This document shows, in pieces, positions 1 through 64,000 of a stretch of DNA of 64,000 nucleotides. The notes under the pieces are model-generated. The model worked only from the letters and a program-made list of their open reading frames with translations, searched no databases and was not told where the DNA came from. A program made the translations under genes and the position numbers. Positions within the stretch are counted from its first letter, which is position 1; every line of letters begins with the position of its first letter. Where the stretch lies: NCBI RefSeq assembly GCF_028368995.1, contig NZ_JAQNDL010000001.1, positions 3,168,001 through 3,232,000 of the forward strand, in the 5' to 3' direction. This DNA is from Nannocystis bainbridge. Its GTDB lineage: Bacteria; Myxococcota_A; Polyangia; Nannocystales; Nannocystaceae.

Positions 1-60
1 CGGCGGCTCGCGGCGCAATTTGCGAGGCGGACTCGAGCACACCGAAGCCCGCTGCTCGCC

Positions 61-88
61 CGCCTCCCGGGACATGTCCTTTCAGACA
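61..88. repeat. Tandem pair of the TGTCC-N4-GGACA palindrome family
   Basis: GGACA at 70-74 is followed by TGTCC-TTTC-AGACA at 75-88, upstream of fadD. Confidence 0.7.
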
Positions 89-253
89 GGAATGACGGTC
101 CCATGAACGTCGTTTGCGCGGCACGGGCGGGCGGGTGCGCGAGCGAGGCGTCCGCGCGTCCACGCGCCGCAGCCCGGGAAACTCCGCTGGGGAGGCGCCT
201 GGACAGGCGTGCGAGCCTTCGCTACAAGAGGTGCCTGTTGGAGCGCCTCGATC

Positions 254-2089
254 ATGGCTGACACACACCTCGCTCAGATGTTTTTCGACCGCGCCCGCTC
301 CGAGGGCCAGAGCCCGGGCTATCGCGTCCGCCAGGGCAACGCCTACGTCGACGTGCCCTTCGGCGAGGCCGCCGATCGCGTCGAGGCGATCGCCGCCGGC
401 GTGCTGAAGGGCGGCCACGCGCCCGCGATCGGCACCTGCGTCACGATCATGGCCAACACCCGACTCGAGTGGATCCTCGCCGACTGGGCCCTGCTGTCGC
501 TCGGCTACCGCACCGTCCCGATCTACGTCAGCCTGCTGCCGCCCGAGATCGGCTACATCCACGCCGACACCAAGGCCGAGCTGCTGGTGGTCGAGAACAA
601 GGAGATGCTCGACAAGGTGCGCGCGGCTCAGCGCGGCTTCACCTTCTTCGAGATCGAGTACCCGGCCGACGCGATCAAGCTCAAGCGCTTCATCGTCCTC
701 GACCCGACCGGCATCGCCCCCGGGGACGACTGGGAGAGCCTGGCCGACGTCGAGGCCCGCGGCCGCGCCGCGCTGGCCGAGACGAAGGGCGAGCGCGACA
801 AGCGGATGCAGGCGATCCAGCGCTCCGACGTCGCCACGTACACGTACACCTCCGGCACCACCGGCCCCCCGAAGGGCGTCATCCAGACCCACGGGAACAT
901 GCTGAGCATGCTCGAGAACGTCGAGGAGGTCGGCATGTTCAGCGACAAGGCGCGGGTCGGCGGCGCCTTCCTGTTCTTGCCGCTGGCGCACTCGTTCGGC
1001 CGCCTCGTCGAGTTCGGCGGCGCCTTCTTCCGCTGCAAGATCGTCCTGTCGTCGATCGCCACCGTCGCCGAGGACCTCGGCCTCGCGCGCCCCGGCTTCC
1101 TGCCCGCGGCCCCGCGGGTGTACGAGCGCGTCTACGGCAAGATCATGACCACGGTCGCCTCGAGCCCGGCGCTGCGGCAGAAGATCTTCCACTGGGCGCT
1201 CGGCGTCGGCAAGGCGACGATCCCCTACCGCCAGAAGAACAAGTCGCTGCCGCTCGCGCTCGGCATCAAGTACGGCCTGGCCGACCGCCTGGTGTTCTCG
1301 AAGCTCAAGGCCAAGCTCGGCATGGACCGCATGCACGTGCTGCTGTCCGGCTCGGCGCCGCTGCCGAAGGAGGTCGGCGAGTTCTTCATCGCGCTCGGCC
1401 TCAACGTGTGCGAGGCCTACGGCCTGACCGAGACCTGCCCCGGCCTCACCACCAACCGCCCCAACAACTGGAAGATCGGCACCGTCGGTCCGGCCATCAA
1501 GGGCGTTTCCCTGCGCCTCGCCGAGGACGGCGAGATCCTCGCCAAGGGCCCCAACGTCGTCGGCGGCTACCTCAACCGGCCCGACGCCACCGCCGAGGCG
1601 TGGGACAGCGAAGGCTGGTTCCACACCGGCGACATCGGCGAGTTCGACGAGGACATGCACCTGCGGATCACCGACCGCAAGAAGGACCTCATCAAGACCA
1701 GCGGCGGCAAGTACGTCGCCCCGCAGAAGATCGAGGCCCTGCTCAAGACCAAGCCGATCCTCAGCGAGGCGGTCGTCATCGGCGACGGTCGCAAGTACTG
1801 CGTCGTCCTCGTCACCGTCGACAAGGAGAAGCTCGCCGCCTGGTCGCAGCGCACCGGTAACCCCGCCGACATCAACAGCGGCGCCGTGCAGAAGGAAGTC
1901 CAGGGCTACCTCGACGAGGTCAACCAGAGCCTCGCCTCGTTCGAGTCGATCAAGTACTTCAAGATCGCCCCCGAGGAGTTCACGGTCGACAATGGCATGC
2001 TGACGGCCTCGTTCAAGGTCAAGCGCAAGGAGGTCTCCAAGCGCTACAAGGCCCTGATCGACTCGATGTTCTCGGCCGGCAAGGAGTGA
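254..2089 (+). CDS. fadD: Long-chain fatty acid-CoA ligase (AMP-dependent synthetase)
   Basis: YTSGTTGPPKG AMP-binding loop, AYGLTET, WFHTGDIG, ITDRKKDLI, and C-terminal LTASFKVKR. Start moved to ATG 254 (MADTHL). Confidence 0.93.
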   Translation: MADTHLAQMFFDRARSEGQSPGYRVRQGNAYVDVPFGEAADRVEAIAAGVLKGGHAPAIGTCVTIMANTRLEWILADWALLSLGYRTVPIYVSLLPPEIGYIHADTKAELLVVENKEMLDKVRAAQRGFTFFEIEYPADAIKLKRFIVLDPTGIAPGDDWESLADVEARGRAALAETKGERDKRMQAIQRSDVATYTYTSGTTGPPKGVIQTHGNMLSMLENVEEVGMFSDKARVGGAFLFLPLAHSFGRLVEFGGAFFRCKIVLSSIATVAEDLGLARPGFLPAAPRVYERVYGKIMTTVASSPALRQKIFHWALGVGKATIPYRQKNKSLPLALGIKYGLADRLVFSKLKAKLGMDRMHVLLSGSAPLPKEVGEFFIALGLNVCEAYGLTETCPGLTTNRPNNWKIGTVGPAIKGVSLRLAEDGEILAKGPNVVGGYLNRPDATAEAWDSEGWFHTGDIGEFDEDMHLRITDRKKDLIKTSGGKYVAPQKIEALLKTKPILSEAVVIGDGRKYCVVLVTVDKEKLAAWSQRTGNPADINSGAVQKEVQGYLDEVNQSLASFESIKYFKIAPEEFTVDNGMLTASFKVKRKEVSKRYKALIDSMFSAGKE

Positions 2090-2101
2090 GCTGACCGCTC
2101 C

Positions 2102-2162
2102 GCCATGTCCGATCGGACATGGCACAAGAGACATGGCGCCGAGGACATGCCCTCGGCGCCAT
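2102..2162. repeat. 14-bp-phased array (4 units) of the TGTCC-N4-GGACA family between convergent genes
   Basis: Units: TGTCC-GATC-GGACA 2106, TGGCA-CAAG-AGACA 2120, TGGCG-CCGA-GGACA 2134, TGCCC-TCGG-CGCCA 2148. CAT falls at 2104/2118/2132/2146/2160. Also a perfect 22-bp palindrome at 2102-2123 and a 12-bp inverted repeat at 2133-2162. Confidence 0.85.
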
Positions 2163-2184
2163 CTTCATTTCTGCCGCAAGAGCG

Positions 2185-5859
<3,675 letters not shown>

Positions 5860-6000
5860 GTCTTCAGATTTCAACGAGAGCGCGGTCGCGCGAGCACGGG
5901 CACGGTCGAGGCGTGGCATACTGCGGCCTCAGACAACCTCGTCCCGGCGAGGTTCCCCGCGATCCCGACGCCCGCACGAACGCGGGCCCCCTACGCCGGA

Positions 6001-7311
6001 TCAGAGCGGCGGCAACCCGACCAGCGCCGCGTGGGTGTCGGCCCACATCTTCAGGCCCACGAGGTCGAGGGAGTAAACGCTCGTCACGCTCCACGGCCAC
6101 GCGCCCGCGTAGCCGTTGGCGCGCAGGACATCGAGCCGCGCGGCCGCCTGGTCCGAGACGATGAACTCGCCCACCACCATCGGCCGGTCGAGCCCGAGGT
6201 CGGCGTATGCCTGCACCGTCGGCGAGAACTGCACCGTCCCGAGCTCCGGATCGCCGTTCCACTGCTGCCCGTCCATCCACGGGTAGTAGTGCGTCTGGTA
6301 GAAGTCGAGCCCCAGCGGCGGCAGCCCGTGCGAGCTGGCGAACTCGGGCGTCCACACGCGATACCACTTCAACGACGCCGACCCCAGCGTCACGTAGGCT
6401 GAAGTGTGGGTGTGCACGGCTTCGCTGACGGTGGCCGCGAACGCGTAGAAGTCTGCCAGCGGGACGGCGTCGGCGCCGCCGTCGGGCGAGGCGGCGGGCA
6501 GGTCGGCGATCGACCACTCTGGCTCGTTCATGATCTCCCACGCGAGGATCGCCGGCTCGTCGGCGAACTCCTGCAAGAGCGGCACGATCGCCGCCTCGAC
6601 CAGCGCCGCCCGCTTGGCCGGATCTTCGAGCGTGTCGCTGCGCCCGCCCGTCTGCACCCCGTTGTTGTGCTGGGCCCAGAACATCCAGTGGAAATCGAGC
6701 AGCACCGGCACGAGGTAGATGCCCCGCGCCCGTGCGATCGCCACGGCCTCATGCATGTCCTCGAGGACATGTTCTCCGAGACCGGTCGGATTGCCGTCGC
6801 CCGAGAACGAGATCCCCGCGCGACCGTCGGTGAACACGAACCATCGCGCCACCCGCAGCCCATGACTCTGCAGCGCGTCGAAGTGCGCCCCGACCTCGGC
6901 CTGCTTGGTGTGCACCCCGTAGGTGCCCCAATTGTTGCTGCCGAAATCGCCGCCGTAGTTCAGCCACGGATAGTTGGCGCCCAGCAGGAAGTAATCACCG
7001 TCACCGACCGGGATCGTGCTCCCGGGTGGCACGTCCTGCCCGCCGGTCGTCCCGCTGCTCGAGCTCGTCGAGGTGTCACTGGTCGTGCTCGTCGTGCTCG
7101 TCGTGCTGGTGCTCGTGCTCGAGCTCGTCTCCACGCCGGTCGTCGGCGCCGTCGTACCCCACGTCGTCGTCGTGTCCCACGTCGTGCCCCACGTCGTCGT
7201 CGTCGTCATCGACGAGGTCGTGTCGAAGTCGGCGGCGAACGTGGTCTCGAACCCGTCGTCCAGCTGACACGCGAGCGCGAGCGACCCGAGGACCAGAACC
7301 AGTCGATGCAT
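6001..7311 (-). CDS. Glycoside hydrolase clan A (GH5-like cellulase/mannanase) lipoprotein with Thr/Ser-rich linker
   Basis: Signal MHRLVLVLGSLALAC, WEIMNEPE acid/base motif, QTHYY, VVGEF nucleophile, GAWPWS. Start reset to ATG 7311. Confidence 0.85.
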   Translation of the reverse strand: MHRLVLVLGSLALACQLDDGFETTFAADFDTTSSMTTTTTWGTTWDTTTTWGTTAPTTGVETSSSTSTSTTSTTSTTSDTSTSSSSGTTGGQDVPPGSTIPVGDGDYFLLGANYPWLNYGGDFGSNNWGTYGVHTKQAEVGAHFDALQSHGLRVARWFVFTDGRAGISFSGDGNPTGLGEHVLEDMHEAVAIARARGIYLVPVLLDFHWMFWAQHNNGVQTGGRSDTLEDPAKRAALVEAAIVPLLQEFADEPAILAWEIMNEPEWSIADLPAASPDGGADAVPLADFYAFAATVSEAVHTHTSAYVTLGSASLKWYRVWTPEFASSHGLPPLGLDFYQTHYYPWMDGQQWNGDPELGTVQFSPTVQAYADLGLDRPMVVGEFIVSDQAAARLDVLRANGYAGAWPWSVTSVYSLDLVGLKMWADTHAALVGLPPL

Positions 7312-7415
7312 CCCCTTACGATAGCGGCGAGCGCCGCGGAGCGCACCGAGCCCACAAATGGCCGAGGGCCACCCGGCATAGCCGGACAGCCCCCGCGTGC
7401 TGACGTGCAGCAGGA

Positions 7416-8681
7416 TTAGTTCGTCGCGACCGCGGCGCTGACCGAGCCGGCAGCCTGGAGCTGCGTGCTGAGGCGGCCCGCCGAGTCGGTGATGAGCTTG
7501 GCGGCCTCCGGCAGCAGGCCGATGGCACAAGCGGCGCCGATCGACGCCTTGAGGTCGCCCGAGGCCTTGAGCGTCCCGGCGGCCGAGTTGACCGCGGTGA
7601 CGCCGGCGTCGCCGAGCGTGGCACTGACTTCGATCAGGCCCTCGGCGCGAGCCACGGCGGCGAGCAGCGCCGCGTAGCGGATCTTGAAGTTGTTGATGAA
7701 GCCCTTGAACTCGGCGCGCAGGTCGGCGCTGCCGCCGGCCTCGGCGTTGAACACGTAGTCCACGCTCAGCGACGGCGGGTAGCACTGGACGCTCGCCTCC
7801 GCCTTGGCGTTGACGGTCGCCTCGCACTCGGCCGACACCTCGGGCGGGGTCGCCTTGCCGGTGCAGCTGCCCTTGCACTCGACGTTCGCCTCGGCGGACG
7901 CCGAGCAACGGGCCTCGGCCGACGCGTCGCAGGAGCCGCTCGGCGGGGTGTACTCGCAGGAGCCGGTGCACTTGCCCTCGCAGGAACCGCCCGCGCCGAG
8001 ATCGCAGGTGCCCTCGCACATGCCGGCGCAGCGACCCTCGAAGTCCTCGCCGTCGCAGCGGCCGCTGCAGGTGCCGTCGCAGGCCGCGGCGGCAGTGAAC
8101 TCGCAGGCGCCCTTGCAGGTGCCTTCGCAGTTCAGGTTCGGCGCCTGACCCTCGCAGGTCAGGCCGCCAGCCGCGTGGCAGTCGGCCTGGGCGTTGACGT
8201 CGATCGCGCAGCTGCCCTCGCACTTGGCCTCGATCGAGCCCGGCTTCGCCATGACGTCGCACTCGGCCGCGGCCTTGACCGCGATGTCGAGCTGCGCCTC
8301 GCAGCGCGGCGGCTCGGCCTTGATCTTCAGGCCGGCCTCGACGTCGATGTACGCCGACAGCTTGGCCTGGAGCGCGGCCTTGAAGTCGCCGCCGACCTCG
8401 GCGCCGACGAGCCCGTAGAGCGCCGTGAGCTCCGCCTGGATGTCGGAGGCGGTGGCGTTGATGGCACCCGACACGTCGAGCGTCGCGCTGAAGAACGCGT
8501 CGATCTCGGCGATGCCGGAGACGTTGAACTTACCGTTGACGAAGGCGTCGGCGTCACACGTGAGCCCGCACTGCTCGGCAATGTTGCCGACGTCGTCGCA
8601 GCCCTGCGTTGCGGTGAGCGACAAACCCGCGATGAGGCCGCCGGCGATCAACCCAAAGGATCCCATTCGATTCGTGATCAT
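7416..8681 (-). CDS. Cys-rich secreted lipoprotein (CxGxCxGxC repeats)
   Basis: Signal ending TATQGC, many CEGTCKGAC/CDGTCSGRC/CEGKCTGSC units, strong GC3 codon bias. Confidence 0.8.
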   Translation of the reverse strand: MITNRMGSFGLIAGGLIAGLSLTATQGCDDVGNIAEQCGLTCDADAFVNGKFNVSGIAEIDAFFSATLDVSGAINATASDIQAELTALYGLVGAEVGGDFKAALQAKLSAYIDVEAGLKIKAEPPRCEAQLDIAVKAAAECDVMAKPGSIEAKCEGSCAIDVNAQADCHAAGGLTCEGQAPNLNCEGTCKGACEFTAAAACDGTCSGRCDGEDFEGRCAGMCEGTCDLGAGGSCEGKCTGSCEYTPPSGSCDASAEARCSASAEANVECKGSCTGKATPPEVSAECEATVNAKAEASVQCYPPSLSVDYVFNAEAGGSADLRAEFKGFINNFKIRYAALLAAVARAEGLIEVSATLGDAGVTAVNSAAGTLKASGDLKASIGAACAIGLLPEAAKLITDSAGRLSTQLQAAGSVSAAVATN

Positions 8682-9082
8682 GATCTTGACTGCTCCTTAC
8701 CAAGCTCTGCGATGAACTCGTCGGTGGTTCCACGGAATTCTCGCCGTGCCGGCGCGTATGCGGACGCACGCGCGCCGAACCGTCGAGATGGTCCCATGAG
8801 CGAAGGACCCTGCAAAGCCCCTTTAAAAGGGAACGAGCCCGGGCGCAGCAACATGTGCACTGCGCTGGGCTCGTTACGAACTGCGACCCAACCGCCCGGG
8901 GGAGGGAGGTTAGCTTTGCAAGGTTCGCTCGCGAAGACAGGACCAAACATGGAAGCCGATGGTGCCCCTTGGACAGCGCGACCGCGCAAATCTTCAAGCC
9001 AGGCCGGCGGGGTTTACCATGCTCTTCGTCGTGCGCCAGCAATGTCCGCGCGCGAAACCGAAGTTGCCCCCAACTTCATGGA

Positions 9083-10045
9083 TCAGGGGTCGTCGTCGGG
9101 GGCGCGCAAGAAATCGACGATGACCGGGCAGTGGTCGCTCACGTCGGCGTAGTCGCGCTCCGGGTGGGTCGGCGTCGAGCGGAACGGGCGGCAGGCATGG
9201 CGCGCGCAGTGAAGGAGTGACTCCGCCTGTACCTTCGCGACCTCGCCGGCGAGGACTCCGCGGACCCACACCAGGTCGAGCAGAGATGGTTCATGCCAGA
9301 CATCGCGCCGACCTCCATCCCAGTACGCGGAGCAGCCTGAGCCATTGACCACTCGCTGCAGCCCGGCCGCGCCGAGACGCGCATCCAGGGCCTGCAGTTC
9401 CTCTTCAGGCCGGCCCCGTGTGGGTCCGGTGGCGTTGAAATCGCCGAGGACGATGACATCGTCGTCATCCTGCGCGATCTCCTCGACGATCCCGGCCAGC
9501 ACCTCCCACTGCGAGCGACGCAGCGCATAGCCCTCGTCGCTCGCCTTGAGGTGCACCACCAGCACGTGGAAGTCGGGCCCGCCGCCGCGCCCGCGCAAGT
9601 AGCCCGAAAGGCCAGGTCGCACCGGACCGCCCATCGTCAGTCCTTCGTGCTCTCGCGGCGCGCCGATCAGCTCGAACACCGATGGGTCGTAGAGGAAGCC
9701 GAGCCGTTGATCGTTGCGCCCGCCGGCGTTCGACAGCGCCAGCTCCCAGCCGGGCATCGCTTGCCGCAGGCGATCGGCGTCGTGGATCTCCTGCACCGCG
9801 ATCACATCGGCCGCGAGCGCCGACAGACGGGCGGCCAGGCGCTCGAGGTCCTGGCCCTCGTCGGGGAAGTTGCGCAGGTTCCACGTCGCCACGCGCAGCT
9901 GGTTCGCCGACTTGCCCGGCGCGGCGCCCTCCCCGGGCAGGCCCCACCAGCGTCGCAGCGGTTCGCCCGCGAGCGACCACGTCGTCACCAGCGCGAGCAC
10001 CAGCACGAAGCCGAGCCACCGCGGCGGTCGTCTGCGGCGCGCCAC
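9083..10045 (-). CDS. Endonuclease/exonuclease/phosphatase family protein, N-terminal membrane anchor
   Basis: ATWNLRNF, AVQEI, VHLKA, LGDFN, LDLVW, SDHCPV. Confidence 0.88.
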   Translation of the reverse strand: MARRRRPPRWLGFVLVLALVTTWSLAGEPLRRWWGLPGEGAAPGKSANQLRVATWNLRNFPDEGQDLERLAARLSALAADVIAVQEIHDADRLRQAMPGWELALSNAGGRNDQRLGFLYDPSVFELIGAPREHEGLTMGGPVRPGLSGYLRGRGGGPDFHVLVVHLKASDEGYALRRSQWEVLAGIVEEIAQDDDDVIVLGDFNATGPTRGRPEEELQALDARLGAAGLQRVVNGSGCSAYWDGGRRDVWHEPSLLDLVWVRGVLAGEVAKVQAESLLHCARHACRPFRSTPTHPERDYADVSDHCPVIVDFLRAPDDDP

Positions 10046-10048
10046 GGC

Positions 10049-10555
10049 TCAGGCCTCGAACTCGTACTCGGTGAAGCCGAGCTCGAAGCTGCACGCGCGC
10101 GCCGGTGCGACCGCCGTCGGCGGGCTCGCGGCGTGCTGCACCACATAAGGACCGGCCAGGCGCACCACCGCTTCGGGCGTGTGGGCGAGACCTGTCCCGA
10201 AGGTCAGACGCCTGCCGCCGCCGGGCGCGTCCGCTTGCGCGAGCAGCTGCAGCGCGGTCGCCTCCTCCGGGCCCTGCGCATACACGTCGCAGCTCGCCGC
10301 GTCGGCGGCCGTCTGTTCGACCTCGACCTCGACGCGCATCGACCAGCCGCGCCGCGTCGCCCGCCGCTGCAGATCAGCGAGCAGGTCGGCTGCCGCAAAC
10401 TCGTGCACGTCGTCGTCATCGAGCGCATCGGGCTGCGCGACCGGCAGCGCCACGCTGTAGACCGGGCAGAACAGCGCGCCCCCTAGCGGATCGCCGACGC
10501 CGAACACGCAGCGCAGCGCGAACAGCCCGGGGGCCGTGCATGGCTCTTCGGACAT
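10049..10555 (-). CDS. Hypothetical protein
   Basis: Open frame between rpsU and the EEP gene in the same orientation, with a plausible non-shadow composition. The start ATG lies inside the palindrome junction at 10553-10555. Confidence 0.55.
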   Translation of the reverse strand: MSEEPCTAPGLFALRCVFGVGDPLGGALFCPVYSVALPVAQPDALDDDDVHEFAAADLLADLQRRATRRGWSMRVEVEVEQTAADAASCDVYAQGPEEATALQLLAQADAPGGGRRLTFGTGLAHTPEAVVRLAGPYVVQHAASPPTAVAPARACSFELGFTEYEFEA

Positions 10556-10626
10556 GTCCCTCGGGACACCGTCATCGCGCCGGGCGGCGACCAGACGCAG
10601 TCGCATGGGACCTGTCCGAAAGGACT
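10541..10626. repeat. Cluster of TGTCC-N4-GGACA units
   Basis: TGGCT-CTTC-GGACA 10541, perfect TGTCC-CTCG-GGACA 10555, TGTCC-GAAA-GGACT 10613. Confidence 0.8.
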
Positions 10627-10627
10627 G

Positions 10628-10942
10628 CTAACCCTCGCCGCGCATCATCGGGCGCTTGCGCTGGCGACGCTTGCGACGGCGCTCGGCCTCACGCAGCTTG
10701 CGCTTCATCTTGACGCTCGGCTTCTCGTAGTGGCGGCGCCGCTTGATCTCGCGGAGCACGCCCTCGCTGGCCATCAGGCGGCGGAGCTTGCGGATAGCCC
10801 GCTCGACGCCACGCTCGTCGACCTTGACCTCCAGCGGGCGGCCCGTCACCGGGCGATGATCGTTCACGGTGGTGGCGGGGTTCGGGAGCGGCTCGCGGCG
10901 CTGGTTGTAGTCGGAGAACTCTTCGTCGGTTTGGCGGGCCAT
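10628..10942 (-). CDS. rpsU: 30S ribosomal protein S21 with N-terminal extension
   Basis: EVKVDERGVERAIRKLRR...GVLREIKRRRHYEKPSVK.KRK..EA is the bS21 signature. Confidence 0.9.
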   Translation of the reverse strand: MARQTDEEFSDYNQRREPLPNPATTVNDHRPVTGRPLEVKVDERGVERAIRKLRRLMASEGVLREIKRRRHYEKPSVKMKRKLREAERRRKRRQRKRPMMRGEG

Positions 10943-11006
10943 GGTTGAAGGCCGCAATGGATAGGAGATCCCGCGGCGGCGGTCAAGCGGCCGGCCTGGC
11001 CGAGGT

Positions 11007-11783
11007 TCACCCGCCGGCGACACCCCCGGCGGCCGTGCGCCCGCCGTCGACGGCGATGATCTGGCCGCTGACGAAGGCGCTGCGGGCCAGAAACAGGACC
11101 GTCTCGGCGACGTCGTCGGGCGTGCCGATCCGCCCGAGCGGAATCGCGCGCACGATCCGCGCGCGGATCTCCGACCCCTCGGCGAACCGCGGATCTGCCT
11201 CCGGCCAGACCACCGTGCCCGGCGCCACCCCGTTGACCCGCACCGCCGGCGCCAGCTCGACCGCCAGCGCCTTGGTGGCCATCAGCAGCCCGGCCTTGGC
11301 CGTGCAATGGTCGAGATAGCCAGGCCAGGGCTGCATCGCCGCCACGTCGAGGATGTTGACCACCGCCCCGCGCGCCGCCGTCAGCGCCGGCGCCACCGCC
11401 CGCGTCAGCGACACCGGCGCCACCAGGTTCACCTCGAGCACGCGCCGGAGATCGTCGTCGTCGCGGGCCGCGAACTCACCGCGCTCGAAGCTCGCCGCGC
11501 TGTTGACCAGCAAATCGAGGCGACCGCCGGCGGGCCCCGCCGGGTCGAGGACCCGCGCCGCGAGCCCCTTCCGCGCCGACTCGGCCGCCAGGTCGGCCTG
11601 GATCGTGCCCACGCAGCCGGACCCTAGCGCCTCGCCGAGCGCATCCGCCGCCGTTTTGCTGCTGTGATAGTGCAACCAGACACGGTAGCCGGCGCGGGCG
11701 AGCGTGCTCGTGATCGCCCGTCCGACCCGCACGGCCCCGCCCGTCACCAGCGCGATTGGCGCCACCTGCTCGGAGTGCTCCAT
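11007..11783 (-). CDS. Short-chain dehydrogenase, pteridine reductase (FolM/PTR1)-like
   Basis: TGGAVRVG, WLHYHSS, LVNSAASF, NILD, VRVNGVAPG, VDGGR. Lies close to folE. Confidence 0.82.
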   Translation of the reverse strand: MEHSEQVAPIALVTGGAVRVGRAITSTLARAGYRVWLHYHSSKTAADALGEALGSGCVGTIQADLAAESARKGLAARVLDPAGPAGGRLDLLVNSAASFERGEFAARDDDDLRRVLEVNLVAPVSLTRAVAPALTAARGAVVNILDVAAMQPWPGYLDHCTAKAGLLMATKALAVELAPAVRVNGVAPGTVVWPEADPRFAEGSEIRARIVRAIPLGRIGTPDDVAETVLFLARSAFVSGQIIAVDGGRTAAGGVAGG

Positions 11784-11842
11784 GACGTGGGAGAGCCTAC
11801 CGATCTCACGCGCGGGCGCCACCGCGTAACCCTCTCGCAATA

Positions 11843-11872
11843 TTGACTGTTACGATAGGTCACGCGTACGGT
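11843..11872 (+). promoter_or_regulatory. Putative sigma70 promoter of the merR-folE operon (long spacer, imperfect dyad)
   Basis: TTGACT at 11843-11848, an 18-bp spacer containing GTTAC-N5-GTCAC, TACGGT at 11867-11872, and an ATG 6 nt later. Confidence 0.5.
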
Positions 11873-11878
11873 TTCTGC

Positions 11879-12364
11879 ATGTCGGGGACGGAACGGACGC
11901 TCAGCTTGAAGGATATGTTGGCCGGAAGCGGCTGCACGCCGCGGACCGTGCGGTTTTACGAGCGTGAGGGGCTGCTGCGGGCCACGCGGACGCGCGGGGG
12001 CCATCGCGCGTTTTCGCCTACCGAGCTCGACCGGCTCAACTTCATCGTCGCGCTGCGGGAGGCCGGCTGGTCGCTGGAGGAGATCGCCGAGCTGCTGGCG
12101 ATCCGCGGCGCGGCCGCCAGCGACCGCGACGCCTGCCGGCAGCTCGACCAGACCCTGCGCGGCCGCCTCGGCGAGCTCGAACGCAAGCTGGATCTCCTCA
12201 CCCGCTTGCGCAGCGACCTCGAAGGCACTCGCAAGGCGCTCGCCGTGTGCAGCGAGTGCACCGAGGCCGCCCCGGACCGCGCCGGTTGTCTCGACTGCAA
12301 GCGGCTGCCGGAGCCGGCCGAGCTGCCGCGAGGGTTCCGCCTGACCTGGCGCGTCGACGGCTAG
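11879..12364 (+). CDS. MerR-family transcriptional regulator
   Basis: GCTPRTVRFYEREGLL...RTRGGHRAF, LREAGWSLEEIAELL, and a C-terminal Cys cluster (CSEC, CLDC). Confidence 0.9.
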   Translation: MSGTERTLSLKDMLAGSGCTPRTVRFYEREGLLRATRTRGGHRAFSPTELDRLNFIVALREAGWSLEEIAELLAIRGAAASDRDACRQLDQTLRGRLGELERKLDLLTRLRSDLEGTRKALAVCSECTEAAPDRAGCLDCKRLPEPAELPRGFRLTWRVDG

Positions 12365-12400
12365 TGCCTCGGCCGCGCGAACCGGGTATATCGGGGCGAC

Positions 12401-12982
12401 GTGCCCGAGCACGCCGAAGACCAGCCTGTCGAGCTCGAGCGTCGGATCGCCATCGAGCGGGCGATCGCGGCGCTGCTCGACGCTTGCGGCCTCGACCGTC
12501 GCCACAAGGACTTCACGAGCACGCCGAGCCGGGTCGCGCGCGTGTGGTCGCAGGAGTTCCTGTCCGGCTTCGCCATGGACCCGGCCAAGATCCTCGGCGA
12601 CCCCGTCGAGGGCGAGGGTGAATCGGCGCTCGTCGTGGTGCGGGGGATCCCCTTCCACGGCCTCTGTCCGCACCACCTCCTCCCCTACACCGGCACCGCC
12701 ACCGTCGCGTACCTGCCCGCCGCCAAGCTCGCGGGCTTCGGCCGGCTCGGCGATCTCGTCGCCTGCTTCACTCGCCGCCTCACCTTGCAGGAGCGAGCCT
12801 GCAACGACGTCGTCGACGCCCTGGTCGAGCACCTCGGCGCGCGCGGGGCCGGCTGCGTCATGCGAGGCCGACACACCTGCCTCAGCATCCCCGACAACAA
12901 GCACGGCGCCGAGGTCATGACCAGCTCGGTGCGCGGTGAGCTGTCGAGCCGGACCGACCTGCAGGCCCAGCTGTTCGCGTGA
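12401..12982 (+). CDS. folE: GTP cyclohydrolase I
   Basis: TPSRVAR, CPHHLLP, AYLP...GFGRL, RRLTLQE, HTC. Confidence 0.9.
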   Translation: MPEHAEDQPVELERRIAIERAIAALLDACGLDRRHKDFTSTPSRVARVWSQEFLSGFAMDPAKILGDPVEGEGESALVVVRGIPFHGLCPHHLLPYTGTATVAYLPAAKLAGFGRLGDLVACFTRRLTLQERACNDVVDALVEHLGARGAGCVMRGRHTCLSIPDNKHGAEVMTSSVRGELSSRTDLQAQLFA

Positions 12983-13674
12983 CCGGGCTCCGCCTCTACC
13001 TCGTCCGTCACGGCGAACCCATCCGGCCCGACGTGTTCATCGGCCACGCCGACGTCGGGCTGTCGGCGCGGGGGCTGCTTCAGGCCGAGGCCGCTGCGCG
13101 GGCGCTGGCCGACGTGCCGCTCGCGGCGATCTACAGCTCCGACCTCGAGCGGGCCACGATCGGCGCCGCGCGGATCACCGCCCTCGGACCTGAGCGTCCT
13201 GCGCCGGTCATTCTCCCGGCGCTCCGCGAGATGAATCTCGGCGTGCTCGAAGGCGTGGCCTTCCGCGACGGGCGCGCCCAAGTGCCCGAGCTCGCCAGCA
13301 TCGGTTACGACGACCTCTTCGACCACCGCCTCCCGGGCGCCGAAAGCGTGCGCGACCTCGCCGAACGGGTCCTGCCCTGCATCCTCGCCCTCGTGGCTCG
13401 CCACCTGCGCGGCCCGGACGCGTCCCGCCGCAGCCCCGCCCCGGCGATCGCCGTCGTCGCCCACAACACCGTGAACCGCGTCGTCCTGGCCTGCGCCGCG
13501 GGCCTCGGGCCGGCCGGTTATCCCCGCTTCGAGCAGGCCCAAGGCGCGCTCAGCCGGGTCGATTTTCCTGCGACCTGGAGCGCGGCGGATCCGTGGGCCA
13601 CGACGCGAATCGGGCTCGTCAACTGGTCGCCGGGAGCGTCCGAGACGGGTGAGACGAACCGCCGCGCCCGCTAG
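12979..13674 (+). CDS. Histidine phosphatase family protein (PGM/CobC-like)
   Basis: LVRHGE, IYSSDLERA, LREMNLG, PGAES, VVAHN. GTGA overlap with folE. Confidence 0.88.
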   Translation: MTGLRLYLVRHGEPIRPDVFIGHADVGLSARGLLQAEAAARALADVPLAAIYSSDLERATIGAARITALGPERPAPVILPALREMNLGVLEGVAFRDGRAQVPELASIGYDDLFDHRLPGAESVRDLAERVLPCILALVARHLRGPDASRRSPAPAIAVVAHNTVNRVVLACAAGLGPAGYPRFEQAQGALSRVDFPATWSAADPWATTRIGLVNWSPGASETGETNRRAR

Positions 13675-13766
13675 AGCAATTCATGCGCGTTTGTGCCCCG
13701 CCCGGCCTACTGGCCCCCGGACTGGTGGCGGCCGGCAGCAGGGGGGGTATAAAGCAGCGTCGCCCC

Positions 13767-14483
13767 ATGCTCACGGCCAGGTCCACACCGCTGCCCGAAG
13801 TTTTGGCAGCGCTGCCGATCTTCCCGCTGCCGAACGTCGTCCTGCTGCCGGGTATGGTGCTGCCGCTCAACGTGTTCGAGCCGCGCTACTTGCAGCTCGT
13901 CGACCACGCGCTGAGTGAAGGCCAGCACATCGGCGTGCCGCTGCTGCGGCCGCGCGGCGAACGGACAGCCGAGCGCAAGCCGGCGATCGAGCCGGTGTTC
14001 GGGCTCGGCAAGCTGGTATTCCACCTGCGCCTGCCCGACGGTCGGCGGTTGATCCGCCTCGAAGGCCTCGGCCGCGTGCAGCTCGTGCGCGAGCTGTCGG
14101 GGGCCAACCTCTTCCGCGAGGCCGAGGTCGAGGCGCTGCCCGAGCCGCCCGTGTTCGACAAGCCGTCGCTGCTGCTGCTGCGCTCGCAGATCGAGCGGCT
14201 GGCCCGGCTGTCGGGCGACGACGGCGACGCGCTCGGCTCGCTGCTCGCGCTGCCCGACCCGCGGATCCTCCTCTACGCGCTGACCGCCTTCCTCCCCAGC
14301 CTCGAGCTGCTCGGCGGCCACGACGTCGCGTCCGCCGCCGCCCGCCGCGAGCTCGTCGACCTCCAGCAGCAGAGCCTGGCCGCCGACACCCCCGAGGACC
14401 GCCTCGGCTTCCTCGTCGACCGCACCGCGTTCCTCCTGCGCCGCCTCGGCGACGGCCCCGAGGCCTCGATCCTGCTCAACTAG
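13767..14483 (+). CDS. LON peptidase substrate-binding (N-terminal) domain protein
   Basis: LPIFPLPNVVLLPGMVLPLNVFEPRY...LPDGR.LI.LEGLGR. No ATPase or protease domain. Confidence 0.85.
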   Translation: MLTARSTPLPEVLAALPIFPLPNVVLLPGMVLPLNVFEPRYLQLVDHALSEGQHIGVPLLRPRGERTAERKPAIEPVFGLGKLVFHLRLPDGRRLIRLEGLGRVQLVRELSGANLFREAEVEALPEPPVFDKPSLLLLRSQIERLARLSGDDGDALGSLLALPDPRILLYALTAFLPSLELLGGHDVASAAARRELVDLQQQSLAADTPEDRLGFLVDRTAFLLRRLGDGPEASILLN

Positions 14484-14484
14484 C

Positions 14485-14574
14485 GGACATGTCCGCCGCG
14501 ACATGCTCGATGGAGCATGTCCGCCGCGACATGCCCGCCGAAGCATGTTCTGTAGGACATCTCGCAGGACATGC
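14485..14574. repeat. 14-bp-phased tandem array (5-6 units) of the TGTCC-N4-GGACA family between convergent genes
   Basis: CAT at 14488/14502/14516/14530/14544/14558. Units include TGTCC-GCCG-CGACA twice and TGTTC-TGTA-GGACA. Degenerate copies continue to about 14695. Confidence 0.85.
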
Positions 14575-14703
14575 CCGGAAGCTCCGCCGCTCATGCTCTG
14601 CACATGTTCGGAGGCTCTGTCCGCTGCGTCCGGCCGCATCGCCATGTCCGCCGCGCCCGCTGCATGCTCCGCGGGACGCCCCGCAAAGCATGAGCCCGTT
14701 CGC

Positions 14704-15789
14704 TCAGGTCACCGTGCGCAGCAGGCTGCTGCGCTTGGGCCCGGTCGCGCTGAGCTTGCTGAGGGCCAGCGCCGCGCGGGCGGCCACGTCGGTCAGGGCC
14801 TTGGCCTGCTCGCTCGCGGGCGCGCCCTCGACCACCGGCACCCCGGACTCGCCGCCGTAGGAGATCTTGTTGTCGATCGGGACCTGGCCGAGCAGGTCGA
14901 CGCCGAGCTCGCGGGCCAGCGCCACGCCGCCGCCGCTGGCGAAGATCGCGTCGTGGTGGCCGCACGACGGACACACGTAGTAGCTCATGTTCTCGACCAC
15001 GCCGACGACCGGCACCTCGAGTTTATTGAACATGTTGACCGCGCGGCGGACGTCGATGAGCGCGACCTCCTGCGGCGTGGTGACCATGATCGAGCCAGTG
15101 ATCGGGATCAGCTGGGCGAGCGAGAGCTGGGCGTCACCTGTCCCCGGGGGAAGGTCGACGATCAGGTAGTCGATCTCGCCCCACTCGACGTCCTCGAGGA
15201 ACTGCTTGAGCAGCTTGTGGATCATCGGCCCGCGCCAGACCACGGCGTTGCCGGGCTCGACGAAGAAGGCGACGCTCATCACGGGGATCCCGCGGTAGAG
15301 CGCGGGGCTGATGCGGTCGCCGGACAGGGTCGTCGAGGTCTCGCGCTCCGGCGTCCCGAGCATCTTCGGCACGCTCGGCCCGTAGATGTCGGCATCGAGC
15401 AGCGCCACCTTGGCGCCGAGGCGGTGCAGCGCCATCGCCGTGTTGACGCTGACGGTGCTCTTGCCGACGCCGCCCTTGCCGGCCGCGACCGCGAGGACGT
15501 TCTTGACCGTGGGCAGGCGGTTCAGGTCCTGGCGCGCCGGCTTCTGCGGCACCTTGAGGCCCCACTCGATCGTGCCGCGGAGGTTGCGAGCGGCCAGCGC
15601 CGCGACCACCGACGCCTCGAGGGCCTCGCGCAGCGGGAAGCCCGGCGAGATCAGATCGATCTTGAACGTCGCCTCGCCCGCCGCATCGATGCGGACGTCC
15701 GAGACCTGGTCGGCGACGATCTCGCGGCCCGTCGCCGGGTCCTTGACGCCCGACAGCGCGGCCAGCACTTGCTCCACGGTGACGCTCAT
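14704..15789 (-). CDS. apbC: Mrp/NBP35 (ApbC) Fe-S cluster carrier ATPase
   Basis: AAGKGGVGKST, DADIYGPS, VWRGPM, DLPPGTGD, VTTPQEVA, ENMS..VCPSCG. Confidence 0.95.
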   Translation of the reverse strand: MSVTVEQVLAALSGVKDPATGREIVADQVSDVRIDAAGEATFKIDLISPGFPLREALEASVVAALAARNLRGTIEWGLKVPQKPARQDLNRLPTVKNVLAVAAGKGGVGKSTVSVNTAMALHRLGAKVALLDADIYGPSVPKMLGTPERETSTTLSGDRISPALYRGIPVMSVAFFVEPGNAVVWRGPMIHKLLKQFLEDVEWGEIDYLIVDLPPGTGDAQLSLAQLIPITGSIMVTTPQEVALIDVRRAVNMFNKLEVPVVGVVENMSYYVCPSCGHHDAIFASGGGVALARELGVDLLGQVPIDNKISYGGESGVPVVEGAPASEQAKALTDVAARAALALSKLSATGPKRSSLLRTVT

Positions 15790-16233
15790 GGCTTGTTCTC
15801 CTCCGCCGTCGATGTCGCGCCGAGATCCTCGTGCCGCACGAACAGATCGTAATGCGGCACGCGCTGCCGCCGCCCGTGTTCGCGCCCGTGCGCGTCGGCC
15901 GTCGCCTCGTCCATGCGCCCGTCGTAGGTCGCGCCCGGCGGCTCGTCGACCACCCGCGCGGTGAACCCTGACTCACATGGCCCGCGGGACGTGCACGCCA
16001 TCACGCCGGGCGTCGTCTCGCGGCCGAGCTCGTCGCTACGCCGGTTCGGCCGCCCCAGCGCCGCTTCGCCGCCACGCCGCGTGGAGCTGCCTGAAAGCGC
16101 GTCCGGGTCGCGCAGGTTCTGACAGGCAAACACGAGCGAAGACTGCTGCATGGCGCGGCGCCCACCTGTAACACGAGGACTTTGCTCGGCCGGCGCGCCG
16201 GCTTACAATGTCGGCGGAGCCAACGCACAGGTT

Positions 16234-16800
16234 ATGGCAGTCCTCGACATCGTCAAGTATCCCGACCAGCGGCTGCGCGAAGCGACGTTCGACGTCGGCG
16301 AGATCACCGACGACATCCGTCAGCTCGTCCGCGACCTGATCGATACGATGTATTCGCTGAACGCCGCCGGCATCGCCGCGATCCAGGTCGGGCGGCTCGA
16401 GCGGGTGTTCGTGCTCGACGGCAAGGTCCCCGCCGGCGGCGACGACAACAGCCCCCCGCTCGTCTTCATCAACCCCGAGCTGGTCGAGACCGGCAAGGGC
16501 CTCGCGGTCGCCGAGGAGGGCTGCCTCAGCTTCCCCGGCGTGTACGTCGACGTGAAGCGCCCGCGCTGGGCCAAGGTCCGCGCCCGCGACCTCGACGGCA
16601 AGACGGTCGAGGTCGACGGCGACGGCCTCCTCGGTCGCGCCCTCCAGCACGAGCACGACCACCTCACCGGCAAGCTGATGATCGACCTCGTCGGCACGAT
16701 CAAGAAAGAGGTCATCAAGCGCAAGATGAAGCGCTGGCACGCCGACCACGACGGCGAGAAGCCCGCCGCCGGCACGCCCAGCCTGCCCGAGCTCGTCTGA
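16234..16800 (+). CDS. def: Peptide deformylase
   Basis: GIAAIQVG, EEGCLSFP, QHEHDHL. Confidence 0.96.
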   Translation: MAVLDIVKYPDQRLREATFDVGEITDDIRQLVRDLIDTMYSLNAAGIAAIQVGRLERVFVLDGKVPAGGDDNSPPLVFINPELVETGKGLAVAEEGCLSFPGVYVDVKRPRWAKVRARDLDGKTVEVDGDGLLGRALQHEHDHLTGKLMIDLVGTIKKEVIKRKMKRWHADHDGEKPAAGTPSLPELV

Positions 16801-16827
16801 GCCGGCCGCTGCCGAGGCTCTCGTGCA

Positions 16828-16858
16828 CGGCCGCCCACCCGGGCGGCCGATGCTTTTT
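16828..16858 (+). terminator. Putative intrinsic terminator after def
   Basis: CGGCCGCCC-ACCC-GGGCGGCCG stem followed by ATGCTTTTT. Confidence 0.55.
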
Positions 16859-17009
16859 GCGCGGCTCGTGAAGGTCGGGCCTCGTGCTGTCCGACCTTCG
16901 AGCTCGTCGGGCACGTCGGCGACCGAGGCTCGCGGGTCTTCAGCATCGAGCCGGGCGGCAGTGATTTGTCGTCGCGGCCGCCCGCCGTCCGGGCGGCCTG
17001 TACCCGCCG

Positions 17010-19307
<2,298 letters not shown>

Positions 19308-19413
19308 GGGCCCGCAAGATACTCGCAGCGCCCCGGGTCGTCACGTTCTACGCGCGTACGCCGGCGCGCACGCCGGTTCGCGGGCGCGCGCAGGCCCCTA
19401 CGCGCGGCGCTCG

Positions 19414-20325
19414 CTAGCGGTCGAGCAGCTTGTGCACCTGCGTCCGCTCCCACAGCACCGCCTCGGCGTAGCGGTCGAAGAGCGCCTCTGCGCGGCGGAA
19501 CTCGGGCGTGTGATAGACCCGGCGGCCGTCGACGATCGGCATGTCGTGCACCTCGTGAAGCATCTCATGGTAGATGATCCACTCGACGAAGAAGCGCGGG
19601 ACGTCGGCGGCATCGAGCACCGGATGCACGCGGATCAGCTGCTCCTCGATCGAGTAGGAGCCGAGCTTGATCGACTCGCGCCCGGGCTTGCGGCGGGCCC
19701 GCGGACCCCAGGTGATCTTGGCCTCGATGGTGCCGCCGAAGTAGCGCGCGTTGAGGTCGTCGAACAAATCTTGCAGGTTGAAGTGCGCGCCCTGGGTGTC
19801 GAGCTGCTGCGCCCGCGGCCGCTCGGCGTCGCGGATGAGGTGCTCGTTGCCGTCGATGTAGCGGCGCAGCAGCACCCCCGCCTCGCGGTCCTGCGACTGC
19901 GCGTAGCGGGCGACCGCTCGCAGCACCGCGGGCGGAGCGGCCGCGAACATCCGGTGCATGCGCAAGGTGTAGACGCCCTGGCCGCGCTTGACCGACAGCA
20001 TGGTGTGCACGTTGTCGGTGAAGATGATGCGCGCGCGATGACCCGCCTTCAGGTAGGCCGACAGCCGCCGCTGCAGCCACTGGCGCAGCGCGTCCTCGGT
20101 GGCCGGGTCGAGCTCGCCGGCCGCCGCTCGCTCGGCCGCGGCGGTCAAGGCCTCCTCGAGGTCGTCGCCGAACTCGCCGCCGACATCGACCTCGAAGTCT
20201 TCTTCCTCGTGGCCCTCGGCGTCACGGTCGCCGCGCGAGCTCGGCGCGGGCAGCACGGCCTCGGCCGGCGGTTCGACGTCGACGAGGCGGAGCGCGGGGG
20301 CGGTGGCGGAGCGGTCGGACTTCAT
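19414..20325 (-). CDS. SprT-like / M48-like zinc metalloprotease domain protein
   Basis: LFDDLNARYF, KLGSY, IRVHPVLD, IIYHEMLHE, HTPEF. Start uncertain (20325 or 20409). Confidence 0.75.
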   Translation of the reverse strand: MKSDRSATAPALRLVDVEPPAEAVLPAPSSRGDRDAEGHEEEDFEVDVGGEFGDDLEEALTAAAERAAAGELDPATEDALRQWLQRRLSAYLKAGHRARIIFTDNVHTMLSVKRGQGVYTLRMHRMFAAAPPAVLRAVARYAQSQDREAGVLLRRYIDGNEHLIRDAERPRAQQLDTQGAHFNLQDLFDDLNARYFGGTIEAKITWGPRARRKPGRESIKLGSYSIEEQLIRVHPVLDAADVPRFFVEWIIYHEMLHEVHDMPIVDGRRVYHTPEFRRAEALFDRYAEAVLWERTQVHKLLDR

Positions 20326-20595
20326 CGCGGCGGAGCGCCCTGCGGGCGCCTGGCGACCACGCAGGTCGGATGCGGTCGAGTCTCTCGGTGCGAGCGGCAT
20401 CATAGGCATCGGTATCGAGGTTACGAGTTCGCGGTGATCTCGATGGGATCAACGAGCGCGATGTAGGATATCCGCCTACGCACCGGCGTCGAATTCGTGG
20501 GGGTTTGGGCCCGCCTCGCCGGTCGCGGTGCGAAATTTGATCTGTCCTGCGCGATCTGGAAAGGCCCCCCGCCACGCGGCGTACACTGCGGACGC

Positions 20596-21267
20596 ATGCA
20601 CCTGCGCGTCCTGCTCTTCGCGGGCCTCCGCGAGCGCCTCCGCCGCGACAGCGTCGACCTCGAGCTGCCCGCCGGGGCGCGCGTCCGCGACCTGCTCGCC
20701 GCCCTCGCCCGCGACCAGCCCGACCTCGCGCCCGGCCTCGCGGTCTGCCGCGTCGCCGTCGACCACGAGTTCGTGGCCGCCGACCACCCGCTCGCCGAGG
20801 GCAGCGAGGTCGCCGTCATCCCGCCCGTCAGCGGCGGCCACGACGGACCCGCCGCCTATCAATTGATCAAGGACCGCCCGCTGGCCCTGGCCGACGTCGT
20901 CGCCGCGGTCGCCCACGCCGGCGCCGGCGGCATCGACATCTTCGTCGGCAACGTCCGCGATCGCAGCCGCGGCCACGACATCGCCCGCCTCGAGTACGAG
21001 GCCTACGAGCCGATGGCGCTGCGGGTGATGCGGCAGATCGGCGCCGCGATCGAGGCCGAGACGCCGGGCGTGCGGGTGGCGATCCACCACCGCCTCGGGG
21101 TGCTGCAGATCGGCGACAGCGCCGTGATCGTGGCCGCCTCGGCGCCGCACCGCGCCGAGGCGTTCGCGGCCTGCCGCGCGGCCATCGAGCAGCTCAAGCA
21201 GGACGTGCCGATCTGGAAGCGCGAGGTCGCCACCGACGGCCTCACGTGGGTCGTGCAAGGGCCGTGA
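20596..21267 (+). CDS. moaX: Fused molybdopterin synthase MoaD-MoaE
   Basis: MoaD part LFAGLRE...IPPVSGG, followed by MoaE part FVGNVRD, LEYEAYEPMA, HRLG, PHRAEAF, KQDVPIWKRE. Confidence 0.92.
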   Translation: MHLRVLLFAGLRERLRRDSVDLELPAGARVRDLLAALARDQPDLAPGLAVCRVAVDHEFVAADHPLAEGSEVAVIPPVSGGHDGPAAYQLIKDRPLALADVVAAVAHAGAGGIDIFVGNVRDRSRGHDIARLEYEAYEPMALRVMRQIGAAIEAETPGVRVAIHHRLGVLQIGDSAVIVAASAPHRAEAFAACRAAIEQLKQDVPIWKREVATDGLTWVVQGP

Positions 21268-21309
21268 TGCACCTTCGGACATGTCCTGATAGACATGTCC
21301 GAATAGACA
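21268..21309. repeat. Three head-to-tail 14-bp units of the TGTCC-N4-GGACA family
   Basis: TGCAC-CTTC-GGACA, TGTCC-TGAT-AGACA, TGTCC-GAAT-AGACA, starting immediately after the moaX stop. Confidence 0.85.
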
Positions 21310-21509
21310 TATCGTTCGCCCTCGCCTGCGCCCCGTAGACTTTCGCCTGGGGTCTCGACGCGATGGCCGGCCCGCGGCGACCCTCCTCCGCGACAGTGAC
21401 GCTTCGACCCGCGAGCTTCCGGCCCTCTCGCAGCGGCGGCCGGCGCGGCGGACTCGCGGGCGCGCGGGCGACCCCGACGCCCGGCCGCTGGGGTACTCTC
21501 GCCCGGCCC

Positions 21510-24506
21510 ATGGCCCGCTACGCCCCGCTCTTCCTCCTCTTCTTCCTGTCAGGCATCAGCGGCCTCATCTACGAGTCGATCTGGTCGCGCTACATCAAGC
21601 AGTTCGTCGGCAGCGCCGCCACCGCCCAGGTCCTCGTGCTCAGCCTGTTCATGGGCGGCATGGCGCTCGGCTCGCTGCTGGCCTCGCGCCGGCTCGCGGG
21701 CGTGCGCCGACCGGTGCGCGCGTACGGCCTGATCGAGGGCGGCATCGGCCTGTACGCGCTGGCGTTCCCGTGGCTCAGCGAGCTGGCGATGCGCGTGTGT
21801 TACGACCACGTGTTCCCCGGGCTCGGCGGCGGCTTCGCGGTCGAGGCGGTCAAGTGGAGCGTCGCCGGCCTGCTGATCCTCCCGCCGTGCGTGCTGCTGG
21901 GCATGACCTTCCCGCTGATGAGCGCCGGCATCCTCCGCCGCGACCCCGAGCGCTCCGGCGAGATCCTCAGCTTCCTCTACTTCACCAACAGCATCGGCGC
22001 GGCGCTCGGCGCCTTGCTGTCGGGCTTCGTCCTGGTCGCCAACTTCGGCCTGCCGGGCACCCTCGCCTGCGCCGCCGGCCTCAACATCGTCATCGCCGTG
22101 ATCGCCCTGGCTCACCGCCGCGAGCACGCGCCGATCGTCGAGGACACCGCCGCCTCGGCCGGCACCGACAACCTGGTCAAGCTGCTGCTGCTCGTGGCCT
22201 TCGGGACCGGGCTCTCCTCGTTCATGTACGAGATCGGGTGGATCCGCCTGCTGTCGATGATCATCGGCAGCGCCACCCACTCGTTCGAGGTCATGCTTTC
22301 GGCGTTCGTGTTCGGCCTGGCGATCGGCGGCCTGTGGGTGCGCAAGCGGATGGACCGGTTCAAGCGGCCGGAGCTGGTGCTCGGCATCGTCCAGCTGATC
22401 ATGGGCGTGGCCGCGATCGCGACCTTGCCGGCCTACCAGTGGGCGGTCGAGGCGATCGGCTGGCTGCTGGTCGACTCGCAGGGCAACCGCACCGAGGCGC
22501 TGTGGCAGCAGTTCAACGTCCTCCGCTACGCGCTGTGCCTGCTCATCATGTTCCCGGCGACCTTCTGCGCCGGCATGACCCTGCCGCTCATCACCCACGT
22601 GCTGCTGCGCCGCGGCCAGTCCGAGGGCGTCATCGGCCGCGTCTACGGCTTCAACACCTTCGGCGCGATCGCCGGGGCCGTGCTCGCCGGGCTCGTGCTC
22701 ATGCCGCTCATCGGCCTCCAGCGCGTCATCGTGCTCGGCGCCGCCGTCGACGTCGCCCTCGGCCTCGTGCTCGTGTTCGGCGACGCCCGCCGGGCCAAGC
22801 ACCCGGCCAAGATCCGCAGCTTCGGCCGGATCGCCGCCGGCAGCTCGCTGCTCACCCTCGCGTTCGGCCTGTTCGTCGTCAAGATCGACCCGATGGTCCT
22901 GTCGGCCACCGTGTTCCGCAACGGCCGCACGCGCCTGCCCGAGGGCTTCGAGCTGCTGTCCTACGTCGACGGCCGCACCGCCTCGGTGTCGGTCATCCGC
23001 CTCACCGACGCCCGCGAGTATCGCGTCATCTACACCAACGGCAAGCCCGACGCCTCGGTGGTGCTGAACCGCTACCCCGCCGACCGCGACCCCGAGCTCG
23101 GGCCCGACTTCGCCGGCGACGAGCCCAACCAGGTGCTGGTCGGCCTGCTGCCGCTGATGGCCCGGCCCCAGTCCACCGACGTCGCGCTGATCGGCTTCGG
23201 CTCCGGGGTGACGGCGCACGTGCTGCTCGGGTCGCCGACGCTGCAGCGGCTCGACACCATCGAGATCGAGCGCGAGATGGTGACGGGCTCGCGCAACTTC
23301 TACCCGGCCAACGCGCGCGCCTACGACGACCCGCGCAATCACTTCTGGTTCGACGATGCCAAGGCCTACTTCGCCGGGGCCGCGCGGCAGTTCGACATCA
23401 TCGTGTCCGAGCCGACCAACCCGTGGGTCAGCGGCGTCTCGAGCCTGTTCACCGTCGAGTTCTACCGCGAGGCCAAGCGCTACCTGAAGCCGGGCGGGAT
23501 CCTGGCCCAGTGGCTGCAGGGCTACGAGCTCAGCGACGAGCTGCTGCTGACCGTGCTCGCCGCCCTCGACCAGGAGTTCAGCGACTACCAGATCCTCCGC
23601 GTCGGCGCGAGCGACTGGGTCATCCTCTCGGTCGCCGACGGCGAGCTCGGGCGGCTCAGCGAGCAGCCGTTCACGTGGGCCGAGATGAAGCCCGAGCTGC
23701 AGCTGCTCGGCGTGCACGACATCGGCCAGGTCGACAACCTCGTGGTCGCCAACCGCCGCATGCTGCGCCCGTTCCTCGCCGGTCGCCCGGCCAACTCCGA
23801 CGCCATGCCGCTGCTCGACACCGGCGCCGAGAAAGCCCGCTTCCTCAAGGAGTCGGCCGGCTTCCTCCACCGCATCCGCTGGACCCCCGCGCCGCTGCTC
23901 GAGGTCCTCGGCGGCATCGAGCGCCGGCCCTATCCGGCCGGGGGCATCGGCGACCGTCGCCACCCGCACGTGTTCGAGGAGGCCGAGACCGCGGTCGCGC
24001 TGCTGCGCTTCTACGCCGACCCGACCCAGCGCTTCGCCGAGGACATCAGCCTCACCACCATGAACCAGTGGATCGACGAGCAGCGCCGGATCACCGCCGG
24101 CATCGACGACTGGGACGGCTGGATCGAGGCCACCTACGGCGTCTACATCAACCTCGTGCCGCACCTGCGCCTCGGTGACGTCGCCTGGTGGAAGGACGTC
24201 CTCGCCACCGCCCGCGACCGCAAGGCCCCCGCCGAGGTGCTCGCCTTCCTCGACGCCCTCGACGCCTTGCAGGCGCGCGACCCCGCCCGCCTGCGGGCCC
24301 GCCTCGACGAGCTCGACGGCGGCAAGAGCAAGCTGCTCACCACGGGCATGCGGGCGATCTCTGGCATGGTCGCCCGGGAGCTGGATGGAGCCGATCCCGC
24401 AGCCCGTCGCGCCTGGGCCGAGTCCAACATGGATGGGGTCGCCGACGCCGAGCTCCGCGGTGAGCGCCTGGCCTACGAGGCCCTGCGCGCCTACGCAGGC
24501 CGCTGA
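21510..24506 (+). CDS. Fused MFS-like membrane domain / spermidine synthase-like methyltransferase
   Basis: About 13 TM helices with duplicated SGISGLIYE/GLSSFMYEIGW and GMTFPL/GMTLPL halves. SAM-fold ALIGFGSGVT, IEIE, DDAK, DIIVSEPTNPW. Confidence 0.87.
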   Translation: MARYAPLFLLFFLSGISGLIYESIWSRYIKQFVGSAATAQVLVLSLFMGGMALGSLLASRRLAGVRRPVRAYGLIEGGIGLYALAFPWLSELAMRVCYDHVFPGLGGGFAVEAVKWSVAGLLILPPCVLLGMTFPLMSAGILRRDPERSGEILSFLYFTNSIGAALGALLSGFVLVANFGLPGTLACAAGLNIVIAVIALAHRREHAPIVEDTAASAGTDNLVKLLLLVAFGTGLSSFMYEIGWIRLLSMIIGSATHSFEVMLSAFVFGLAIGGLWVRKRMDRFKRPELVLGIVQLIMGVAAIATLPAYQWAVEAIGWLLVDSQGNRTEALWQQFNVLRYALCLLIMFPATFCAGMTLPLITHVLLRRGQSEGVIGRVYGFNTFGAIAGAVLAGLVLMPLIGLQRVIVLGAAVDVALGLVLVFGDARRAKHPAKIRSFGRIAAGSSLLTLAFGLFVVKIDPMVLSATVFRNGRTRLPEGFELLSYVDGRTASVSVIRLTDAREYRVIYTNGKPDASVVLNRYPADRDPELGPDFAGDEPNQVLVGLLPLMARPQSTDVALIGFGSGVTAHVLLGSPTLQRLDTIEIEREMVTGSRNFYPANARAYDDPRNHFWFDDAKAYFAGAARQFDIIVSEPTNPWVSGVSSLFTVEFYREAKRYLKPGGILAQWLQGYELSDELLLTVLAALDQEFSDYQILRVGASDWVILSVADGELGRLSEQPFTWAEMKPELQLLGVHDIGQVDNLVVANRRMLRPFLAGRPANSDAMPLLDTGAEKARFLKESAGFLHRIRWTPAPLLEVLGGIERRPYPAGGIGDRRHPHVFEEAETAVALLRFYADPTQRFAEDISLTTMNQWIDEQRRITAGIDDWDGWIEATYGVYINLVPHLRLGDVAWWKDVLATARDRKAPAEVLAFLDALDALQARDPARLRARLDELDGGKSKLLTTGMRAISGMVARELDGADPAARRAWAESNMDGVADAELRGERLAYEALRAYAGR

Positions 24507-24541
24507 GCGGTCACCTGTCTCCAGGGACATCTCACTTCGCC

Positions 24542-24574
24542 CTGCACGGGAGGACCGCGCGTCCTCCCGTGCAG
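24542..24574. terminator. Perfect 14-bp-stem hairpin (putative terminator or RNA stabiliser)
   Basis: CTGCACGGGAGGAC-CGCGC-GTCCTCCCGTGCAG, with no U-tract. Preceded by TGTCT-CCAG-GGACA at 24516-24529. Confidence 0.5.
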
Positions 24575-24648
24575 AGCGCACGTGACCCGCACGCGGCGCT
24601 TCGCACCCGGCGGCGCGCGCCAGGTGTAGTCTGTGGCCGACGCGCCGG

Positions 24649-27090
24649 ATGGGCACCGATCCAGAACACGAGCGACGGGTCCGACTCGCCCGCGGCGTCC
24701 TCGCCTGGCTGACCGTCTCCGGCGGCCTGTTGACGCTCGTCGACGCCGTCGCGCTGCTGACCCGCCACTCTTGGCATCACCTGGTCGGCCTCGGGCTCGC
24801 GTCGGTGTTCGTCGCCGTCTGCGGTTTGGGCCTCCGCCGCGCCCGCGTCGACCCCGGGCGCGCGCTCGAGCTCGGCTACGTCGTCATCCTCGTCACCATC
24901 GCCGGCGTCGGCCTGTTTGTCGCCCTGCCGCTGCTGGTGCTCGCCTGCGCGACCGCGTTCTTGATCCTCGCCACCGCCCCGCAGGTGGTCGCGCCGGCGC
25001 GGGTCGACCTGTGGACCGTCGTCGCCGTGTTCGCCGCCCTCACTCTCGGCGCGCTCGAGCTGGCGCCGCTGCCGACGCGCACCATCGACGTCCCGAGCGC
25101 CCTGCTCTACGACCTCACCTGCATCGCCGCCCTGATCGTCGCCGGCGTGCTGGCCGTCCGCGACTTCGCCCGCTACTCGCTCAAGATCAAGCTCACCCTC
25201 GTCACCCTCACGGTCGCCCTCGCCCCGCTGTTCGTGGTCCGCATCGACGCCCGCCTGCGCCTGGCCGCGGACGACCTCGAGGCTGCGCTTTCGGACATGT
25301 CCGAAAGTGCATCTCAATCGGCGAGCGCGTGGGACGGCTTCCTCGCCGGCCCGCTCGCCTCGCTGCGGGCCCTCGCCGGCGGCGACGGGGCCCTGGCGGC
25401 CTGCAGCGGCCCGGCGGCGGCCCGCGAGGCGCTGGCGCGGCGGCTGCGGCGCTGGACCGAAGATCGTGACTCGGCGATCGACGCCGCCGGCTTGTGGGGC
25501 GCCGTCGGCCAGCGCGTGCTGGTCGTCGGCGAATTCCCGCTCGCCGCCCCGCCGCCCGAGTCGGTCGCCTTCGCCGTCGATCGCCACGCGCGCGACGTCC
25601 TGGTCCTGAGCGCGCCGGTCGGTGACGACGCCGCCTGCACCCTCGCCTTCGCCCTGCGGCCCGGCCTCGTCCGCCAGTGGAGCACCGACATCGCGGCCAC
25701 CGGCGGCGTCGCCGTGGTCCTGCGCGACCGCGAAGATCGCCCGCTGTTCGGCCCGCCCGAGCTCGCCGCGCTGGTGCCCGGCTACGCCGCCGTGCCGCCT
25801 GCCGCCCCAGCCGCCCGGACCTCGCCGCTGCCGCGCACCCTGGCCCAGCCCACCGTCGCCGCGCGCCTCGACGACGGCCGCCTCGCCGCCGTCGCGCGCA
25901 TCGCCGACGCCGACTGGACCCTCGCCCTCGTGCGCCCCTCGGCCAGCTTCACCGCCGTCACCGCCGAGCACGCGCGCCGCGTCCAGTGGATCACCCTCCT
26001 CGTCGCCGCCGTCGCCAGCCTCGGCGCCTTCGCCCTCAGCCGGCGGCTCGCCGCCCCGATCGCGCGGCTCGCCAGCGCCATGGCCCGCTTCACCGGCGAC
26101 GATCCGCGCCCGACCTCCCGCACCGGCGACGAGATCGACGCCCTCGCGCGCCGCTTCGATGTCATGGCCGGCCAGGTCCGCGCCCTCCTGCGCGCCCAGG
26201 AGCAGCAGACCCACCGCCTGCAGGCCGAGGTCAGCGAGCGCAGCGAACAGGAGCGGCGCCTGCAGGCCCTCAACCGCGAGCTGAGCGCCGTCAGCGACCG
26301 CTCGCAGGCCGCCAGCCGGGCCAAGAGCACCTTCCTCGCCCACATGAGCCACGAGCTGCGCACGCCGCTGTCGGCGATCATCGGCTACGGCGAGATGCTG
26401 CACGAGCAAGCCCGCGACCACGGCCACGACGGCTACGCTCGCGACGCCGACAACATCGTCCAGGCCGCCCAGCACCTGCTGACGATCATCAACGAGATCC
26501 TCGACCTCTCGAAGATCGAGGCCGGCAAGATGGACATGGTGCTCGAGGAGTTCGACGCCGCCCGGCTGATGCGCGAGGTCGCCGACGCCATCCGCCCGCT
26601 GATCGCCGCCAACCGCAACACGCTGACGCTGGAGCTCGAGCAGGACTCGGCGCCGATGTACAGCGACCGTCACAAGCTGCGCCAGGTCCTGCTCAACTTG
26701 CTCGGCAACGCCGCCAAGTTCACCGAGAGCGGCGCCATCGTCCTCGGCCTGCGTCAGCGCAGCGCCGCCGGCATCATCTGCCTCGTCTTCACCGTCCGCG
26801 ACACCGGCCGCGGCATCGCCCAGGGCGCGCTCGCTACCCTGTTCGAGCCGTTCACGCAGGTCGTCGAGCCGGGCGCGCGCAAGACCACCGGCACGGGCCT
26901 CGGCCTCGCCATCACCCGTCGCTTCTGTCGCCTCATGGGCGGCGAGATCGACGTGACCTCGAGCCCCGGCGCCGGCTCCACCTTCACCGTCACCGTCCCC
27001 GTCAGCTACCGCGGCCTGCGCGACAGCAACTCGTGGCACCCGCTGCGGCACCCGCCGCGCGCGGACGAGAGTGCGCGCCTCAAGCCCTGA
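24649..27090 (+). CDS. Membrane sensor histidine kinase (multi-TM, HAMP, HisKA, HATPase)
   Basis: FLAHMSHELRTPL, NLLGNAAKFT, DTGRGI, LFEPFTQ, GTGLGLAI, GSTF. Confidence 0.93.
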   Translation: MGTDPEHERRVRLARGVLAWLTVSGGLLTLVDAVALLTRHSWHHLVGLGLASVFVAVCGLGLRRARVDPGRALELGYVVILVTIAGVGLFVALPLLVLACATAFLILATAPQVVAPARVDLWTVVAVFAALTLGALELAPLPTRTIDVPSALLYDLTCIAALIVAGVLAVRDFARYSLKIKLTLVTLTVALAPLFVVRIDARLRLAADDLEAALSDMSESASQSASAWDGFLAGPLASLRALAGGDGALAACSGPAAAREALARRLRRWTEDRDSAIDAAGLWGAVGQRVLVVGEFPLAAPPPESVAFAVDRHARDVLVLSAPVGDDAACTLAFALRPGLVRQWSTDIAATGGVAVVLRDREDRPLFGPPELAALVPGYAAVPPAAPAARTSPLPRTLAQPTVAARLDDGRLAAVARIADADWTLALVRPSASFTAVTAEHARRVQWITLLVAAVASLGAFALSRRLAAPIARLASAMARFTGDDPRPTSRTGDEIDALARRFDVMAGQVRALLRAQEQQTHRLQAEVSERSEQERRLQALNRELSAVSDRSQAASRAKSTFLAHMSHELRTPLSAIIGYGEMLHEQARDHGHDGYARDADNIVQAAQHLLTIINEILDLSKIEAGKMDMVLEEFDAARLMREVADAIRPLIAANRNTLTLELEQDSAPMYSDRHKLRQVLLNLLGNAAKFTESGAIVLGLRQRSAAGIICLVFTVRDTGRGIAQGALATLFEPFTQVVEPGARKTTGTGLGLAITRRFCRLMGGEIDVTSSPGAGSTFTVTVPVSYRGLRDSNSWHPLRHPPRADESARLKP

Positions 27091-27287
27091 TCGCGCATCG
27101 AGTGGAGAGGTCGTCGCGACCTCGCACATGTCCTCCCGGCCAGCTCGCGCGTGCGCGGAACTGCGAGCCGCCGAGCGACGTGAGGACCGGCCCGCGCGCC
27201 GCGAGGCCCCTCGCCCCCGCTCGCGACTCTTGCTGCGATCGCCGGCGCCGCGATAACGTGCGGGCCGTCCCACCCGGGAGGCTTTGC

Positions 27288-29594
27288 ATGACCTCGACTG
27301 TTAAACGGCGATCTGCGCCGACGTTCATGGCCCTGGGCATCGCCGGCCTCGCTGCCGCGGCCCTCGGCGCTTGCAAGGACGGCGGCTTCGGCGGCGACGA
27401 CGACAGCTGCGTCTCGACCCGCGAGTTCTTCGCCAACGAGGCCTGGCCCAAGGTGCTCGGCAAGACCTGCATCTCGTGCCACGGCCCGGCCGGCATCGCC
27501 GAGGAGCAGGGCGCCGAGTTCCGCCTGCTGCCCGCCTCCTACCCCGGCTTCCTCGACGCCAACCTCGCGGCCGTCACCGAGAACGCCTCGGTCAGCTACG
27601 ACGACCTCTCGGCGCTGCTGGCCAAGCCGACCGCCAAGACCAAGCACGGCGGCGGCGAGGTCATCAAGCCCGACAGCGAGGAGTACCGGATCCTCGAGAG
27701 CCTGCTCGCCCAGCTCAAGGCCCCGCGCGAGTGCCCCGGCAACGACGGCGCCGACCTCGACGCCGTCGAACTGATGAGCCCCGAGCAGACCCTGCGCAAG
27801 GCCACGCTGCACCTCGCGGGCCGCCTGCCGACCGCCGAGGAGCTCAAGGAGGCCGCCGCCGGCGACGACGCGCTGGCCGAGGCCGTGCGCGGCGTGCTCG
27901 AGGAGGACGGCTTCTACGACCGCCTCGGCGACATCTTCAACGACCTGCTGCTGACCGACCGCTACCTCGTCTACACCGGCTTCGCGGTCAACATCCTCAA
28001 CAGCGAGGACTTCCCGAACGCCGGCGCGTGGTGGGAGGGCCTCGAGGGCCAGGACGCGCTGCGCTACCAGGTCAACCGCGCCGCCGCGCGCGAGCCGATC
28101 GACCTGATCAACTACGTCGTCCGCAACGACCGCCCCTTCACCGAGATCCTCACCGCCGACTACACGGTGCTCAACCCGTTCTCGGCCCAGCTCTACGACC
28201 TCGACCTCGGCTTCGCCGACCCGGCCGACCCGCGCGAGTTCAAGGAGGCCAAGCTGTTCAGCGTGCGCGGCGGCAAGAAGACCCTGCCGCACGCCGGCGT
28301 GCTCAGCTCGCCGATGTTCCTCAACCGCTTCCCGACCACGCCGACCAACCGCAACCGCCACCGCGCGCGGATGACCTACAAGCTGTTCCTCGCCACCGAC
28401 GTGCTGCGCATCGGCGAGCGGCCGATCGACCCGTCGCTGTCGGAGGCGTACTCGAACCCGACGCGCGATGACAAGCAGTGCAACTTCTGCCACCAGCTGC
28501 TCGACCCGGTGGCCGGCGCGTTCCAGAACTACGACGACTACGACATGGAGGTCCTGACCACCCGCGAGTGGTTCCCGGAGATGTTCGCGCCCGGCTTCGA
28601 CGGCGAGGACATCCCGAAGTCGGAGTTCTCCAAGTCGCTCGAGTGGTTGGCCGCGCGCCTCGTCAAGGATCCGCGGTTCGTCATCGCCACCGTGCACACC
28701 GTGTTCCGCGCGCTGACCGGGACCGAGCCGCTGCTGTTCCCGGCCGACGCCGAGGACCCGCTGTACAGCGCCAAGCTCGACGCCTGGGAGGCCCAGGACG
28801 CCCTGTTCCGCCAGATCGGCGACGAGTTCGTGGCCGACGAATACAACCTCAAGACCGTGATCGTCGGCGTGGTCATGAGCCCGTACTTCCGCGGCCTCAG
28901 CCTCGACGCGACCGAGCTTTCCGCGGCCGACAGCGAGGAGCTCGCGGTCGTCGGCCACGGCCGGCTGTCGACCCCCGAGCTGCTGGCGAACAAGCTCCAG
29001 GCGACCACCGGCATCCGGTGGATCCGCGGCTGGGACCTCAATGACTGGCTGACCACCGACTACCGGATCCTCTACGGCGGCATCGACTCCGACAGCATCA
29101 CCCAGCGACTCACGCGCATGAACGGCATCATGGGCGCGGTCGCCGGGCGCATGGCCAACGAGGTCGCCTGCGCCGTCACGGCCTACGACTTCTCGCGCGC
29201 GACCGACAAGCGGCGGCTGTTCCCGAAGGTCACGCTCGACACCGTGCCGCTGAGCGAGACCGGCGCCGAGGTGCCCGACAACGTCGCCGCCATCAAGGCC
29301 AACCTCGTCCACCTCCATCAGCGCGTGCTCGGCGAGACGCTCGCGGCCGACGACCCGGAGATCCAGCGCGCCTACGACCTGTTCCTCGGGACATGGAAGG
29401 ACGGCACCGCGGCCGTCGCCGGCGGGACCGAGAACGAGTGGCTGAGCTGGTGGTGCCAGGCCCGCGTCGACCCCAACACCAACGTCGACCTGCCCGACGC
29501 CGAGAAGATCGAGACCGACAAGAACTACACCATCCGCGCGTGGATGGCGGTGATGACGTACATGCTGTCGGACTACCAGTTCCTCTACGAGTGA
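27288..29594 (+). CDS. Putative diheme c lipoprotein, DUF1585/1588/1592-like partner of DUF1501
   Basis: Lipobox LGAC, CISCH and CNFCH heme motifs, HGGG, LAGRLPT, EILTADY, HAGVLS, RHRAR. Start at ATG 27288. Confidence 0.78.
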   Translation: MTSTVKRRSAPTFMALGIAGLAAAALGACKDGGFGGDDDSCVSTREFFANEAWPKVLGKTCISCHGPAGIAEEQGAEFRLLPASYPGFLDANLAAVTENASVSYDDLSALLAKPTAKTKHGGGEVIKPDSEEYRILESLLAQLKAPRECPGNDGADLDAVELMSPEQTLRKATLHLAGRLPTAEELKEAAAGDDALAEAVRGVLEEDGFYDRLGDIFNDLLLTDRYLVYTGFAVNILNSEDFPNAGAWWEGLEGQDALRYQVNRAAAREPIDLINYVVRNDRPFTEILTADYTVLNPFSAQLYDLDLGFADPADPREFKEAKLFSVRGGKKTLPHAGVLSSPMFLNRFPTTPTNRNRHRARMTYKLFLATDVLRIGERPIDPSLSEAYSNPTRDDKQCNFCHQLLDPVAGAFQNYDDYDMEVLTTREWFPEMFAPGFDGEDIPKSEFSKSLEWLAARLVKDPRFVIATVHTVFRALTGTEPLLFPADAEDPLYSAKLDAWEAQDALFRQIGDEFVADEYNLKTVIVGVVMSPYFRGLSLDATELSAADSEELAVVGHGRLSTPELLANKLQATTGIRWIRGWDLNDWLTTDYRILYGGIDSDSITQRLTRMNGIMGAVAGRMANEVACAVTAYDFSRATDKRRLFPKVTLDTVPLSETGAEVPDNVAAIKANLVHLHQRVLGETLAADDPEIQRAYDLFLGTWKDGTAAVAGGTENEWLSWWCQARVDPNTNVDLPDAEKIETDKNYTIRAWMAVMTYMLSDYQFLYE

Positions 29595-29619
29595 CGCCGA
29601 CGACGAAGGAGCTACCACC

Positions 29620-30939
29620 ATGGATCGCCGCAAGTTCTTGAAGATCGCCGCCATGTCCGGGCTCGCCGTCGCCGCGCCGGTGGGGGTGCGCCGCGCCCTC
29701 GCCGACGCCGAGCCGTACGAGGGCCCGTACTTCGTGCTCATCAGCGCCTCGGGCGGGTGGGACCCCGTCTACCTGTGCGACCCCAAGGAGCAGGGCCCGC
29801 TCAACCGGCTCTACGCCGCCAGCGCCTCGCAGGGCAACATCCACTACGCGCCGATCGGCCTCGACCCGGTCGCGCTCGGCCTCGAGGAGGCCGAGGTCGC
29901 GTACCTGATGTCGAACGCCGACTTCTTCACCAAGTACGGCAGCCAGCTGCTCGTGCTCAACGGCGTCGACATGGCGACCAACAACCACGACGCCGGCGCG
30001 CGCGCGACCTGGAGCGGCCGCCTGCCCGAGGGCTTCCCGGCCTTCGGCGCGCTCGTGGCGGCCGCGCGGGCGCCCGAGAGCACCTTCGCGTACGTCAGCG
30101 CCGGGGGCTTCGACGCCACCGAGGGCCTCGTGCCGCTGACGCGCATCAGCAGCGTCGACGCGGTCAAGAAGATCGCCAACCCCAACCTCACCGACCCGAA
30201 CAACGCCGAGACCGACAAGTTCCACTCCGACAAGACGATGGAGCGGATCCGCAAGGCCCAGACGGCGCGGCTCGAGGCGCAGATGGCCGCCGCTCGCCTG
30301 CCGCGCAGCAAGGCGGCGATGAACGAGCTGTTCCTGGCGCGCGGCGGCGAGAAGCTGCTGAAGGGCCTGGCGCTGCCGGCCGAGCCGGCGACGCTGCCCG
30401 GCTATCAGCTCGGCGACCTGCAGGGCTTCATGCAGCAGAGCCAGTTCGCGGTCGCGGCCTTCAAGGCGCGCATGGCCGTGGCCGCCAACCTCAACATCGG
30501 CGGCTTCGACACCCACGGCAACCACGACCGCGACCAGGTGCGCCAGCTGGCCAAGCTGCTCGCCGGCGTCGATTTCTTCATGAAAGAGGCCGAGGCGGCC
30601 GGCATCGCCGACAAACTGACAGTGGTCATCGGCTCCGACTTCGCCCGCGGCCCCGGCTACAACGGCGACAACGAGTACGCCGGCAAGGACCACTGGCCGG
30701 TCACCAGCCTGATGATGATGGGCCGCGGCATCGCCGGCAATCGCGTGGTCGGGGCCACCGACGCCGAGCAATTCGGCGCCCTCGTCGACCCGACCAGCCT
30801 CGCCGTCGGCAAGGGCTCGAAGCTCACGCCCGAGAGCATCCACCTCGCGCTGCGCAAGCTGGCCGGCATCGACACCGCCGAGGTCACGGCCCGCTTCCCG
30901 CTGGCCGGCCAGGACATGCCGAAGCTGCTCGGCGGCTGA
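29620..30939 (+). CDS. DUF1501 family Tat-exported protein
   Basis: MDRRKFLK twin-arginine signal, SGGWD, GGFDTH, SDFAR, KDHWP. SD GGAG upstream. Confidence 0.85.
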   Translation: MDRRKFLKIAAMSGLAVAAPVGVRRALADAEPYEGPYFVLISASGGWDPVYLCDPKEQGPLNRLYAASASQGNIHYAPIGLDPVALGLEEAEVAYLMSNADFFTKYGSQLLVLNGVDMATNNHDAGARATWSGRLPEGFPAFGALVAAARAPESTFAYVSAGGFDATEGLVPLTRISSVDAVKKIANPNLTDPNNAETDKFHSDKTMERIRKAQTARLEAQMAAARLPRSKAAMNELFLARGGEKLLKGLALPAEPATLPGYQLGDLQGFMQQSQFAVAAFKARMAVAANLNIGGFDTHGNHDRDQVRQLAKLLAGVDFFMKEAEAAGIADKLTVVIGSDFARGPGYNGDNEYAGKDHWPVTSLMMMGRGIAGNRVVGATDAEQFGALVDPTSLAVGKGSKLTPESIHLALRKLAGIDTAEVTARFPLAGQDMPKLLGG

Positions 30940-31008
30940 GCCCGTTCGCTGCAAACCCGCCCTCGCGCCGCGCGGTGCGAGGGCGCTCGCGTGTTCGCCG
31001 CGAGCGTC

Positions 31009-31297
31009 GGACATGTCCCGAAGTTCGCGTGAGGCGACGCGCACGATCACGGCGTCGTGCATGGCCCGATCGACCGCGAGCTGCGACAATCACATGTCCC
31101 GAAGGACATGTGCACTGGCGCGCGCAGCCGAGCCCGCTGGCAGCCGTGACCGCGCTCGACATGTCCCCGGGGACATGTGCACTGGCGCGCGCGACCCGGC
31201 TCGCCGCGCTCGCCGTCGGCGCCGCGCGGCCGACTCGGGGCGCCTGCCACGCCATAACTTTCGGACATGTCCTGAAGAACATGTGCGTCGGCGCGCC
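31009..31297. repeat. Direct repeats (about 34 bp) built around TGTCC-N4-GGACA
   Basis: ACATGTCCCnnnGGACATGTGCACTGGCGCGCGC at 31092-31125 and 31159-31192, a diverged copy at 31265-31297, and a half copy at 31009. Confidence 0.85.
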
Positions 31298-31479
31298 GCA
31301 CAGCGGCCCGCGGGCTGGCGCTCACGTTCGCGCGCCTGACCGCACCCTTGGGCACAGTCGCTGTGCATCTTTGCGAACTCGCCTGGGGATCGTCGCATGC
31401 GCATGCACGCGTCGATCGATCTGTCCCGAAGACATTGCCGCCTCGAGTGCGGCGTGGTTACTCTCCATTCACCCCCCGA

Positions 31480-32466
31480 ATGCATGAACCCAAGCGAAGT
31501 CGCGAACCCGACGCGCCGCGCGCCCCATGTAGCCGCCGCCCGTCCGTCGACCTCACCGGCCGCGTCTTAGGCGGCCGATACGAGCTGCTCCGTCGTCTCG
31601 GTCACGGCGGCAGCGGCGCCACCATCTACGAGGCCGAGCACGTCGAGCTGCGGCGGCGCGTCGCCGTCAAGGTCCTCGACCCCGGCCTCTCCGACGCCGA
31701 CACCGTCGCGCGTTTCACCCACGAGGCGCACGCCGCGGCGGCGCTGCGCAGCGAACACATCATCGACATCATCGAGCTCGCGCATGACGACAGCGAGCTC
31801 GTGTTCATGGTGATGGAGTGCCTCGAAGGCGAGGACCTCGCGGTCACGCTGGCCCAGGACGGCCCGCTCGACTGGCGGCGCGTGCTGTCGATCGGCACCC
31901 AGGTGTGCGAGGCGCTGGTGACGGCCCACGCCCGCGGCGTGGTGCATTGTGACATCAAGCCCGGCAACTGCTTCCGCATCACCCACGGCGGCACCGCCGA
32001 CTTCATCAAGGTGCTCGACTTCGGCGTGTCGAGCTTCGGCGGTCGCGTCGCCGTGACGCGCGGCAGCGACGGCCGCCGCACCTCGGGCCCGGTGATCGGC
32101 ACGCCCGGCTACATGCCGCAGGAGCAGCTGCGCGGCGGACCGTACGACCACCGCGTCGACATCTTCGCCCTCGGCGTGCTGATGTTCCGCCTGCTCACCG
32201 ACAAGATGCCGTACTCCGGCGGCAGCCTGTTCGTCCCGCGCCGCCCCACGAGCGGCCCGATCGCCCTCCGCCGCGCCGCCCCGGCCGTCGAGATCCCCGA
32301 CGCCTTCGAGGCGGTCATCCTCAAGTCCGTCGCCAGCGACCCCGCCGAGCGCTACCCGAGCGCGGCGGAGATGCTGGCGGCCCTGCGCGCCGTCGCCGAC
32401 ACGCCCTGGGCGCCCCGCCTCGCCCGCGACCCGCTGGCCTGGGGCGAGCGCTCCTCGGCGGCCTGA
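31480..32466 (+). CDS. Hanks-type Ser/Thr protein kinase
   Basis: LGHGGSGATIY, VAVKVL, HCDIKPGN, KVLDFG, GTPGYM, DIFALG, DPAERY. Confidence 0.92.
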   Translation: MHEPKRSREPDAPRAPCSRRPSVDLTGRVLGGRYELLRRLGHGGSGATIYEAEHVELRRRVAVKVLDPGLSDADTVARFTHEAHAAAALRSEHIIDIIELAHDDSELVFMVMECLEGEDLAVTLAQDGPLDWRRVLSIGTQVCEALVTAHARGVVHCDIKPGNCFRITHGGTADFIKVLDFGVSSFGGRVAVTRGSDGRRTSGPVIGTPGYMPQEQLRGGPYDHRVDIFALGVLMFRLLTDKMPYSGGSLFVPRRPTSGPIALRRAAPAVEIPDAFEAVILKSVASDPAERYPSAAEMLAALRAVADTPWAPRLARDPLAWGERSSAA

Positions 32467-32484
32467 GCCGCCCGAACGCCGAGC

Positions 32485-32513
32485 GCAGCCTGTATTTTAA
32501 AAATACAGGCTGC
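32485..32513. terminator. Perfect 14-bp-arm inverted repeat with AT-rich core between convergent genes
   Basis: GCAGCCTGTATTTT-A-AAAATACAGGCTGC. Confidence 0.5.
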
Positions 32514-32535
32514 TCTTGTGTCGCGTGTCACGATG

Positions 32536-32645
32536 AGCCTGTCCTTCGGGACAGGCTTTTCTCGCGTCGAGCTTCTTGGAAGCCTGTCCTTCGGGACATG
32601 CTGCTTCTTGCGTGGCCCGAAATGATGGCCATGTCCCTTCGGACA
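32536..32645. repeat. Three perfect TGTCC-N4-GGACA sites spaced 45 and 47 bp
   Basis: AGCCTGTCCTTCGGGACA is identical at 32536 and 32581. TGTCC-CTTC-GGACA at 32632. Confidence 0.88.
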
Positions 32646-32687
32646 TCTCACGCTCGTCGCAGACGGACGCGGGAGCGAGCGAGCCGC

Positions 32688-33101
32688 TCACGCCGGCGAG
32701 ATCAGCTCGTCGTAGCCGCGGCCCTTGAACTGCAGGATGCACACCCCGTGGCCCCACGGGTCGGCGAGCAGCGCCATCCGGCCCCACACCGCGTCGCGGA
32801 TCGGCCCCTCGACCGTGGCGCCCTCGACCTGCGCCCGCGCGAGCGCCGGCTCGAGCGCGTCGACCACGACATCGAGGTGCACCGGCGTCCAGTGGCGCCG
32901 ATAGTCGCGCCCGACCGGCGCATCCGGCCAGGCCGGCGAATCGACCGGTTTCTGCAGCAGATACAGCGGCACGCCCGCGCCGAGCAGCTCGACGCCCCCG
33001 CCGCCGAACCGCCGCCCCGCGGTGAAGCCGAACGCGCGCACGTAAAACGCCTCGGCAGCAGAGACATCAGGCACATCGATGTTGACGAGCAAGTTGGGCA
33101 T
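32688..33101 (-). CDS. VOC/glyoxalase family protein
   Basis: NIDVPDVSAAEAFY..AFG, VHLDVVVD, WGRMALLADPWGHG.C. Confidence 0.88.
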   Translation of the reverse strand: MPNLLVNIDVPDVSAAEAFYVRAFGFTAGRRFGGGGVELLGAGVPLYLLQKPVDSPAWPDAPVGRDYRRHWTPVHLDVVVDALEPALARAQVEGATVEGPIRDAVWGRMALLADPWGHGVCILQFKGRGYDELISPA

Positions 33102-33256
33102 CTTTGCCTCCTGCGGAAAAGAGTTCGCGCAGAGGGTATCGCAAGCGGTGCGCGGGTCCACGCCCAATGCCTGCTTCCTGACCCCCGTCGCATCATTCGA
33201 TGGTCAGCGGGATCGTGACACCGCTAATCCTGGACCGCGCCGGCCCACCGAGCGCT

Positions 33257-34945
33257 TCAGGCTCGGGCGCCCAGATGCGGCCGCGCCTGCGCGTAGCACC
33301 ACGCCAGCACCAGCAACAGCGGCACCAGGCTGAGCGGGCCTGGCAGCCCGAGCATTCGCCCGAGGTTCGCCGGCCCGGTGTAGCCGGTGTCCGTCGCCCA
33401 GATCCGCGGCCACGCGTGGCCCCACAGCGGGTCGCCGAACTGCGGCGCCTCCGGGGCCGACGCTGCCAGCAGCAGCGTCAATGCACCCGACAGCAGCGCC
33501 AGGCCCAGCACTGCCCGCGGCACCGCGCGGATCGCCGGCGCCAGCGCCAGCGCCAGGAACGGCAGCATCGGCACGCAGTGGCGCGGGCCGATCGCCGCCC
33601 CGCCGTCCCACATGTAATAGCCGGCGTTGAGCGCCAGGTAGAAGCCGATCACCCCCAGGCACACCGCAGCGACCTGCCTCACCGGCCATGTCCCCGAGGA
33701 CCTGCTCCATGGGCCAGGTGGCCAGCCGCGCAGCTCGCACGCCAGCCCCCACGGCGCCAGCAGCAGCACCGGCGCCAGGTAGAACAGCCCGCGGAACGCC
33801 CCGAACAGCAGCTCCAGCAGCACCCCGGGGTCCGGCGCGTGGATGCCGTAGTTGACGCGCATGCCCTCGGCGAACTCGGCCAGGTAGACGAAATCGTAGC
33901 CGGTCTTGAGCGGGCCGCCGAACGCCACCGAGTGGTAGATCGCCAGGGCGATCGCCGCCGGCGCCCCGCCGAGCGCCGCCACCACGGCGAAGCGGGTCCC
34001 GCGGCGCAGCCAGGCGAACAGCCACAGCAGCGCGACCGGGACCGCCGCCGGGTACTCGCACAGCACCGCCAGCCCGAGGCACATGCCCGTCCCGAAGGCC
34101 ATGGCTGTTCGACCATGTCCCAAGAGGATGCCGGCGAACCCGAGCAGCAGCAGGTCGGCGCACAGCTGGTGGCCGTAGAGCGCCGAGCCGTAGATCAGCG
34201 CCGGGGTCGCCAGCGCGTAGGTCGCCGCCAGCAGCAGCGCCCCGGCGCGGTCGCCGAGGCGGCGCAGCGCCAGCAGGTACAGCGCCAGCGCGCCGAGCAC
34301 CGCGAACACCCCGACCGAGCCCACGCGGCTGACGTACAGCGCGGTCCGGTAGGCCTGGTTGTAGAACAGCCGGTCGCCGGGACGGCGGGCCGCCGGGTCG
34401 CGGTTGGGGTCGCGCGGGTCGAGCGGGACCAGACGGACCTCGGGCGCGTCGGCGCCGACCAGCCGCCCGGCCCCGTAGTAGAGCGCGTAGGCGGGCGCCG
34501 CCAGCAGCGACGTGCCGGGCGCCTTGTCGCTGTAGAAGTGGCCGTCCCGCTGGCTCTTGTCGCCGGTGGTCGCGTGGTAGTCGTCGATGATCGTCGTGCC
34601 CTGCTCGACCAGCGCGCGCGTCAGGGCCAGGCGCGAGTTCTGGTTCCACGCGGGCGGGCCCGAGAAGTACGAGGTCGCGGCGAACACCGCCACGGCGAGC
34701 GGCACCAGCACCGGCGCCTCCGCTCGCACGCTGGCCCGCAGGCTGTCGCCGCGCTCATTGCCTGCGTCGCCGGAGGCTGGCGCTTCGACGTCCGGGCCGC
34801 GCCCTTCGGAACATGTCGCTTCGGACATGTCCTCTCGAACATCTCCGACACTCCACCCCGGGCCTCCCGCCCCTGCCCCTTCGGACAGGCCCTCCGAGCC
34901 TTGCCCGGGGCGGCCCGGGTCGCCGGAGCCTGGCCCTGCGGACAT
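33257..34945 (-). CDS. Polytopic membrane protein, GT-C/ArnT-like glycosyltransferase
   Basis: First-loop WNQNSR...GDKS...FYSDKAPG, about 11 TM helices, LCEY, FGGPLKTGY, RGLF, WDGGAAIGPRH. Start uncertain (34945, 34828 or about 34729). Confidence 0.7.
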   Translation of the reverse strand: MSAGPGSGDPGRPGQGSEGLSEGAGAGGPGWSVGDVREDMSEATCSEGRGPDVEAPASGDAGNERGDSLRASVRAEAPVLVPLAVAVFAATSYFSGPPAWNQNSRLALTRALVEQGTTIIDDYHATTGDKSQRDGHFYSDKAPGTSLLAAPAYALYYGAGRLVGADAPEVRLVPLDPRDPNRDPAARRPGDRLFYNQAYRTALYVSRVGSVGVFAVLGALALYLLALRRLGDRAGALLLAATYALATPALIYGSALYGHQLCADLLLLGFAGILLGHGRTAMAFGTGMCLGLAVLCEYPAAVPVALLWLFAWLRRGTRFAVVAALGGAPAAIALAIYHSVAFGGPLKTGYDFVYLAEFAEGMRVNYGIHAPDPGVLLELLFGAFRGLFYLAPVLLLAPWGLACELRGWPPGPWSRSSGTWPVRQVAAVCLGVIGFYLALNAGYYMWDGGAAIGPRHCVPMLPFLALALAPAIRAVPRAVLGLALLSGALTLLLAASAPEAPQFGDPLWGHAWPRIWATDTGYTGPANLGRMLGLPGPLSLVPLLLVLAWCYAQARPHLGARA

Positions 34946-34958
34946 GTCTCTCAGGCCT
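34800..34958. repeat. Cluster of 14-bp-phased TGTCC-N4-GGACA-family units
   Basis: 34800/34814/34828 in tandem (including TGTCG-CTTC-GGACA and TGTCC-TCTC-GAACA), TGCCC-CTTC-GGACA 34874, TGGCC-CTGC-GGACA 34931. Confidence 0.8.
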
Positions 34959-35898
34959 GCGCCCGGGCGCTGGCCTCGACCACCAGCGCCCCGAGCTCTT
35001 GCTGGGCCCGCTCCGCGGCGGACGCCTCGGGGCACTGGGCCAGGCGCTGCAGCACCTGGTAGGCCCCGGCGTAGCGGCGGGCCGGGTCGCGATCGAGGTT
35101 CTTGCGCACGATCTCGGCCAGCTTGGCCGACAGCCCGGGCAGGCGGCGGCTCGGGTGACCGGCGTCGAACTTGACGATCGCGTCCATCGTCTTGAGGTCG
35201 TCGTCGGCCTTGAAGCAGCGCTGGCCCTTCAGCATCTCCCACAGCATCACGGCCAGGCCGAAGATGTCCGAAGAGACAGTCGCGGCCGCCGTCCCGACCA
35301 CCCGCTCCGGGGCCATGTACGCCTTCGAGCCGGCCTGCGACATGTCGCTCTCGCGGGCCAGCCAGATGCTGGTCGCCGAGTTGTAATCGGCCAGCATGAC
35401 CTGGCCGGTGCGCGACAGCAGCACGTTGGCCGGGCAGATGTCGCGGTGGACCACGCCCAGCTCGACCAGCTTGCCCTTGTCCTCGGCCTCGGCGGTGTGC
35501 ACGTGGTGCAGCGCGTCGGCCAGCTGGCCCATGATGTAGACCGCGATCTCTTTGCTGACGCCGCGCGGATGGCCGACGTCGTGGCCGAGCAGCACGCTCA
35601 GGTCGCAGCCGTCGATCGCGTCGAGGACGAGATAGCGCACGCCGTTCTGCGCGCCCTCGCCGTGCGCGCTCGGGATGCCCGGGTGATTGAACGACTGATA
35701 GAGCCGGATCTCGTGCTCGAATTGAGCGGCCAATATCGCGTGCTCCGGGCCCGAGCCGGACGGCAGCAGCTTGACGACGTAGGACGGCGGCGCTGTCTGC
35801 GGGTCGTCCTCGTGGCGCGCGAGGAACAGGTGGAACACCGAGCTGCGCACCGCGAGCGGCCGGACCAGACGGAACTTGCCGAGACTCTGGAGCTCCAT
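34951..35898 (-). CDS. Atypical Ser/Thr protein kinase
   Basis: VVKLL, HRDICPAN, LADYN in place of DFG, YMAPE, SDIFGL, DPARRY. No Gly-rich loop. Confidence 0.85.
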   Translation of the reverse strand: MELQSLGKFRLVRPLAVRSSVFHLFLARHEDDPQTAPPSYVVKLLPSGSGPEHAILAAQFEHEIRLYQSFNHPGIPSAHGEGAQNGVRYLVLDAIDGCDLSVLLGHDVGHPRGVSKEIAVYIMGQLADALHHVHTAEAEDKGKLVELGVVHRDICPANVLLSRTGQVMLADYNSATSIWLARESDMSQAGSKAYMAPERVVGTAAATVSSDIFGLAVMLWEMLKGQRCFKADDDLKTMDAIVKFDAGHPSRRLPGLSAKLAEIVRKNLDRDPARRYAGAYQVLQRLAQCPEASAAERAQQELGALVVEASARAQA

Positions 35899-35986
35899 GG
35901 GCGAGCTGAGTGTGCCGCCCGCAGATCCGCGTGTCCATCGCCGAGTGCGAGGCGCCGCCCGCCCGGACCTGCTACAAGAGCGGCCC

Positions 35987-37321
35987 ATGTCATCGCCCCC
36001 GCGAACGCCGCTCGTGGTGCTGGGAGCCGGCCTGACCGGGCTCTCGGCGGCCTGGCACGCGCGCGGGCCGGTGCTGGTGGTCGAGCGCGAGGCTCGCGTC
36101 GGCGGCCACGCCCGCAGCCACCGCCGCGACGGCTTCACGTTCGACGTCACCGGGCACTGGCTGCACCTGCGCGACCCGTCGGTGCGGGCGCTCGTCGAGG
36201 GTCTGTTCGGGCCCGGCGAGCTCGCCAGCGTGGCGCGCCGCACCTGCATCCACAGCCACGGCGTGCAGCTGCCGTACCCGTTCCAGGCCAACCTTCACGG
36301 CCTGCCGCTCGAGGTCGTGCAGGAGTGTCTGGTCGGCTACGTGGCGGCGCGCGAGCAGGCGGCGACGGGCGCGCCGGAGCCGCAGAGCTTCGTCGGCTAC
36401 GCCGAGGCTCGCTTCGGCGCGGGGATCGCCAAGCACTTCTTCGTCCCGTACAACCGCAAGTTGTGGGGTGAGCACCTCGAACGGCTGACCGCCGAGTGGG
36501 TCTCGCGCTACATCCCGGTCCCCGACACCGCGCAGGTGATCGGCGGCGCCATCGGCCTGGCGCAGGAGGGCCTCGGCTACAACGCCAGCTTCCTCGTCCC
36601 GACGGCCGGGGGCATCGACGCGGTGCCGGAGCGAATGCGCGCGGGCCTCGCCGAGCGGCCCGAGGTCGAGCTGCGGCTCGGCAGCGACATCGACGAGGTC
36701 GACGTCGTCGGTCGACGTCTCAAGCTCGCCGCCGAGGCCGACTGGCGCAGCTACGACGCCCTCGTCTCGAGCATCCCGTTGCCCGAGCTCGTGCGCCGGA
36801 TCCCCGCCGCGCCGGACGACGTCCGCGACGCCGCCGGCGCCCTCCGCTACGTCCGCTGGCGCTACCTCGACATCGCCGTCGGCGCCCCGCCGCCGAGCGA
36901 CTATCACTGGGTCTACGTGCCCGAGCCGCGCCTGCCGTTCTTCCGCGTCGGCGTCTACTCGAACGCCGCCCCGCGCATGGCCCCTCCGGGCTGCAGCGGG
37001 CTCTACGTCGAGCTGAACGAGCGGACAGGTCCGATCGACCTCGCCGCCGTCTACGCCGGCCTCGTCGAGGTCGGCGCGCTGCGGGCCGCGGAGGACGTCC
37101 GCTTCGTCGAGGTCCGCGTCGTCGAGCACGCCTACGTCGTCTTCGACGCCGCCTACGCCGCCGCGCGGGCCACCGTCCTCGGCTGGCTCGAAGGCCAGGC
37201 CATCCTCAGCTGCGGCCGCTACGGCGGGTGGATCTACAACAGCATGGAAGACTGTCTGCTGGCCGGGCGCGCGGCGAGCGAGTGGGCGGCCGCGCGGCTC
37301 GCCGGACAGGAGCCGCGATGA
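35987..37321 (+). CDS. FAD-dependent oxidoreductase (protoporphyrinogen oxidase / UDP-galactopyranose mutase-like)
   Basis: LGAGLTGLSAA, VGGHARS...GFTFD.TGH, PYNRKLWG, CGRYGGW.YNSMED. Confidence 0.85.
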   Translation: MSSPPRTPLVVLGAGLTGLSAAWHARGPVLVVEREARVGGHARSHRRDGFTFDVTGHWLHLRDPSVRALVEGLFGPGELASVARRTCIHSHGVQLPYPFQANLHGLPLEVVQECLVGYVAAREQAATGAPEPQSFVGYAEARFGAGIAKHFFVPYNRKLWGEHLERLTAEWVSRYIPVPDTAQVIGGAIGLAQEGLGYNASFLVPTAGGIDAVPERMRAGLAERPEVELRLGSDIDEVDVVGRRLKLAAEADWRSYDALVSSIPLPELVRRIPAAPDDVRDAAGALRYVRWRYLDIAVGAPPPSDYHWVYVPEPRLPFFRVGVYSNAAPRMAPPGCSGLYVELNERTGPIDLAAVYAGLVEVGALRAAEDVRFVEVRVVEHAYVVFDAAYAAARATVLGWLEGQAILSCGRYGGWIYNSMEDCLLAGRAASEWAAARLAGQEPR

Positions 37322-38052
37322 ACGCCACGGCTGCACCCGAGGTCAGCATCGTCATCCCCGTCTACAACGAAGAGGCGATCCTCCGCGACAGCGTCCTCGA
37401 GCTGGTGCGAGGCCTCGACGCCGAGGGGCGAGACTTCGAGCTGTGGCTGGCGGAGAACGGCAGCCGCGACCGCACGCGCGAGCTCGCCGCCGAGCTCGCC
37501 GCGCTCGATCCGCGGGTGAAGTGGTTCTCGTGCCCGGCGCCGAATTACGGGGCCGCGCTGCGCATGGCGATCGAGCAAGCGGCGGGTCGCTTCGTGATCT
37601 GCGAAGAGATCGATCTGTGCGACCTCGATTTCCACCGGCGCGCGCTGGCGCTGCTGCGCGCCGGCACGGCCGACCTCGTGGTGGGTTCGAAGGCGATGGC
37701 GGGCGCGCATGATCGCCGGCCGCTCGGTCGCCGCGCCGCCACGCGGGCCTACAATGGGCTCTTGCGGGTCACGCTCGGTTACCGCGGCACCGACACGCAC
37801 GGGCTCAAGGCGTTTCGCCGCGCCGCGCTGTTGCCGGTGGTCGCCCGCTGCATCGTCGGCCACGACGTGTTCGCCTCGGAGCTGGTGATCCGGGCCCAGC
37901 GCGAGGGCGTGCCGATCACCGAGATCCCCGTCGAGCTGGAAGAGAAGCGCGCGCCGTCGATCCACCTGGCGCGGCGGGTGCCGCGGGTGCTGAAGAACCT
38001 GGCGCGACTGATGGCCGCGATCCACCTCGGACGCGGCGCCAAGGAGCGGTGA
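37318..38052 (+). CDS. Glycosyltransferase family 2 (polyprenol-phosphate sugar synthase-like)
   Basis: SIVIPVYNEE, ENGSRDRT, NYGAAL, EIDL, VVGSK, DTHGLKAF. ATGA overlap with the upstream gene. Confidence 0.88.
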   Translation: MNATAAPEVSIVIPVYNEEAILRDSVLELVRGLDAEGRDFELWLAENGSRDRTRELAAELAALDPRVKWFSCPAPNYGAALRMAIEQAAGRFVICEEIDLCDLDFHRRALALLRAGTADLVVGSKAMAGAHDRRPLGRRAATRAYNGLLRVTLGYRGTDTHGLKAFRRAALLPVVARCIVGHDVFASELVIRAQREGVPITEIPVELEEKRAPSIHLARRVPRVLKNLARLMAAIHLGRGAKER

Positions 38053-38945
38053 TGACGACCGAGCTGCGCGGTACGATCCTCAGCGTCGACCTCGACGACC
38101 TCGCCTGCTACCACGCGATCCACGGCCTGCCGCCGCCGACGCCCGAGCAGGCCGACGTGGTGCTCGGGCGCTGCCTGCCGCGCTTCCTCCGGCTGTTCGG
38201 CGAGACCGGCGCGCGCGCCACCTTCTTCGTGGTCGGCCGCGACCTCGAGCGCGACATGCAGGGCCCCGGCCACGGCGCCGCGCTGCTCGGCCTCGCCGCG
38301 CAGTCGGGGCACGAGCTCGGCAACCACAGCTACAGCCACGCCTACGACCTCGTCGACTGGCCTTCGGGACAGGTCTATCAGGACCTGCGGCGCTGCGACG
38401 ACCTGCTGCGCAAGCTCGGCGCCGAGCCGCGGGGCTTCCGTGCGCCGGGCTACAGCCACGACGAGCTGCTCCTGCAGCAGGCCGGCGCGCTCGGCTACCG
38501 CTACGACAGCTCGCTGCTGCCGTCGCTGCCGTACTACGCGGCCAAGCTGGCGGCCATGGCGTGGATCCGTGTGCGCGGGCGGCGGTCGCAGTCGCGGGCC
38601 CGCGGGCTGCGGAGCTTCGTCGGCCCGGCGCATCCCTACTACCGGGCGGACGTCGGGATGTGGGAGGTGCCGATCAGCGTCAGCCCGCTGCTGCGCCTGC
38701 CGATGGTCGGGACCTTCGTGCTGCGCGGCGGGCCGCTCTACCGCGAGGCGCTGCGGATCCCCGCGCTGCACCTCGAGCTGCACGCGCTCGATCTCGCCGA
38801 CCCCGACAACGACCCGATCGATCCCGCGCTGCGCAAGCGGCAGCCCGAGCTGCGGACCCCGCTCGAACAGCGGCTCGCGCGGCTGCGCGAGCTGATCAAA
38901 CAGCGGGGAGGGGCGACTTCGATCGCCGCCGCGTTCGGGTCCTAG
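38049..38945 (+). CDS. Polysaccharide deacetylase family protein
   Basis: SVDLDD, ATFFVVG, HELGNHSYSH, GFRAPGY, YDSS. Confidence 0.88.
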   Translation: MMTTELRGTILSVDLDDLACYHAIHGLPPPTPEQADVVLGRCLPRFLRLFGETGARATFFVVGRDLERDMQGPGHGAALLGLAAQSGHELGNHSYSHAYDLVDWPSGQVYQDLRRCDDLLRKLGAEPRGFRAPGYSHDELLLQQAGALGYRYDSSLLPSLPYYAAKLAAMAWIRVRGRRSQSRARGLRSFVGPAHPYYRADVGMWEVPISVSPLLRLPMVGTFVLRGGPLYREALRIPALHLELHALDLADPDNDPIDPALRKRQPELRTPLEQRLARLRELIKQRGGATSIAAAFGS

Positions 38946-39609
38946 AGTCCTCGCGGCGGACGGCCATGGTCGCCAGCGCGTCGGCCTCTTCGTTGCCCGG
39001 CTGGCCGGCGTGGCCGCGGACCTTGAGCAGCTCGACGCCAGTGAACTCGGCGAGCTTCTCTTTGATCTTCTCGATGAGCTCGAGATTGGCCTTGGCCTTC
39101 CAGCCGCCGACCAGCACGCCGAGGCTCCAGCCGCTGTCGGTAAAGAGGAGGACGTGCGCGTCCTTGTCCTCGGGGCGCAGCATTTCGAGCGCGCGCAGGA
39201 TGGCCGTCAGCTCGGCGACGTTGTTGGTGCCCTCGCCGATGAACTCACTGTGCTCGACCGCCTCCTCGCCGCGCTCGATGAGCACGCCGATGCCGGCCGG
39301 GCCGGGGTTGCCGCTGCAGGCGCCGTCGGTATGGATGATGATGGTATCGTCCGTCGGCGCGCGCGTCGGCTCCTCGCGGACCACCTGAACCGTGGCGGCG
39401 GGGGTCGGAGTCCCCGAGAACGCGTCATCGGAGAGGATCTCGGTGTCATCCGGGATCTCGATGAGGTTGTCGGGCGTCGCGCGATACGACTTGCTGGCAC
39501 CCAGGCGGTACCGCATCTCGATCCGGCCGCGATGAACGATGGGTTTGCCGGACGCGAGGACGCGGACGAACACCGTTTGATCCTTGAAAACGAAGCGTTT
39601 CCACGCCAT
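38896..39609 (-). CDS. rnhA: Ribonuclease HI with extra N-terminal domain
   Basis: HTDGACSGNPGPAGIG, TNNVAELTAI, FTDS, KVRGHAG..GNEEADALA. Confidence 0.9.
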   Translation of the reverse strand: MAWKRFVFKDQTVFVRVLASGKPIVHRGRIEMRYRLGASKSYRATPDNLIEIPDDTEILSDDAFSGTPTPAATVQVVREEPTRAPTDDTIIIHTDGACSGNPGPAGIGVLIERGEEAVEHSEFIGEGTNNVAELTAILRALEMLRPEDKDAHVLLFTDSGWSLGVLVGGWKAKANLELIEKIKEKLAEFTGVELLKVRGHAGQPGNEEADALATMAVRREDSRTRTRRRSKSPLPAV

Positions 39610-39791
39610 GTACGAGCTCCGACCAGGCCCCCCGGGAGGCCGCTGGTTGCGCTGCAGCCTACGGCCGCGCTGCAGAATTGGGCAGGTTGGATCACTGTCC
39701 GCCGACCGGCGGAAAGACACATCCTCACCCGGCCTGAGCCCGGGTTATTTTGGTTGATCGATTAAATTTCGTGGCGTATTAGTGCCCCGTT

Positions 39792-40838
39792 ATGAAGCGG
39801 ACGATCCTCACGACCCTCGCTGCCACTGCGCTCCTCGCGATCCCCGCCTGCAAGGGCGGAGCGAGCGCCGCCGGCGGCAAGCTCATCCCCGAGCAAGCCA
39901 CCATCATGGCCGGCATCGACGTCGGCGGCTTGCTCAAGAGCAGGCTGTACGCCGACAACAAGGCTGTTGCCGAGTCGCAGGCCGGCTACAAGGACGTTGT
40001 TGAGGCCGCGAAGGCCTGCAACCTCGATCCCGAGAAGGCGATCACCTCTGTCCTGATCGGCACCGACGCGAAGGACGGCGTCGCGGTCGTGGTCACCGGC
40101 ACCGGTATCGGCGACGAGAAGAACCTGACCTGTATCGCCGACAAGGCCAAGGAGAAGAACGGCGGCAAGGTCCCGTTCACGATCGCCGACGAGGGCGGCA
40201 AGAAGACGCTGAAGATGGACGACGGCACCGGCTACATCGTCGACGCCGGCACGGTCGTGATCGCCAGCAAGCCGTGGGCCGCCGCGGTCAAGGATCTCGT
40301 CGATGGCAAGGGCAAGGCCGCCGTCGATGGTCCGCACAAGGATCTGTTCACCCGCGCCGACCAGAGCCGCCACATTTGGTTCGCGGGCGTCGCCCCCGAG
40401 CAGCTCGCCGGCATGGCCAAGGGCCAGGCGCAGGTCGACGTGAAGGACTTCTCGGGCTCGATCGACCTGAGCGACGGCCTCGGCGTCAAGCTCGCCGCCG
40501 GCCTCGGCTCGGCCGAGCAGGCCTCGGGCCTCAAGAAGAAGGCCGACGAGGCGCTGCCGATGGCGAAGATGGGCCTGGCGATGGTCGGCCTGCCCGCCAC
40601 GGTCGCCGACACCGTCAAGATCGACGCCAAGGACGCCCTCCTCACCTTCGAGATCTCGCTGAGCGCCAGCGACCTCAAGACCCTGCAGGAGAAGGCCGGC
40701 GGCCTCGGTGGCCTCGTCGGCGGTGGCGCTGGCGGCCCCCCCCCGGGTGAGCCGGCCCTCCCGCCCCCGGATGCCGCGCCGGCCGACCCGGCCGCGGTGC
40801 CGCCCCCGGCCGACCCGGCCGCCGCGCCCGCGCACTGA
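39792..40838 (+). CDS. Hypothetical lipoprotein with Pro/Ala-rich C-terminus
   Basis: MKRTILTTLAATALLAIPAC lipoprotein signal and strong codon bias. Confidence 0.8.
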   Translation: MKRTILTTLAATALLAIPACKGGASAAGGKLIPEQATIMAGIDVGGLLKSRLYADNKAVAESQAGYKDVVEAAKACNLDPEKAITSVLIGTDAKDGVAVVVTGTGIGDEKNLTCIADKAKEKNGGKVPFTIADEGGKKTLKMDDGTGYIVDAGTVVIASKPWAAAVKDLVDGKGKAAVDGPHKDLFTRADQSRHIWFAGVAPEQLAGMAKGQAQVDVKDFSGSIDLSDGLGVKLAAGLGSAEQASGLKKKADEALPMAKMGLAMVGLPATVADTVKIDAKDALLTFEISLSASDLKTLQEKAGGLGGLVGGGAGGPPPGEPALPPPDAAPADPAAVPPPADPAAAPAH

Positions 40839-40887
40839 GCCGCGTCGCCGCGCGCTTGCGCCGCGGCCGTGGATCCTCTAAAGAGTC

Positions 40888-40929
40888 GCGACCCTCTCAA
40901 CCTTCCCGGTCGAGAGGGTCGCTCCTTTT
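40888..40929 (+). terminator. Intrinsic terminator
   Basis: GCGACCCTCTC...GAGAGGGTCGC stem followed by TCCTTTT. Confidence 0.65.
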
Positions 40930-41003
40930 CGGGCCTGCATCGTCAGGCCCGGAACCACCACCTTCGTAGCTGCTGATGGCGGCGAATATCGAGGCGGATC
41001 GTA

Positions 41004-41420
41004 ATGCCCAAGACCACACCCCTGCAAAACGTCAAGAAGCTCTTCGGATCCAAGGACCAGCTCGTCGCCCGCGTGGCCGAGCTCCTGCCCAGCGCCTTCT
41101 CGGGCGAGTCGGCCGAGGACTTCAAGAAGCGCCTGAAGTACGTCGCCAACAGCAAGCTGCTCCGCCTCATCGAGATCGGTGAGAAGGCCAAGAAGCTCGG
41201 CGGCGTCCAGGCCCTCGTCGACAAGATCGCCGAGCTCAAGGGCCAGGCCAAGGACAAGGACTTCAAGGCCGCGCTCGCCAAGTTCAGCGTGCCCAGCCTC
41301 GTCGACCTCCACCAGAGCCTCACCCGCAAGGGCAAGCAGGCCGAGAAGACCGAGAAGCCGGTCGAGGCCAAGGCCCCCAAGAAGGCCGAGGCGAAGAAGA
41401 CCGACAAGAAGAAGGCCTGA
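41004..41420 (+). CDS. Small Lys-rich basic protein with internal duplication and H1-like tail
   Basis: 138 aa, GAGG SD, strong codon bias, tail KTEKPVEAKAPKKAEAKKTDKKKA. Confidence 0.8.
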   Translation: MPKTTPLQNVKKLFGSKDQLVARVAELLPSAFSGESAEDFKKRLKYVANSKLLRLIEIGEKAKKLGGVQALVDKIAELKGQAKDKDFKAALAKFSVPSLVDLHQSLTRKGKQAEKTEKPVEAKAPKKAEAKKTDKKKA

Positions 41421-41425
41421 GGACC

Positions 41426-41527
41426 TGTCCTTCAGGACAGCCCTCGGGAGGGCCGCGGCACACGCCGCGGCCCTTCGCGCTTTCGGGATCCCAACCCGCC
41501 GGAGGTCACCGCATGTCCCTCGGGACA
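41426..41527. repeat. Two perfect TGTCC-N4-GGACA sites flanking a GC hairpin
   Basis: TGTCC-TTCA-GGACA 41426, hairpin 41449-41474, TGTCC-CTCG-GGACA 41514. Confidence 0.85.
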
Positions 41528-41545
41528 GGCGAGACCTCCGCGGCC

Positions 41546-43675
41546 TCACTTGTCGGCGATGACCGCGAGCGAGCCGATGTTGCCGAAGCTGTCGCGCGCG
41601 CGCAGGACCACGCGGTGGCGGCCCGGGGCCAGCGGCTCCGGGAGGGTCAGCTGGAAGCCCTCGCGGCCGGTGTCGAACAGGCCGTCGCTGGGGCTGGCGG
41701 CGCGGAACGGGCCGCCGTCGACGCTGAACGCGACATCGTGGATCTGCCCGCCGTCGTCGCTCGCCGTGCCGGTGATCGCCAGGCCGCTGACCTTGACGCC
41801 GTCGATCGCGGGGCGCTTGTGGTCGACCAGGAACGGGGCCGAGACCACCTCGTCGCGGGCGGCGCGGGAGATGCCGTTGCTCGGCTCGTCGCTGGCGATC
41901 ACCTGCGCCTCGTAGACCCCGTCGGGCACGCTGCCGAGGTCCCACTTGTACTCTTTCTTGGTCACCGGGGCGGCGCCGCTGAGCGAGATCCACTCCTTGT
42001 CGGTCGTGCCCTCGGGGCGCACGCGGACCTCGTAGACCAGGTCGTCGTCGTCGCGCGCCTCGGCCTTCCACTTGATCGTCAGCTTGCCGTCGGGCTCGTC
42101 GTCGTCGGTCAGCTCGAACTCGGGCCGGGCCACGTCGACCCCGGCCACCAGCGGCGCCAGGTTCTCGGGGGCGTAGAACAGCTGCACGTCGCGCAGCTCG
42201 CCGCCGTCGGCCAGGGTCACCTCGAGCTCGACGAAGCGGCGGGTCGGCAGCGCCAGCGCGCCGGCCAGGGCGTCGCCGTCCTTCTTGAGGCTGACCGGCT
42301 TCCACTCGCTCCAGCGCTTGTCCGGCTCCTCGCCCGGGCCGCTGCGGGCGCGCAGCGTCAGGCCGCCGCCGCGCAGGTAGACCGCGCCGAACGTCGACGG
42401 CTGCTTGGCGTCGAGCACCTTTGTCCGGTACCTGGCCTTTTGGGCAGGTGCGACCGCGAGCCGATACGCGCCCGCGCCGTCGCCGGTGGTGGCCAGCGCC
42501 GCGCCGTCGCCGAGGCGGCACAGCGCGGTCGCCTGGCGCTCGTCGAGGTCGGCGACGGTGGCGACGTCGCGGCGGCCGCGGACCCGGTAGACCTTGCCCT
42601 GCTGCGACGCGGCGACCAGCACCTCGGAGCCCTTGCCGCCGGCCAGCAGCGACGTGAAGTACTGCTTGTCCTTGTGCAGCCACGACTCCCAGGTCGCCTC
42701 GGCCGCGCGGGCCAGGTCGCGCTTGGGGCCGAGGGCGACGAAGAACAGGTCGGCCGACGACTGCGCCCCGCCGCCGCCCGACGTCGCGTCGAGCGTGCCC
42801 TCGGCCGGCTGCCCGACCAGGCTGGTGCGGTTGAGGTTCTTCGTCAGCGCCTGCACCGACGACAGCCCGCGGTCGGTGAAGTCGTTGACGGCCGCGACCA
42901 GCCCGCCGTCGACCAACGCGAGCGCGCGGACCTCGTCGCCGGAGAAGTCGTGGACGAGGATGCCGTCGCTCGCGGGCCCGACCTGCAGCACCTTGGCGCC
43001 CGGCGAGGTCCCGACGATCACGTCCTTGCCGACCGGCAGCACCGCGAGGATGTCCTTCTCGTCGGAGTCGAGCACGACCTTCGGGTCCTTGCCGCTCATG
43101 TCGAGCGAGAACAGCTCGCCCTTGGGGCCGGTCCCGACCAGCAGGCGGCCCTCGTGCGGCACCAGGGCCCAGATCTGCTCGACCTGCAGCTTGGCGAACT
43201 CGCTGACCTTGCCCTTGGCGTCGACGCGGTGGATCGTGCCGCCGGGCAGCGTCGCCGCCAGCACGTCGCCGCCGGGCAGCGTCGTGATCGCCGACACCAC
43301 CGCGCCGGGCAGCTCGGCCAGCTTGCTCGCCGCCGGCGCGGCCCCGCCGGCCTTGCTCGGGGTCGTCAGCTTGATCCGCTGCACCCCCGCGCGGTCGGCC
43401 GTGCCGAGGTACACCGCGCCCTTGTCCTTCGGGTCGGCGACGCACGAGAACACGCTCGCCGCGCCCTTCACCTCGCCGCGCGCCGGCACCAGGCCGACCG
43501 TGACCTTGCCCGAGCCCTCGATCGCCGCGCCCTCGGCCTCGCCGGCGTCGAAGTCGTCGAAGTCGCCGAGGTGGAAGCTGCGCGTCCCGCCGGCCCCCGC
43601 GCTCGCGGGCGTGAGGGCGAGCAGCGCCGCGAGCGAAACATATGTACGAAAGGACATGCGCGAAGGGACAGTCAT
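41546..43675 (-). CDS. Secreted beta-propeller protein with C-terminal Ig/FN3-like domains
   Basis: Signal SLAALLALTPASAGA, repeated blades (LAATLPGGTIHRV, LLVGTGPKGELF, VIVGTSPGAKV), KWKAEARDDDDLVYEV, DGVYEAQVIASD. Start 43675 or 43657. Confidence 0.75.
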   Translation of the reverse strand: MTVPSRMSFRTYVSLAALLALTPASAGAGGTRSFHLGDFDDFDAGEAEGAAIEGSGKVTVGLVPARGEVKGAASVFSCVADPKDKGAVYLGTADRAGVQRIKLTTPSKAGGAAPAASKLAELPGAVVSAITTLPGGDVLAATLPGGTIHRVDAKGKVSEFAKLQVEQIWALVPHEGRLLVGTGPKGELFSLDMSGKDPKVVLDSDEKDILAVLPVGKDVIVGTSPGAKVLQVGPASDGILVHDFSGDEVRALALVDGGLVAAVNDFTDRGLSSVQALTKNLNRTSLVGQPAEGTLDATSGGGGAQSSADLFFVALGPKRDLARAAEATWESWLHKDKQYFTSLLAGGKGSEVLVAASQQGKVYRVRGRRDVATVADLDERQATALCRLGDGAALATTGDGAGAYRLAVAPAQKARYRTKVLDAKQPSTFGAVYLRGGGLTLRARSGPGEEPDKRWSEWKPVSLKKDGDALAGALALPTRRFVELEVTLADGGELRDVQLFYAPENLAPLVAGVDVARPEFELTDDDEPDGKLTIKWKAEARDDDDLVYEVRVRPEGTTDKEWISLSGAAPVTKKEYKWDLGSVPDGVYEAQVIASDEPSNGISRAARDEVVSAPFLVDHKRPAIDGVKVSGLAITGTASDDGGQIHDVAFSVDGGPFRAASPSDGLFDTGREGFQLTLPEPLAPGRHRVVLRARDSFGNIGSLAVIADK

Positions 43676-43692
43676 GATCGAGCTTGGACGGT

Positions 43693-45570
43693 TCAATCGG
43701 AGGACGGCGCGGCGAACTTCCGCTTCGGCTTGACGCTGACCTTGAGCGTGTGCTCGCCCTCGATCAGCGACGGGCGCGGGATCACCCGCCGCGCCATCTG
43801 CTTGAAGCGGACCGCCGACGTGGTGCTGCCGGTGTGCGCGAGGCTCTCGAGCACGCTGGCCGGCAGCTCGGGCAGGAGCCCGTGGCGGGTCGAGAGGCCC
43901 TCGGCCTCGCGGTAGATCGTGGCGACCAGGCTGCGCGGCGGATAGGTGTCCTGCAGCGTGTCGATCAGGTCGTCGAGCGAGTCGGGCATGGGCCGCGGCG
44001 GGCGGGCGTTGTCGCCGCCGGTGACCTCGATCTGGATGTCCTGGTCGGCGGCGTCGTCGGGCACGCGCAGCGACAGGCTCTCCTCGCGGGCGGCCCCGCG
44101 GTAGTCGCGGAGGCGCAGCTCGAGCGTCACCAGGTCGCCGGCGTGGACATCGGCGTCGGCCAGCCGCACCGACTCGAGGATGTCGACCGGGCTGTCGTAG
44201 CGCAGCGTCGCCGTCTGGCGCACGCCTCGCAGCTTGGCGACCTCGAAGTCGTTGTTGAGCAGCGCCGCCATGATGAGCGCCCCACGGCCGCGGCCGAGCG
44301 CGCGCGCGTCGACCCCGGCGGGGAAGAACTCCTCGTGCTTGACCGTGACGGTGCGCGGGCCCTTGCTGGTCGTGACATCGATCTGGTGCACGATCTCGGC
44401 CACTACCTCGGTGCCGTCGCCCGCGCCCTCGCCGAGCGCGTCGACCAGCAGGCTGGCCGCCAGCGCCGGCGTGAGGTCGACGCCGAGCGCGACCTCGCTG
44501 TGATAGACGCGCGGAGGCATATCGGGCTCCGGCGCGCGCAGCTCGGTGGTCACCGGGATCATCGGCGCGCCGACGTCGGTGCGCAGAGAGATCGCCGCCT
44601 GGCGGTCCTGGATCATCGAGCCGCGCACGTGCAGCGCGCTCGACAGCTTCACCGAGCGCTCGACGCTGGGGATGATCACGTGGACCCGCGCGTCGGCGAT
44701 CGGCAGGTTGCTCGGACCGGCGCCGAGCATCTCGTGGCCGAACGCCAGCAGCTTCTCGCCCTGCTTGCCGCCGACCCACGTCACCGTGCCGTTGGGCGCG
44801 ACCGCGTTGTCGCCGCGGATCAACACTACCGACACCGAGTCGCCGCCCTGCCACGTCTTGGCCGGCGCCGTCTTGGCGTCGCCGACGGCCGTGCCCCCGC
44901 TGCCCCCGCGCGCGGGCACGAGGCCGAGCGTGTCGGCGAGGAAGCGAGTCGCCGCCGAGCCGAGGCCGCTCACCGACATCGGCGCGCCGAGCGGCGCCAG
45001 GCCGCCCTGCGGGGTCAGGTCGTCGGGACGGCGGCGCGGCGGCAGCGGGGTGGTGTCGAGCCCGAGCATCGCGTCGGCCCAGCCGGCGGCGCCGGGCCGG
45101 GCGGTCCCGCGGATCTTGTTGTGCGGCAGCACGTCTGGCCGAAAGGGCAGGTCGCCGACGGCGAACATGTTGCTCATCGGCGTGATGCCGCCGATCGGGT
45201 CCTTGTTGAAGCGGTAGCCGTAGGCGAGCGCGCCGACCAGCTTGCCGTCGATGTAGATCGGGCTGCCGCTCATGCCGCCGACGATGCCGGAGTGGACCAT
45301 CCGCGGATCCGACGAGCGGAACAGGATCGCGTCCTGGCGCGGCAAATAATCGCGGATGACGTCGACGACCTCGATCTCGAAGCGGTCGGTGCCGGTGCCG
45401 GAGAACACAGTGACCGCGTAGCCCTTCATGCCGGGGCGCACGTCGTCCACGGGCATGATGTCGGGCCGGGCGGCCGAGGCGGGGCGCAGCGCCAGGGCGC
45501 CGAGCACGGCGAACCCGGCGGCGCAGCGGCGAACGATGCGACGCACGTTCCGGGGCTCAGGACTTGGCAT
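43693..45570 (-). CDS. SpoIVB-like serine peptidase (S55) domain protein
   Basis: VRPGMKGYAVTVF.GT, GIVGGMSGSPIYIDGKLVGALAY, GTVTWV, LAFGH. Confidence 0.85.
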   Translation of the reverse strand: MPSPEPRNVRRIVRRCAAGFAVLGALALRPASAARPDIMPVDDVRPGMKGYAVTVFSGTGTDRFEIEVVDVIRDYLPRQDAILFRSSDPRMVHSGIVGGMSGSPIYIDGKLVGALAYGYRFNKDPIGGITPMSNMFAVGDLPFRPDVLPHNKIRGTARPGAAGWADAMLGLDTTPLPPRRRPDDLTPQGGLAPLGAPMSVSGLGSAATRFLADTLGLVPARGGSGGTAVGDAKTAPAKTWQGGDSVSVVLIRGDNAVAPNGTVTWVGGKQGEKLLAFGHEMLGAGPSNLPIADARVHVIIPSVERSVKLSSALHVRGSMIQDRQAAISLRTDVGAPMIPVTTELRAPEPDMPPRVYHSEVALGVDLTPALAASLLVDALGEGAGDGTEVVAEIVHQIDVTTSKGPRTVTVKHEEFFPAGVDARALGRGRGALIMAALLNNDFEVAKLRGVRQTATLRYDSPVDILESVRLADADVHAGDLVTLELRLRDYRGAAREESLSLRVPDDAADQDIQIEVTGGDNARPPRPMPDSLDDLIDTLQDTYPPRSLVATIYREAEGLSTRHGLLPELPASVLESLAHTGSTTSAVRFKQMARRVIPRPSLIEGEHTLKVSVKPKRKFAAPSSD

Positions 45571-46120
45571 GGCGTTCGAGGGCTTGACGCATTGCGCCGA
45601 CGAGGTCGTCGTGCGGCGAATAGTAGTACTTGTAACGGCGACGCGAGGCGTTCAGCAGCTCGCGGTCGAGCTCGCCGGCGGAGTCGAAGAACAGCACGCG
45701 CGGGACGTAGCGGCCGTCGGGGCCGTACTGCTGGCTCGTCGGCTCGAGGTCCTGGTCGACGTTGATCATCACGAAGCGGTCGGTCAAAGCGACCAGCGCC
45801 GGGTCGGAGAAGGCCGGCCGCAGCGCCTTGCACTGCGAGCACCACGACGCGTGCACGACCAGCATGATCGGCCGACCCTCGCTCGCGGCTTCGCGGAAGC
45901 CCTCGTCGAGGCCGCGCCAGGCGATGGCGTCGCCGAAGCCGTTGGCCGGGGCGGTGGCGGTGCGCGCCTTCGCGGCGGGGGCCGGCGCAGGCGCAACAGC
46001 GGGCGAGCTATGCTCGGCGGCGGTCGATGGCTCGCCGCCGCAGCCGGAGAGGAGGACCGCGCCGCCTGCCGCGACGGCAGGTGCGAGGGCGAGCGCGAGG
46101 ACCAGGCGGGTCGAGGTCAC
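45557..46120 (-). CDS. Thioredoxin-family lipoprotein
   Basis: LLSGC lipobox, IAWR..DEG..EA...GRPIMLVVHASWCSQCKAL, YVPRVLFFD. GTG start at 46120. Confidence 0.85.
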   Translation of the reverse strand: MTSTRLVLALALAPAVAAGGAVLLSGCGGEPSTAAEHSSPAVAPAPAPAAKARTATAPANGFGDAIAWRGLDEGFREAASEGRPIMLVVHASWCSQCKALRPAFSDPALVALTDRFVMINVDQDLEPTSQQYGPDGRYVPRVLFFDSAGELDRELLNASRRRYKYYYSPHDDLVGAMRQALERHAKS

Positions 46121-46273
46121 GGCCTGCAACCATACCACGCGCGATCTGCGAGATCCCGCGGCGAAGCAGCCACGGGCGCGCGCGCGTCGACGCGGCGGCA
46201 CCCGAGCCCGCGTGCGCCCCCTCATGAGATGGTTGCCGCCACCGCGCCGCCGTGTTGTCATCCTTCCTCCAGG

Positions 46274-49297
<3,024 letters not shown>

Positions 49298-49299
49298 GA

Positions 49300-49631
49300 T
49301 GCTCTTCGGGACATGTCCGTGAGGGCATGTCCCGAGCGACAGCTCGACTGAGGCTCTGCCCCACCGATCTACAGTGCTTCGGGACATGACTCCGAGGTTA
49401 TGTCCGCGCGAGCATGTCCGCGCCACAGATTTTTCGTCGGCGATGCCGGTCCGCGACGGCGCTCGCCGGGCATCGTGATGACCTGGCCCGAGGGACAGCT
49501 TTCCCTCATCCGGCCAGCGGGCGGGCCGGGTGGCCAGCCGGCGGGACACCGCGTGACCGCGGCGCCGCGTCGGCGCCGGCTTTTTCGCTGGCACGCGGCT
49601 TGAAGTCCTTCGGGACATGTCCCAAGGGAGT
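49300..49631. repeat. Dense cluster of 14-bp-phased TGTCC-N4-GGACA-family units
   Basis: Tandem units at 49300/49314/49328 and 49373/49387/49401/49415, a single unit at 49484, and a pair at 49604/49618. Confidence 0.85.
49589..49603 (+). promoter_or_regulatory. Putative sigma54 -24/-12 promoter of radC
   Basis: TGGCAC-GCGGC-TTGA matches TGGCAC-N5-TTGC except at the last base. Confidence 0.5.
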
Positions 49632-50348
49632 GGTCAAGACTGCGGCGAAGACGAACCGGAGGCCCGCGCGCGGGCGATCGAGCGGCCCCGCGAGCGCATG
49701 TACACGTTCGGGCCGGCGGTGCTGAGCAACGTCGAGCTGGTCGCGCTGCTGCTCGGCGGCGGACGGGCCGAGCAGCGGGCGCTGGGGCTGCTGCAGCGGC
49801 TCGGCGGGCTGTCGGGGTTGATGCGCGGGCTGCCGCAGGAGCTGGCCGAGTCGCCGGGGATCGGCGAGGCCTCGGCGACCGCGGTGTGCGCGGCGGTCGA
49901 GCTGGCGCGGCGCATCGGTCAGCTCCAGCTCCCGGTCGAGGCGGCGGTGCGCGGCTCCGACGACGTGCGCCGGTTCGTCCACGCCCACCTGCGCGGCCGC
50001 TCGCAGGAGGTGTTCATGATCCTGGGCCTCGACAGCCGGCGGCGGATCCGCCTGATCAAGGAGGTCGGCCTCGGCAGCGTCGCCCATGTCCACGTCCACC
50101 CGCGCGAGGTGTTCCGCCCGCTGACCCAGGCCGGTGCTCACTCGGTGATCCTCGTCCACAACCACCCCAGCGGCGAGCCGAACCCCAGCGAGAGCGACGT
50201 CGGCCTCACCCATCGCCTGGTCGAGTGCGGCTGGCTGATGGGCATCCCCGTGGTCGACCACCTCATCGTCACCGACGGCGGCTGCACGTCCATGCTGGCC
50301 CTCGGGCTGCTCCCCGAGGCCCCGCTGCACCCGGAGGCCCCGCTGTGA
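49617..50348 (+). CDS. radC: RadC / JAB-domain protein
   Basis: ERPRER..FG...LSNVELVALLL, GIGEA, HPREVF, VHNHPSG...PSESD, DHLIV. Confidence 0.92.
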   Translation: MSQGSGQDCGEDEPEARARAIERPRERMYTFGPAVLSNVELVALLLGGGRAEQRALGLLQRLGGLSGLMRGLPQELAESPGIGEASATAVCAAVELARRIGQLQLPVEAAVRGSDDVRRFVHAHLRGRSQEVFMILGLDSRRRIRLIKEVGLGSVAHVHVHPREVFRPLTQAGAHSVILVHNHPSGEPNPSESDVGLTHRLVECGWLMGIPVVDHLIVTDGGCTSMLALGLLPEAPLHPEAPL

Positions 50349-50391
50349 CCACGCTGCCGCGCGCGCGCGAATCGTGCTACGTCCTCGCGCC

Positions 50392-51171
50392 ATGGACCTC
50401 GGTCTCCAGCACAAAGTCGCGATCGTCACCGGCGGCAGCGAGGGCATCGGGCGCGCCACCGCCCGCGCGCTCGCGCTGGCCGGGGCCCGCGTGGTCATCT
50501 GCGCCCGCCGGCCCGAGGTGCTCACCGCGGCGATGCACGAGCTGTCCGCCGAGACCGGCTCCGAGGTGCTCGCCATGCCGGTCGACGTGCGCGAGCCGGC
50601 CGACGTCATGCGCCTCGTCGACGGGGTGGTCGCCCGCCTCGGCCGCATCGATGTCCTCGTCAACAACGCCGGCACCGCGGCCGCGGGCCCGTTCGAGTCG
50701 ATCACCGACGACGCCTGGCAGGACGACCTCGACCTCAAGCTGTTCGCCGCGCTGCGCCTGGTCCGCCTGGTCATCCCGCACATGCGCAAGGCCGGCGGCG
50801 GCAGCATCGTCAACCTGCTCAACATCGGCGCCCGTCAGCCTGCGGCCCGCTCGATGCCGTCGTCGGTCAGCCGCGCCGCCGGTCTGGCCCTCTCCAAGGC
50901 GCTGTCCAAAGAGCTCGCGCCCGACCAGATCCGCGTCAACGCGGTGCTCATCGGCCTGGTCAAGAGCGGTCAGCACGACCGCAAGCGCAACCCCAGCCTC
51001 GACCGTGACCGCTTCTACGCCGACATGGCCCGCCAGGGCCAGGTCCCCCTCGGCCGCGTCGCCGAGGCCGAAGAAGCCGCCGACCTCATCACGTTCCTGG
51101 CGTCAGCCCGCGCGGCGTTCATCACCGGCACGGCGATCAACTTCGACGGCGGCGCCAGCGCGGTGCCGTGA
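50392..51171 (+). CDS. SDR family oxidoreductase (atypical active site)
   Basis: VTGGSEGIG, LVNNAG, IRVNAV, FDGG. SSVSR stands in place of YxxxK. Confidence 0.88.
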   Translation: MDLGLQHKVAIVTGGSEGIGRATARALALAGARVVICARRPEVLTAAMHELSAETGSEVLAMPVDVREPADVMRLVDGVVARLGRIDVLVNNAGTAAAGPFESITDDAWQDDLDLKLFAALRLVRLVIPHMRKAGGGSIVNLLNIGARQPAARSMPSSVSRAAGLALSKALSKELAPDQIRVNAVLIGLVKSGQHDRKRNPSLDRDRFYADMARQGQVPLGRVAEAEEAADLITFLASARAAFITGTAINFDGGASAVP

Positions 51172-51195
51172 GGCCGCCGAGCCTGCCTCGGCGCG

Positions 51196-51293
51196 TGTCC
51201 TTCGGGACATGCTTCGAGAGAACCGGCCGACGTCGCTCGGCGATGGATGTCTCTCGACACATCTCCTTCCTGCCGAACCTGTCCCTCAGGACA
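51196..51293. repeat. TGTCC-N4-GGACA cluster between convergent genes
   Basis: Perfect sites at 51196 and 51280, near-match TGTCT-CTCG-ACACA at 51248. Confidence 0.85.
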
Positions 51294-51301
51294 TCCTCTC
51301 T

Positions 51302-52255
51302 TCAAGCGTCCTGCGGATCGCCCTCGCGGGCCCGTCCGCGGCGCGTCCTCGCGGCCGGGAGCGCGGCCAGGCGCGGGATCCCGGCGGCCGCAGCGGCGAA
51401 GAACTCCGGATCGAGCTCGACCCCGACGCTCTCGTAGCCGACCGCGACCGCGGCCGCGATCGTCGAGCCGCCGCCCATGAACGGGTCGAGCACCACGCCG
51501 CGGCCGAGCGGCAAGGCAGCACGCACCAGCTGCCGCATCAGCGCCTGCGGCTTGAGCGAGGGGTGAGGCGAGAGCGCGCGCTCCTCGGGCCGGGTCGGCG
51601 CGGAGGCGATGACGTCGGCGAACGGCTGGTCAGCGGAGATCCGCCGCAACCCACCGGTGCCCCACCGGCGCAGGTTGTCCTGGACGCGGCCCTCGCACGG
51701 CTTGCGAAACAGCCCCCACGGCTCCCACGCGGACCGCGGCATGACTGTGACGTCGGCGAACTCCTCGTGGGCGTTCTTCGGCCGGTCGCCGCCGCGCAAG
51801 GTCTGGACCAGGCGGATGATCTCGGCCCGCTTCTCGAACCCGGCCGCGAGGAACGGCCCGTACACGAGGTGCGAGAGCAGCGGGTTGCCGGCGATGAACA
51901 CGTGCGCGCCAGGGACCAGCACGCGCATGGCCCGGGCGGCGAAGTCGGCGAAGAACCGGGCCATGGCGTCACGCTCGTCGGCCGACAGGACGGTGAAGCG
52001 CGGCAGCGGGCTGCGGGTGCTGCCGTCCATGGTCGGGGGGATCCGCCACACCCCGCCGTGACCGCTGCGCAGCTTGGCAGTCTCGAGCGCGGTGTATTCC
52101 TTGAGGCCGTAGGGCGGGTCGGTGACGATCGCGTGGATCGATCTCTCGGGCTGCGCGGCCATCCAGCGCAGGCCGTCCGCCCGCACCAGCGTGTACGCGG
52201 CCTCGCCGAGCCGGTGCGAGCTCGAGACGAAGCTTTCCTGGTCGGTCGCGACCAC
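51302..52255 (-). CDS. Orphan DNA methyltransferase (N6-A/N4-C, beta class)
   Basis: IVTDPPY precedes HPSLKP and VLDPFMGGGST, then GVELD. Confidence 0.9.
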   Translation of the reverse strand: MVATDQESFVSSSHRLGEAAYTLVRADGLRWMAAQPERSIHAIVTDPPYGLKEYTALETAKLRSGHGGVWRIPPTMDGSTRSPLPRFTVLSADERDAMARFFADFAARAMRVLVPGAHVFIAGNPLLSHLVYGPFLAAGFEKRAEIIRLVQTLRGGDRPKNAHEEFADVTVMPRSAWEPWGLFRKPCEGRVQDNLRRWGTGGLRRISADQPFADVIASAPTRPEERALSPHPSLKPQALMRQLVRAALPLGRGVVLDPFMGGGSTIAAAVAVGYESVGVELDPEFFAAAAAGIPRLAALPAARTRRGRAREGDPQDA

Positions 52256-52483
52256 GCGCGCGCGAGCCTACCACGCACCGGCGCCCGCACCGACGCGCGG
52301 TCCGCTGGCTCCGCGAGCCTCGCCAGCGCGCGCGACCTGCGGACGCTCGCCGAGCGCCTCACGACGCCCAGTCGAGCCCAGCGCTCGCTCAGCCCGCGAA
52401 CGTGCGCCGAGCGGGCCACGAGACCGCGGCCCGCCTCGGGCGAGCGCGACCCGCGGGCCTTGCAAAGGTGCTCGGCCTGCCCC

Positions 52484-53395
52484 TCAGACCAACTCGGCGC
52501 GCAGGAACTCGCCGATCTTGCGGATCGCCCGCCGGGCCTCGGGGAGCAGACTCGGGAACGCCTGAAACACGTGGATCATGCCGTCCCAGATCTCGAGCTC
52601 GACCCGACCCTGCGCCGCCCGCACGCGCTCGGCCAGGCGGATCGAGTCGTCGTGCAGGACCTCGCGCGTGCCGACCTGGATCAGGATCGGCGGCAGGCCG
52701 CGCAGGTCGGCGTGGATCGGCGAGATCAGCGGGTGCCGCGGGTCGCCGTCGGGGCCGACGTAGTAGCGGCCGAACGCGGCCATGTCGCCGCCGAGCATCG
52801 GGTCGAGAGCGGCGCGCGTGCGCACCGACTCGCCCGTGGCCGCGAGGTCGGTCCACGGCGACAGCATGAACGCGGCGGCCGGCAGCGGCAGCGTCCCGGC
52901 GTCGCGCAGGCGCACCAGCGTGGCCGCGGTCAGCCCCCCACCCGCCGAGTCGCCGCCGATGGCGATCGAGCCGGGCGAATAGCCCTGGTCCAGGAGCCAT
53001 GTGTATCCGGACATGGCGTCGTCGAGCGCGGCCGGGTACGGGTACTCGGGGGCGAGCCGGTAGTCGAGGGCGAGCACGCGGACACGGGCCTCGCGGCTCA
53101 GAGCGGCCGTCAGCATCCGGTGCGAGGCGGGCGAGCCGGCGACGTAACCACCGCCGTGGAGGTAGAGCAGGACCTTGTCGGCGCGGGCCCCGACGGCGTG
53201 GATCCACTCGCCCGGGACGCCGCCGACCTCGGCCGGCTCGACGTACACGCCAGGCGGCAAGCGGCCCTGCCGGACCCCGCGCTCGATGGTCTTGCGCACG
53301 CCCTTGTAGCTGTCCGGCGTGAACTCGCCGATCGGGTGGCGGCGGCGCCAGTAGCGGATCATCTGGTACAGGAGGTGGCTCTGCAGGCTTGCCAT
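52484..53395 (-). CDS. Alpha/beta hydrolase, HSL-family esterase
   Basis: HGGGY, DYRLAPE, GDSAGG, SPWTDL, HVFQ. Confidence 0.93.
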   Translation of the reverse strand: MASLQSHLLYQMIRYWRRRHPIGEFTPDSYKGVRKTIERGVRQGRLPPGVYVEPAEVGGVPGEWIHAVGARADKVLLYLHGGGYVAGSPASHRMLTAALSREARVRVLALDYRLAPEYPYPAALDDAMSGYTWLLDQGYSPGSIAIGGDSAGGGLTAATLVRLRDAGTLPLPAAAFMLSPWTDLAATGESVRTRAALDPMLGGDMAAFGRYYVGPDGDPRHPLISPIHADLRGLPPILIQVGTREVLHDDSIRLAERVRAAQGRVELEIWDGMIHVFQAFPSLLPEARRAIRKIGEFLRAELV

Positions 53396-53396
53396 G

Positions 53397-53424
53397 TGTC
53401 CCTCAAGACATGTTCTTCAGGCCA
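53397..53424. repeat. Tandem pair of TGTCC-N4-GGACA-family units filling the intergenic gap
   Basis: TGTCC-CTCA-AGACA followed by TGTTC-TTCA-GGCCA. Confidence 0.7.
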
Positions 53425-54529
53425 GAGAATGAACGAGCGCGCCGGTGTCGATCGGGGCGACGGTGTAGCGCGGCCCGATGCCCCAGGCCAGCGGAGAGCG
53501 GACGAAGGGCGAGGAGCAGTAGATGTTGGGGACCTCGCCGCCGGCGTCGCCGCGATCGACGATCGCCTTCTCGAGCACCATGGAGGTGTACTGCGACATG
53601 CTGCTCTCGAGCGCGTTACCGTTGAGGACGACCTCGGCGCCGTACTTGACGGCGTGCTCGCGCAGGCTGCGGAGGCCGGAGGCGCGCGGCAAATAGCTCT
53701 CGGGGCAGAGGCCGTTCTCGGAGATGGCGAACACGCCGCGGCCGGCGGCGTGGAAGACGATCGAGTGGTTGCCGAGCGTGTGCCCCGGGGTCCACACCAG
53801 CGCGAGCCCCTTGCCGAGCCACACCGAGCCCTCGACGACGACGATCCGCTCGGCCGGCACGCCGTCGAGCGCCTCTTCGATCCACCACGGCCGCTGCAGC
53901 GGGTGCAGCGCCTGCAGGGTCTCGAGCTCGCGGCGATTGACGATCAGCCGCGCGTTCGGATAGAGCGGCGGCCGCCCGTCTTCGCCGACGAGGCCGCGCC
54001 GCAGGTCCTGGACGTGCAGGTGGTCGAAGGTGACGTAGTCGATCTTGGCCGGGTCGACGCCGAGCCGCTTGCGCGCCAGCGCTGCCGGGCCGTCGGCCCT
54101 TCGCAGCAGCTCGGGCGACAGCACCGGCAGCAGGTCGCGGCGCAGCTGGTCGAAGAAACCTGCCCTCGCGGACAGGTCGGCCTCGCTCGGGTTGACGAAG
54201 ATCGTGCGCGCCTGCCCGCTCCAGTCCTCGAACTCGATCAGGTTGCAGCGGTTGCGCATCAGCAGGTACTTCGCCCGGGTCGGCGGCGCCTGCCAGAAGC
54301 CGAACGCGACCGGGTACGGGAACGGCAGCAGGTCGATCGTTCGGAAGCCGCGGACGGGGCCGTCGCCGCGGAACTGGCGGGCGAAGGCCTCGCCGCGGGC
54401 GCGCATGTCCTCGAGGCGAAACCCGGGCCGCTGCTCGCGCCAGCCGTCGTCGAGCTCGGGGATGGCGCGAAAGTTGGCGGGCAGCTCCGCCGCGCGCGGC
54501 GCCGGGACGGTGGAGCTCTCGAACGGCAT
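53417..54529 (-). CDS. Metallo-beta-lactamase-fold hydrolase
   Basis: IDYVTFDHLHVQD, YPNARLIV, TPGHTLGNHS. Confidence 0.75.
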   Translation of the reverse strand: MPFESSTVPAPRAAELPANFRAIPELDDGWREQRPGFRLEDMRARGEAFARQFRGDGPVRGFRTIDLLPFPYPVAFGFWQAPPTRAKYLLMRNRCNLIEFEDWSGQARTIFVNPSEADLSARAGFFDQLRRDLLPVLSPELLRRADGPAALARKRLGVDPAKIDYVTFDHLHVQDLRRGLVGEDGRPPLYPNARLIVNRRELETLQALHPLQRPWWIEEALDGVPAERIVVVEGSVWLGKGLALVWTPGHTLGNHSIVFHAAGRGVFAISENGLCPESYLPRASGLRSLREHAVKYGAEVVLNGNALESSMSQYTSMVLEKAIVDRGDAGGEVPNIYCSSPFVRSPLAWGIGPRYTVAPIDTGALVHSLA

Positions 54530-54691
54530 CGCGGCCACCTTATCGCGCCGGCGAGCGGCCGTCAGCGGCGCAGAGGCATGGGCCGCACGCAGCTTCATGG
54601 GCGCGCGCTCGCCAGGGCGGCGACGCTCACGCTCCACGCCAGAAATTCAGCGCGTAGCGGCAGCCTCACGCCCGGCGGCGACCCGCTCGCG

Positions 54692-55348
54692 TCAGCGCCC
54701 GTAGGTCCGCTGCAGGTGGGCGACGGCAGCACCGGCGCCGCGCACATCGACCCCGTGATTGGGGTCGAGCAGGGCCGGCAGTTCGGCGCGACCGGTGCGC
54801 TCGGCCAGCTCCGCCATTTTGGCGCTGCCGCGGCCGCAGGTGCGCCAGCGATAGGCGATCTCGCGGGCGCACAGCCACTGGCGGATCTCTCGCGCCTCCG
54901 CCGAGGTCTCGTCGGCGAACAGCTCGAGCGGCTGATTCGGCGCCGCGGACGCGAGCGCGCGCACCCGCGGCAGCGCCAGCGAGGCCAGGCCGCTCGACAG
55001 CGTCGTCAGCGGCCCGAGCCGCAGCGCCCACGGCACCTCACCGTCGCCGTAGCGGTCGACCAGGTGCTGCACGATCGCCGACGACTCGCGGATCAGCTGC
55101 CCCCCGTCGACCAGCTGCGGGAACGGCGGGACCCGCTCGGGGCGGAAGCGCGTGCCACCCGGGGGGCACGGCCGCATCAGCACGTCGAGGTCGAGCCACA
55201 CCAGCGCCTCGCGGACCTTGCGGCAGAACGGGCACGCCTCGAACTCGTAGAGCACCAGCTCGCCCGTCGGTCGCGGCCCCGTGACGCCCACGCGCCCGCC
55301 GAGCCCGAAGCGCGCCGCCGTCGCCACCGCCGAACCCAGCCGCGTCAT
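54692..55348 (-). CDS. Tandem glutaredoxin / GST N-terminal domain protein
   Basis: LYEFEACPFCRKVRE, PQLVD...ESSAIVQHL, and a second degenerate domain (LPALLDPNHG). Confidence 0.82.
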   Translation of the reverse strand: MTRLGSAVATAARFGLGGRVGVTGPRPTGELVLYEFEACPFCRKVREALVWLDLDVLMRPCPPGGTRFRPERVPPFPQLVDGGQLIRESSAIVQHLVDRYGDGEVPWALRLGPLTTLSSGLASLALPRVRALASAAPNQPLELFADETSAEAREIRQWLCAREIAYRWRTCGRGSAKMAELAERTGRAELPALLDPNHGVDVRGAGAAVAHLQRTYGR

Positions 55349-55460
55349 GCCCTGCCCCTCGCGCGTCGCGTCATGTCCCGTCTCCTCAGCTTGCATGGGC
55401 GACAATCGCCGCTGCGCAACCGACGATCGCGCCGGTGGGCCGTGACGGCCCGCGCGGACC

Positions 55461-55612
55461 ATCACCTGTCCCCCGGGACATCCGCCTCGCCGACGCCCGG
55501 GCGCGCGCCCGCGAACCTCGATTCGAAATCACCTGTCCCCCAGGACAGCCTCGCCCCGCCGGCGCCCTCCGCGGACCCACCAAAATCACCTGTCCTCGGG
55601 GACAGCCTCGCC
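55461..55612. repeat. Three about 30-bp direct repeats, each with a perfect TGTCC-N4-GGACA core
   Basis: (AA)ATCACCTGTCCnnnnGGACA(GCCTCGCC) at 55461, 55526 and 55583. Cores at 55467, 55534 and 55591. Confidence 0.88.
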
Positions 55613-55627
55613 TCGCCGCCGCTCCCC

Positions 55628-56278
55628 TCAAGAGCGGGCCTTCGGCAGCTGCTTGCGCAGGAACTCGACCGCGACCTGGCAGAACGGGCGGAACTCCTGC
55701 CCGTCGCGGCTCGACCAGCGATCGATCTCCCGCTCGAGCGCCGCGCGCGACCACGTCTTGGTGTCGCTGTATTTCTTGCGCAGGCGGGCCACCAGGCCCT
55801 CGATCACCCGGCGCCGCAATTGCCGGAGGTGCGGCGCGTTGAGGCCGAGCACCTGGTCGAGGTCGCGCTCGGCCTCGGCGTCGGCGCCGAACACCCGGCC
55901 CTCGACGAAGCCGTAGCGCACGCGGTGCTCGACCCCCGCGATCGGGTCGAGCACCAGCGGGCTCGCGCCCTTGCGCACGTCGCAGTGGCGGATGTCGCGC
56001 TGCTCGTGCGTCGGGTTGTCCTGTCCTCCGGGACAGGCGGCCAGCAGGTTGCGGTGCGTCAGCTGCTGCCCGCGGTGCTCGTGCTGCGGCCGCAGGTGCT
56101 CGATGCGCAGCGACTCGACCGCGATGCGGTTCATGCAGTAGCAGCAGATCGCGCCCTGCTCGCGCACCAGCGCCCGCCGCAGCTCCTGCTTCCACGGGCC
56201 CGGATCTTCGAAGCTGCCGCCGGCCTGGCGGTGCTCCGTCAGCGCCGCCGGCTCGCGGCCCTTGCGGATGTTCTTCAT
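55628..56278 (-). CDS. ptuB: HNH endonuclease, PtuB/TIGR02646-like
   Basis: MKNIRKGREP, LVREQGAICCYC, IEHLRPQ, NLLAAC, HCDVRKG, VLGLN. ATGA-coupled to the ATPase. Confidence 0.85.
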   Translation of the reverse strand: MKNIRKGREPAALTEHRQAGGSFEDPGPWKQELRRALVREQGAICCYCMNRIAVESLRIEHLRPQHEHRGQQLTHRNLLAACPGGQDNPTHEQRDIRHCDVRKGASPLVLDPIAGVEHRVRYGFVEGRVFGADAEAERDLDQVLGLNAPHLRQLRRRVIEGLVARLRKKYSDTKTWSRAALEREIDRWSSRDGQEFRPFCQVAVEFLRKQLPKARS

Positions 56279-57630
56279 CCCGCCGCCTCGTCGTCGTCCT
56301 CGGCCAGGAACTCCATCATGCTGCCGAGGCGGACCACCTCGGCGTCGTGCGGGCCGAAGTCCGCGACGAGCTCGGCCAGCGCCGCCCGGGCCGCGGGCCA
56401 GCGCTCCTCGTCGATCAGGCGGGCCACCGCGCGGACCTTCGCGGCCGAGAAGGGCGGGTACTGATCGACGCCCATCACATCGTAGAGGATCGCGTTGCTG
56501 TCGCGCCCGAGGGTGTGCGGCGGCTCGTCGACCAATTGAAAGTCGCGCAGCAGCTTGACCTGCTCGCGCGGCACCAGCGACAGCACCTGCGGCGAGTGGG
56601 TGGTGACGATGAACTGCAGGTTGGGGAAGGTGCGCTCGAGGTCGGGGATCAGCGTGCGCTGCCACTGCGGGTGCAGGTGCAGCTCGACCTCGTCGACGAG
56701 CACGATCCCGCGGCCCTGCAGCGGGTCGGCGAGGTTCGGGTGGGTGATCGCCAGCCGGCGGGCGATGTCGCCGACCAGCACGAGCAGGCCCTGCTCGCCG
56801 CCCGACAGCTGCGAGAAGGCCAGCTGGGTGCCGCGCTTGCGCAAGATCAGCGCGGGCCGGCGACCGACCACGAAATCGATGTGGGCCGCGCCGGGCTCGC
56901 GCGTGGGCCGGCGACGGAACCGCAGGTCGGTCCAGTCGGGCAGGAACGAGAGGATCGCCCGCCGCACCGCGGCCAGCTGCGGGTCGACGTGGTCGCGGTG
57001 CTCGCGGATGAGCTCGTTCTCGAGGTCCTCGCGCAGCAAGAACCACCGCAAGAAGTCTTCGCGCCGGGCCCCGCGCGACCAGCCGTGATCGGCGTACAGC
57101 CCCGCGGGCCCCGAGGGCAGCTCGCCGCGGGCGTCGTCCACCTCGGCCTCGACGTAGCGCTCGTGCGAGTAGGTGGCGAGCATCGGCGCGTCGAGCACGA
57201 CCCCGCGGGCCAGCGCGTCGGCCCAGCGCGCGGCCCAGCTGGCGGTCTGCGGCGTGTCGGGCTGGGCGTGGTGCCAGCGGTCCCACCGGTGCGCGAGCTC
57301 GTGGCGCAGCACGAACGACGCCTCGCCCGGCTCCGGGTCGGCGAACAGCTCGTCTTTCGTGGTGATCGCCGGCGGCGTCCACACGAACTCGCCGTGGACC
57401 ACGCAGCGCTCGGCCCCGGCGCGCACGTCGGCCAGGCTGAGCCGCGACGCGTCCTCGCCGAGCCCGGTGCGGGCCACCGCGAGCGCCAGCAAGTAAGCCA
57501 CGGCGTCGAGCACCGAGGTCTTGCCGCTCCCGTTGACCCCCACCAGCGCCGTCGTGCGCCCGCGCGAGAGGTCGAGCTCCAGCGACGCGAAGCCGCGGAA
57601 GCTCTCGAGCTGCAGCCGATGAATCCGCAT
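56275..57630 (-). CDS. ptuA: ABC/AAA ATPase, PtuA-like
   Basis: LQLESFRGF, GVNGSGKTSVLDA, QLSGGE, GDIARRL, VDEVELHLHPQWQ, FIVTTHSPQV, GRDSNAIL..VMG. Confidence 0.88.
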   Translation of the reverse strand: MRIHRLQLESFRGFASLELDLSRGRTTALVGVNGSGKTSVLDAVAYLLALAVARTGLGEDASRLSLADVRAGAERCVVHGEFVWTPPAITTKDELFADPEPGEASFVLRHELAHRWDRWHHAQPDTPQTASWAARWADALARGVVLDAPMLATYSHERYVEAEVDDARGELPSGPAGLYADHGWSRGARREDFLRWFLLREDLENELIREHRDHVDPQLAAVRRAILSFLPDWTDLRFRRRPTREPGAAHIDFVVGRRPALILRKRGTQLAFSQLSGGEQGLLVLVGDIARRLAITHPNLADPLQGRGIVLVDEVELHLHPQWQRTLIPDLERTFPNLQFIVTTHSPQVLSLVPREQVKLLRDFQLVDEPPHTLGRDSNAILYDVMGVDQYPPFSAAKVRAVARLIDEERWPAARAALAELVADFGPHDAEVVRLGSMMEFLAEDDDEAAG

Positions 57631-57803
57631 CGATCGCCGAACCGGCCGCAGTGTAGGCCCCGGCGCGCGGCGCTCGCAAGTGCGCGCGTTCGTCAGCGCC
57701 GCGCGCTGAATCATCGCTACGCGCGGCCTCCGGCCGGTCTCGCCGCGCCGACGCCTCGGGCCGGGCCCCGCGACGGCACCCGCCCGCGCTCACGCGCCGC
57801 GCG

Positions 57804-59360
57804 TCAGTGCTGCGCGCGGCGGCGGAACGCGGCCACCAGCGCCTCGGGCTCGACCCGGCCGGGGCCGACGCCCGGCTTCGGCCGGACCATCCCGAGCGAG
57901 GCCATGTCGTGGACGTAGGCCGGGCGGCGCATCCCGACCAGCACGCACGTGACCGGCAGCGCCAGCAGCGTGAGCACGGCCCGGCGCGACAGCGGCAGCC
58001 CGCGCCACGCGTCGGGGGTGGCGGCGGCCAGGCGGTCGCCGATCGCGTCGGTGAGGGCCTGCGCGCGGGCGCGGAAGTCGTCCTCGATGGCGTCGAGCGC
58101 GGCCAGCATCTGCTGCCCGTACTCGTCCCAGAACGCGCGGAACTCGGGCTGCAGCGCCGGGTCGAGGTCGCTCGTCAGGCTGGCCTCGATCTGCGCGCAG
58201 TGGGCCGCGATCACGTTGTTGCGCAGGTGCAGCCAGTGCCCGAGGTCGCGGATCTGGCCGAGCCCGGACTGCAGCTCGCTGCCCCAGCGCAGCAGGTCGC
58301 GAATGCCGTCGCCGTACTCGGCGGCCAGGCGCGCCCCCAGGCCCTCGGCCCACTCGCCCTCGAGCCGCTGCAGCGCCCGCAGGATCGGCAGCGGATCTCT
58401 CGCCTGGTCTTTGGGACCTGGCGCATCGGCCAGGCGGATCATGTGCGGCCCCTCGCCCTCGTCGACGAACGCGTTGAGCGGGCGGTTGACGAGCAGCGCC
58501 AGGCCCTCGCGGCGGGCCAGCGCCACCACCGAGGGCGCGCCGTCGGGCTGGGCCTCGGTCAGGGCGCCGAGCTCGTAGAGGTTGAGCGGCAGCTCGGCGA
58601 CGGCGAAGTGGTGCAGCGCGCCGCCGACCTCGCGCGCGAGCGCCAGCGCGCGGCCGAGCGAGACGTACTGGCCGCTGTCCGCCGGCTCGACGAAGCTGTT
58701 GGCCGACACGCCGTACCAGGCGATCTCGCCGCGCTGCACGGCCTGCTCGAGGAACCCGAACGCCTCGCGCAGGCGCCTCTCGAACTCCTCGCGATCCTCG
58801 GCCGTGACCTCGTCGGCGCGGTTCTCGCAGTCGATGAAGAAGTACTCAGGGTTGTGCAGCAGGAACACGTCGATCGTCTGCAGCCCGAGGCGTTGGCGGC
58901 TGAGCGCCAGCTGGTCGGCGAGGAACTCGGGGTGCAGGCAGTGCCAGCAGCTGTCCTGGTAGCGGACCAGGTCGGGGTACGGCGGCTGGCGCTCGTGGGC
59001 GAGCTCGAGCGCGGTGCCCTGCAGGTACCCGGCCTTGGTGACGACGACGATGTCCTCGCGGCCGGCGACGCGGCCCTCGAACAGCTCGCGCAGGACCTGG
59101 CCGACGAGGATCTCGCTGCCGCCGTCGCCGTAGTTGGCGCTGGTGTCGACCAGGTTGACGCCGGCGCGCACCGCCTCCTCGAAGGCCTGACGGTGCAGCC
59201 CCGACTCGACGTGCACGCGGTAGGCGCCGAAACCGACCGGCGCGACGTGGAGGCCGGTGCGCCCGAGCTGGCGCGCGTCCATGCCGAATCGACGCGCCCG
59301 CTCGGCGCTCGCCGCCGGCGCCGCGCGTCCGGGCCACAGAGGTCGCTCTTGCTCGCTCAT
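57804..59360 (-). CDS. Aldo/keto reductase family protein (long form)
   Basis: LGRTGL.V..VGFG, VDTSANYGDGGSE, VVTKAG, LLHNPE, YGVS.N, VLVGMRRPAYV. Confidence 0.88.
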   Translation of the reverse strand: MSEQERPLWPGRAAPAASAERARRFGMDARQLGRTGLHVAPVGFGAYRVHVESGLHRQAFEEAVRAGVNLVDTSANYGDGGSEILVGQVLRELFEGRVAGREDIVVVTKAGYLQGTALELAHERQPPYPDLVRYQDSCWHCLHPEFLADQLALSRQRLGLQTIDVFLLHNPEYFFIDCENRADEVTAEDREEFERRLREAFGFLEQAVQRGEIAWYGVSANSFVEPADSGQYVSLGRALALAREVGGALHHFAVAELPLNLYELGALTEAQPDGAPSVVALARREGLALLVNRPLNAFVDEGEGPHMIRLADAPGPKDQARDPLPILRALQRLEGEWAEGLGARLAAEYGDGIRDLLRWGSELQSGLGQIRDLGHWLHLRNNVIAAHCAQIEASLTSDLDPALQPEFRAFWDEYGQQMLAALDAIEDDFRARAQALTDAIGDRLAAATPDAWRGLPLSRRAVLTLLALPVTCVLVGMRRPAYVHDMASLGMVRPKPGVGPGRVEPEALVAAFRRRAQH

Positions 59361-59496
59361 CGGCGGCGAGCAGTACGACAGGCCGCGAGCACCGTCAACG
59401 CCGGCGTCGGCCGCGGGGCGCGCCGCAGCTTGCACGTGCAAGCGCCGGTGGGCGACCATGCGGCTCCGGCTCGGCCGTCCGCCCGAATTCGCGCCC

Positions 59497-61671
59497 ATGT
59501 TCAGCGCCCTGCGCCACCTGCTCGAATACCTCCGGCCCTACCGCTTCGAGGTGTCGCTGCTGCTGGCGGGGCTCCTGATCGACCTCGCGTTCAACGTCCT
59601 GTTCAGCCTCAGCTTCCAGTACGTCATCGACGAGGCGATCGCCAAGCACGACGAGGCGCTGCTCTACGCGATCCTCGTCGCCCTGCTGGTCGCCGTGGTC
59701 GTCGCCGCCGGCGTCGCCATCATGCGCGACTACCTCTACGCCCGCCTCGGCACCGCGGTGATGAACGACCTGCGCCTGCGGATGTTCGAGCACCTGCAGC
59801 GGCTGTCGCACAACTTCTACACCCGCATGCAGGTCGGCGACATCCTCGCCCGCTTCTCGACCGACCTCGCCGCGGTCCAGAACGCGGTGATCCTCGCCAT
59901 CCCCGAGACGATCCTCGGCATCCTCGGCGTCACCACCATCTCGATCCTGCTGTTCATCTTCTCGTGGCAGCTGGCCCTGCTCACGCTGGTCGGCCTGCCG
60001 CTGGCGACCCTCGGCCCGCACCTCCTGGGCCCCCGGGCCGAGCGCGACAGCTACCTGGTGCGCCACGAGGAGGCCCAGGTCGCCAGCACCGTGCAGGAGA
60101 ACCTCGGCGCCCACGCGGTCGTGCGCGCGTTCCAGCTGGCGCCCGAGCAGACCGCCCGGTTCCGCTACAAGCTGCGCTCGCTCTACCGCATCGGCGTGCG
60201 CTTCAACCTCAGCACCTATCTGGTCGAGCGCACGCCCAACCTGACCTTCTTGCTGCTGCAGATCGCCGTGTTCGGGTTCGGCGCGGTCAAGACCTTCCAC
60301 GGCGAGCTGACGCTCGGCTCGCTGGTCGCTTTCAACATCCTGCTCGGCTACCTCAGCACCTACGTCACCGCGCTGACGCGGGTGATGCCGCCGCTGTTGA
60401 TGGCGGCCGGCGGCATCAAGCGCATCCAGGAGCTGCTCGGCGCGCGCCCGCAGGTGCAGGAGAAGTTCAGCCCCAACACGCTCGGGCCGCTGCGCGAGGC
60501 GATCACGTTCCAGGACGTGTCGTTCTCGTACACCGGCGAGCACAAGAACCTCGACCGCGTGAACCTGCGGATCTCTCGCGGCACCACGGTGGCGATCGTC
60601 GGCGCCAGCGGCTCGGGCAAGAGCACCGTGCTCGGCCTGCTGGCCCGCTTCTACGATCCGGACGACGGCACCGTCGCGTTCGACGGCGCCGACATCCGCG
60701 CCGCCTCGTTCGACTCGCTGCGCGGCCAGCTCGGCATCGTGTTCCAGGACAGCTTCCTCTTCGACACGACGGTCCGCGAGAACATCCGCATGGGCCGCCT
60801 CACCGCCACCGACGACGAGGTCGAGAAGGCCGCGCGCGCGGCCGAGATCCACGACCTCGTCGCCGGCCTGCCCGAGGGCTACAACACCGTGGTCGGCGAA
60901 CGCGGCAGCCGGCTGTCGGGCGGCCAGCGCCAGCGGTTGGCGATCGCCCGCGCGATCCTCCGCGACCCGCAGATCCTGCTGCTCGACGAGGCGACGTCGG
61001 CGCTCGACCCGACCACGGAGGCCGCGATCAACGGCACGCTCGAGCGCCTCGGTCGCGACCGCACCGTCATCGGCGTGACGCACCGCCTGGCTTCGACGCG
61101 GCTCGCCGACCTGATCCTCGTGTTCGACAAGGGCCGCCTGGTCGAGCAGGGCAACCAGCGCGAGCTGCTCGCGGTCGACGGCCTCTACCGGCGGTTGTGG
61201 AACAAGCAGCAGGGCCTGGTCGTGTCCGAGGACGGCACGCGCGCCGAGGTCGAGCCCGAGCGCCTGCGCGCGATCCCGATCCTCAGCACCCTGTCCGACA
61301 CGATGCTCGCCGCGGTCGCGCGCACCTTCCTCAGCGAGCGCTTCAGCGAGGGCCGCCCCGTCATCCTCGAGGGCGACACCACCGTGGAGAAGTTCTACAT
61401 CGTCGCTCGCGGCAAGGTCGCCGTGCTCAAGCGCCAGGAGGACGGCAGCGACAAGCAGATCGCCGCGCTGCAAGAGGGCGACTACTTCGGCGAGGTCGCG
61501 CTCCTGCGCGACGCCCCGCGCAACGCGACCATCCGCACGCTGACCCCGTGCATCTTGCTGACGCTGCAGCGCCGGCAGTTCCTCGAGCTGATCCAGAGCG
61601 ACCCACGGCTCAGCCACGAATTCGACTCGGTGGTCCGGGCCCGGGTACACCCCGTGACGACGACGGCGTGA
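59497..61671 (+). CDS. ABC exporter (TMD + NBD) with C-terminal cyclic nucleotide-binding domain
   Basis: Six TM helices, GASGSGKST, LSGGQRQR, LLLDEATSALD, and cNMP FYIVARGKV...GDYFGEVALL.DAPRNATI. Confidence 0.92.
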   Translation: MFSALRHLLEYLRPYRFEVSLLLAGLLIDLAFNVLFSLSFQYVIDEAIAKHDEALLYAILVALLVAVVVAAGVAIMRDYLYARLGTAVMNDLRLRMFEHLQRLSHNFYTRMQVGDILARFSTDLAAVQNAVILAIPETILGILGVTTISILLFIFSWQLALLTLVGLPLATLGPHLLGPRAERDSYLVRHEEAQVASTVQENLGAHAVVRAFQLAPEQTARFRYKLRSLYRIGVRFNLSTYLVERTPNLTFLLLQIAVFGFGAVKTFHGELTLGSLVAFNILLGYLSTYVTALTRVMPPLLMAAGGIKRIQELLGARPQVQEKFSPNTLGPLREAITFQDVSFSYTGEHKNLDRVNLRISRGTTVAIVGASGSGKSTVLGLLARFYDPDDGTVAFDGADIRAASFDSLRGQLGIVFQDSFLFDTTVRENIRMGRLTATDDEVEKAARAAEIHDLVAGLPEGYNTVVGERGSRLSGGQRQRLAIARAILRDPQILLLDEATSALDPTTEAAINGTLERLGRDRTVIGVTHRLASTRLADLILVFDKGRLVEQGNQRELLAVDGLYRRLWNKQQGLVVSEDGTRAEVEPERLRAIPILSTLSDTMLAAVARTFLSERFSEGRPVILEGDTTVEKFYIVARGKVAVLKRQEDGSDKQIAALQEGDYFGEVALLRDAPRNATIRTLTPCILLTLQRRQFLELIQSDPRLSHEFDSVVRARVHPVTTTA

Positions 61672-61699
61672 GCGCGCCGCGGCGGAGACCGGACCGAGG

Positions 61700-62242
61700 A
61701 TGACGCACGAATCAGAGGGGCATGGGGTGGCTGGTGCGGAGCGTCTGCAGGACCTCGCGGGGTCGCGGGACGCCGCAGAGTCACCGCCGCGGTCGGTCGC
61801 CTCGCCGAAGATCGAGCTGCGGGCCGCGGCGCTCGGGCGCGGCGTGTTCGCGACCGAGGCGATCGCGGCCGGCGAGCTGCTGATCCGTCTGGCGCCGGTG
61901 TTCGTCGCCACCGCCGGGCAGTACACGATCCAGCTCGACGAGGACCGTCACCAGGCCGGCACCGGCGAGATCGACGATTTCCTCAATCATTGCTGCGAGC
62001 CGAGCGCCGCCCTCGACGCCGAGCAGCTGTGCTTCGTGGCCGTGCGGCCGCTCGCGCCGGGTGACGAGGTCACCTTCAACTATCTGACCTCCGAATGGGA
62101 CATGGCCGAGGCGTTCGCCTGCCGCTGCGGCGCCGGCCGTTGCTTCGGCGACATCCGCGGCTTCCGTTACCTCGGCCGCGACCGGCAGGAGGCGCTCGCC
62201 GCCCTCGTCACGCCGTTCCTGCGCCGACGCGCCGGCCTCTGA
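61700..62242 (+). CDS. SET-domain protein-lysine methyltransferase with post-SET zinc cluster
   Basis: GRGVFATEAI, FLNHCCEP, GDEVTFNY, FACRCGAGRC.G.I.G. Confidence 0.88.
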   Translation: MTHESEGHGVAGAERLQDLAGSRDAAESPPRSVASPKIELRAAALGRGVFATEAIAAGELLIRLAPVFVATAGQYTIQLDEDRHQAGTGEIDDFLNHCCEPSAALDAEQLCFVAVRPLAPGDEVTFNYLTSEWDMAEAFACRCGAGRCFGDIRGFRYLGRDRQEALAALVTPFLRRRAGL

Positions 62243-62286
62243 GCTTGCCAAGCGCGGGCGCGCGCCCCTATCATCGCCGGCCGAAC

Positions 62287-63153
62287 ATGTCGATGCAGCT
62301 CCTGGTGTCCGCCCTCGTCAGCGTCGCAATGGTCGCGCCCGCCTCGTCGGCGACGAAGCCGACCGCCGAGGGCAGCGCCGCCGCGTCGGCGCCGACCACC
62401 GGCGAGGACGCCAAGCTGAAGCGCGCCGAGGAGCTGTTCCTCAACGGCCGCCAGCTGTTCAAAGAGGGCTCGTACGAGGCCGCGATCCTGGCGTTCCAGG
62501 AGAGCTACGAGCTGTCGCGGCTGCCCGAGATCCTCTACAACATCGGCAACTCCTACGAAAAGCTCGGCGACTTCGCCAACGCTCGCAAGTACCTCGACCA
62601 GTATCGGGCCTTCGCGCCGGAGAAGGAGCGCGAGCTGCTGGGTCGGCGGATCCAGAACCTCGACCAGCGCCTGCGCGAGCAAGAGGACCGGGCCCGCGCC
62701 GAGCGCGAGCGGCAGGAGCAGGAGGCCAAGCAGGCCGAGCCCGGCCCCGTCGCGCCGCCGCCCGTAACCCCCGCCGAGCCCGCGCCCGAGCCCAAGAAGG
62801 ACCGCGTGTTCGGCCCCGCCGCCGGCGTCCTCACCGGCGTCGCCGTCGTCGGCCTCGGCCTCGGCATCGGCTTCGGCGTCAGCGCCCAGAGCCAGCGCAA
62901 CCAGGCGCTCGAGCACTGCAGCGCGGCCGGCGAGCAGACCTACTGCGACGTCGACGCGCGACCGTTCCTCGACGCCCAGAAGTCGCGCGCGCTCGGTGCC
63001 GACATCAGCTTCGCCATCGCCGGCGCGGCGGCGATCGCCGTGATCGCCATCGTCGCGGTCAAGGCGACCCGCAAGAAGCGCGAGCAGACCGCCCGCTTGA
63101 CCCCGTGGGGCAGCCCGCGCGGCGCCGGCCTGGCGCTCGGCTTCCGCTTCTAG
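62287..63153 (+). CDS. Secreted TPR protein with C-terminal hydrophobic region
   Basis: Signal peptide, AEELFLNGRQLFKEGSYEAAILAFQESY...LYNIGNSYEKLG TPR, Gly-rich TM hairpin, terminal GFRF. Confidence 0.8.
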   Translation: MSMQLLVSALVSVAMVAPASSATKPTAEGSAAASAPTTGEDAKLKRAEELFLNGRQLFKEGSYEAAILAFQESYELSRLPEILYNIGNSYEKLGDFANARKYLDQYRAFAPEKERELLGRRIQNLDQRLREQEDRARAERERQEQEAKQAEPGPVAPPPVTPAEPAPEPKKDRVFGPAAGVLTGVAVVGLGLGIGFGVSAQSQRNQALEHCSAAGEQTYCDVDARPFLDAQKSRALGADISFAIAGAAAIAVIAIVAVKATRKKREQTARLTPWGSPRGAGLALGFRF

Positions 63154-63201
63154 GCTCTTTGAGGCTTCGTCCGCTCGGAGACCGACGAGCTCCCGACGAC
63201 C

Positions 63202-64000
63202 TCACTGCCGCGTCGCGCGAAACTCCACCGTCTCCGCCTCGATGAACCCGCGCAAGACGACGGAGTACCGCCCCGGCTCGAGCCAGTGCGTCTCCGTCAT
63301 CGATCCTTCGAGCACCGCGTTGTAGCCGCGCAGCCAGGCGCAGCCGTCGCACTCTGCGATGAGCGCCTGTCCGCGTGTGCCCTCGCCTTCTGGCGTCACC
63401 ACCGAGATCTCGTACTCGCCGGTTTCGGCGATCTCGATCGTCCGACGCAGCTCCAGATGGGTCTCTCCGAAGACGATCGGCTCCCCCGGCGGCTGCATCC
63501 CGCCCAAGACCTCCGGGTCGTCGCAACTCAGCGAGCTCGTCCAGATGAAATTCCCGGCGAGGTCGGCCATCAGCGCCGGCGCGTCGCACTCTAGCCGCGG
63601 CAAGGACGGGAGGGAGGAAGGGCACTCCGTCGCCGCGAGGTACTCCTCGCTCAGCGCATCGAGCGACACGCCGTAACTGGCACGCACGGCCTTGTCCCAG
63701 TCGACGAGATCAGACGCTTCCGGCACGTCCCGGTACAGCGCCGCGAAGCGCTCCGCGCCATGGACCTGCAGGAGGTACCTGACGAAGCGCGACGCCACCG
63801 GATAGCCGGCGCCGTCCGTGATTCCGCTGCGATCGAGCGTCATGTAAGGACGAGGGTCACCCTCCTCCATCGGACCGTCGATCACAGCGTCCGCGAAGCC
63901 TTCGGCGAGGAACGGTGCTGCCGAGACGTTCAGTTGGTTCGCAATGGTATGCACGATCTCGTGCGGCGACATCGCTCCATGCCCGGCGGAGCGCAGCCCA
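63202..64000 (-). CDS. Partial hypothetical protein with HExxH gluzincin-like motif (5' end outside the window)
   Basis: PHEIVH...FLAEGFA and SRFVRYLL. The frame appears open to the window edge. Codon usage is less GC3-biased than in neighbouring genes. Confidence 0.6.
   Translation of the reverse strand, partial: GLRSAGHGAMSPHEIVHTIANQLNVSAAPFLAEGFADAVIDGPMEEGDPRPYMTLDRSGITDGAGYPVASRFVRYLLQVHGAERFAALYRDVPEASDLVDWDKAVRASYGVSLDALSEEYLAATECPSSLPSLPRLECDAPALMADLAGNFIWTSSLSCDDPEVLGGMQPPGEPIVFGETHLELRRTIEIAETGEYEISVVTPEGEGTRGQALIAECDGCAWLRGYNAVLEGSMTETHWLEPGRYSVVLRGFIEAETVEFRATRQ

Follow-up and report, generated by a model that had tools for sequence, protein, structure and literature searches.

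We analyzed a window of 64,000 nucleotides of the Nannocystis bainbridge genome (the whole stretch, numbered from its first letter), together with the rest of the genome and those of related bacteria. The 14-bp palindrome TGTCC-N4-GGACA, of which the genome carries about 6,000 copies, most likely serves as the binding site of a dimeric DNA-binding protein restricted to the motif-carrying genera. On statistical arguments, we assign a probability of roughly 55% to the reading that the motif is the core of a highly iterated duplex site read by a symmetric dimer, with a 189-aa protein of the GerE type as the best candidate. In the proposed mechanism, the dimer would read two independent half-sites whose centers lie 9 bp apart, and sites would accumulate where binding is harmless, i.e., directly behind stop codons, between convergent genes, and in disordered protein linkers, and would be kept from promoter regions. 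We found no description of TGTCC-N4-GGACA in print.

Abundance of the Palindrome

The window contains 16 perfect copies, each at the start recorded in the initial annotation, compared with a mean of 0.02 and a maximum of 1 in 100 dinucleotide shuffles. At ≤ 1 mismatch, there were 44 sites (1.6 in the shuffles), and at ≤ 2 mismatches, there were 88 (25.5 in the shuffles). Among the 24 imperfect copies also recorded, 16 have one mismatch and seven have two (3856, 4923, 5845, 15139, 25298, 45136, and 53000), but the copy at 58405 exceeds two mismatches, and 12 further one-mismatch sites had been overlooked. The sites are summarized in Table 1. The whole genome (11 Mb) contains 1,987 perfect and 4,258 one-mismatch copies, and when the spacer was varied from 0 to 12 nt, every length other than four gave 0–16 copies. 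The G+C content is 70–73% in the window and 71.1–72.0% in each contig, close to the figure of about 72% assumed earlier. The called CDSs hold 796 copies, 33 times the null of 18–33 copies in six synonymous-codon shuffles; the gene calls came from a crude GC3-based caller, so the coding and intergenic classes used here and below are approximate. Inside genes, where about 800 copies (40% of all) are found, the force on the motif acts at the DNA level. Both the enrichment over a codon-aware background and the specificity for N4, as implied by the initial annotation, were borne out.

TABLE 1. Copies of TGTCC-N4-GGACA in the window, with their context and their state in related genomes.
Position	Sites	Context	Related genomes
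75..88	single one-mismatch site	intergenic	
2106..2119	perfect site	convergent intergenic region, 16 nt past stop of 254..2089(+)	unique to this genome apart from a one-mismatch version in G010
6756..6769	perfect site	within CDS 6001..7311(-)	arms kept, spacer variable in 4 related genomes
10193..10206	one-mismatch site	CDS	
10541..10626	abutting pair (two-mismatch unit and perfect 10555); one-mismatch 10613	5' part of CDS 10049..10606(-)	10555 perfect in 4/4
14486..14559	array, period 14/28 bp, one-mismatch 14490, 14518, 14546	begins 6 nt past stop, 13725..14483(+)	
21268..21310	three abutting 14-bp units (2, 1, 1 mismatches)	begins at stop of 20596..21267(+)	
24516..24529	one-mismatch site	9 nt past stop of 21510..24506(+)	
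27129..27142	one-mismatch site	38 nt past stop of 24649..27090(+)	
31095..31281	31095 and 31162 perfect, 31268 one mismatch	repeated unit of ~67 bp, upstream of Ser/Thr-kinase-like gene	one-mismatch versions retained at these places in 4
32540..32645	three perfect sites	convergent intergenic region 32467..32687	32540 perfect in 5/5 genomes with 4 different spacers and unalignable flanks; 32632 retained in 3/4 relatives
34803..34944	four one-mismatch sites, two abutting (period 14)		
41426..41527	two perfect sites	convergent intergenic region; first site 5 nt past stop of 41004..41420(+), with a distinct G+C-rich hairpin after it	
47596..47623	two abutting one-mismatch sites	within CDS 46229..49297(+)	
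49300..49341	three abutting units (2, 1, 1 mismatches)	begins at stop of 46229..49297(+)	
51196..51293	two perfect sites	convergent intergenic region 51172..51301	positions not retained; other copies there instead
53397..53424	two abutting units (1 and 2 mismatches)	fill 21-nt intergenic region	
55467..55604	three perfect sites, repeated unit of ~60 bp	last site 23 nt past stop of 55628..56278(-)	absent from the 4 compared
56022..56035	perfect site	within CDS 55628..56278(-)	perfect in 4/4
29380, 33689, 38358, 43643, 54161 (starts)	single one-mismatch sites	CDS	
35265, 49484, 49604 (starts)	single one-mismatch sites	intergenic	

Placement Relative to Genes

The site density was 1.37 per kb in convergent intergenic regions, 0.55–0.60 in tandem regions, 0.20 in divergent regions, and 0.087 in CDSs. 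Half (50%) of the 1,426 convergent regions contained a site at ≤ 1 mismatch, compared with 16% of the divergent regions. In tandem regions, the decile beside the stop codon held 158 sites and the last decile 18. Sites are found flush after stop codons, the site starts form two 14-nt series in register with the stop codon, and abutting arrays with a period of 14 bp are frequent. The in-gene sites lie mainly in disordered linkers rich in P, A, E, and S, where they appear as V-P-x-D-S peptides.

The motif density along the contigs showed no ori/ter pattern, so the motif does not pass as a site limited to ori or ter. The chromosome-organizing role suggested in the initial annotation is not supported, and placement after stop codons and in convergent regions stands out instead. 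The function may be that of a nucleoid protein, a transcription boundary, or molecular drive; as a leading guess, we favor a nucleoid-type coat with sequence specificity, or else a barrier that works in both directions where transcription units end, over classical promoter control.

Architecture of the Site

The motif has the properties of a duplex DNA site composed of two independent half-sites. The N4 spacer varies freely, as had been proposed from the window, with a Y-Y-R-R bias and with self-complementarity not beyond chance. G at position 2 is nearly fixed (1–25 copies per variant), and T at position 3 is loose and accepts transversions too (TGACC 230/178, TGGCC 335/451, TGCCC 381/314). 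Double variants occur at approximately the product of the single variants; for TGTCT..AGACA, 127 copies were found and about 94 were expected. The extended consensus, R-C-[A/C]-TGTCC-N4-GGACA-[T/G]-G-Y, often continues into adjoining units that repeat every 14 bp (GGACATGTCC-N4), and the full CTGTCC..GGACAG form is present at 413 of the 1,987 sites. The site carries about 21 bits of information, compared with 11.8 needed.

A rather unlikely alternative is that the copies are REP-like or terminator-like stem-loops of RNA or single-stranded DNA at transcript 3' ends, involved in termination, mRNA protection, or targeting by a hairpin-binding enzyme. Such stem-loops would serve both converging transcripts because they are symmetric, in agreement with the 3'-end and convergent placement, but about 800 copies lie within genes, and generic strong hairpins occur in 57% of the regions with a site and 65% of those without. 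An adjacent pair of decamers can form a 10-bp stem with a 4-nt loop, but the spacer is fixed at four (16 perfect-arm copies at N3 and 5 at N5, vs. 1,987), and the one-mismatch forms, which break the stem, outnumber the perfect ones and lie about 18-fold above the spacer controls (the 15 left-arm one-mismatch variants sum to ~110 at N3 and ~120 at N5). Site 32540, kept in five genomes, resembles a stem followed by a T-rich run, but a T-run rule is absent, and the windows around sites fold only slightly better than their neighbors (−16.0 vs. −15.4 kcal/mol). The Watson–Crick frequencies at −1/+14 through −10/+23, and likewise the pairing within and between decamers, are near the expectation from column composition. 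In hairpin-type pairs, complementarity is slightly but consistently in excess (+0.04 to +0.07; 0.59 vs. 0.49 at −1/+14 of intergenic sites), and stems extended by ≥ 3 bp occur at about 245 of 1,172 intergenic sites, the estimate from column frequencies being roughly half that. In tandem intergenic regions oriented by transcription, there were 313 G·U-compatible variants and 265 C·A mirror forms, i.e., the strands are symmetric and the G·U asymmetry is absent. The motif does not pass as a terminator, given the missing T-run rule and G·U asymmetry and the slight gain in folding. Nor does it pass as a REP/RAYT element: conservation is limited to the arms, genes hold 40% of the copies, and the Y1/RAYT transposase (PF01797) was not found in the genome. 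The window had no Rfam match. Because the N4 spacer is rigid, the half-sites are independent, the degeneracy is position-specific, and the strands are symmetric, a dimer bound to duplex DNA is a better explanation than a folded RNA, which supports the preference expressed in the initial annotation.

We also considered a modification-linked palindrome of the HIP1 type, in which a methyltransferase targets the site or the CATG formed where array units meet and the abundance results from methylation-dependent binding or repair. Like HIP1, the motif is genome-wide and occurs in coding and non-coding DNA. At least one flanking CATG is present at 1,099 of the 1,987 sites, but it is missing at the other 888. 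The C-to-T forms (TGTCT) are the commonest variants, but deamination does not account for position 3, where changes go in all directions. The genome has 12 matches to N6/N4 methylases, the joint highest number among 41 genomes of the family; however, all 41 or nearly all of them encode N6/N4 and D12 methylases, so none of these enzymes tracks the motif at the family level. The C5 methylase (PF00145) and Vsr were not found in this genome, and the motif accordingly does not pass as a product of C5 methylation and VSP repair. We regard modification as improbable and return to the reading as a duplex site for a dimer below.

Taxonomic Range and Turnover

Only three genera, all of one family, carry the motif: Nannocystis and two relatives. 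The 14-mer count was 114–2,090 in all 10 genus-mates, 67–295 in seven genomes of two sister genera, 3–5 in the other genera of the family (six searched), and 0–7 in twelve other families. The 18-mer CATGTCC-N4-GGACATG was present in 12 of 12 genomes from the three motif genera and in none of 29 genomes from 14 other genera. The lineage specificity proposed in the initial annotation thus holds, but its range is three genera and not one.

Turnover of individual sites is a point against the dimer reading. Among 29 alignments of orthologous intergenic regions, the core identity (0.60) was not above that of the rest of the region (0.63). In one relative (G010), 19 of 73 sites were perfect at the aligned place; 16 of 73 fell in gaps, representing species-specific insertions or deletions. 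The in-gene sites were modestly more conserved (33/48 and 33/43 vs. a background of 0.51), and the presence of a site per intergenic region was kept despite the turnover (41/54 vs. 4/91).

This high turnover with retained presence is also consistent with molecular drive, i.e., a genome-wide bias (DUS/USS-type uptake, biased repair, or conversion) with accumulation where selection tolerates it. The signal is lineage-specific, occurs in coding and non-coding DNA, and is enriched downstream of genes and in poorly constrained protein segments. It is scarcer in lower-GC, atypical stretches (Spearman rho of density and GC, 0.48), and 1.10–1.30 Mb of contig C1 is nearly devoid of it. However, the known uptake sequences are single, asymmetric words, unlike the strict bipartite palindrome seen here; uptake bias would not predict abutting 14-bp arrays or stop-locked registers; and at some sites the constraint is obvious even though the flanks decay. 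The genome has ComEC and DprA, but so do most bacteria, and Vsr was not found in any of the four Nannocystis genomes searched. We consider drive possible but unlikely.

It is very improbable that the copies are remnants of mobile elements or minisatellites that spread by transposition or slippage and then decayed. Tandem arrays exist, local repeated units of about 60–67 bp carry some sites (31095–31281 and 55467–55604), and the insertions or deletions noted above are species-specific. Nevertheless, the copies share only 5 + 5 bases with differing spacers and flanks, neighboring array units have different spacers, the decay depends strongly on the position within the motif instead of being even, island-like DNA contains few copies, and no associated transposase was found.

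A Candidate Reader Protein

For the dimer reading a duplex site, the candidate is a 189-aa protein (G000:C3:1036254-1036823(-)) with a small alpha/beta N-domain and a LuxR/GerE-type HTH, chosen because its orthologs occur in exactly the three motif-carrying genera. Each of the 12 motif-bearing genomes searched has an ortholog at E ≤ 2.4e-38, the best match in 29 others being 1.3e-14. The genome carries about 10 GerE-HTH genes, of which the co-distribution test covered three; the presence of the two control GerE proteins did not track the motif. A scan of 185,579 species returned 28 full-length relatives at E ≤ 6e-39 and one HTH-only fragment, all from Nannocystis, Nannocystaceae, Myxococcales, or Polyangia records. 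It may be that the three motif-bearing genera are a single clade; the co-distribution would then be one evolutionary event, common to many clade-specific genes.

Across 24 sequences, HTH residues 125–177 are essentially invariant, including the recognition helix in all three motif-carrying genera, and with the N-domain, the overall identity drops to 46–60%. Distant homologs (32–34% identity) in two motif-negative genera retain most of the recognition helix (VRTY.R.IY); therefore, having a member of this protein family is not enough to account for the multiplication of the motif. The nearest solved HTH is that of NarL (E = 5e-6, rmsd about 1 Å), and the whole-chain fold matches are EL222, TraR, VqmA, and CviR. 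No convincing autoinducer-binding domain was detected (one borderline match of 23.7 bits). A point against the candidate is that no motif site was found upstream of its gene.

The N-domain is predicted to dimerize. The homodimer score was 0.60, compared with 0.25 for the best of three controls, ≥ 40% of contacts recurred between runs, and the pLDDT of the partner was ≥ 61. The mark was reached by 20 of 30 structures with a same-chain pair and 1 of 23 single-chain structures, counts that hold only roughly because our own alignment was used. The pass may reflect likeness, because such sensor–HTH dimers have already been solved.

Comparison with Known Systems

REP/BIME elements are also short palindromes, present in hundreds to thousands downstream of genes and often clustered. 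REPs are kept over 20–40 nt including the loop, have a GTAG/CGTC head, are extragenic, and are accompanied by a Y1 transposase; in contrast, the motif keeps its arms only. HIP1 (GCGATCGC), a cyanobacterial contiguous 8-mer with a methylation site, is likewise a lineage-specific palindrome iterated in coding and non-coding DNA, whereas the motif is bipartite (5-N4-5), with arrays and a 3'-end preference. The DUS/USS of Neisseriaceae and Pasteurellaceae share a frequency on the order of one per 2 kb, lineage specificity, scarcity in foreign DNA, and placement both in genes (tolerant protein segments) and downstream of them. They are asymmetric single words whose inverted pairs are a by-product, whereas the unit of the motif is a pair at fixed spacing.

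The nearest precedent for the proposed barrier role is the stoperators of Cluster A mycobacteriophages, in which a repressor site is copied within and after transcribed genes and the bound protein blocks the elongating polymerase. Unlike the motif, stoperators are asymmetric and have an orientation; there are two to three dozen of them, on a phage genome. The NarL C-terminal domain–DNA complexes (1JE8, 1ZG1, 1ZG5) are the closest solved relatives of the candidate HTH. The NarL 7-2-7 site is an inverted pair of half-sites with a 9-bp center spacing, but NarL is a response regulator with a different half-site sequence and tens of sites. To our knowledge, thousands of high-information sites for one regulator have no precedent in the candidate's protein family, which weighs against the dimer reading.

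The nucleoid and division proteins Noc (NBS), RacA (ram), SlmA (SBS), MatP (matS), and ParB (parS) have tens of sites, most with an ori or ter pattern. These are also 12–16-bp dyads read by dimers, whereas the motif has about 6,000 sites without such a pattern. According to an excerpt of PMC7156744, CdbA of Myxococcus xanthus has 569 peaks at G+C-rich sites in and between genes, so a myxobacterial nucleoid protein can have hundreds of specific sites; the CdbA site is a direct repeat and the motif an inverted one.

The initial annotation had held that no established system has this sequence. This stands only in part: in the excerpt of PMC12114271 that quotes Stauff and Bassler, the lux-type box of CviR/CsuR, CTGNCCNNNNGGNCAG (ideal form CTGTCCGATAGGACAG), has the identical core TG-N-CC-N4-GG-N-CA, with position 3 free exactly as in the degeneracy of the motif, but that box marks a few promoter sites in another phylum. 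Its readers are dimeric GerE-type HTH proteins, and our candidate is also of the GerE type. The lux boxes are few, promoter-proximal, and served by an acyl-homoserine-lactone receptor in Betaproteobacteria, whereas the motif occurs in thousands of copies, avoids promoters, and forms arrays.

Abundance and Geometry of the Palindrome

The palindrome TGTCC-N4-GGACA is a real, very strong, and lineage-specific genomic signal. All 16 perfect copies reported in the window by the initial annotation were exact, against 0.02 given by dinucleotide shuffles. Of its 24 imperfect copies, 16 had one mismatch and seven had two, and the one at 58405 lay outside two mismatches. When up to one mismatch was allowed, the window (G+C content, 70–73%) contained 44 sites versus 1.6 expected from shuffles, and when up to two were allowed, 88 versus 25.5. 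Tandem Repeats Finder independently reported arrays with a 14-bp period (see table), and no Rfam family reached the threshold in a search of the window.

In the whole Nannocystis bainbridge assembly (11,048,555 bases, five contigs; the window corresponds to C1:3168001-3232000), the fixed N4 spacing first described for the window was strictly kept, with 1,987 copies at N4 versus 0–16 at each other spacer length from 0 to 12. One-mismatch forms added 4,258 copies, and the 15 left-arm one-mismatch variants summed to approximately 110 at N3 and 120 at N5. Words of the motif also topped the list of over-represented 8-mers under an order-3 model, in which ACATGTCC occurred 3,947 times versus 378; 2,150 of these 3,947 copies had an N4 partner with at most one mismatch. 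The order-3 model worked, whereas a maximum-order Markov ranking gave no information, since the enrichment extends to the sub-words too.

The flank-extended site reads R-C-[A/C]-TGTCC-N4-GGACA-[T/G]-G-Y, with a spacer preference of Y-Y-R-R. Information was limited to the 5 + 5 bases and about three flanking positions, and the commonest spacer accounted for 5% of copies. At position −1, A (52%) and C (43%) predominated, and the (−1, +14) classes were AT (652), CG (413), CT (371), and AG (319). One extended form is written as ACATGTCC-N4-GGACATGT, and a second class (−1 = C, CCTGTCC..GGACAGG) occurs solo.

The sites were strongly clustered. Neighbor distances of < 100 bp made up 18% of the total, whereas a Poisson process would give 1.8%. 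The distances peaked at 14, 28, 42, and 56 bp, and abutting arrays of two to eight units took in 425 of the 1,987 sites. An intergenic CATG tetramer was followed by the next one 14 bp on in 2,972 cases versus approximately 40 for neighboring distances. The decamer GGACATGTCC (956 copies) was mostly the junction between units, and 760 of the 956 had an N4 partner with at most one mismatch on at least one side.

Features in the window and in the N. bainbridge genome (G000; contigs C1–C5; L154, a C3 locus taking in DNA just downstream of the candidate reader gene)
Location	Feature	Observation
Window 2134-2170	G+C-rich hairpin (GGCGCCGAGG..CCTCGGCGCC) adjoining site 2106	Kept in 5/5 genomes; motif copy beside, not replacing, a generic terminator-like hairpin
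Window 14486-14548	14-bp-period array
Window 21278-21310	14-bp-period array
Window 31010-31450	At least five motif-like units, all with spacer CGAA, between gene 29620..30939 and a Ser/Thr-kinase-like gene	A ~67-bp repeat takes in three of the units; five genomes share the positions and spacers, which most intergenic copies do not keep; the site may truly serve regulation here
Window 32485-32513	A+T-rich near-perfect palindrome GCAGCCTGTATTTTAAAAATACAGGCTGC directly past the kinase gene's stop	Inside a ~43-nt segment unique to G000 among five genomes compared
Window 32540	Site	Perfect in 5/5 genomes; four different spacers among them, flanks unalignable
Window 34803-34846	14-bp-period array
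Window 41426	Site 5 nt after a stop	Perfect or one mismatch in 5/5 genomes
Window 41487-41546	Place of a 1.3–1.6-kb two-gene insertion in 3/4 relatives, absent from G000	Ends in its own motif copy just past the stop; frames look glutathione-transferase-like and TetR-like by sequence
Window 51196-51293	Sites	Replaced by different copies in relatives
Window 55467-55604	Sites	Private to G000
C1:0.55 Mb	Trough resembling C1:1100000-1300000
C1:1100000-1300000	Candidate acquired island	~5 copies vs ~36 expected over 200 kb; G+C 0.68–0.70, poorly called as coding
C1:2811257-2822232	11 kb without a GC3-called gene	13 sites at ≤ 1 mismatch
C2:1196402-1198474	Open frame with two tandem GerE-type HTH domains
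C2:1.85 Mb	Trough resembling C1:1100000-1300000
C2:2066054-2070358	Large protein with long P/A/E/S-rich repetitive linkers	Motif DNA encodes repeated V-P-x-D-S / V-L-R-D-R peptides
C3:659930-663346	Large protein with long P/A/E/S-rich repetitive linkers	As for C2:2066054-2070358
C3:1036254-1036823(-)	189-aa GerE/LuxR-HTH protein	Candidate reader
C5:658301-661411	Large protein with long P/A/E/S-rich repetitive linkers	As for C2:2066054-2070358
L154:6140-6165	22-bp perfect palindrome ACGGAGGGACATGTCCCTCCGT, decamer-based without spacer	Just downstream of the candidate gene

Taxonomic Range

The lineage specificity supposed from the window was borne out. The 14-mer occurred 114–2,090 times in all 10 genus-mates searched, 87 and 161 times in two other genera of the family, 3–5 times in six more, and 0–7 times in twelve other families, and five further genomes of two sister genera had 67–295 copies (controls, 2–4). 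The 18-mer CATGTCC-N4-GGACATG was present in 12 of the 12 genomes of the three motif-bearing genera and in none of the 29 that represented the family's 14 other genera searched; its control was 0 throughout. Among 185,579 species, each represented by a single genome, the 24-mer GGACATGTCC-N4-GGACATGTCC was found at 78 loci, of which 75 were in Nannocystis, Nannocystaceae, or Myxococcales-MAG records and three were single matches elsewhere. Among public RNA runs there were none of this organism, and only small shares (≤ 0.18) were found in metagenome contigs.

A search of openly accessible main texts found no description of the palindrome. The 25 matches listed of 1,177 for its motif words were p53 and primer papers, and five papers that mention both Nannocystis and palindromes had, by title and opening of the abstract, other subjects. 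We conclude that the palindrome is undescribed in the literature searched.

Placement Relative to Genes

Genes were called with a crude GC3-based caller (7,853 genes, 82% coding), so that the division of the 1,987 sites into 1,172 intergenic sites, 795 wholly inside called genes, and 20 partial ones is approximate. Site density per kb was highest in convergent regions (1.37), followed by tandem (0.55–0.60) and divergent regions (0.20), and was lowest in genes (0.087). A site with at most one mismatch was present in half of the 1,426 convergent regions (approximately 65% of those 100–400 bp long) versus 16% of the divergent regions. The intergenic sites adjoining a 3′ end (n = 1,057) lay at a median of 50 nt from the stop codon, 320 of them within 20 nt, and for sites adjoining a 5′ end the median distance was 210 nt; in tandem regions, the stop-side decile contained 158 sites versus 18 in the final decile. 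The site starts fell in two period-14 series fixed to the stop codon (−3, 11, 25, 39 and 2, 16, 30), a register indicating that the TGA often belongs to the first unit. We infer that the palindrome has a role at gene ends.

The idea of a chromosome-organizing site placed by origin or terminus fared less well. Density was 15–23 sites per 100 kb on all five contigs and was ordinary near both GC-skew switches, so an ori- or ter-limited organizer site such as parS, NBS, SBS, or matS, of which a chromosome has tens that keep to one region or avoid it, was rejected.

Conservation and Turnover among Relatives

The window aligns collinearly with four related genomes at approximately 90% identity, and certain sites were retained in them amid the decay of everything around, among them sites 32540 and 41426. 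In 880 kb of one related genome (G010), the orthologous region also had a site for 41 of 54 site-bearing intergenic regions versus 4 of 91 site-free ones. Across 29 globally aligned intergenic regions, core identity was 0.60 versus 0.63 for the rest, the spacer being lower (0.34). The aligned place in G010 was perfect in 19 cases, had one mismatch in 13, two in five, and three or more in 17, and fell in a gap in 16 and a partial gap in three. Megablast blocks alone offered too few intergenic sites for a per-base measure of conservation. Retention at the level of the region, together with weak conservation of each site, indicates that presence per region is kept while single copies turn over. 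Genic sites were wholly retained in 33 of 48 and 33 of 43 cases versus a background of 0.51.

Sites within Genes and the Question of a DNA-Level Drive

The enrichment also held against a codon-aware background, with 796 genic copies versus 18–33 after within-gene synonymous-codon shuffling, and a strong local GC3 signal surrounded 71% of the copies wholly in called CDSs. These copies were scattered along genes, mainly in the frames xxT-GTC-Cnn-nnG-GAC-Axx (447) and xTG-TCC-nnn-nGG-ACA (283), and their densest clusters were P/A/E/S-rich repetitive linkers reading ...VPEDS..., ...VPADS..., and ...VLRDR.... The genic excess and the linker clusters show a DNA-level force at work on tolerant protein segments, through which hundreds of proteins have acquired V-P-x-D-S peptides.

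An uptake-type or repair-type drive behind the palindrome is a live rival. Like DUS/USS, the palindrome is a lineage-specific word over-represented both in and between genes. Its spread into tolerant DNA, its scarcity in atypical DNA, and its turnover all fit a drive, and ComEC and DprA are present in the genome, although they are not specific. However, the DUS/USS unit is a single asymmetric word, whereas the unit here is a strictly spaced pair. A drive would also not account for the strict dyad, for the arrays, or for the register set by the stop codon.

Some other known systems were rejected. The REP/REPIN-RAYT type is an extragenic imperfect palindrome with conservation over a whole length of 20–40 nt, including head and loop; such conservation was absent here, and 40% of our copies were genic; the Y1 (RAYT) transposase (PF01797) had 0 matches in the genome (90% complete), in a search whose control matched 6 of 14 known genomes. 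C5 methylation and VSP repair were dismissed because PF00145 and Vsr were not found in the genome. The N6/N4 and D12 methylases, which might modify the word as in a HIP1-type palindrome, carried no phyletic signal: few if any genomes of the family lack them, so that their distribution speaks neither for nor against such a link.

Duplex DNA or Hairpin

The initial annotation had favored a dimeric protein reading two half-sites over a folded RNA, and five results point to duplex DNA read in this way: rigid spacing, position-specific degeneracy, almost no covariation, no G·U asymmetry, and little gain in folding at the sites. The fixed N4 spacing speaks for duplex DNA because hairpin loops accept 3–5 nt. 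Degeneracy depended on position, in that G2 was hardly ever altered and T3 was altered in all directions, including transversions that would break a 5-bp stem. Doubly altered sites were about as frequent as the product of the single-change frequencies, and outside the core complementarity approximated the expectation from column composition. In 3,109 intergenic CATG-N10-CATG pairs, there was no covariation within decamers or across the spacer, except for a small excess of +0.04 to +0.07 in hairpin-type pairs. In transcription-oriented tandem intergenic regions, G·U-compatible variants (313) were barely more numerous than their C·A mirror forms (265).

Site windows folded only 0.6 kcal/mol better than adjacent windows, and no T-run rule was detected beside the sites, since only 12–25% of them had ≥ 4 T or A within the next 8 nt. 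On these grounds, a canonical intrinsic (Rho-independent) terminator, which has a stable G+C-rich stem and then a T-run on the transcribed strand, was rejected. Generic strong hairpins were about equally frequent in convergent regions with a site (57%) and without one (65%). A hairpin role may nevertheless apply to a subset, since stems were lengthened by ≥ 3 bp at a minority of intergenic sites (approximately 245 of 1,172, roughly half that number being estimated from column frequencies).

A Candidate Reader Protein

PadR operators have the form ATGT-N8-ACAT, and half the sites fit this pattern; PF03551 was not found in the genome, and a PadR reader was rejected. CdbA of M. xanthus was also rejected as the reader because it reads a direct repeat and not this site (PMC7156744). 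The palindrome core equals the published lux-type box of CviR/CsuR, CTGNCCNNNNGGNCAG, down to the free third position; the ideal form of that box is CTGTCCGATAGGACAG (PMC12114271). The palindrome fits the general lux-type box, a dyad of 16–20 bp with (C)TG-N10-CA(G), but differs in placement: a lux-type box sits upstream of the regulated promoter, whereas the palindrome is rarest in divergent regions and crowds toward the stop of the upstream gene.

The genome contains only approximately 10 genes with a GerE/LuxR HTH, and the autoinducer-binding domain PF03472, which the receptor for a lux-type box joins to its GerE HTH, gave one borderline match (23.7 bits) that was not beside a GerE domain. 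A gene co-distributed with the motif, of the kind that the initial annotation had proposed to look for, was found among the GerE/LuxR HTH genes. Its 189-aa product has orthologs (E ≤ 2.4e-38) in 12 of the 12 motif-bearing genomes, with two paralogs in one genus, and no match in the 29 motif-free genomes was better than 1.3e-14. If the three genera form a single clade, as is possible, one event could account for the co-distribution. Most of the recognition helix is also retained in distant homologs from two genera without the motif. Two other GerE proteins did not follow the motif: one, with an FHA domain, occurs in many genera, and the other, with a TPR domain, has one ortholog only.

A scan of all species found 28 full-length relatives and a fragment with the HTH alone. 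All were in records of Nannocystis, Nannocystaceae, Myxococcales, or Polyangia, and they included the two non-Nannocystis MAGs also found by the motif scan. In an alignment of 24 relatives, HTH residues 125–177 were essentially invariant (recognition helix SFSTVRTYVRQIYRR) and overall identity fell to 46–60%, as expected of a protein tied to very many sites. The family has generic names in public databases ("LuxR C-terminal-related," "CsgD family"). Pfam recognized a GerE domain only, and the nearest solved HTH was that of NarL. The structure model (pLDDT 70.8) had a small alpha/beta N-domain, different from the autoinducer-binding one, and whole-chain fold matches were to the sensor-HTH regulators EL222, TraR, VqmA, and CviR, with low TM scores.

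Homodimer prediction gave a score of 0.60 versus 0.25 for the best of three controls. Of 30 proteins with a solved structure that pairs one chain with itself, 20 reached this mark, as did 1 of 23 solved as single chains; these counts hold only roughly because our own alignment was used. The runs had a contact agreement of at least 40% and a partner pLDDT of at least 61, and the predicted symmetric interface lies in the N-domain (residues 36–54 and 94–111). Existing solved sensor-HTH dimers may explain this pass.

The candidate gene comes after an ECF-sigma-like gene. No site was found upstream of it in N. bainbridge or at 28 related loci, and thus there was no sign of autoregulation. A search for a reader beside motif-rich divergent regions and beside the densest clusters gave no lead. 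We regard the 189-aa protein as a tentative candidate for the reader, with the odds leaning against it.

Interpretation

Few features of bacterial genomes are as poorly understood as highly iterated short words, such as REP, HIP1, and uptake sequences, and the palindrome adds a new variant among highly iterated bacterial palindromes. Our main reading, with a probability of roughly 0.55, is that a dimeric protein binds it on duplex DNA, the 189-aa protein being the named candidate. The system is unusually tractable, given statistics that point to a dimer on duplex DNA, a sharp three-genus boundary, strict geometry, gene-end placement, and one clonable candidate reader.

A more speculative extension, which we consider improbable, is that a clade-specific LuxR-type one-component protein has turned into a sequence-specific chromosome coat, a protein-based system marking gene ends. 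Dimers would then lie side by side on the 14-bp arrays, flush against stop codons, at > 6,000 places. There they might form barriers effective in both directions or mark where one transcription unit gives way to the next, might perhaps also organize the nucleoid, and might be controlled by a ligand sensed through the N-domain. We know of no other bacterium with protein-based, sequence-specified marking of gene ends. If a protein does coat gene ends, this would offer a new view of how very large, G+C-rich genomes terminate transcription, control read-through, and are divided into domains.

The motif is also of practical use for annotation in Nannocystis, a natural-product producer, because it marks where genes end and helps to tell native from acquired DNA. 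The near-empty stretches of the genome have a lower G+C content and are poorly called as coding, which suggests acquired DNA.

Follow-up and report, generated by a model that had tools for sequence, protein, structure and literature searches.

REP and BIME elements, which go with RAYT transposases, are extragenic palindromes that cluster after genes and between convergent genes. The sites of the sequence-specific proteins Noc, SlmA and MatP are spread over the chromosome, and the stoperators of mycobacteriophages are asymmetric sites that block elongation; both kinds are far fewer than the copies of the word described below. HIP1 of cyanobacteria is described (PMC5861425) as a hyper-abundant palindrome that occurs more than once per gene and has a proposed role in chromosome structure, and HIP1-type palindromes as having had no known reader for decades. 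Operators of PadR regulators are described as inverted ATGT/ACAT motifs with a spacer of 8-10 nt (PMC3506622). SinR is described as a tetramer that prefers inverted repeats (PMC3163267), and the SinR-SlrR heteromer of Bacillus subtilis as a cause of premature termination at two sites inside an operon (10.1101/2025.01.06.631544).

The DNA analyzed here, a stretch of 64,000 nucleotides referred to as the window, belongs to the genome of Nannocystis bainbridge (G000; 11.05 Mb, 71% GC) and carries multiple copies of the word TGTCC-N4-GGACA. This word resembles HIP1 in being a hyper-abundant palindrome that is conserved both within and between genes, and REP/BIME elements in its extragenic placement 3' of genes and between convergent genes. 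HIP1, however, is one exact 8-mer linked to methyltransferases, whereas the Nannocystis word is bipartite and degenerate, is tiled in 14-bp steps and accumulates after stop codons. Its core geometry is the same as that of PadR operators, of which there is one local operator per genome. We found no paper containing the word in the open-access literature, supplements apart, and a search for work on Nannocystis repeats returned nothing on the system of words and arrays, as judged by titles and the beginnings of abstracts.

A five-unit array, with 16-24 bits per unit, occupies positions 14490-14559 of the window. It is preceded by a half-site at 14485-14489, starts 6 bp past the stop codon of the upstream gene and keeps its phase up to 14560. 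The upstream gene (13767-14483, forward strand; the start is that of our gene caller and the open reading frame may begin at 13683) encodes a LON substrate-binding domain (PF02190), and the array faces a convergent gene (14704-15789, reverse strand) whose product matches the profile of Mrp/ApbC-type P-loop NTPases (PF10609). All five relatives carry a phased array behind the stop of this LON-domain gene; its unit sequences differ, and in G003 it is interrupted. The preliminary description had placed CAT at 14488, 14502, 14516, 14530, 14544 and 14558 and had counted five phase positions at 2104-2160 (CAT at 2104, 2118, 2132, 2146 and 2160), and these coordinates hold. It had taken the unit to be a 14-bp palindrome bounded by TG and CA; the strict 14-bp unit stands, but its definition is replaced by TGTCC-N4-GGACA, with five units at 14490-14559. 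The statement that units within an array mostly differ is borne out by the genome, where only 44 of the 917 arrays of at least four units contain a repeated unit, but it does not extend to the array at 14490-14559, in which units 1 and 3 are identical and TRF reports a repeat at 14488-14548 (period 28, 87% matches), that is, a 28-bp duplication.

The second five-unit array of the window (2092-2161) fills a convergent intergenic region and is partly conserved in five relatives. Two of the arrays listed earlier have three units each: one at 21268-21309, directly after the moaE stop codon, which is also present in G001 and G003 and whose position is occupied by another gene in G005, G007 and G010, and one at 49300-49341, after the stop codon of a hybrid histidine kinase gene. 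The remaining three proved shorter than stated. The stretch at 5831-5872 contains two scoring units (5831-5858, conserved in 5 of 5 relatives), that at 49373-49428 contains two of the four (49387-49414, flanked on both sides by weak half-units), and at 34800-34841 two strong units (34814-34841) follow a weak one at 34800 that scores 4.8 bits. The window also contains short clusters of the motif at 31009-31280, conserved in four relatives, and at 32505-32613; their steps are about 60 bp and 46 bp, respectively, and the clusters of the first stretch are out of 14-bp register with one another. A gene for an N6/N4 DNA methylase (PF01555) is located at 51302-52255.

Across the G000 assembly, the perfect word TGTCC-N4-GGACA occurs 1,987 times, as opposed to three occurrences of the reversed pattern used as a control. 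Spacers of three (16 copies) and five nucleotides (5 copies) are rare, which indicates a dyad with a fixed spacer. Since the CA flank is absent on both sides in 888 of the 1,987 perfect units, CATG is not required, and the true unit is the 14-mer, with the junction GGACATGTCC set aside as a unit. An iterated 20-bp matrix (RCM TGTCC YWWR GGACA KGY), applied with a cut-off of 11 bits or more, recovers 13,460 units in G000 compared to 174 for the reversed matrix; the word is degenerate and matrix-like as well as bipartite. In viral contigs, eight isolated matches were detected.

The 14-bp phase that had been proposed from the window is evident genome-wide. Autocorrelation of CATG gives 3,736 pairs at 14 bp compared to 72 at 13 bp and 262 at 15 bp, with further peaks at 28, 42, 56 and 70 bp, and in the window alone 18 pairs lie 14 bp apart, as opposed to a mean of 0.42 and a maximum of 2 in 200 triplet shuffles. 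With matrix units, G000 has 5,540 pairs at 14 bp, none at 13 bp and one at 15 bp, followed by a smooth decay at 28, 42, 56 and 70 bp (2,977, 1,758, 932 and 369 pairs). The special realignment of bound dimers every 42 bp that had been suggested is not supported: the pair counts have no excess at that distance, no period of three is seen in score profiles along arrays, and the identity of units three steps apart is barely raised (0.476 versus 0.452-0.455). Clusters of one to seven units number 4,761, 1,486, 651, 254, 372, 210 and 61, respectively, giving a second peak of array size at 5-6 units; the rise at five appears at four thresholds and also in roomy intergenic regions, so that limited space is not its cause. 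Polymerization from a strong nucleation site had been envisaged as well. In its open-ended form this fits less well than a size-limited assembly, which is favored because of the mode at 5-6 units, because the best-scoring units within arrays are the second and the second-last, and because 4,761 of the 7,815 clusters are single units.

The preliminary description had missed the location of the arrays, which is at the 3' ends of genes, with promoters avoided. According to our own gene calls for G000, perfect sites per kb amount to 1.55 in convergent, 0.64 in tandem and 0.20 in divergent intergenic regions and 0.089 in coding sequence, the latter accounting for 824 of the 1,987 sites (41%). Unit density rises from 0.23-0.63 per kb before the stop codon to 10.2 per kb in the first 50 bp after it, and 627 of the 917 arrays of at least four units start between -25 and +30 of a stop codon. 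Just before gene starts the density drops to 0.68 per kb, and the block of ribosomal protein and rpoBC genes contains 4 units versus 40 expected. Codon bias of the upstream gene, taken as a proxy of expression, had no link to the presence of arrays (P 0.83 and 0.20). An ordinary transcription factor regulon was rejected because the sites are not concentrated at promoters (0.20 per kb in divergent versus 1.55 in convergent regions). Unlike the sites of Noc, SlmA and MatP, the word is neither excluded from nor confined to the regions where GC skew switches: units lie on either side of both switches, with a single 25-kb dip (4 units) at 1.525 Mb of contig C3. The same genes are present two or three times at the contig ends around 4,518,000-4,536,000 of C1 and 3,022,000-3,033,000 of C2, which suggests assembly overlap or duplication.

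Comparison with two relatives (about 375 kb aligned for each) revealed conservation of the arms. At fourfold degenerate sites, A/T bases of the arms are changed at 15 of 140 and 28 of 149 positions versus a background of 0.67-0.69, and G/C bases at a rate of 0.075 versus 0.165. At codon positions 1 and 2, motif bases often diverge more than the background, so the coding sites lie in loosely constrained regions of proteins or reshape those regions. Where a G000 gene end carries an array, the relatives also carry one at 13 of 19 and 14 of 19 gene ends, compared to 6 of 228 and 4 of 227 otherwise, with a convergent array scored for both of its genes. Neighboring units are scarcely more alike than random ones (identity 0.45 versus 0.43). 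As the preliminary description had proposed, these observations support the view that the arrays are under constraint between species rather than decayed duplications.

If the units acted in transcripts, as hairpins that terminate transcription or stabilize 3' ends, one could account for their position after stop codons, for the frequency of TTCG and GAAA-like loops among the common spacers and for one array that scores as a terminator. However, arm pairing equals the expectation from independence (for example, 0.495 versus 0.471 and 0.690 versus 0.672), with no hairpin covariation; loop orientation ignores the transcribed strand (TTCG 153, CGAA 158); no Rfam match was found within the window; and a hairpin has no need of steps of exactly 14 bp. 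The RNA hairpin explanation is therefore disfavored, with hardly any probability left to it, and the data support a signal that acts at the level of DNA.

Selfish repeats of the REP/BIME kind that a transposase or duplication had spread, and that were tolerated downstream of genes, would likewise be extragenic, palindromic and biased towards convergent regions, and some arrays do contain duplications of 14, 28 or 42 bp. Nevertheless, the Y1/RAYT-type transposase (PF01797) had no match in G000, an assembly that is 90.5% complete, and there is no master copy: 3,348 of 4,737 units have distinct sequences and the commonest two-unit string occurs four times. The word also differs from REP/BIME elements in lacking hairpin covariation and in having 41% of its perfect copies in genes, where it is conserved. 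We regard this origin as largely refuted and very improbable.

Alternatively, the word could be written by a neutral drive, such as methylation-directed repair of the kind proposed for HIP1, or biased uptake or conversion, and have no reader function at all. Such a process would explain why the word is found both inside and between genes and is rare in the low-GC islands of G000, why its variants track replichore skew, and why spacers and array sequences turn over fast between species. It is hard to reconcile a position-blind process with the sharp step at stop codons and the mode at 5-6 units, and the word is degenerate, with a dispensable CATG. A neutral origin thus appears improbable to us. 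We consider it very likely that a protein dimer reads the word on double-stranded DNA.

Under the dimer reading, the word would serve as operator for a DNA-binding protein that is abundant, dimeric and sequence-specific. The arrays would form a docking lattice on which about 5-6 dimers sit side by side, and single sites may spread the reader over the chromosome in the manner of a nucleoid protein.

The phylogenetic range of the word is narrow. Among 73 genomes of the family Nannocystaceae, 23 genomes from three genera are motif-rich, with 103-2,824 strict sites, as opposed to 0-12 in the other 50 (motif-poor) genomes and 0-14 in 400 further genomes of the phylum. In a scan of named genomes, 75 of 80 loci among the matches listed came from Nannocystis or Nannocystaceae. 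All three motif-rich genera seem to belong to a single clade. In a segment of a motif-poor genome (G050:C7:100001-300000), GCTTC-N3-GAAGC (9 versus 0.8 expected) and TGTC-N7-GACA (9 versus 2) are mildly enriched.

A candidate for the reader, which is what is new here, emerged from a listing of helix-turn-helix (HTH) proteins, which led to two paralogous XRE/Cro-C1 genes with sites upstream. The listing comprised 257 HTH-like proteins of G000, and distribution profiles were drawn up for only seven HTH families, over all or part of the Nannocystaceae. The first gene (copy A; G000:C1:4266693-4267073, reverse strand, outside the window) encodes 126 residues, and the second copy (copy B) is located at G000:C3:1091654-1092055. 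The XRE protein is present in 20 of 23 motif-rich and 0 of 50 other family genomes, the three misses being metagenome-assembled genomes that are 60, 65 and 67% complete; all 11 Nannocystis genomes have two copies. It matches PF01381 (HTH_3) with 47.7 bits versus a curated cut-off of 23, and its recognition helix is invariant across 31 homologues. Copy A ranks 192nd of 8,255 genes by codon bias, whereas copy B is average (4,420th).

Motif sites are found upstream of the XRE gene in all 30 loci fetched (30 of the 31 matches), compared to 3 of 30 for the reversed control. In 5 of 5 loci from genus g4, a phased pair or triplet lies 32-60 bp before the start codon; the background for phased promoter sites is 122 of 5,608 G000 genes. 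These promoter sites are weak (6-20 bits), those of copy A lie partly behind the stop codon of the upstream gene, and the proximal sites are weak or missing at four distant Nannocystis A copies. The XRE protein probably regulates its own promoter. In metagenomes, 42 of 42 loci with the XRE gene carry the word (243 hits versus 3 for the control), while 119 kb from motif-poor genomes yielded 3 hits for the word and 3 for the control.

In the predicted structure of the XRE protein (pLDDT 81.6), a long basic insert of about 20 residues separates helices 1 and 2 of an XRE core, which is followed by a two-helix tail similar to the C-terminal helical hairpin of SinR. The best fold match is SinR itself (1b0n; 19% identity, TM 0.47), which shares with the candidate an XRE domain followed by a C-terminal helical oligomerization region and differs by the low identity and the absence of the basic insert. 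The homodimer prediction scored 0.25 against a mark of 0.42, which speaks neither for nor against a dimer, and a PDB sequence search with the XRE alignment returned no hits. Sister XRE proteins (P0036-P0055) have the same basic insert and a different recognition helix.

Because the motif-rich genera look like one clade, any clade-specific gene would show the profile of the XRE gene, and the correlation is not made of independent observations. Given a protein dimer as reader, we consider it reasonably probable that this reader is the clade-specific XRE protein, and for the joint claim of a lattice with the XRE protein as its predicted binder we see the chances as evenly balanced.

The same lattice could instead be read by an expanded family of stand-alone Fis-like HTH proteins, or by a family-wide regulator whose regulon exploded in the motif-rich clade, namely the one that reads a single site in genus g32; this would leave the XRE protein as a bystander or as a target. 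The Fis-like family, to which G000:C1:1320087-1320284 (L337:1087-1284) and some 10 paralogues belong, numbers 3-14 copies in each of the 23 motif-rich genomes and 0-3, mostly one, in the other 50; copy numbers correlate with motif density (rho 0.53 across related genomes), and several copies have top codon bias. However, the Fis-like recognition helix is identical in motif-poor genomes, and the Fis-like promoters lack phased arrays. In most genomes of the family the Fis-like gene is single and syntenic, and the additional copies have a promoter-like element in common. The sister genus g32 is devoid of the XRE gene (0 of 8 genomes), yet 7 of 10 loci retrieved from the surroundings of g32 sites have one site of 20-25 bits at the same divergent promoter. 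This near-perfect site (L362-L366, L368 and L369, around position 1980-2010) is located between a gene for a thiamine-pyrophosphate enzyme and a stressosome-like operon, both labeled from sequence, with neither an HTH gene adjacent nor an XRE gene present, and genome-wide enrichment of the word is absent from g32. PadR and WTFL-type winged-helix genes also adjoin arrays of CATG stepped by 14 bp. The PadR loci of Nocardia and Actinopolymorpha (L124-L127, with a short-chain dehydrogenase gene) carry the same phased word in an array of three to four junctions, likely the PadR operator. The g32 site without an XRE gene and the word at PadR loci indicate that other proteins can read the word. Taken together, a different reader of the same lattice seems to us rather unlikely, though by no means negligible.

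Six other HTH families failed to show the rich/poor profile of the XRE gene. PadR is missing in G000 and, among five other genomes, scores over the cut-off in three and below it in G001 and G013. The WTFL-type winged-helix family is encoded in 22 of 23 motif-rich genomes but also in 25 of 50 motif-poor ones, and G000 shows no enrichment of the word that belongs to this family, TGAA-N6-TTCA (32 versus 62 and 24); in sister genera, WTFL-type genes (L139-L144, L175 and L188) have their own 14-bp-stepped operators of this type, which reach some seven units in G060. The NarL-type regulator occurs throughout the family (67 of 73 genomes), with the same helix in motif-rich and motif-poor genomes, the second XRE family (g3290) is found in 70 of 73 genomes, and the BlaI type is found in two of five motif-rich genomes. 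A nucleoid-like family with a C-terminal winged helix was rejected as well, being present in 69 of 73 genomes. Its members (G000:C2:1707006-1707593, L192, and paralogues) combine a helical N-terminal region with a basic linker and the C-terminal winged helix; they have no Pfam match and very high codon bias, and might be undescribed nucleoid proteins. LexA was dismissed because G000 has a single lexA gene whose promoter has no matrix hit. This gene (G000:C1:3164914-3165552), located 2.4 kb before the window, carries no copy of the word and has what resembles a Myxococcus-type box. In sum, the system lacks defining properties of REP/BIME elements, HIP1, Noc/SlmA/MatP sites, PadR, LexA and ordinary regulons.

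When bound, the arrays may act at the ends of genes as a roadblock or boundary that RNA polymerase meets from both directions, a proposal that we advance tentatively, at slightly less than even chances; a role as a supercoil boundary or nucleoid anchor would fit equally well. A symmetric array would suit a convergent gene pair, and the scarcity of units at promoters and in the ribosomal block fits an obstacle that binds tightly. SinR-SlrR acts at two sites in one operon, whereas Nannocystis has thousands of sites at gene ends in rows of 14-bp steps. No rho match exceeded the curated cut-off in any of 11 Nannocystaceae genomes, namely G000, five motif-rich and five motif-poor ones (G001, G010, G011, G013, G065, G019, G081, G050, G024 and G022). 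The Rho-less groups named in a passage of PMC12360218 do not include Nannocystaceae. Hairpins with T-tails at gene ends are rare in motif-rich (8 of 162 and 3 of 172) and motif-poor genomes (7 of 166, 2 of 153 and 5 of 172) alike, which leaves unsupported the idea that arrays replace terminators kept by the motif-poor genera. As no Rho was found in either group, its loss is older than the word and possible without it, and leaves room for a gene-end signal read by a protein. Against the roadblock stand the equal lack of Rho and U-tailed hairpins in motif-poor genera, the location of 824 of the 1,987 perfect sites in genes and the finding that genes followed by arrays show no raised codon bias.

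A more specific version, which we put forward as a speculation with rather low odds, is that in this Rho-less lineage an XRE protein of the phage repressor type has been turned into a genome-wide punctuation system, in which 5-6 dimers on a phased array of 70-84 bp behind stop codons would end transcription in both directions; this would be a predicted class of terminators, encoded in DNA and read by a protein, distinct from intrinsic and Rho-dependent ones.

Here a hyper-abundant palindrome comes with a named, testable candidate reader of 126 residues and with cultured hosts. If the XRE protein is the reader, a protein of a repressor family would have become a nucleoid protein that binds sequence-specifically at more than 10,000 sites. 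Should the arrays terminate transcription, they would bear on the question of how transcripts are ended in a high-GC family that has few U-tailed hairpins and no detectable Rho, and would matter for the expression of Nannocystis natural-product clusters in other hosts.

Follow-up and report, generated by a model that had tools for sequence, protein, structure and literature searches.

Hyper-abundant palindromes within genes are known chiefly from cyanobacteria, where the function of the word HIP1 has been unresolved for decades. Robinson et al. reportedly described in 1997 that HIP1 spreads by nucleotide substitution. In the account given by PMC5861425, HIP1 (Highly Iterated Palindrome 1, GCGATCGC) is 15- to 300-fold over-abundant inside and between ORFs, and its conservation between genomes exceeds expectation, which is taken there as selection and not replenishment. 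The same paper reports no peptide, RNA or gene-regulation role and leaves the question of function open (PMC5861425). According to excerpts from the literature, HIP1 also contains the sites of two orphan methyltransferases, and the excerpt of a preprint states that it improves transformation in a cyanobacterium. The uptake signals DUS and USS are lineage-specific, asymmetric 9–12-mers, which lie in genes in tolerated frames and regions, are stable at orthologous positions and form inverted pairs downstream of genes. Rickettsia palindromic elements (RPE) are in-frame insertions of ~100–150 bp into genes relative to orthologues, and the stoperators of Cluster A mycobacteriophages are an operator-type word in coding regions, with tens of asymmetric, oriented sites per phage. 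For REP sequences, passages of PMC3733652 give a proposed role in termination, mRNA stability or supercoiling.

The window, a stretch of 64 kb from the chromosome of Nannocystis bainbridge, carries numerous copies of the interrupted palindrome TGTCC-N4-GGACA (5+4+5), with the extended consensus RCM-TGTCC-YNNR-GGACA-KGY (up to 20 bp). Perfect copies number 16 against 0.02 expected and, with up to two mismatches allowed, 88 matches stand against 25.5 ± 4.2. The 11-Mb genome contains 1,987 perfect copies, or about one per 5.5 kb. Genome-wide, spacer lengths within 0–12 nt other than 4 nt give 0–16 copies, and each of 29 other arm permutations gives at most 83. The over-representation amounts to one to two orders of magnitude relative to composition, as is characteristic of HIP-type words (1,987 versus ≤83). 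Of the perfect copies, 759 (38%) lie inside genes and 1,213 in noncoding DNA. The sequence logo features no conserved sequence outside ±3 nt of the motif, and 101 of the 1,987 sites share similarity of at least 35 bp with a distant site; on these grounds a longer mobile element was rejected.

Abutting sites (GGACATGTCC) are found in 956 copies in the genome, and neighbouring sites often lie 14, 28, 42 or 56 nt from one another. Clusters of sites are not evenly spaced (gap CV 1.14 versus 0.94 for a shifted exponential) and, because the spacing is irregular, a spacing-dependent chromosome role has no support. On the sense strand, variants with one mismatch show mirror symmetry (T3>C 120 versus its mirror A12>G 86, C5>T 137 versus G10>A 162) and follow a fixed preference, TG[T/G]C[C/T], with no excess of G·U-compatible variants on that strand. 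Flank and spacer preferences are symmetric, and no base-pair covariation was found between them.

The motif is a genus-wide word of the myxobacterial genus Nannocystis. It abounds in each of the ten further Nannocystis genomes sampled (114–2,090 copies versus 1–6 for a reversed control pattern), two sister genera have 87 and 161 copies, and the remaining 18 sampled relatives have 0–7 each; kin genomes in these comparisons are not independent of one another. A full-text search for the motif string, Nannocystis, myxobacteria and Sorangium returned no description of the word, with coverage thin for subscription journals and supplements excluded.

Like HIP1, the Nannocystis word is a short palindrome, hyper-abundant in and between ORFs, conserved and substitution-borne. 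It differs from HIP1 in its occurrence in myxobacteria and not cyanobacteria, in being interrupted and not a contiguous 8-mer, in a roughly 10-fold lower density, in strongly favouring gene 3′ ends and convergent spacers, and in that no methyltransferase link was found (no C5 enzyme; the N6/N4 enzyme of the window does not track the word). With DUS/USS it shares lineage specificity, tolerated frames, downstream inverted pairs and orthologous stability; unlike these asymmetric signals, it is a strict palindrome, and no even spacing is seen. The resemblance to REP/BIME lies in a short palindrome clustered in spacers at gene ends, whereas the genic share, the lack of conservation beyond ±3 nt, the lack of a GTAG/CGTC tag and the failure to find a Y1/RAYT gene set the word apart. 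It is a palindromic repeat inside protein-coding genes, as RPE are, but with sites of 14–20 bp that are indel-free. If bound by a protein, as proposed below, it would be a binding word copied into coding regions like the stoperators, unlike which it is symmetric and found at ~2,000 sites of an 11-Mb chromosome and throughout a genus.

In-gene sites were compared with a null of synonymous-codon resampling that ignores codon context, in the gene set of our own crude gene caller (83% coding). On this basis, 759 perfect sites stand against 10.3 expected (overall 10–13, a 57–74x excess), and 1,738 one-mismatch sites against 389 (4.5x), while six control palindromes under the same codon null gave observed/expected ratios of 0.35–2.3. 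Chance or a coding by-product is already refuted as the source of the motif as a whole. The coding context is genuine, with GC1/2/3 of 0.77/0.56/0.93 and a single frame on either side of the sites. GC3 is 0.00 at motif-demanded positions and returns to 0.92–0.94 within ~10 codons. Both results support the preliminary description, which named a rate set by amino-acid sequence and codon usage as its refutation and suggested a check on A/T-ending codons: their enrichment is confined to positions that the motif, or the bases directly extending it, requires.

The two-mismatch class as a whole is not above chance (4,063 versus 4,758 expected); within it, sites matching via a rare codon are 1.85x over expectation (2,141 versus 1,155), and those improvable by one synonymous change are depleted (1,723 versus ~2,850). 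One-mismatch sites with one matching A/T third position exceed expectation 9.75x (1,484 versus 152). Protein-locked sites, for which no synonymous improvement exists, make up 1,519 of the 1,738 one-mismatch sites (87.4% versus 34% in the null) and are far above their expected number of ~127, whereas synonymously fixable ones are at chance (219 versus ~243). The in-gene copies sit at the best match that the encoded protein permits.

Motif-compatible peptides are realised as perfect sites in 429 of 1,157, 266 of 591 and 64 of 147 cases in the three frames (37–45%). The proteome holds ~800 more such peptides than residue-shuffled proteins, and therefore many sites cost amino-acid changes; the amino-acid-altering sites are often in Pro/Ser/Asp-rich, disordered linkers. 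The earlier claim that the word is written synonymously into conserved protein motifs stands in part, to be supplemented by these changes of amino acids.

The in-gene sites of the window are as follows.

15139..15152, apbC, gene on the minus strand: the site first flagged, TGTCC CCGG GGGAA, 2 mismatches
6756..6769, GH5 cellulase-family gene (6001–7311, minus strand): perfect site, encodes H-V-L-E-D-M
56022..56035, PtuB-like HNH gene (55628–56278, minus strand): perfect site, encodes C-P-G-G-Q
47596..47623, gene 46274–49297: two abutting 1-mismatch sites (28 bp), encode A-V-R-K-H-M-S-G-E-T
35265..35278: 1-mismatch site, favoured variant AGACA, encodes T-V-S-S-D-I-F, identical in 6/6 genomes
38358..38371: 1-mismatch site, favoured variant TGGCC, encodes W-P-S-G-Q
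29380..29393: 1-mismatch site, encodes L-F-L-G-T-W
54161..54174: 1-mismatch in-gene site, 1 mismatch in 6/6 genomes, spacer variable
53000..53013, esterase gene: 2-mismatch site, encodes M-S-G-Y-T-W

The preliminary description started from a palindrome in apbC, the product of which is a Mrp/NUBPL-type P-loop ATPase (PF10609, E 9.6e-99), and called the codons CTT, ACA and GGT conspicuous there. Its letters and coding were right (minus strand 15136–15155, GAC CTT CCC CCG GGG ACA GGT GAC = DLPPGTGD), but as a copy of the true motif the site has two mismatches and is decayed. In all five syntenic congeners the gene strand reads TGCCCCCGGGGACA, with one mismatch, which is the best version that DLPPGTGD allows. 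Of the three codons, ACA and GGT agree with the motif, in its core or its extension, whereas CTT is a mismatch, and the common codon CTG, present in 5/5 syntenic congeners, fits better. Judged against these congeners, CTG>CTT is a derived change away from the motif, and the window copy is the decayed form of an old 1-mismatch site locked by DLPPGTGD. The ACA codon is conserved in all six genomes (the window and the five syntenic congeners). More widely, ACA for Thr in DLPPGTGD occurs in 8/13 motif-rich genomes versus 0/16 motif-poor ones, and GGT follows it in 7/8 of the ACA genomes versus 1/21 others.

The other sites listed together with apbC proved real, at the match levels given above. The 6756 site is perfect in 4/6 genomes, with a variable spacer and no indel within the genus. 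The 56022 site, with the rare codons TGT and GGA, is identical in 6/6 genomes and lies within a C-x-G-G block common to homologues from other genera (~30–40% identity), with no insertion. The 47596 site is kept in 6/6 genomes while its spacer changes via synonymous Arg codons; at the adjoining 47610 site a match was gained in the window lineage by GCA>ACA (Ala>Thr). The arms of the 38358 site are identical in 6/6 genomes, and the rare codons CCT and GGA are retained. At 29380, a match was gained in the window lineage by GAG>GGG (Glu>Gly); the relatives have two mismatches in four cases and four in one. At 53000, the window has Ser-Gly, whose codons yield a perfect TGTCC half-site, versus Ala-Ala in one relative (G001, translated by eye), and the other four relatives differ too. 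In total, the window lineage shows at least three losses (13020, 15139, 50543) versus two gains (29380, 47610).

Indels were found at 1 of 37 in-gene sites compared with the congener G005 and at none of seven listed loci aligned in five congeners. These alignments support the earlier proposal that in-gene copies arise by substitution and not by insertion. An in-frame insertion of RPE or MITE type was rejected, as, apart from that one indel, no extra sequence relative to orthologues was observed, nor any longer element.

Conservation was assessed against one relative, G005, in which 356 of 795 genes were alignable at 90.2% identity. A/T third positions are conserved in 36 of 40 cases in the arms of perfect sites (90%), in 77 of 83 in 1-mismatch sites, in 101 of 119 in 2-mismatch sites and in 89 of 200 in 3-mismatch sites, versus a background outside sites of 2,370/6,117 (38.7%). 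For spacer third positions the figure is 29/40. As the aligned genes demonstrate for this pair of species, synonymous positions in the arms are kept, unlike those of the drifting 4-nt spacer, so that the synonymous constraint anticipated in the preliminary description is borne out. Conservation by itself cannot separate selection from a word-restoring process.

Outside genes, the word favours gene 3′ ends, and the window has these sites.

2106..2119: perfect site just past a stop codon, in ~20 bp absent from 4/5 congeners
10541..10626: intergenic group made up of 10555 (perfect), the abutting 10541 (2 mismatches) and 10613 (1 mismatch)
14490..14559: convergent spacer adjoining apbC, with three 1-mismatch sites at intervals of 28 bp
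31095..31175: two perfect sites 67 bp apart with duplicated flanks, intergenic
32540..32645: convergent spacer with three perfect sites, of which the first is on top of a terminator-like hairpin
41426..41527: convergent spacer with two perfect sites
51196..51293: two perfect copies, downstream of a pair of convergent genes
55467..55604: local tandem repeat (57–67 bp period) with three perfect sites, downstream of the PtuB gene

Convergent spacers hold 1.52 sites per kb, tandem ones 0.61 and divergent ones 0.23; 24.9% of convergent spacers have a site. Among 1,556 distances to stop codons, 345 are 20 nt or less, with a spike at +2 nt. No peak precedes gene starts, and the divergent, promoter-containing spacers are the poorest, which speaks against an operator or regulon. 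The preliminary description, which had argued against an ordinary REP or operator, was right in this (there is also no Y1/RAYT gene and no longer conserved flank) but wrong, as regards intergenic copies, in calling the site independent of transcription units. This transcription-related bias fits a role in RNA or termination at least as well as a reader of duplex DNA.

Intergenic arms are more conserved than their flanks (0.848 versus 0.722), and 11 of 76 intergenic copies have a perfect counterpart at the corresponding position of G005. Such fast turnover is a counterpoint to the view that duplex DNA is read. The 10555 site is perfect in 6/6 genomes, and 10613 follows a stop codon and precedes the next start. 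The 541-bp spacer with 31095..31175 has no perfect site in four congeners with spacers of similar length (552–558 bp). The spacer with 51196..51293 measures 131 bp; its counterparts in congeners measure 39–234 bp and hold no perfect site. The spacer with 55467..55604 measures 280 bp, and two congeners have a site-free spacer of 98 bp instead. Folding of five example sites gave one terminator-like structure, at 32540, with a U tract after the hairpin (−20.7 kcal/mol, z −4.8); this site is present in 6/6 genomes, and the spacers, which form the hairpin loops, vary. The other four are no stabler than shuffles (z −1.5 to 0). The stem is extended by 3–11 bp at 207 of 1,213 intergenic sites, and intergenic flank complementarity at ±1 is 0.589 versus 0.494 under independence. 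The subset of sites that tops strong terminator-like hairpins is a further counterpoint to duplex reading.

We consider it somewhat better than an even chance that the motif is a HIP1-like genomic word, read as symmetric duplex DNA by a putative dimeric protein, with sites kept by selection. As the data above show, the word arises and persists in genes by point substitutions without indels, these being rare A/T-ending codons exactly where the word needs them, together with tolerated amino-acid changes. The putative reader would bind or modify DNA as a symmetric dimer, probably of identical subunits, and would recognise two half-sites of 5–8 bp with centres 9 bp apart; its dimers would often abut at a 14-bp period, and selection on the protein–DNA interaction would keep individual sites. 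Chromosome organisation, gene-end marking and self-DNA recognition in DNA transfer are candidate roles.

A REP-like hairpin, acting in RNA or single-stranded DNA as a terminator or exonuclease block at transcript 3′ ends and leaving the in-gene copies as tolerated by-products, is rather unlikely, although it would account for the pile-up after stop codons, the frequency of sites in convergent spacers, the 32540 hairpin kept in 6/6 genomes with changing loops and the slight over-complementarity of intergenic flanks. The sense strand lacks a G·U wobble asymmetry, the symmetric preferences of flanks and spacer ends come without covariation, which is absent from in-gene flanks too, and 4/5 folded examples are no stabler than shuffles. 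The in-gene copies are not mere by-products, because their arms are strongly constrained at synonymous sites. No GTAG/CGTC-type tag appears in the logo, and the 90.5%-complete genome gave no match to the Y1/RAYT profile PF01797, while the control gives matches in 6/14 reference genomes. A REP/RAYT system proper was rejected on the last two points and on the 38% of genic copies. Practically no credence is due to chance, or to an effect of protein sequence combined with codon usage. Such a reading can point to the two-mismatch class, including the flagged apbC site, which is at or below expectation, and to the place of the window apbC copy in the depleted class improvable by one synonymous change; against it stand the excesses of perfect and one-mismatch sites, the rare-codon two-mismatch sites, whose codons are kept in 101/119 cases versus 38% in the background, and the fact that apbC itself is a 1-mismatch site in 5/5 syntenic congeners, in a class 9.75x over expectation.

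The preliminary description left the choice between DNA-level selection and a directed mutational process; the data lean to selection. By analogy with very-short-patch repair or biased conversion, a functionless mutational, repair or gene-conversion drive could turn near-matches into the word. Such a drive would suit the extreme abundance, the overriding of amino-acid sequence by ~800 excess compatible peptides and the amino-acid-altering substitutions that improved the match at 29380 and 47610, and a restoring process would likewise give the observed conservation. We nevertheless find it highly improbable: synonymously perfectible near-sites are not depleted, just 37–45% of compatible peptides have been converted, losses in the window lineage (at least three) stand against two gains, and the same imperfect sites remain imperfect in 6/6 genomes. 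No C5 cytosine methyltransferase was found in the genome, and hence no Dcm/Vsr-type system. Also very doubtful is a signal that would mark DNA as self during uptake or conjugative transfer and which, by analogy with Neisseria DUS and Pasteurellaceae USS, might accumulate via uptake bias and recombination. The genus-specific word, its preferred reading frames in genes (429, 266 and 64 sites), its enrichment in less constrained linkers, its concentration downstream of genes as an inverted pair and its retention at orthologous positions would all agree with such a signal, whereas the strict palindrome with fixed spacing, as opposed to the asymmetric known uptake signals, and cluster spacing no more even than random (CV 1.14) do not.

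The word is an example independent of HIP1, from a distant phylum, and its bipartite sequence is longer and more specific. With its clear half-site symmetry, a measurable footprint on codon choice and protein sequence and a sharp gene-end preference, it provides a fresh way to ask about the role and the readers of words of this type. More tentatively, and with considerable doubt, one may envisage a second, independently evolved HIP-like system, in which a putative lineage-specific protein reads a symmetric word of 14–20 bp at thousands of chromosomal positions, and selection for the word would have been strong enough to rewrite codons even in a universal motif like ApbC's DLPPGTGD and to add several hundred V-P-x-D-S and M-S-x-G-T peptides to the proteome. 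In such a system, the concentration right after stop codons would mean that the protein marks or insulates gene ends; the word would be long and specific enough for direct pull-down, and HIP-type function could therefore become experimentally tractable. For annotation in Nannocystis, constraints at the DNA level should be borne in mind as a possible source of rare codons and unusual linker peptides.

The window encodes an N6/N4 methyltransferase (PF01555, 51302–52255), beside which the genome has ~10 other N6-type methyltransferases. It was rejected as the reader, as its occurrence does not track the motif: a homologue is present in motif-poor G015, the gene is interrupted in motif-rich G003 and G007, and none was found in the motif-bearing sister genera G011 and G013. 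Among the linkers, arrays of PVPEDS repeats carry motif sites, and some of the copies in these arrays may be local duplications.

The sites of the preliminary description other than the one in apbC (6756, 29380, 35265, 38358, 47596-47623, 53000 and 56022) resolve to one underlying motif, the interrupted palindrome TGTCC-N4-GGACA, hereafter the word. The window contains 16 perfect copies, with 0.02 expected from dinucleotide shuffles, and 88 copies with at most two mismatches (25.5 ± 4.2 expected). The 4-nt-spacer form occurs 1,987 times in the 11.05-Mb genome, or about once per 5.5 kb; all other spacers of 0-12 nt give 0-16 copies genome-wide, and each of 29 other arm permutations at most 83. 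The consensus reaches three bases beyond each arm (RCM...KGY), and the spacer prefers Y as its first base and R as its last. No conserved bases were found beyond this extension in the genome-wide site logo. Only 101 of the 1,987 copies are similar to a distant copy over at least 35 bp, so the word does not belong to a longer mobile element. Abutting sites are frequent: GGACATGTCC, mostly the junction of two sites, has 956 copies, and the favoured inter-site distances are 14, 28, 42 and 56 nt. Examples of abutting sites in the window are as follows.

21268/21282/21296: abutting triplet
47596/47610: abutting pair

The densest array of the source genome (G000:C2:1217434-1218000) holds 12 sites with at most one mismatch, nine of them perfect, in 600 bp. 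It is a 36-bp tandem repeat left uncalled by the codon-likelihood gene caller and may be a repeat-protein gene.

Genes were called with our own codon-likelihood caller (7,997 genes, 83% coding), and because it under-calls genes, in-gene counts are probably lower bounds. Perfect sites number 759 in genes (82.7 per Mb), 1,213 in noncoding DNA (647.7 per Mb) and 15 at gene edges. The in-gene sites are evenly distributed along gene length, and their coding context is normal (GC1/2/3 0.77/0.56/0.93, same frame on both sides). For the null, synonymous codons were resampled in every gene in 20 replicates. For six control palindromes the observed/expected ratio lay between 0.35 and 2.3 (perfect), 0.57 and 1.5 (one mismatch) and 0.64 and 1.3 (two mismatches), so the null holds to within a factor of about two.

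In-gene sites, observed and expected under synonymous codon resampling
0 mismatches: 759 observed, 10.3 expected
1 mismatch: 1,738 observed, 389 expected
2 mismatches: 4,063 observed, 4,758 expected
3 mismatches: 27,427 observed, 38,728 expected

The observation that a palindrome is written into protein-coding sequence is confirmed and strengthened genome-wide, and perfect sites are far commoner than the encoded proteins and their codon usage would give. One matching rare A/T-ending codon is present in 1,484 one-mismatch sites (152 expected) and in 2,141 two-mismatch sites (1,155 expected). One-mismatch sites that no synonymous change can improve make up 1,519 of the 1,738 (87.4%, versus 34% in the null), about 12 times their expectation of about 127, whereas synonymously improvable ones are at chance (219 versus about 243). 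GC3 is exactly 0.00 at third positions demanded by the motif. At the adjoining position of the extended motif it is 0.46-0.54, and some 10 codons away it is back at 0.92-0.94, so that A/T-ending codons are enriched only where they improve the motif or its immediate extension. In coding regions, near-motif sequences matching without a rare codon occur at about half the null frequency (ratios 0.38-0.69). This deficit is probably a codon-context effect, since controls of related composition have a deficit of the same kind, though milder (0.57-0.8).

The in-gene sites had been described as substitutions rather than insertions, and alignments bear this out. Seven loci of the preliminary description were aligned to five syntenic congeners of 85-93% nucleotide identity, and none carries an indel at the site. 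Thirty-seven in-gene perfect sites were compared with the related genome G005 across a 540-kb collinear block: 23 are perfect there, 5 have one mismatch, 4 have two or more, 1 has an indel and 4 are unaligned. The site at 56022, in a gene previously labelled HNH, encodes C-P-G-G-Q within a C-x-G-G block common to homologues from other genera (about 30-40% identity). The gene, which is without a Pfam match, matches PtuB and forms part of a two-gene Septu-type defence pair.

55628-57630, minus strand: Septu-type pair; upstream gene PtuA (PDLC00271, E 2.2e-105), then PtuB (PDLC00322, E 7.7e-57)

Conservation of third codon positions against G005 was scored in the 356 of 795 genes that could be aligned (mean identity 90.2%).

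Third codon positions conserved in G005
A/T, background: 2,370/6,117 (38.7%)
A/T, arms of perfect sites: 36/40 (Fisher p 1e-11)
A/T, arms of one-mismatch sites: 77/83
A/T, arms of two-mismatch sites: 101/119
A/T, arms of three-mismatch sites: 89/200
G/C, arms of perfect sites: 82/84 (background 87.0%)
Spacer positions: 29/40

By this dS-type comparison, a check proposed in the preliminary description, the arms are under DNA-level constraint and the spacer is free. A six-genome table, built from alignments of 45 of the window's 47 genes and listing the 19 loci where some genome comes within one mismatch of the word, repeats the pattern of arms kept and spacers variable. At 47596 the arms are kept in all six genomes and the spacer varies through the Arg codons CGC, CGT and CGA, and at 50543 five different spacers occur among the six.

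The flagship example of the preliminary description, in apbC, is a weakened copy.

14704-15789: apbC, Mrp/ApbC-type P-loop ATPase (PF10609, E 9.6e-99)
15136-15155, minus strand: GAC CTT CCC CCG GGG ACA GGT GAC, encoding DLPPGTGD

The palindrome is present as described, but its 14-mer (15139-15152, TGTCC CCGG GGGAA) has two mismatches to the word. All five syntenic congeners, outgroup included, have CTG CCC CCG GGG ACA, giving TGCCCCCGGGGACA with one mismatch. A perfect word would require Pro>Ser, so the one-mismatch form is the best match that DLPPGTGD allows; DxPPGTGD is universal and of constant length across 29 genomes. The rare codons serve the motif only in part: ACA (2.4% of Thr codons in the long-ORF training set) and GGT (5.9% of Gly codons) match, but the window's CTT is derived, and this synonymous change has cost the site one match. 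In a descriptive comparison among genomes that are kin, ACA encodes this Thr in 8 of 13 genomes rich in the motif and in none of 16 poor in it. The eight comprise the six close species, another congener and a sister genus; GGT follows in 7 of these 8 versus 1 of the 21 others.

The rare codons fit the view that the word is written by synonymous choice, but protein sequence is altered too.

Peptides compatible with the word, by reading frame
V-[PLHQR]-x-D (xxT GTC CNN NNG GAC Axx): 1,157 compatible peptides; 788 in residue-shuffled proteins; 429 perfect sites
[LMV]-S-x-[GRW]-T: 591; 285; 266
C-P-x-G-[HQ]: 147; 13; 64

The excess of compatible peptides about equals the number of sites, which indicates that many sites came at the price of amino-acid changes. 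In genes with 5-12 sites, the copies form repeated units (PVPEDS, AVPADS or DMSSGTS) within linkers rich in Pro, Ala, Ser and Asp, and flanks of at least 70% P/S/T/E/D/A/G surround 20.4% of in-gene sites versus 5.7% of random coding positions. In the window lineage, matches were gained nonsynonymously at two sites, 29380 (Glu>Gly) and 47610 (Ala>Thr), and lost at three or more (13020, 15139 and 50543 among them).

The proposed independence from transcription units does not hold for the intergenic copies, which are linked to the ends of genes. Convergent spacers have 1.52 sites per kb, tandem ones 0.61 and divergent ones 0.23. Sites accumulate immediately downstream of stop codons and peak sharply at +2 nt, where 41 lie; a stop codon, 2 nt and then the site is the commonest stop arrangement genome-wide, and in a few sites the stop lies within the spacer (TGTCC-TGAA-GGACA type). 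Cluster-bearing intergenic regions differ in length between species (280 bp with three sites here versus 98 bp with none in two congeners), and local tandem duplication is visible at the clusters. Of 76 intergenic perfect sites, just 11 have a perfect counterpart at the corresponding position in G005, and 43 are unaligned; only 124 of 250 random intergenic 14-mers could be aligned. Identity at aligned sites is 0.848 in arms, 0.722 in flanks and 0.523 in spacers, versus about 0.82-0.84 throughout at control positions. The low spacer identity may come partly from aligned non-orthologous neighbouring sites; a hypermutable spacer, or one that inverts within the palindrome, could also account for it. 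A G+C-rich inverted repeat followed by a T-rich run (2134-2175; GGCGCCGAGG...CCTCGGCGCC) adjoins the site at 2106. It resembles an ordinary intrinsic terminator. All six genomes have it, whereas four of them lack the 2106 site.

In-gene one-mismatch variants are mirror-symmetric on the sense strand with no excess of G.U-compatible changes. Variant preference is fixed (TG[T/G]C[C/T]; G2/C13 almost invariant), and flank and spacer-end preferences are symmetric, with no base-pair covariation found. Four of five folded examples were no more stable than shuffles; the fifth, site 32540, forms a strong hairpin of terminator type. A mirror-symmetric, non-covarying pattern of this kind would be expected if a homodimeric protein read two half-sites on duplex DNA. 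From the symmetry, the lack of G.U excess and covariation and the folds mostly no more stable than shuffles, we infer the trace of such a reader rather than a structure-selected RNA hairpin. In the search for the reader, neither a Y1 transposase nor a C5 methyltransferase was found in the genome. The window encodes one stand-alone methyltransferase, and about 10 other N6-type enzymes are present in the genome.

51302-52255, minus strand: N6/N4 DNA methyltransferase (PF01555, E 6.2e-17), between SDR and esterase genes

This gene is syntenic in congeners, with an internal TGA in the related genome G003 and a split into two pieces in G007. It was rejected as the reader, as its distribution does not track the motif across genomes.

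Identity as a REP/RAYT element fails on the many in-gene copies and on a profile search that found no Y1 transposase in the genome, an RPE/MITE insertion on the lack of indels at the seven aligned loci and of a longer conserved element, and a promoter operator on divergent spacers being the poorest. The interpretation as maintenance at the DNA level by substitution, and not as an ordinary REP or operator, is largely supported, with two corrections: the tie of intergenic copies to gene ends, and the altered protein sequence. Among known systems HIP1 of cyanobacteria comes closest; PMC5861425 describes it as hyper-abundant, lying in and between ORFs, conserved beyond expectation and without known function. 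The word is HIP-like but belongs to a myxobacterial genus, in a different phylum, and differs in architecture (an interrupted 5+4+5 palindrome of up to 20 bp), in density and in its bias toward gene ends; a methyltransferase link was not detected in the C5 search or for the 51302-52255 enzyme. No published description of the word was found in openly searchable full text (myxobacteria, Sorangium, Nannocystis, motif string).

Each of the 10 further genomes sampled from the genus has copies (114-2,090, versus 1-6 for the reversed control pattern). Two other genera of the family have 87 and 161 copies, and the other 18 sampled family or class members 0-7. Among the matches listed in named genome records, multi-hit records are all Nannocystis except one, a small contig from an uncultured Eisenbergiella MAG whose three sites form a tandem.
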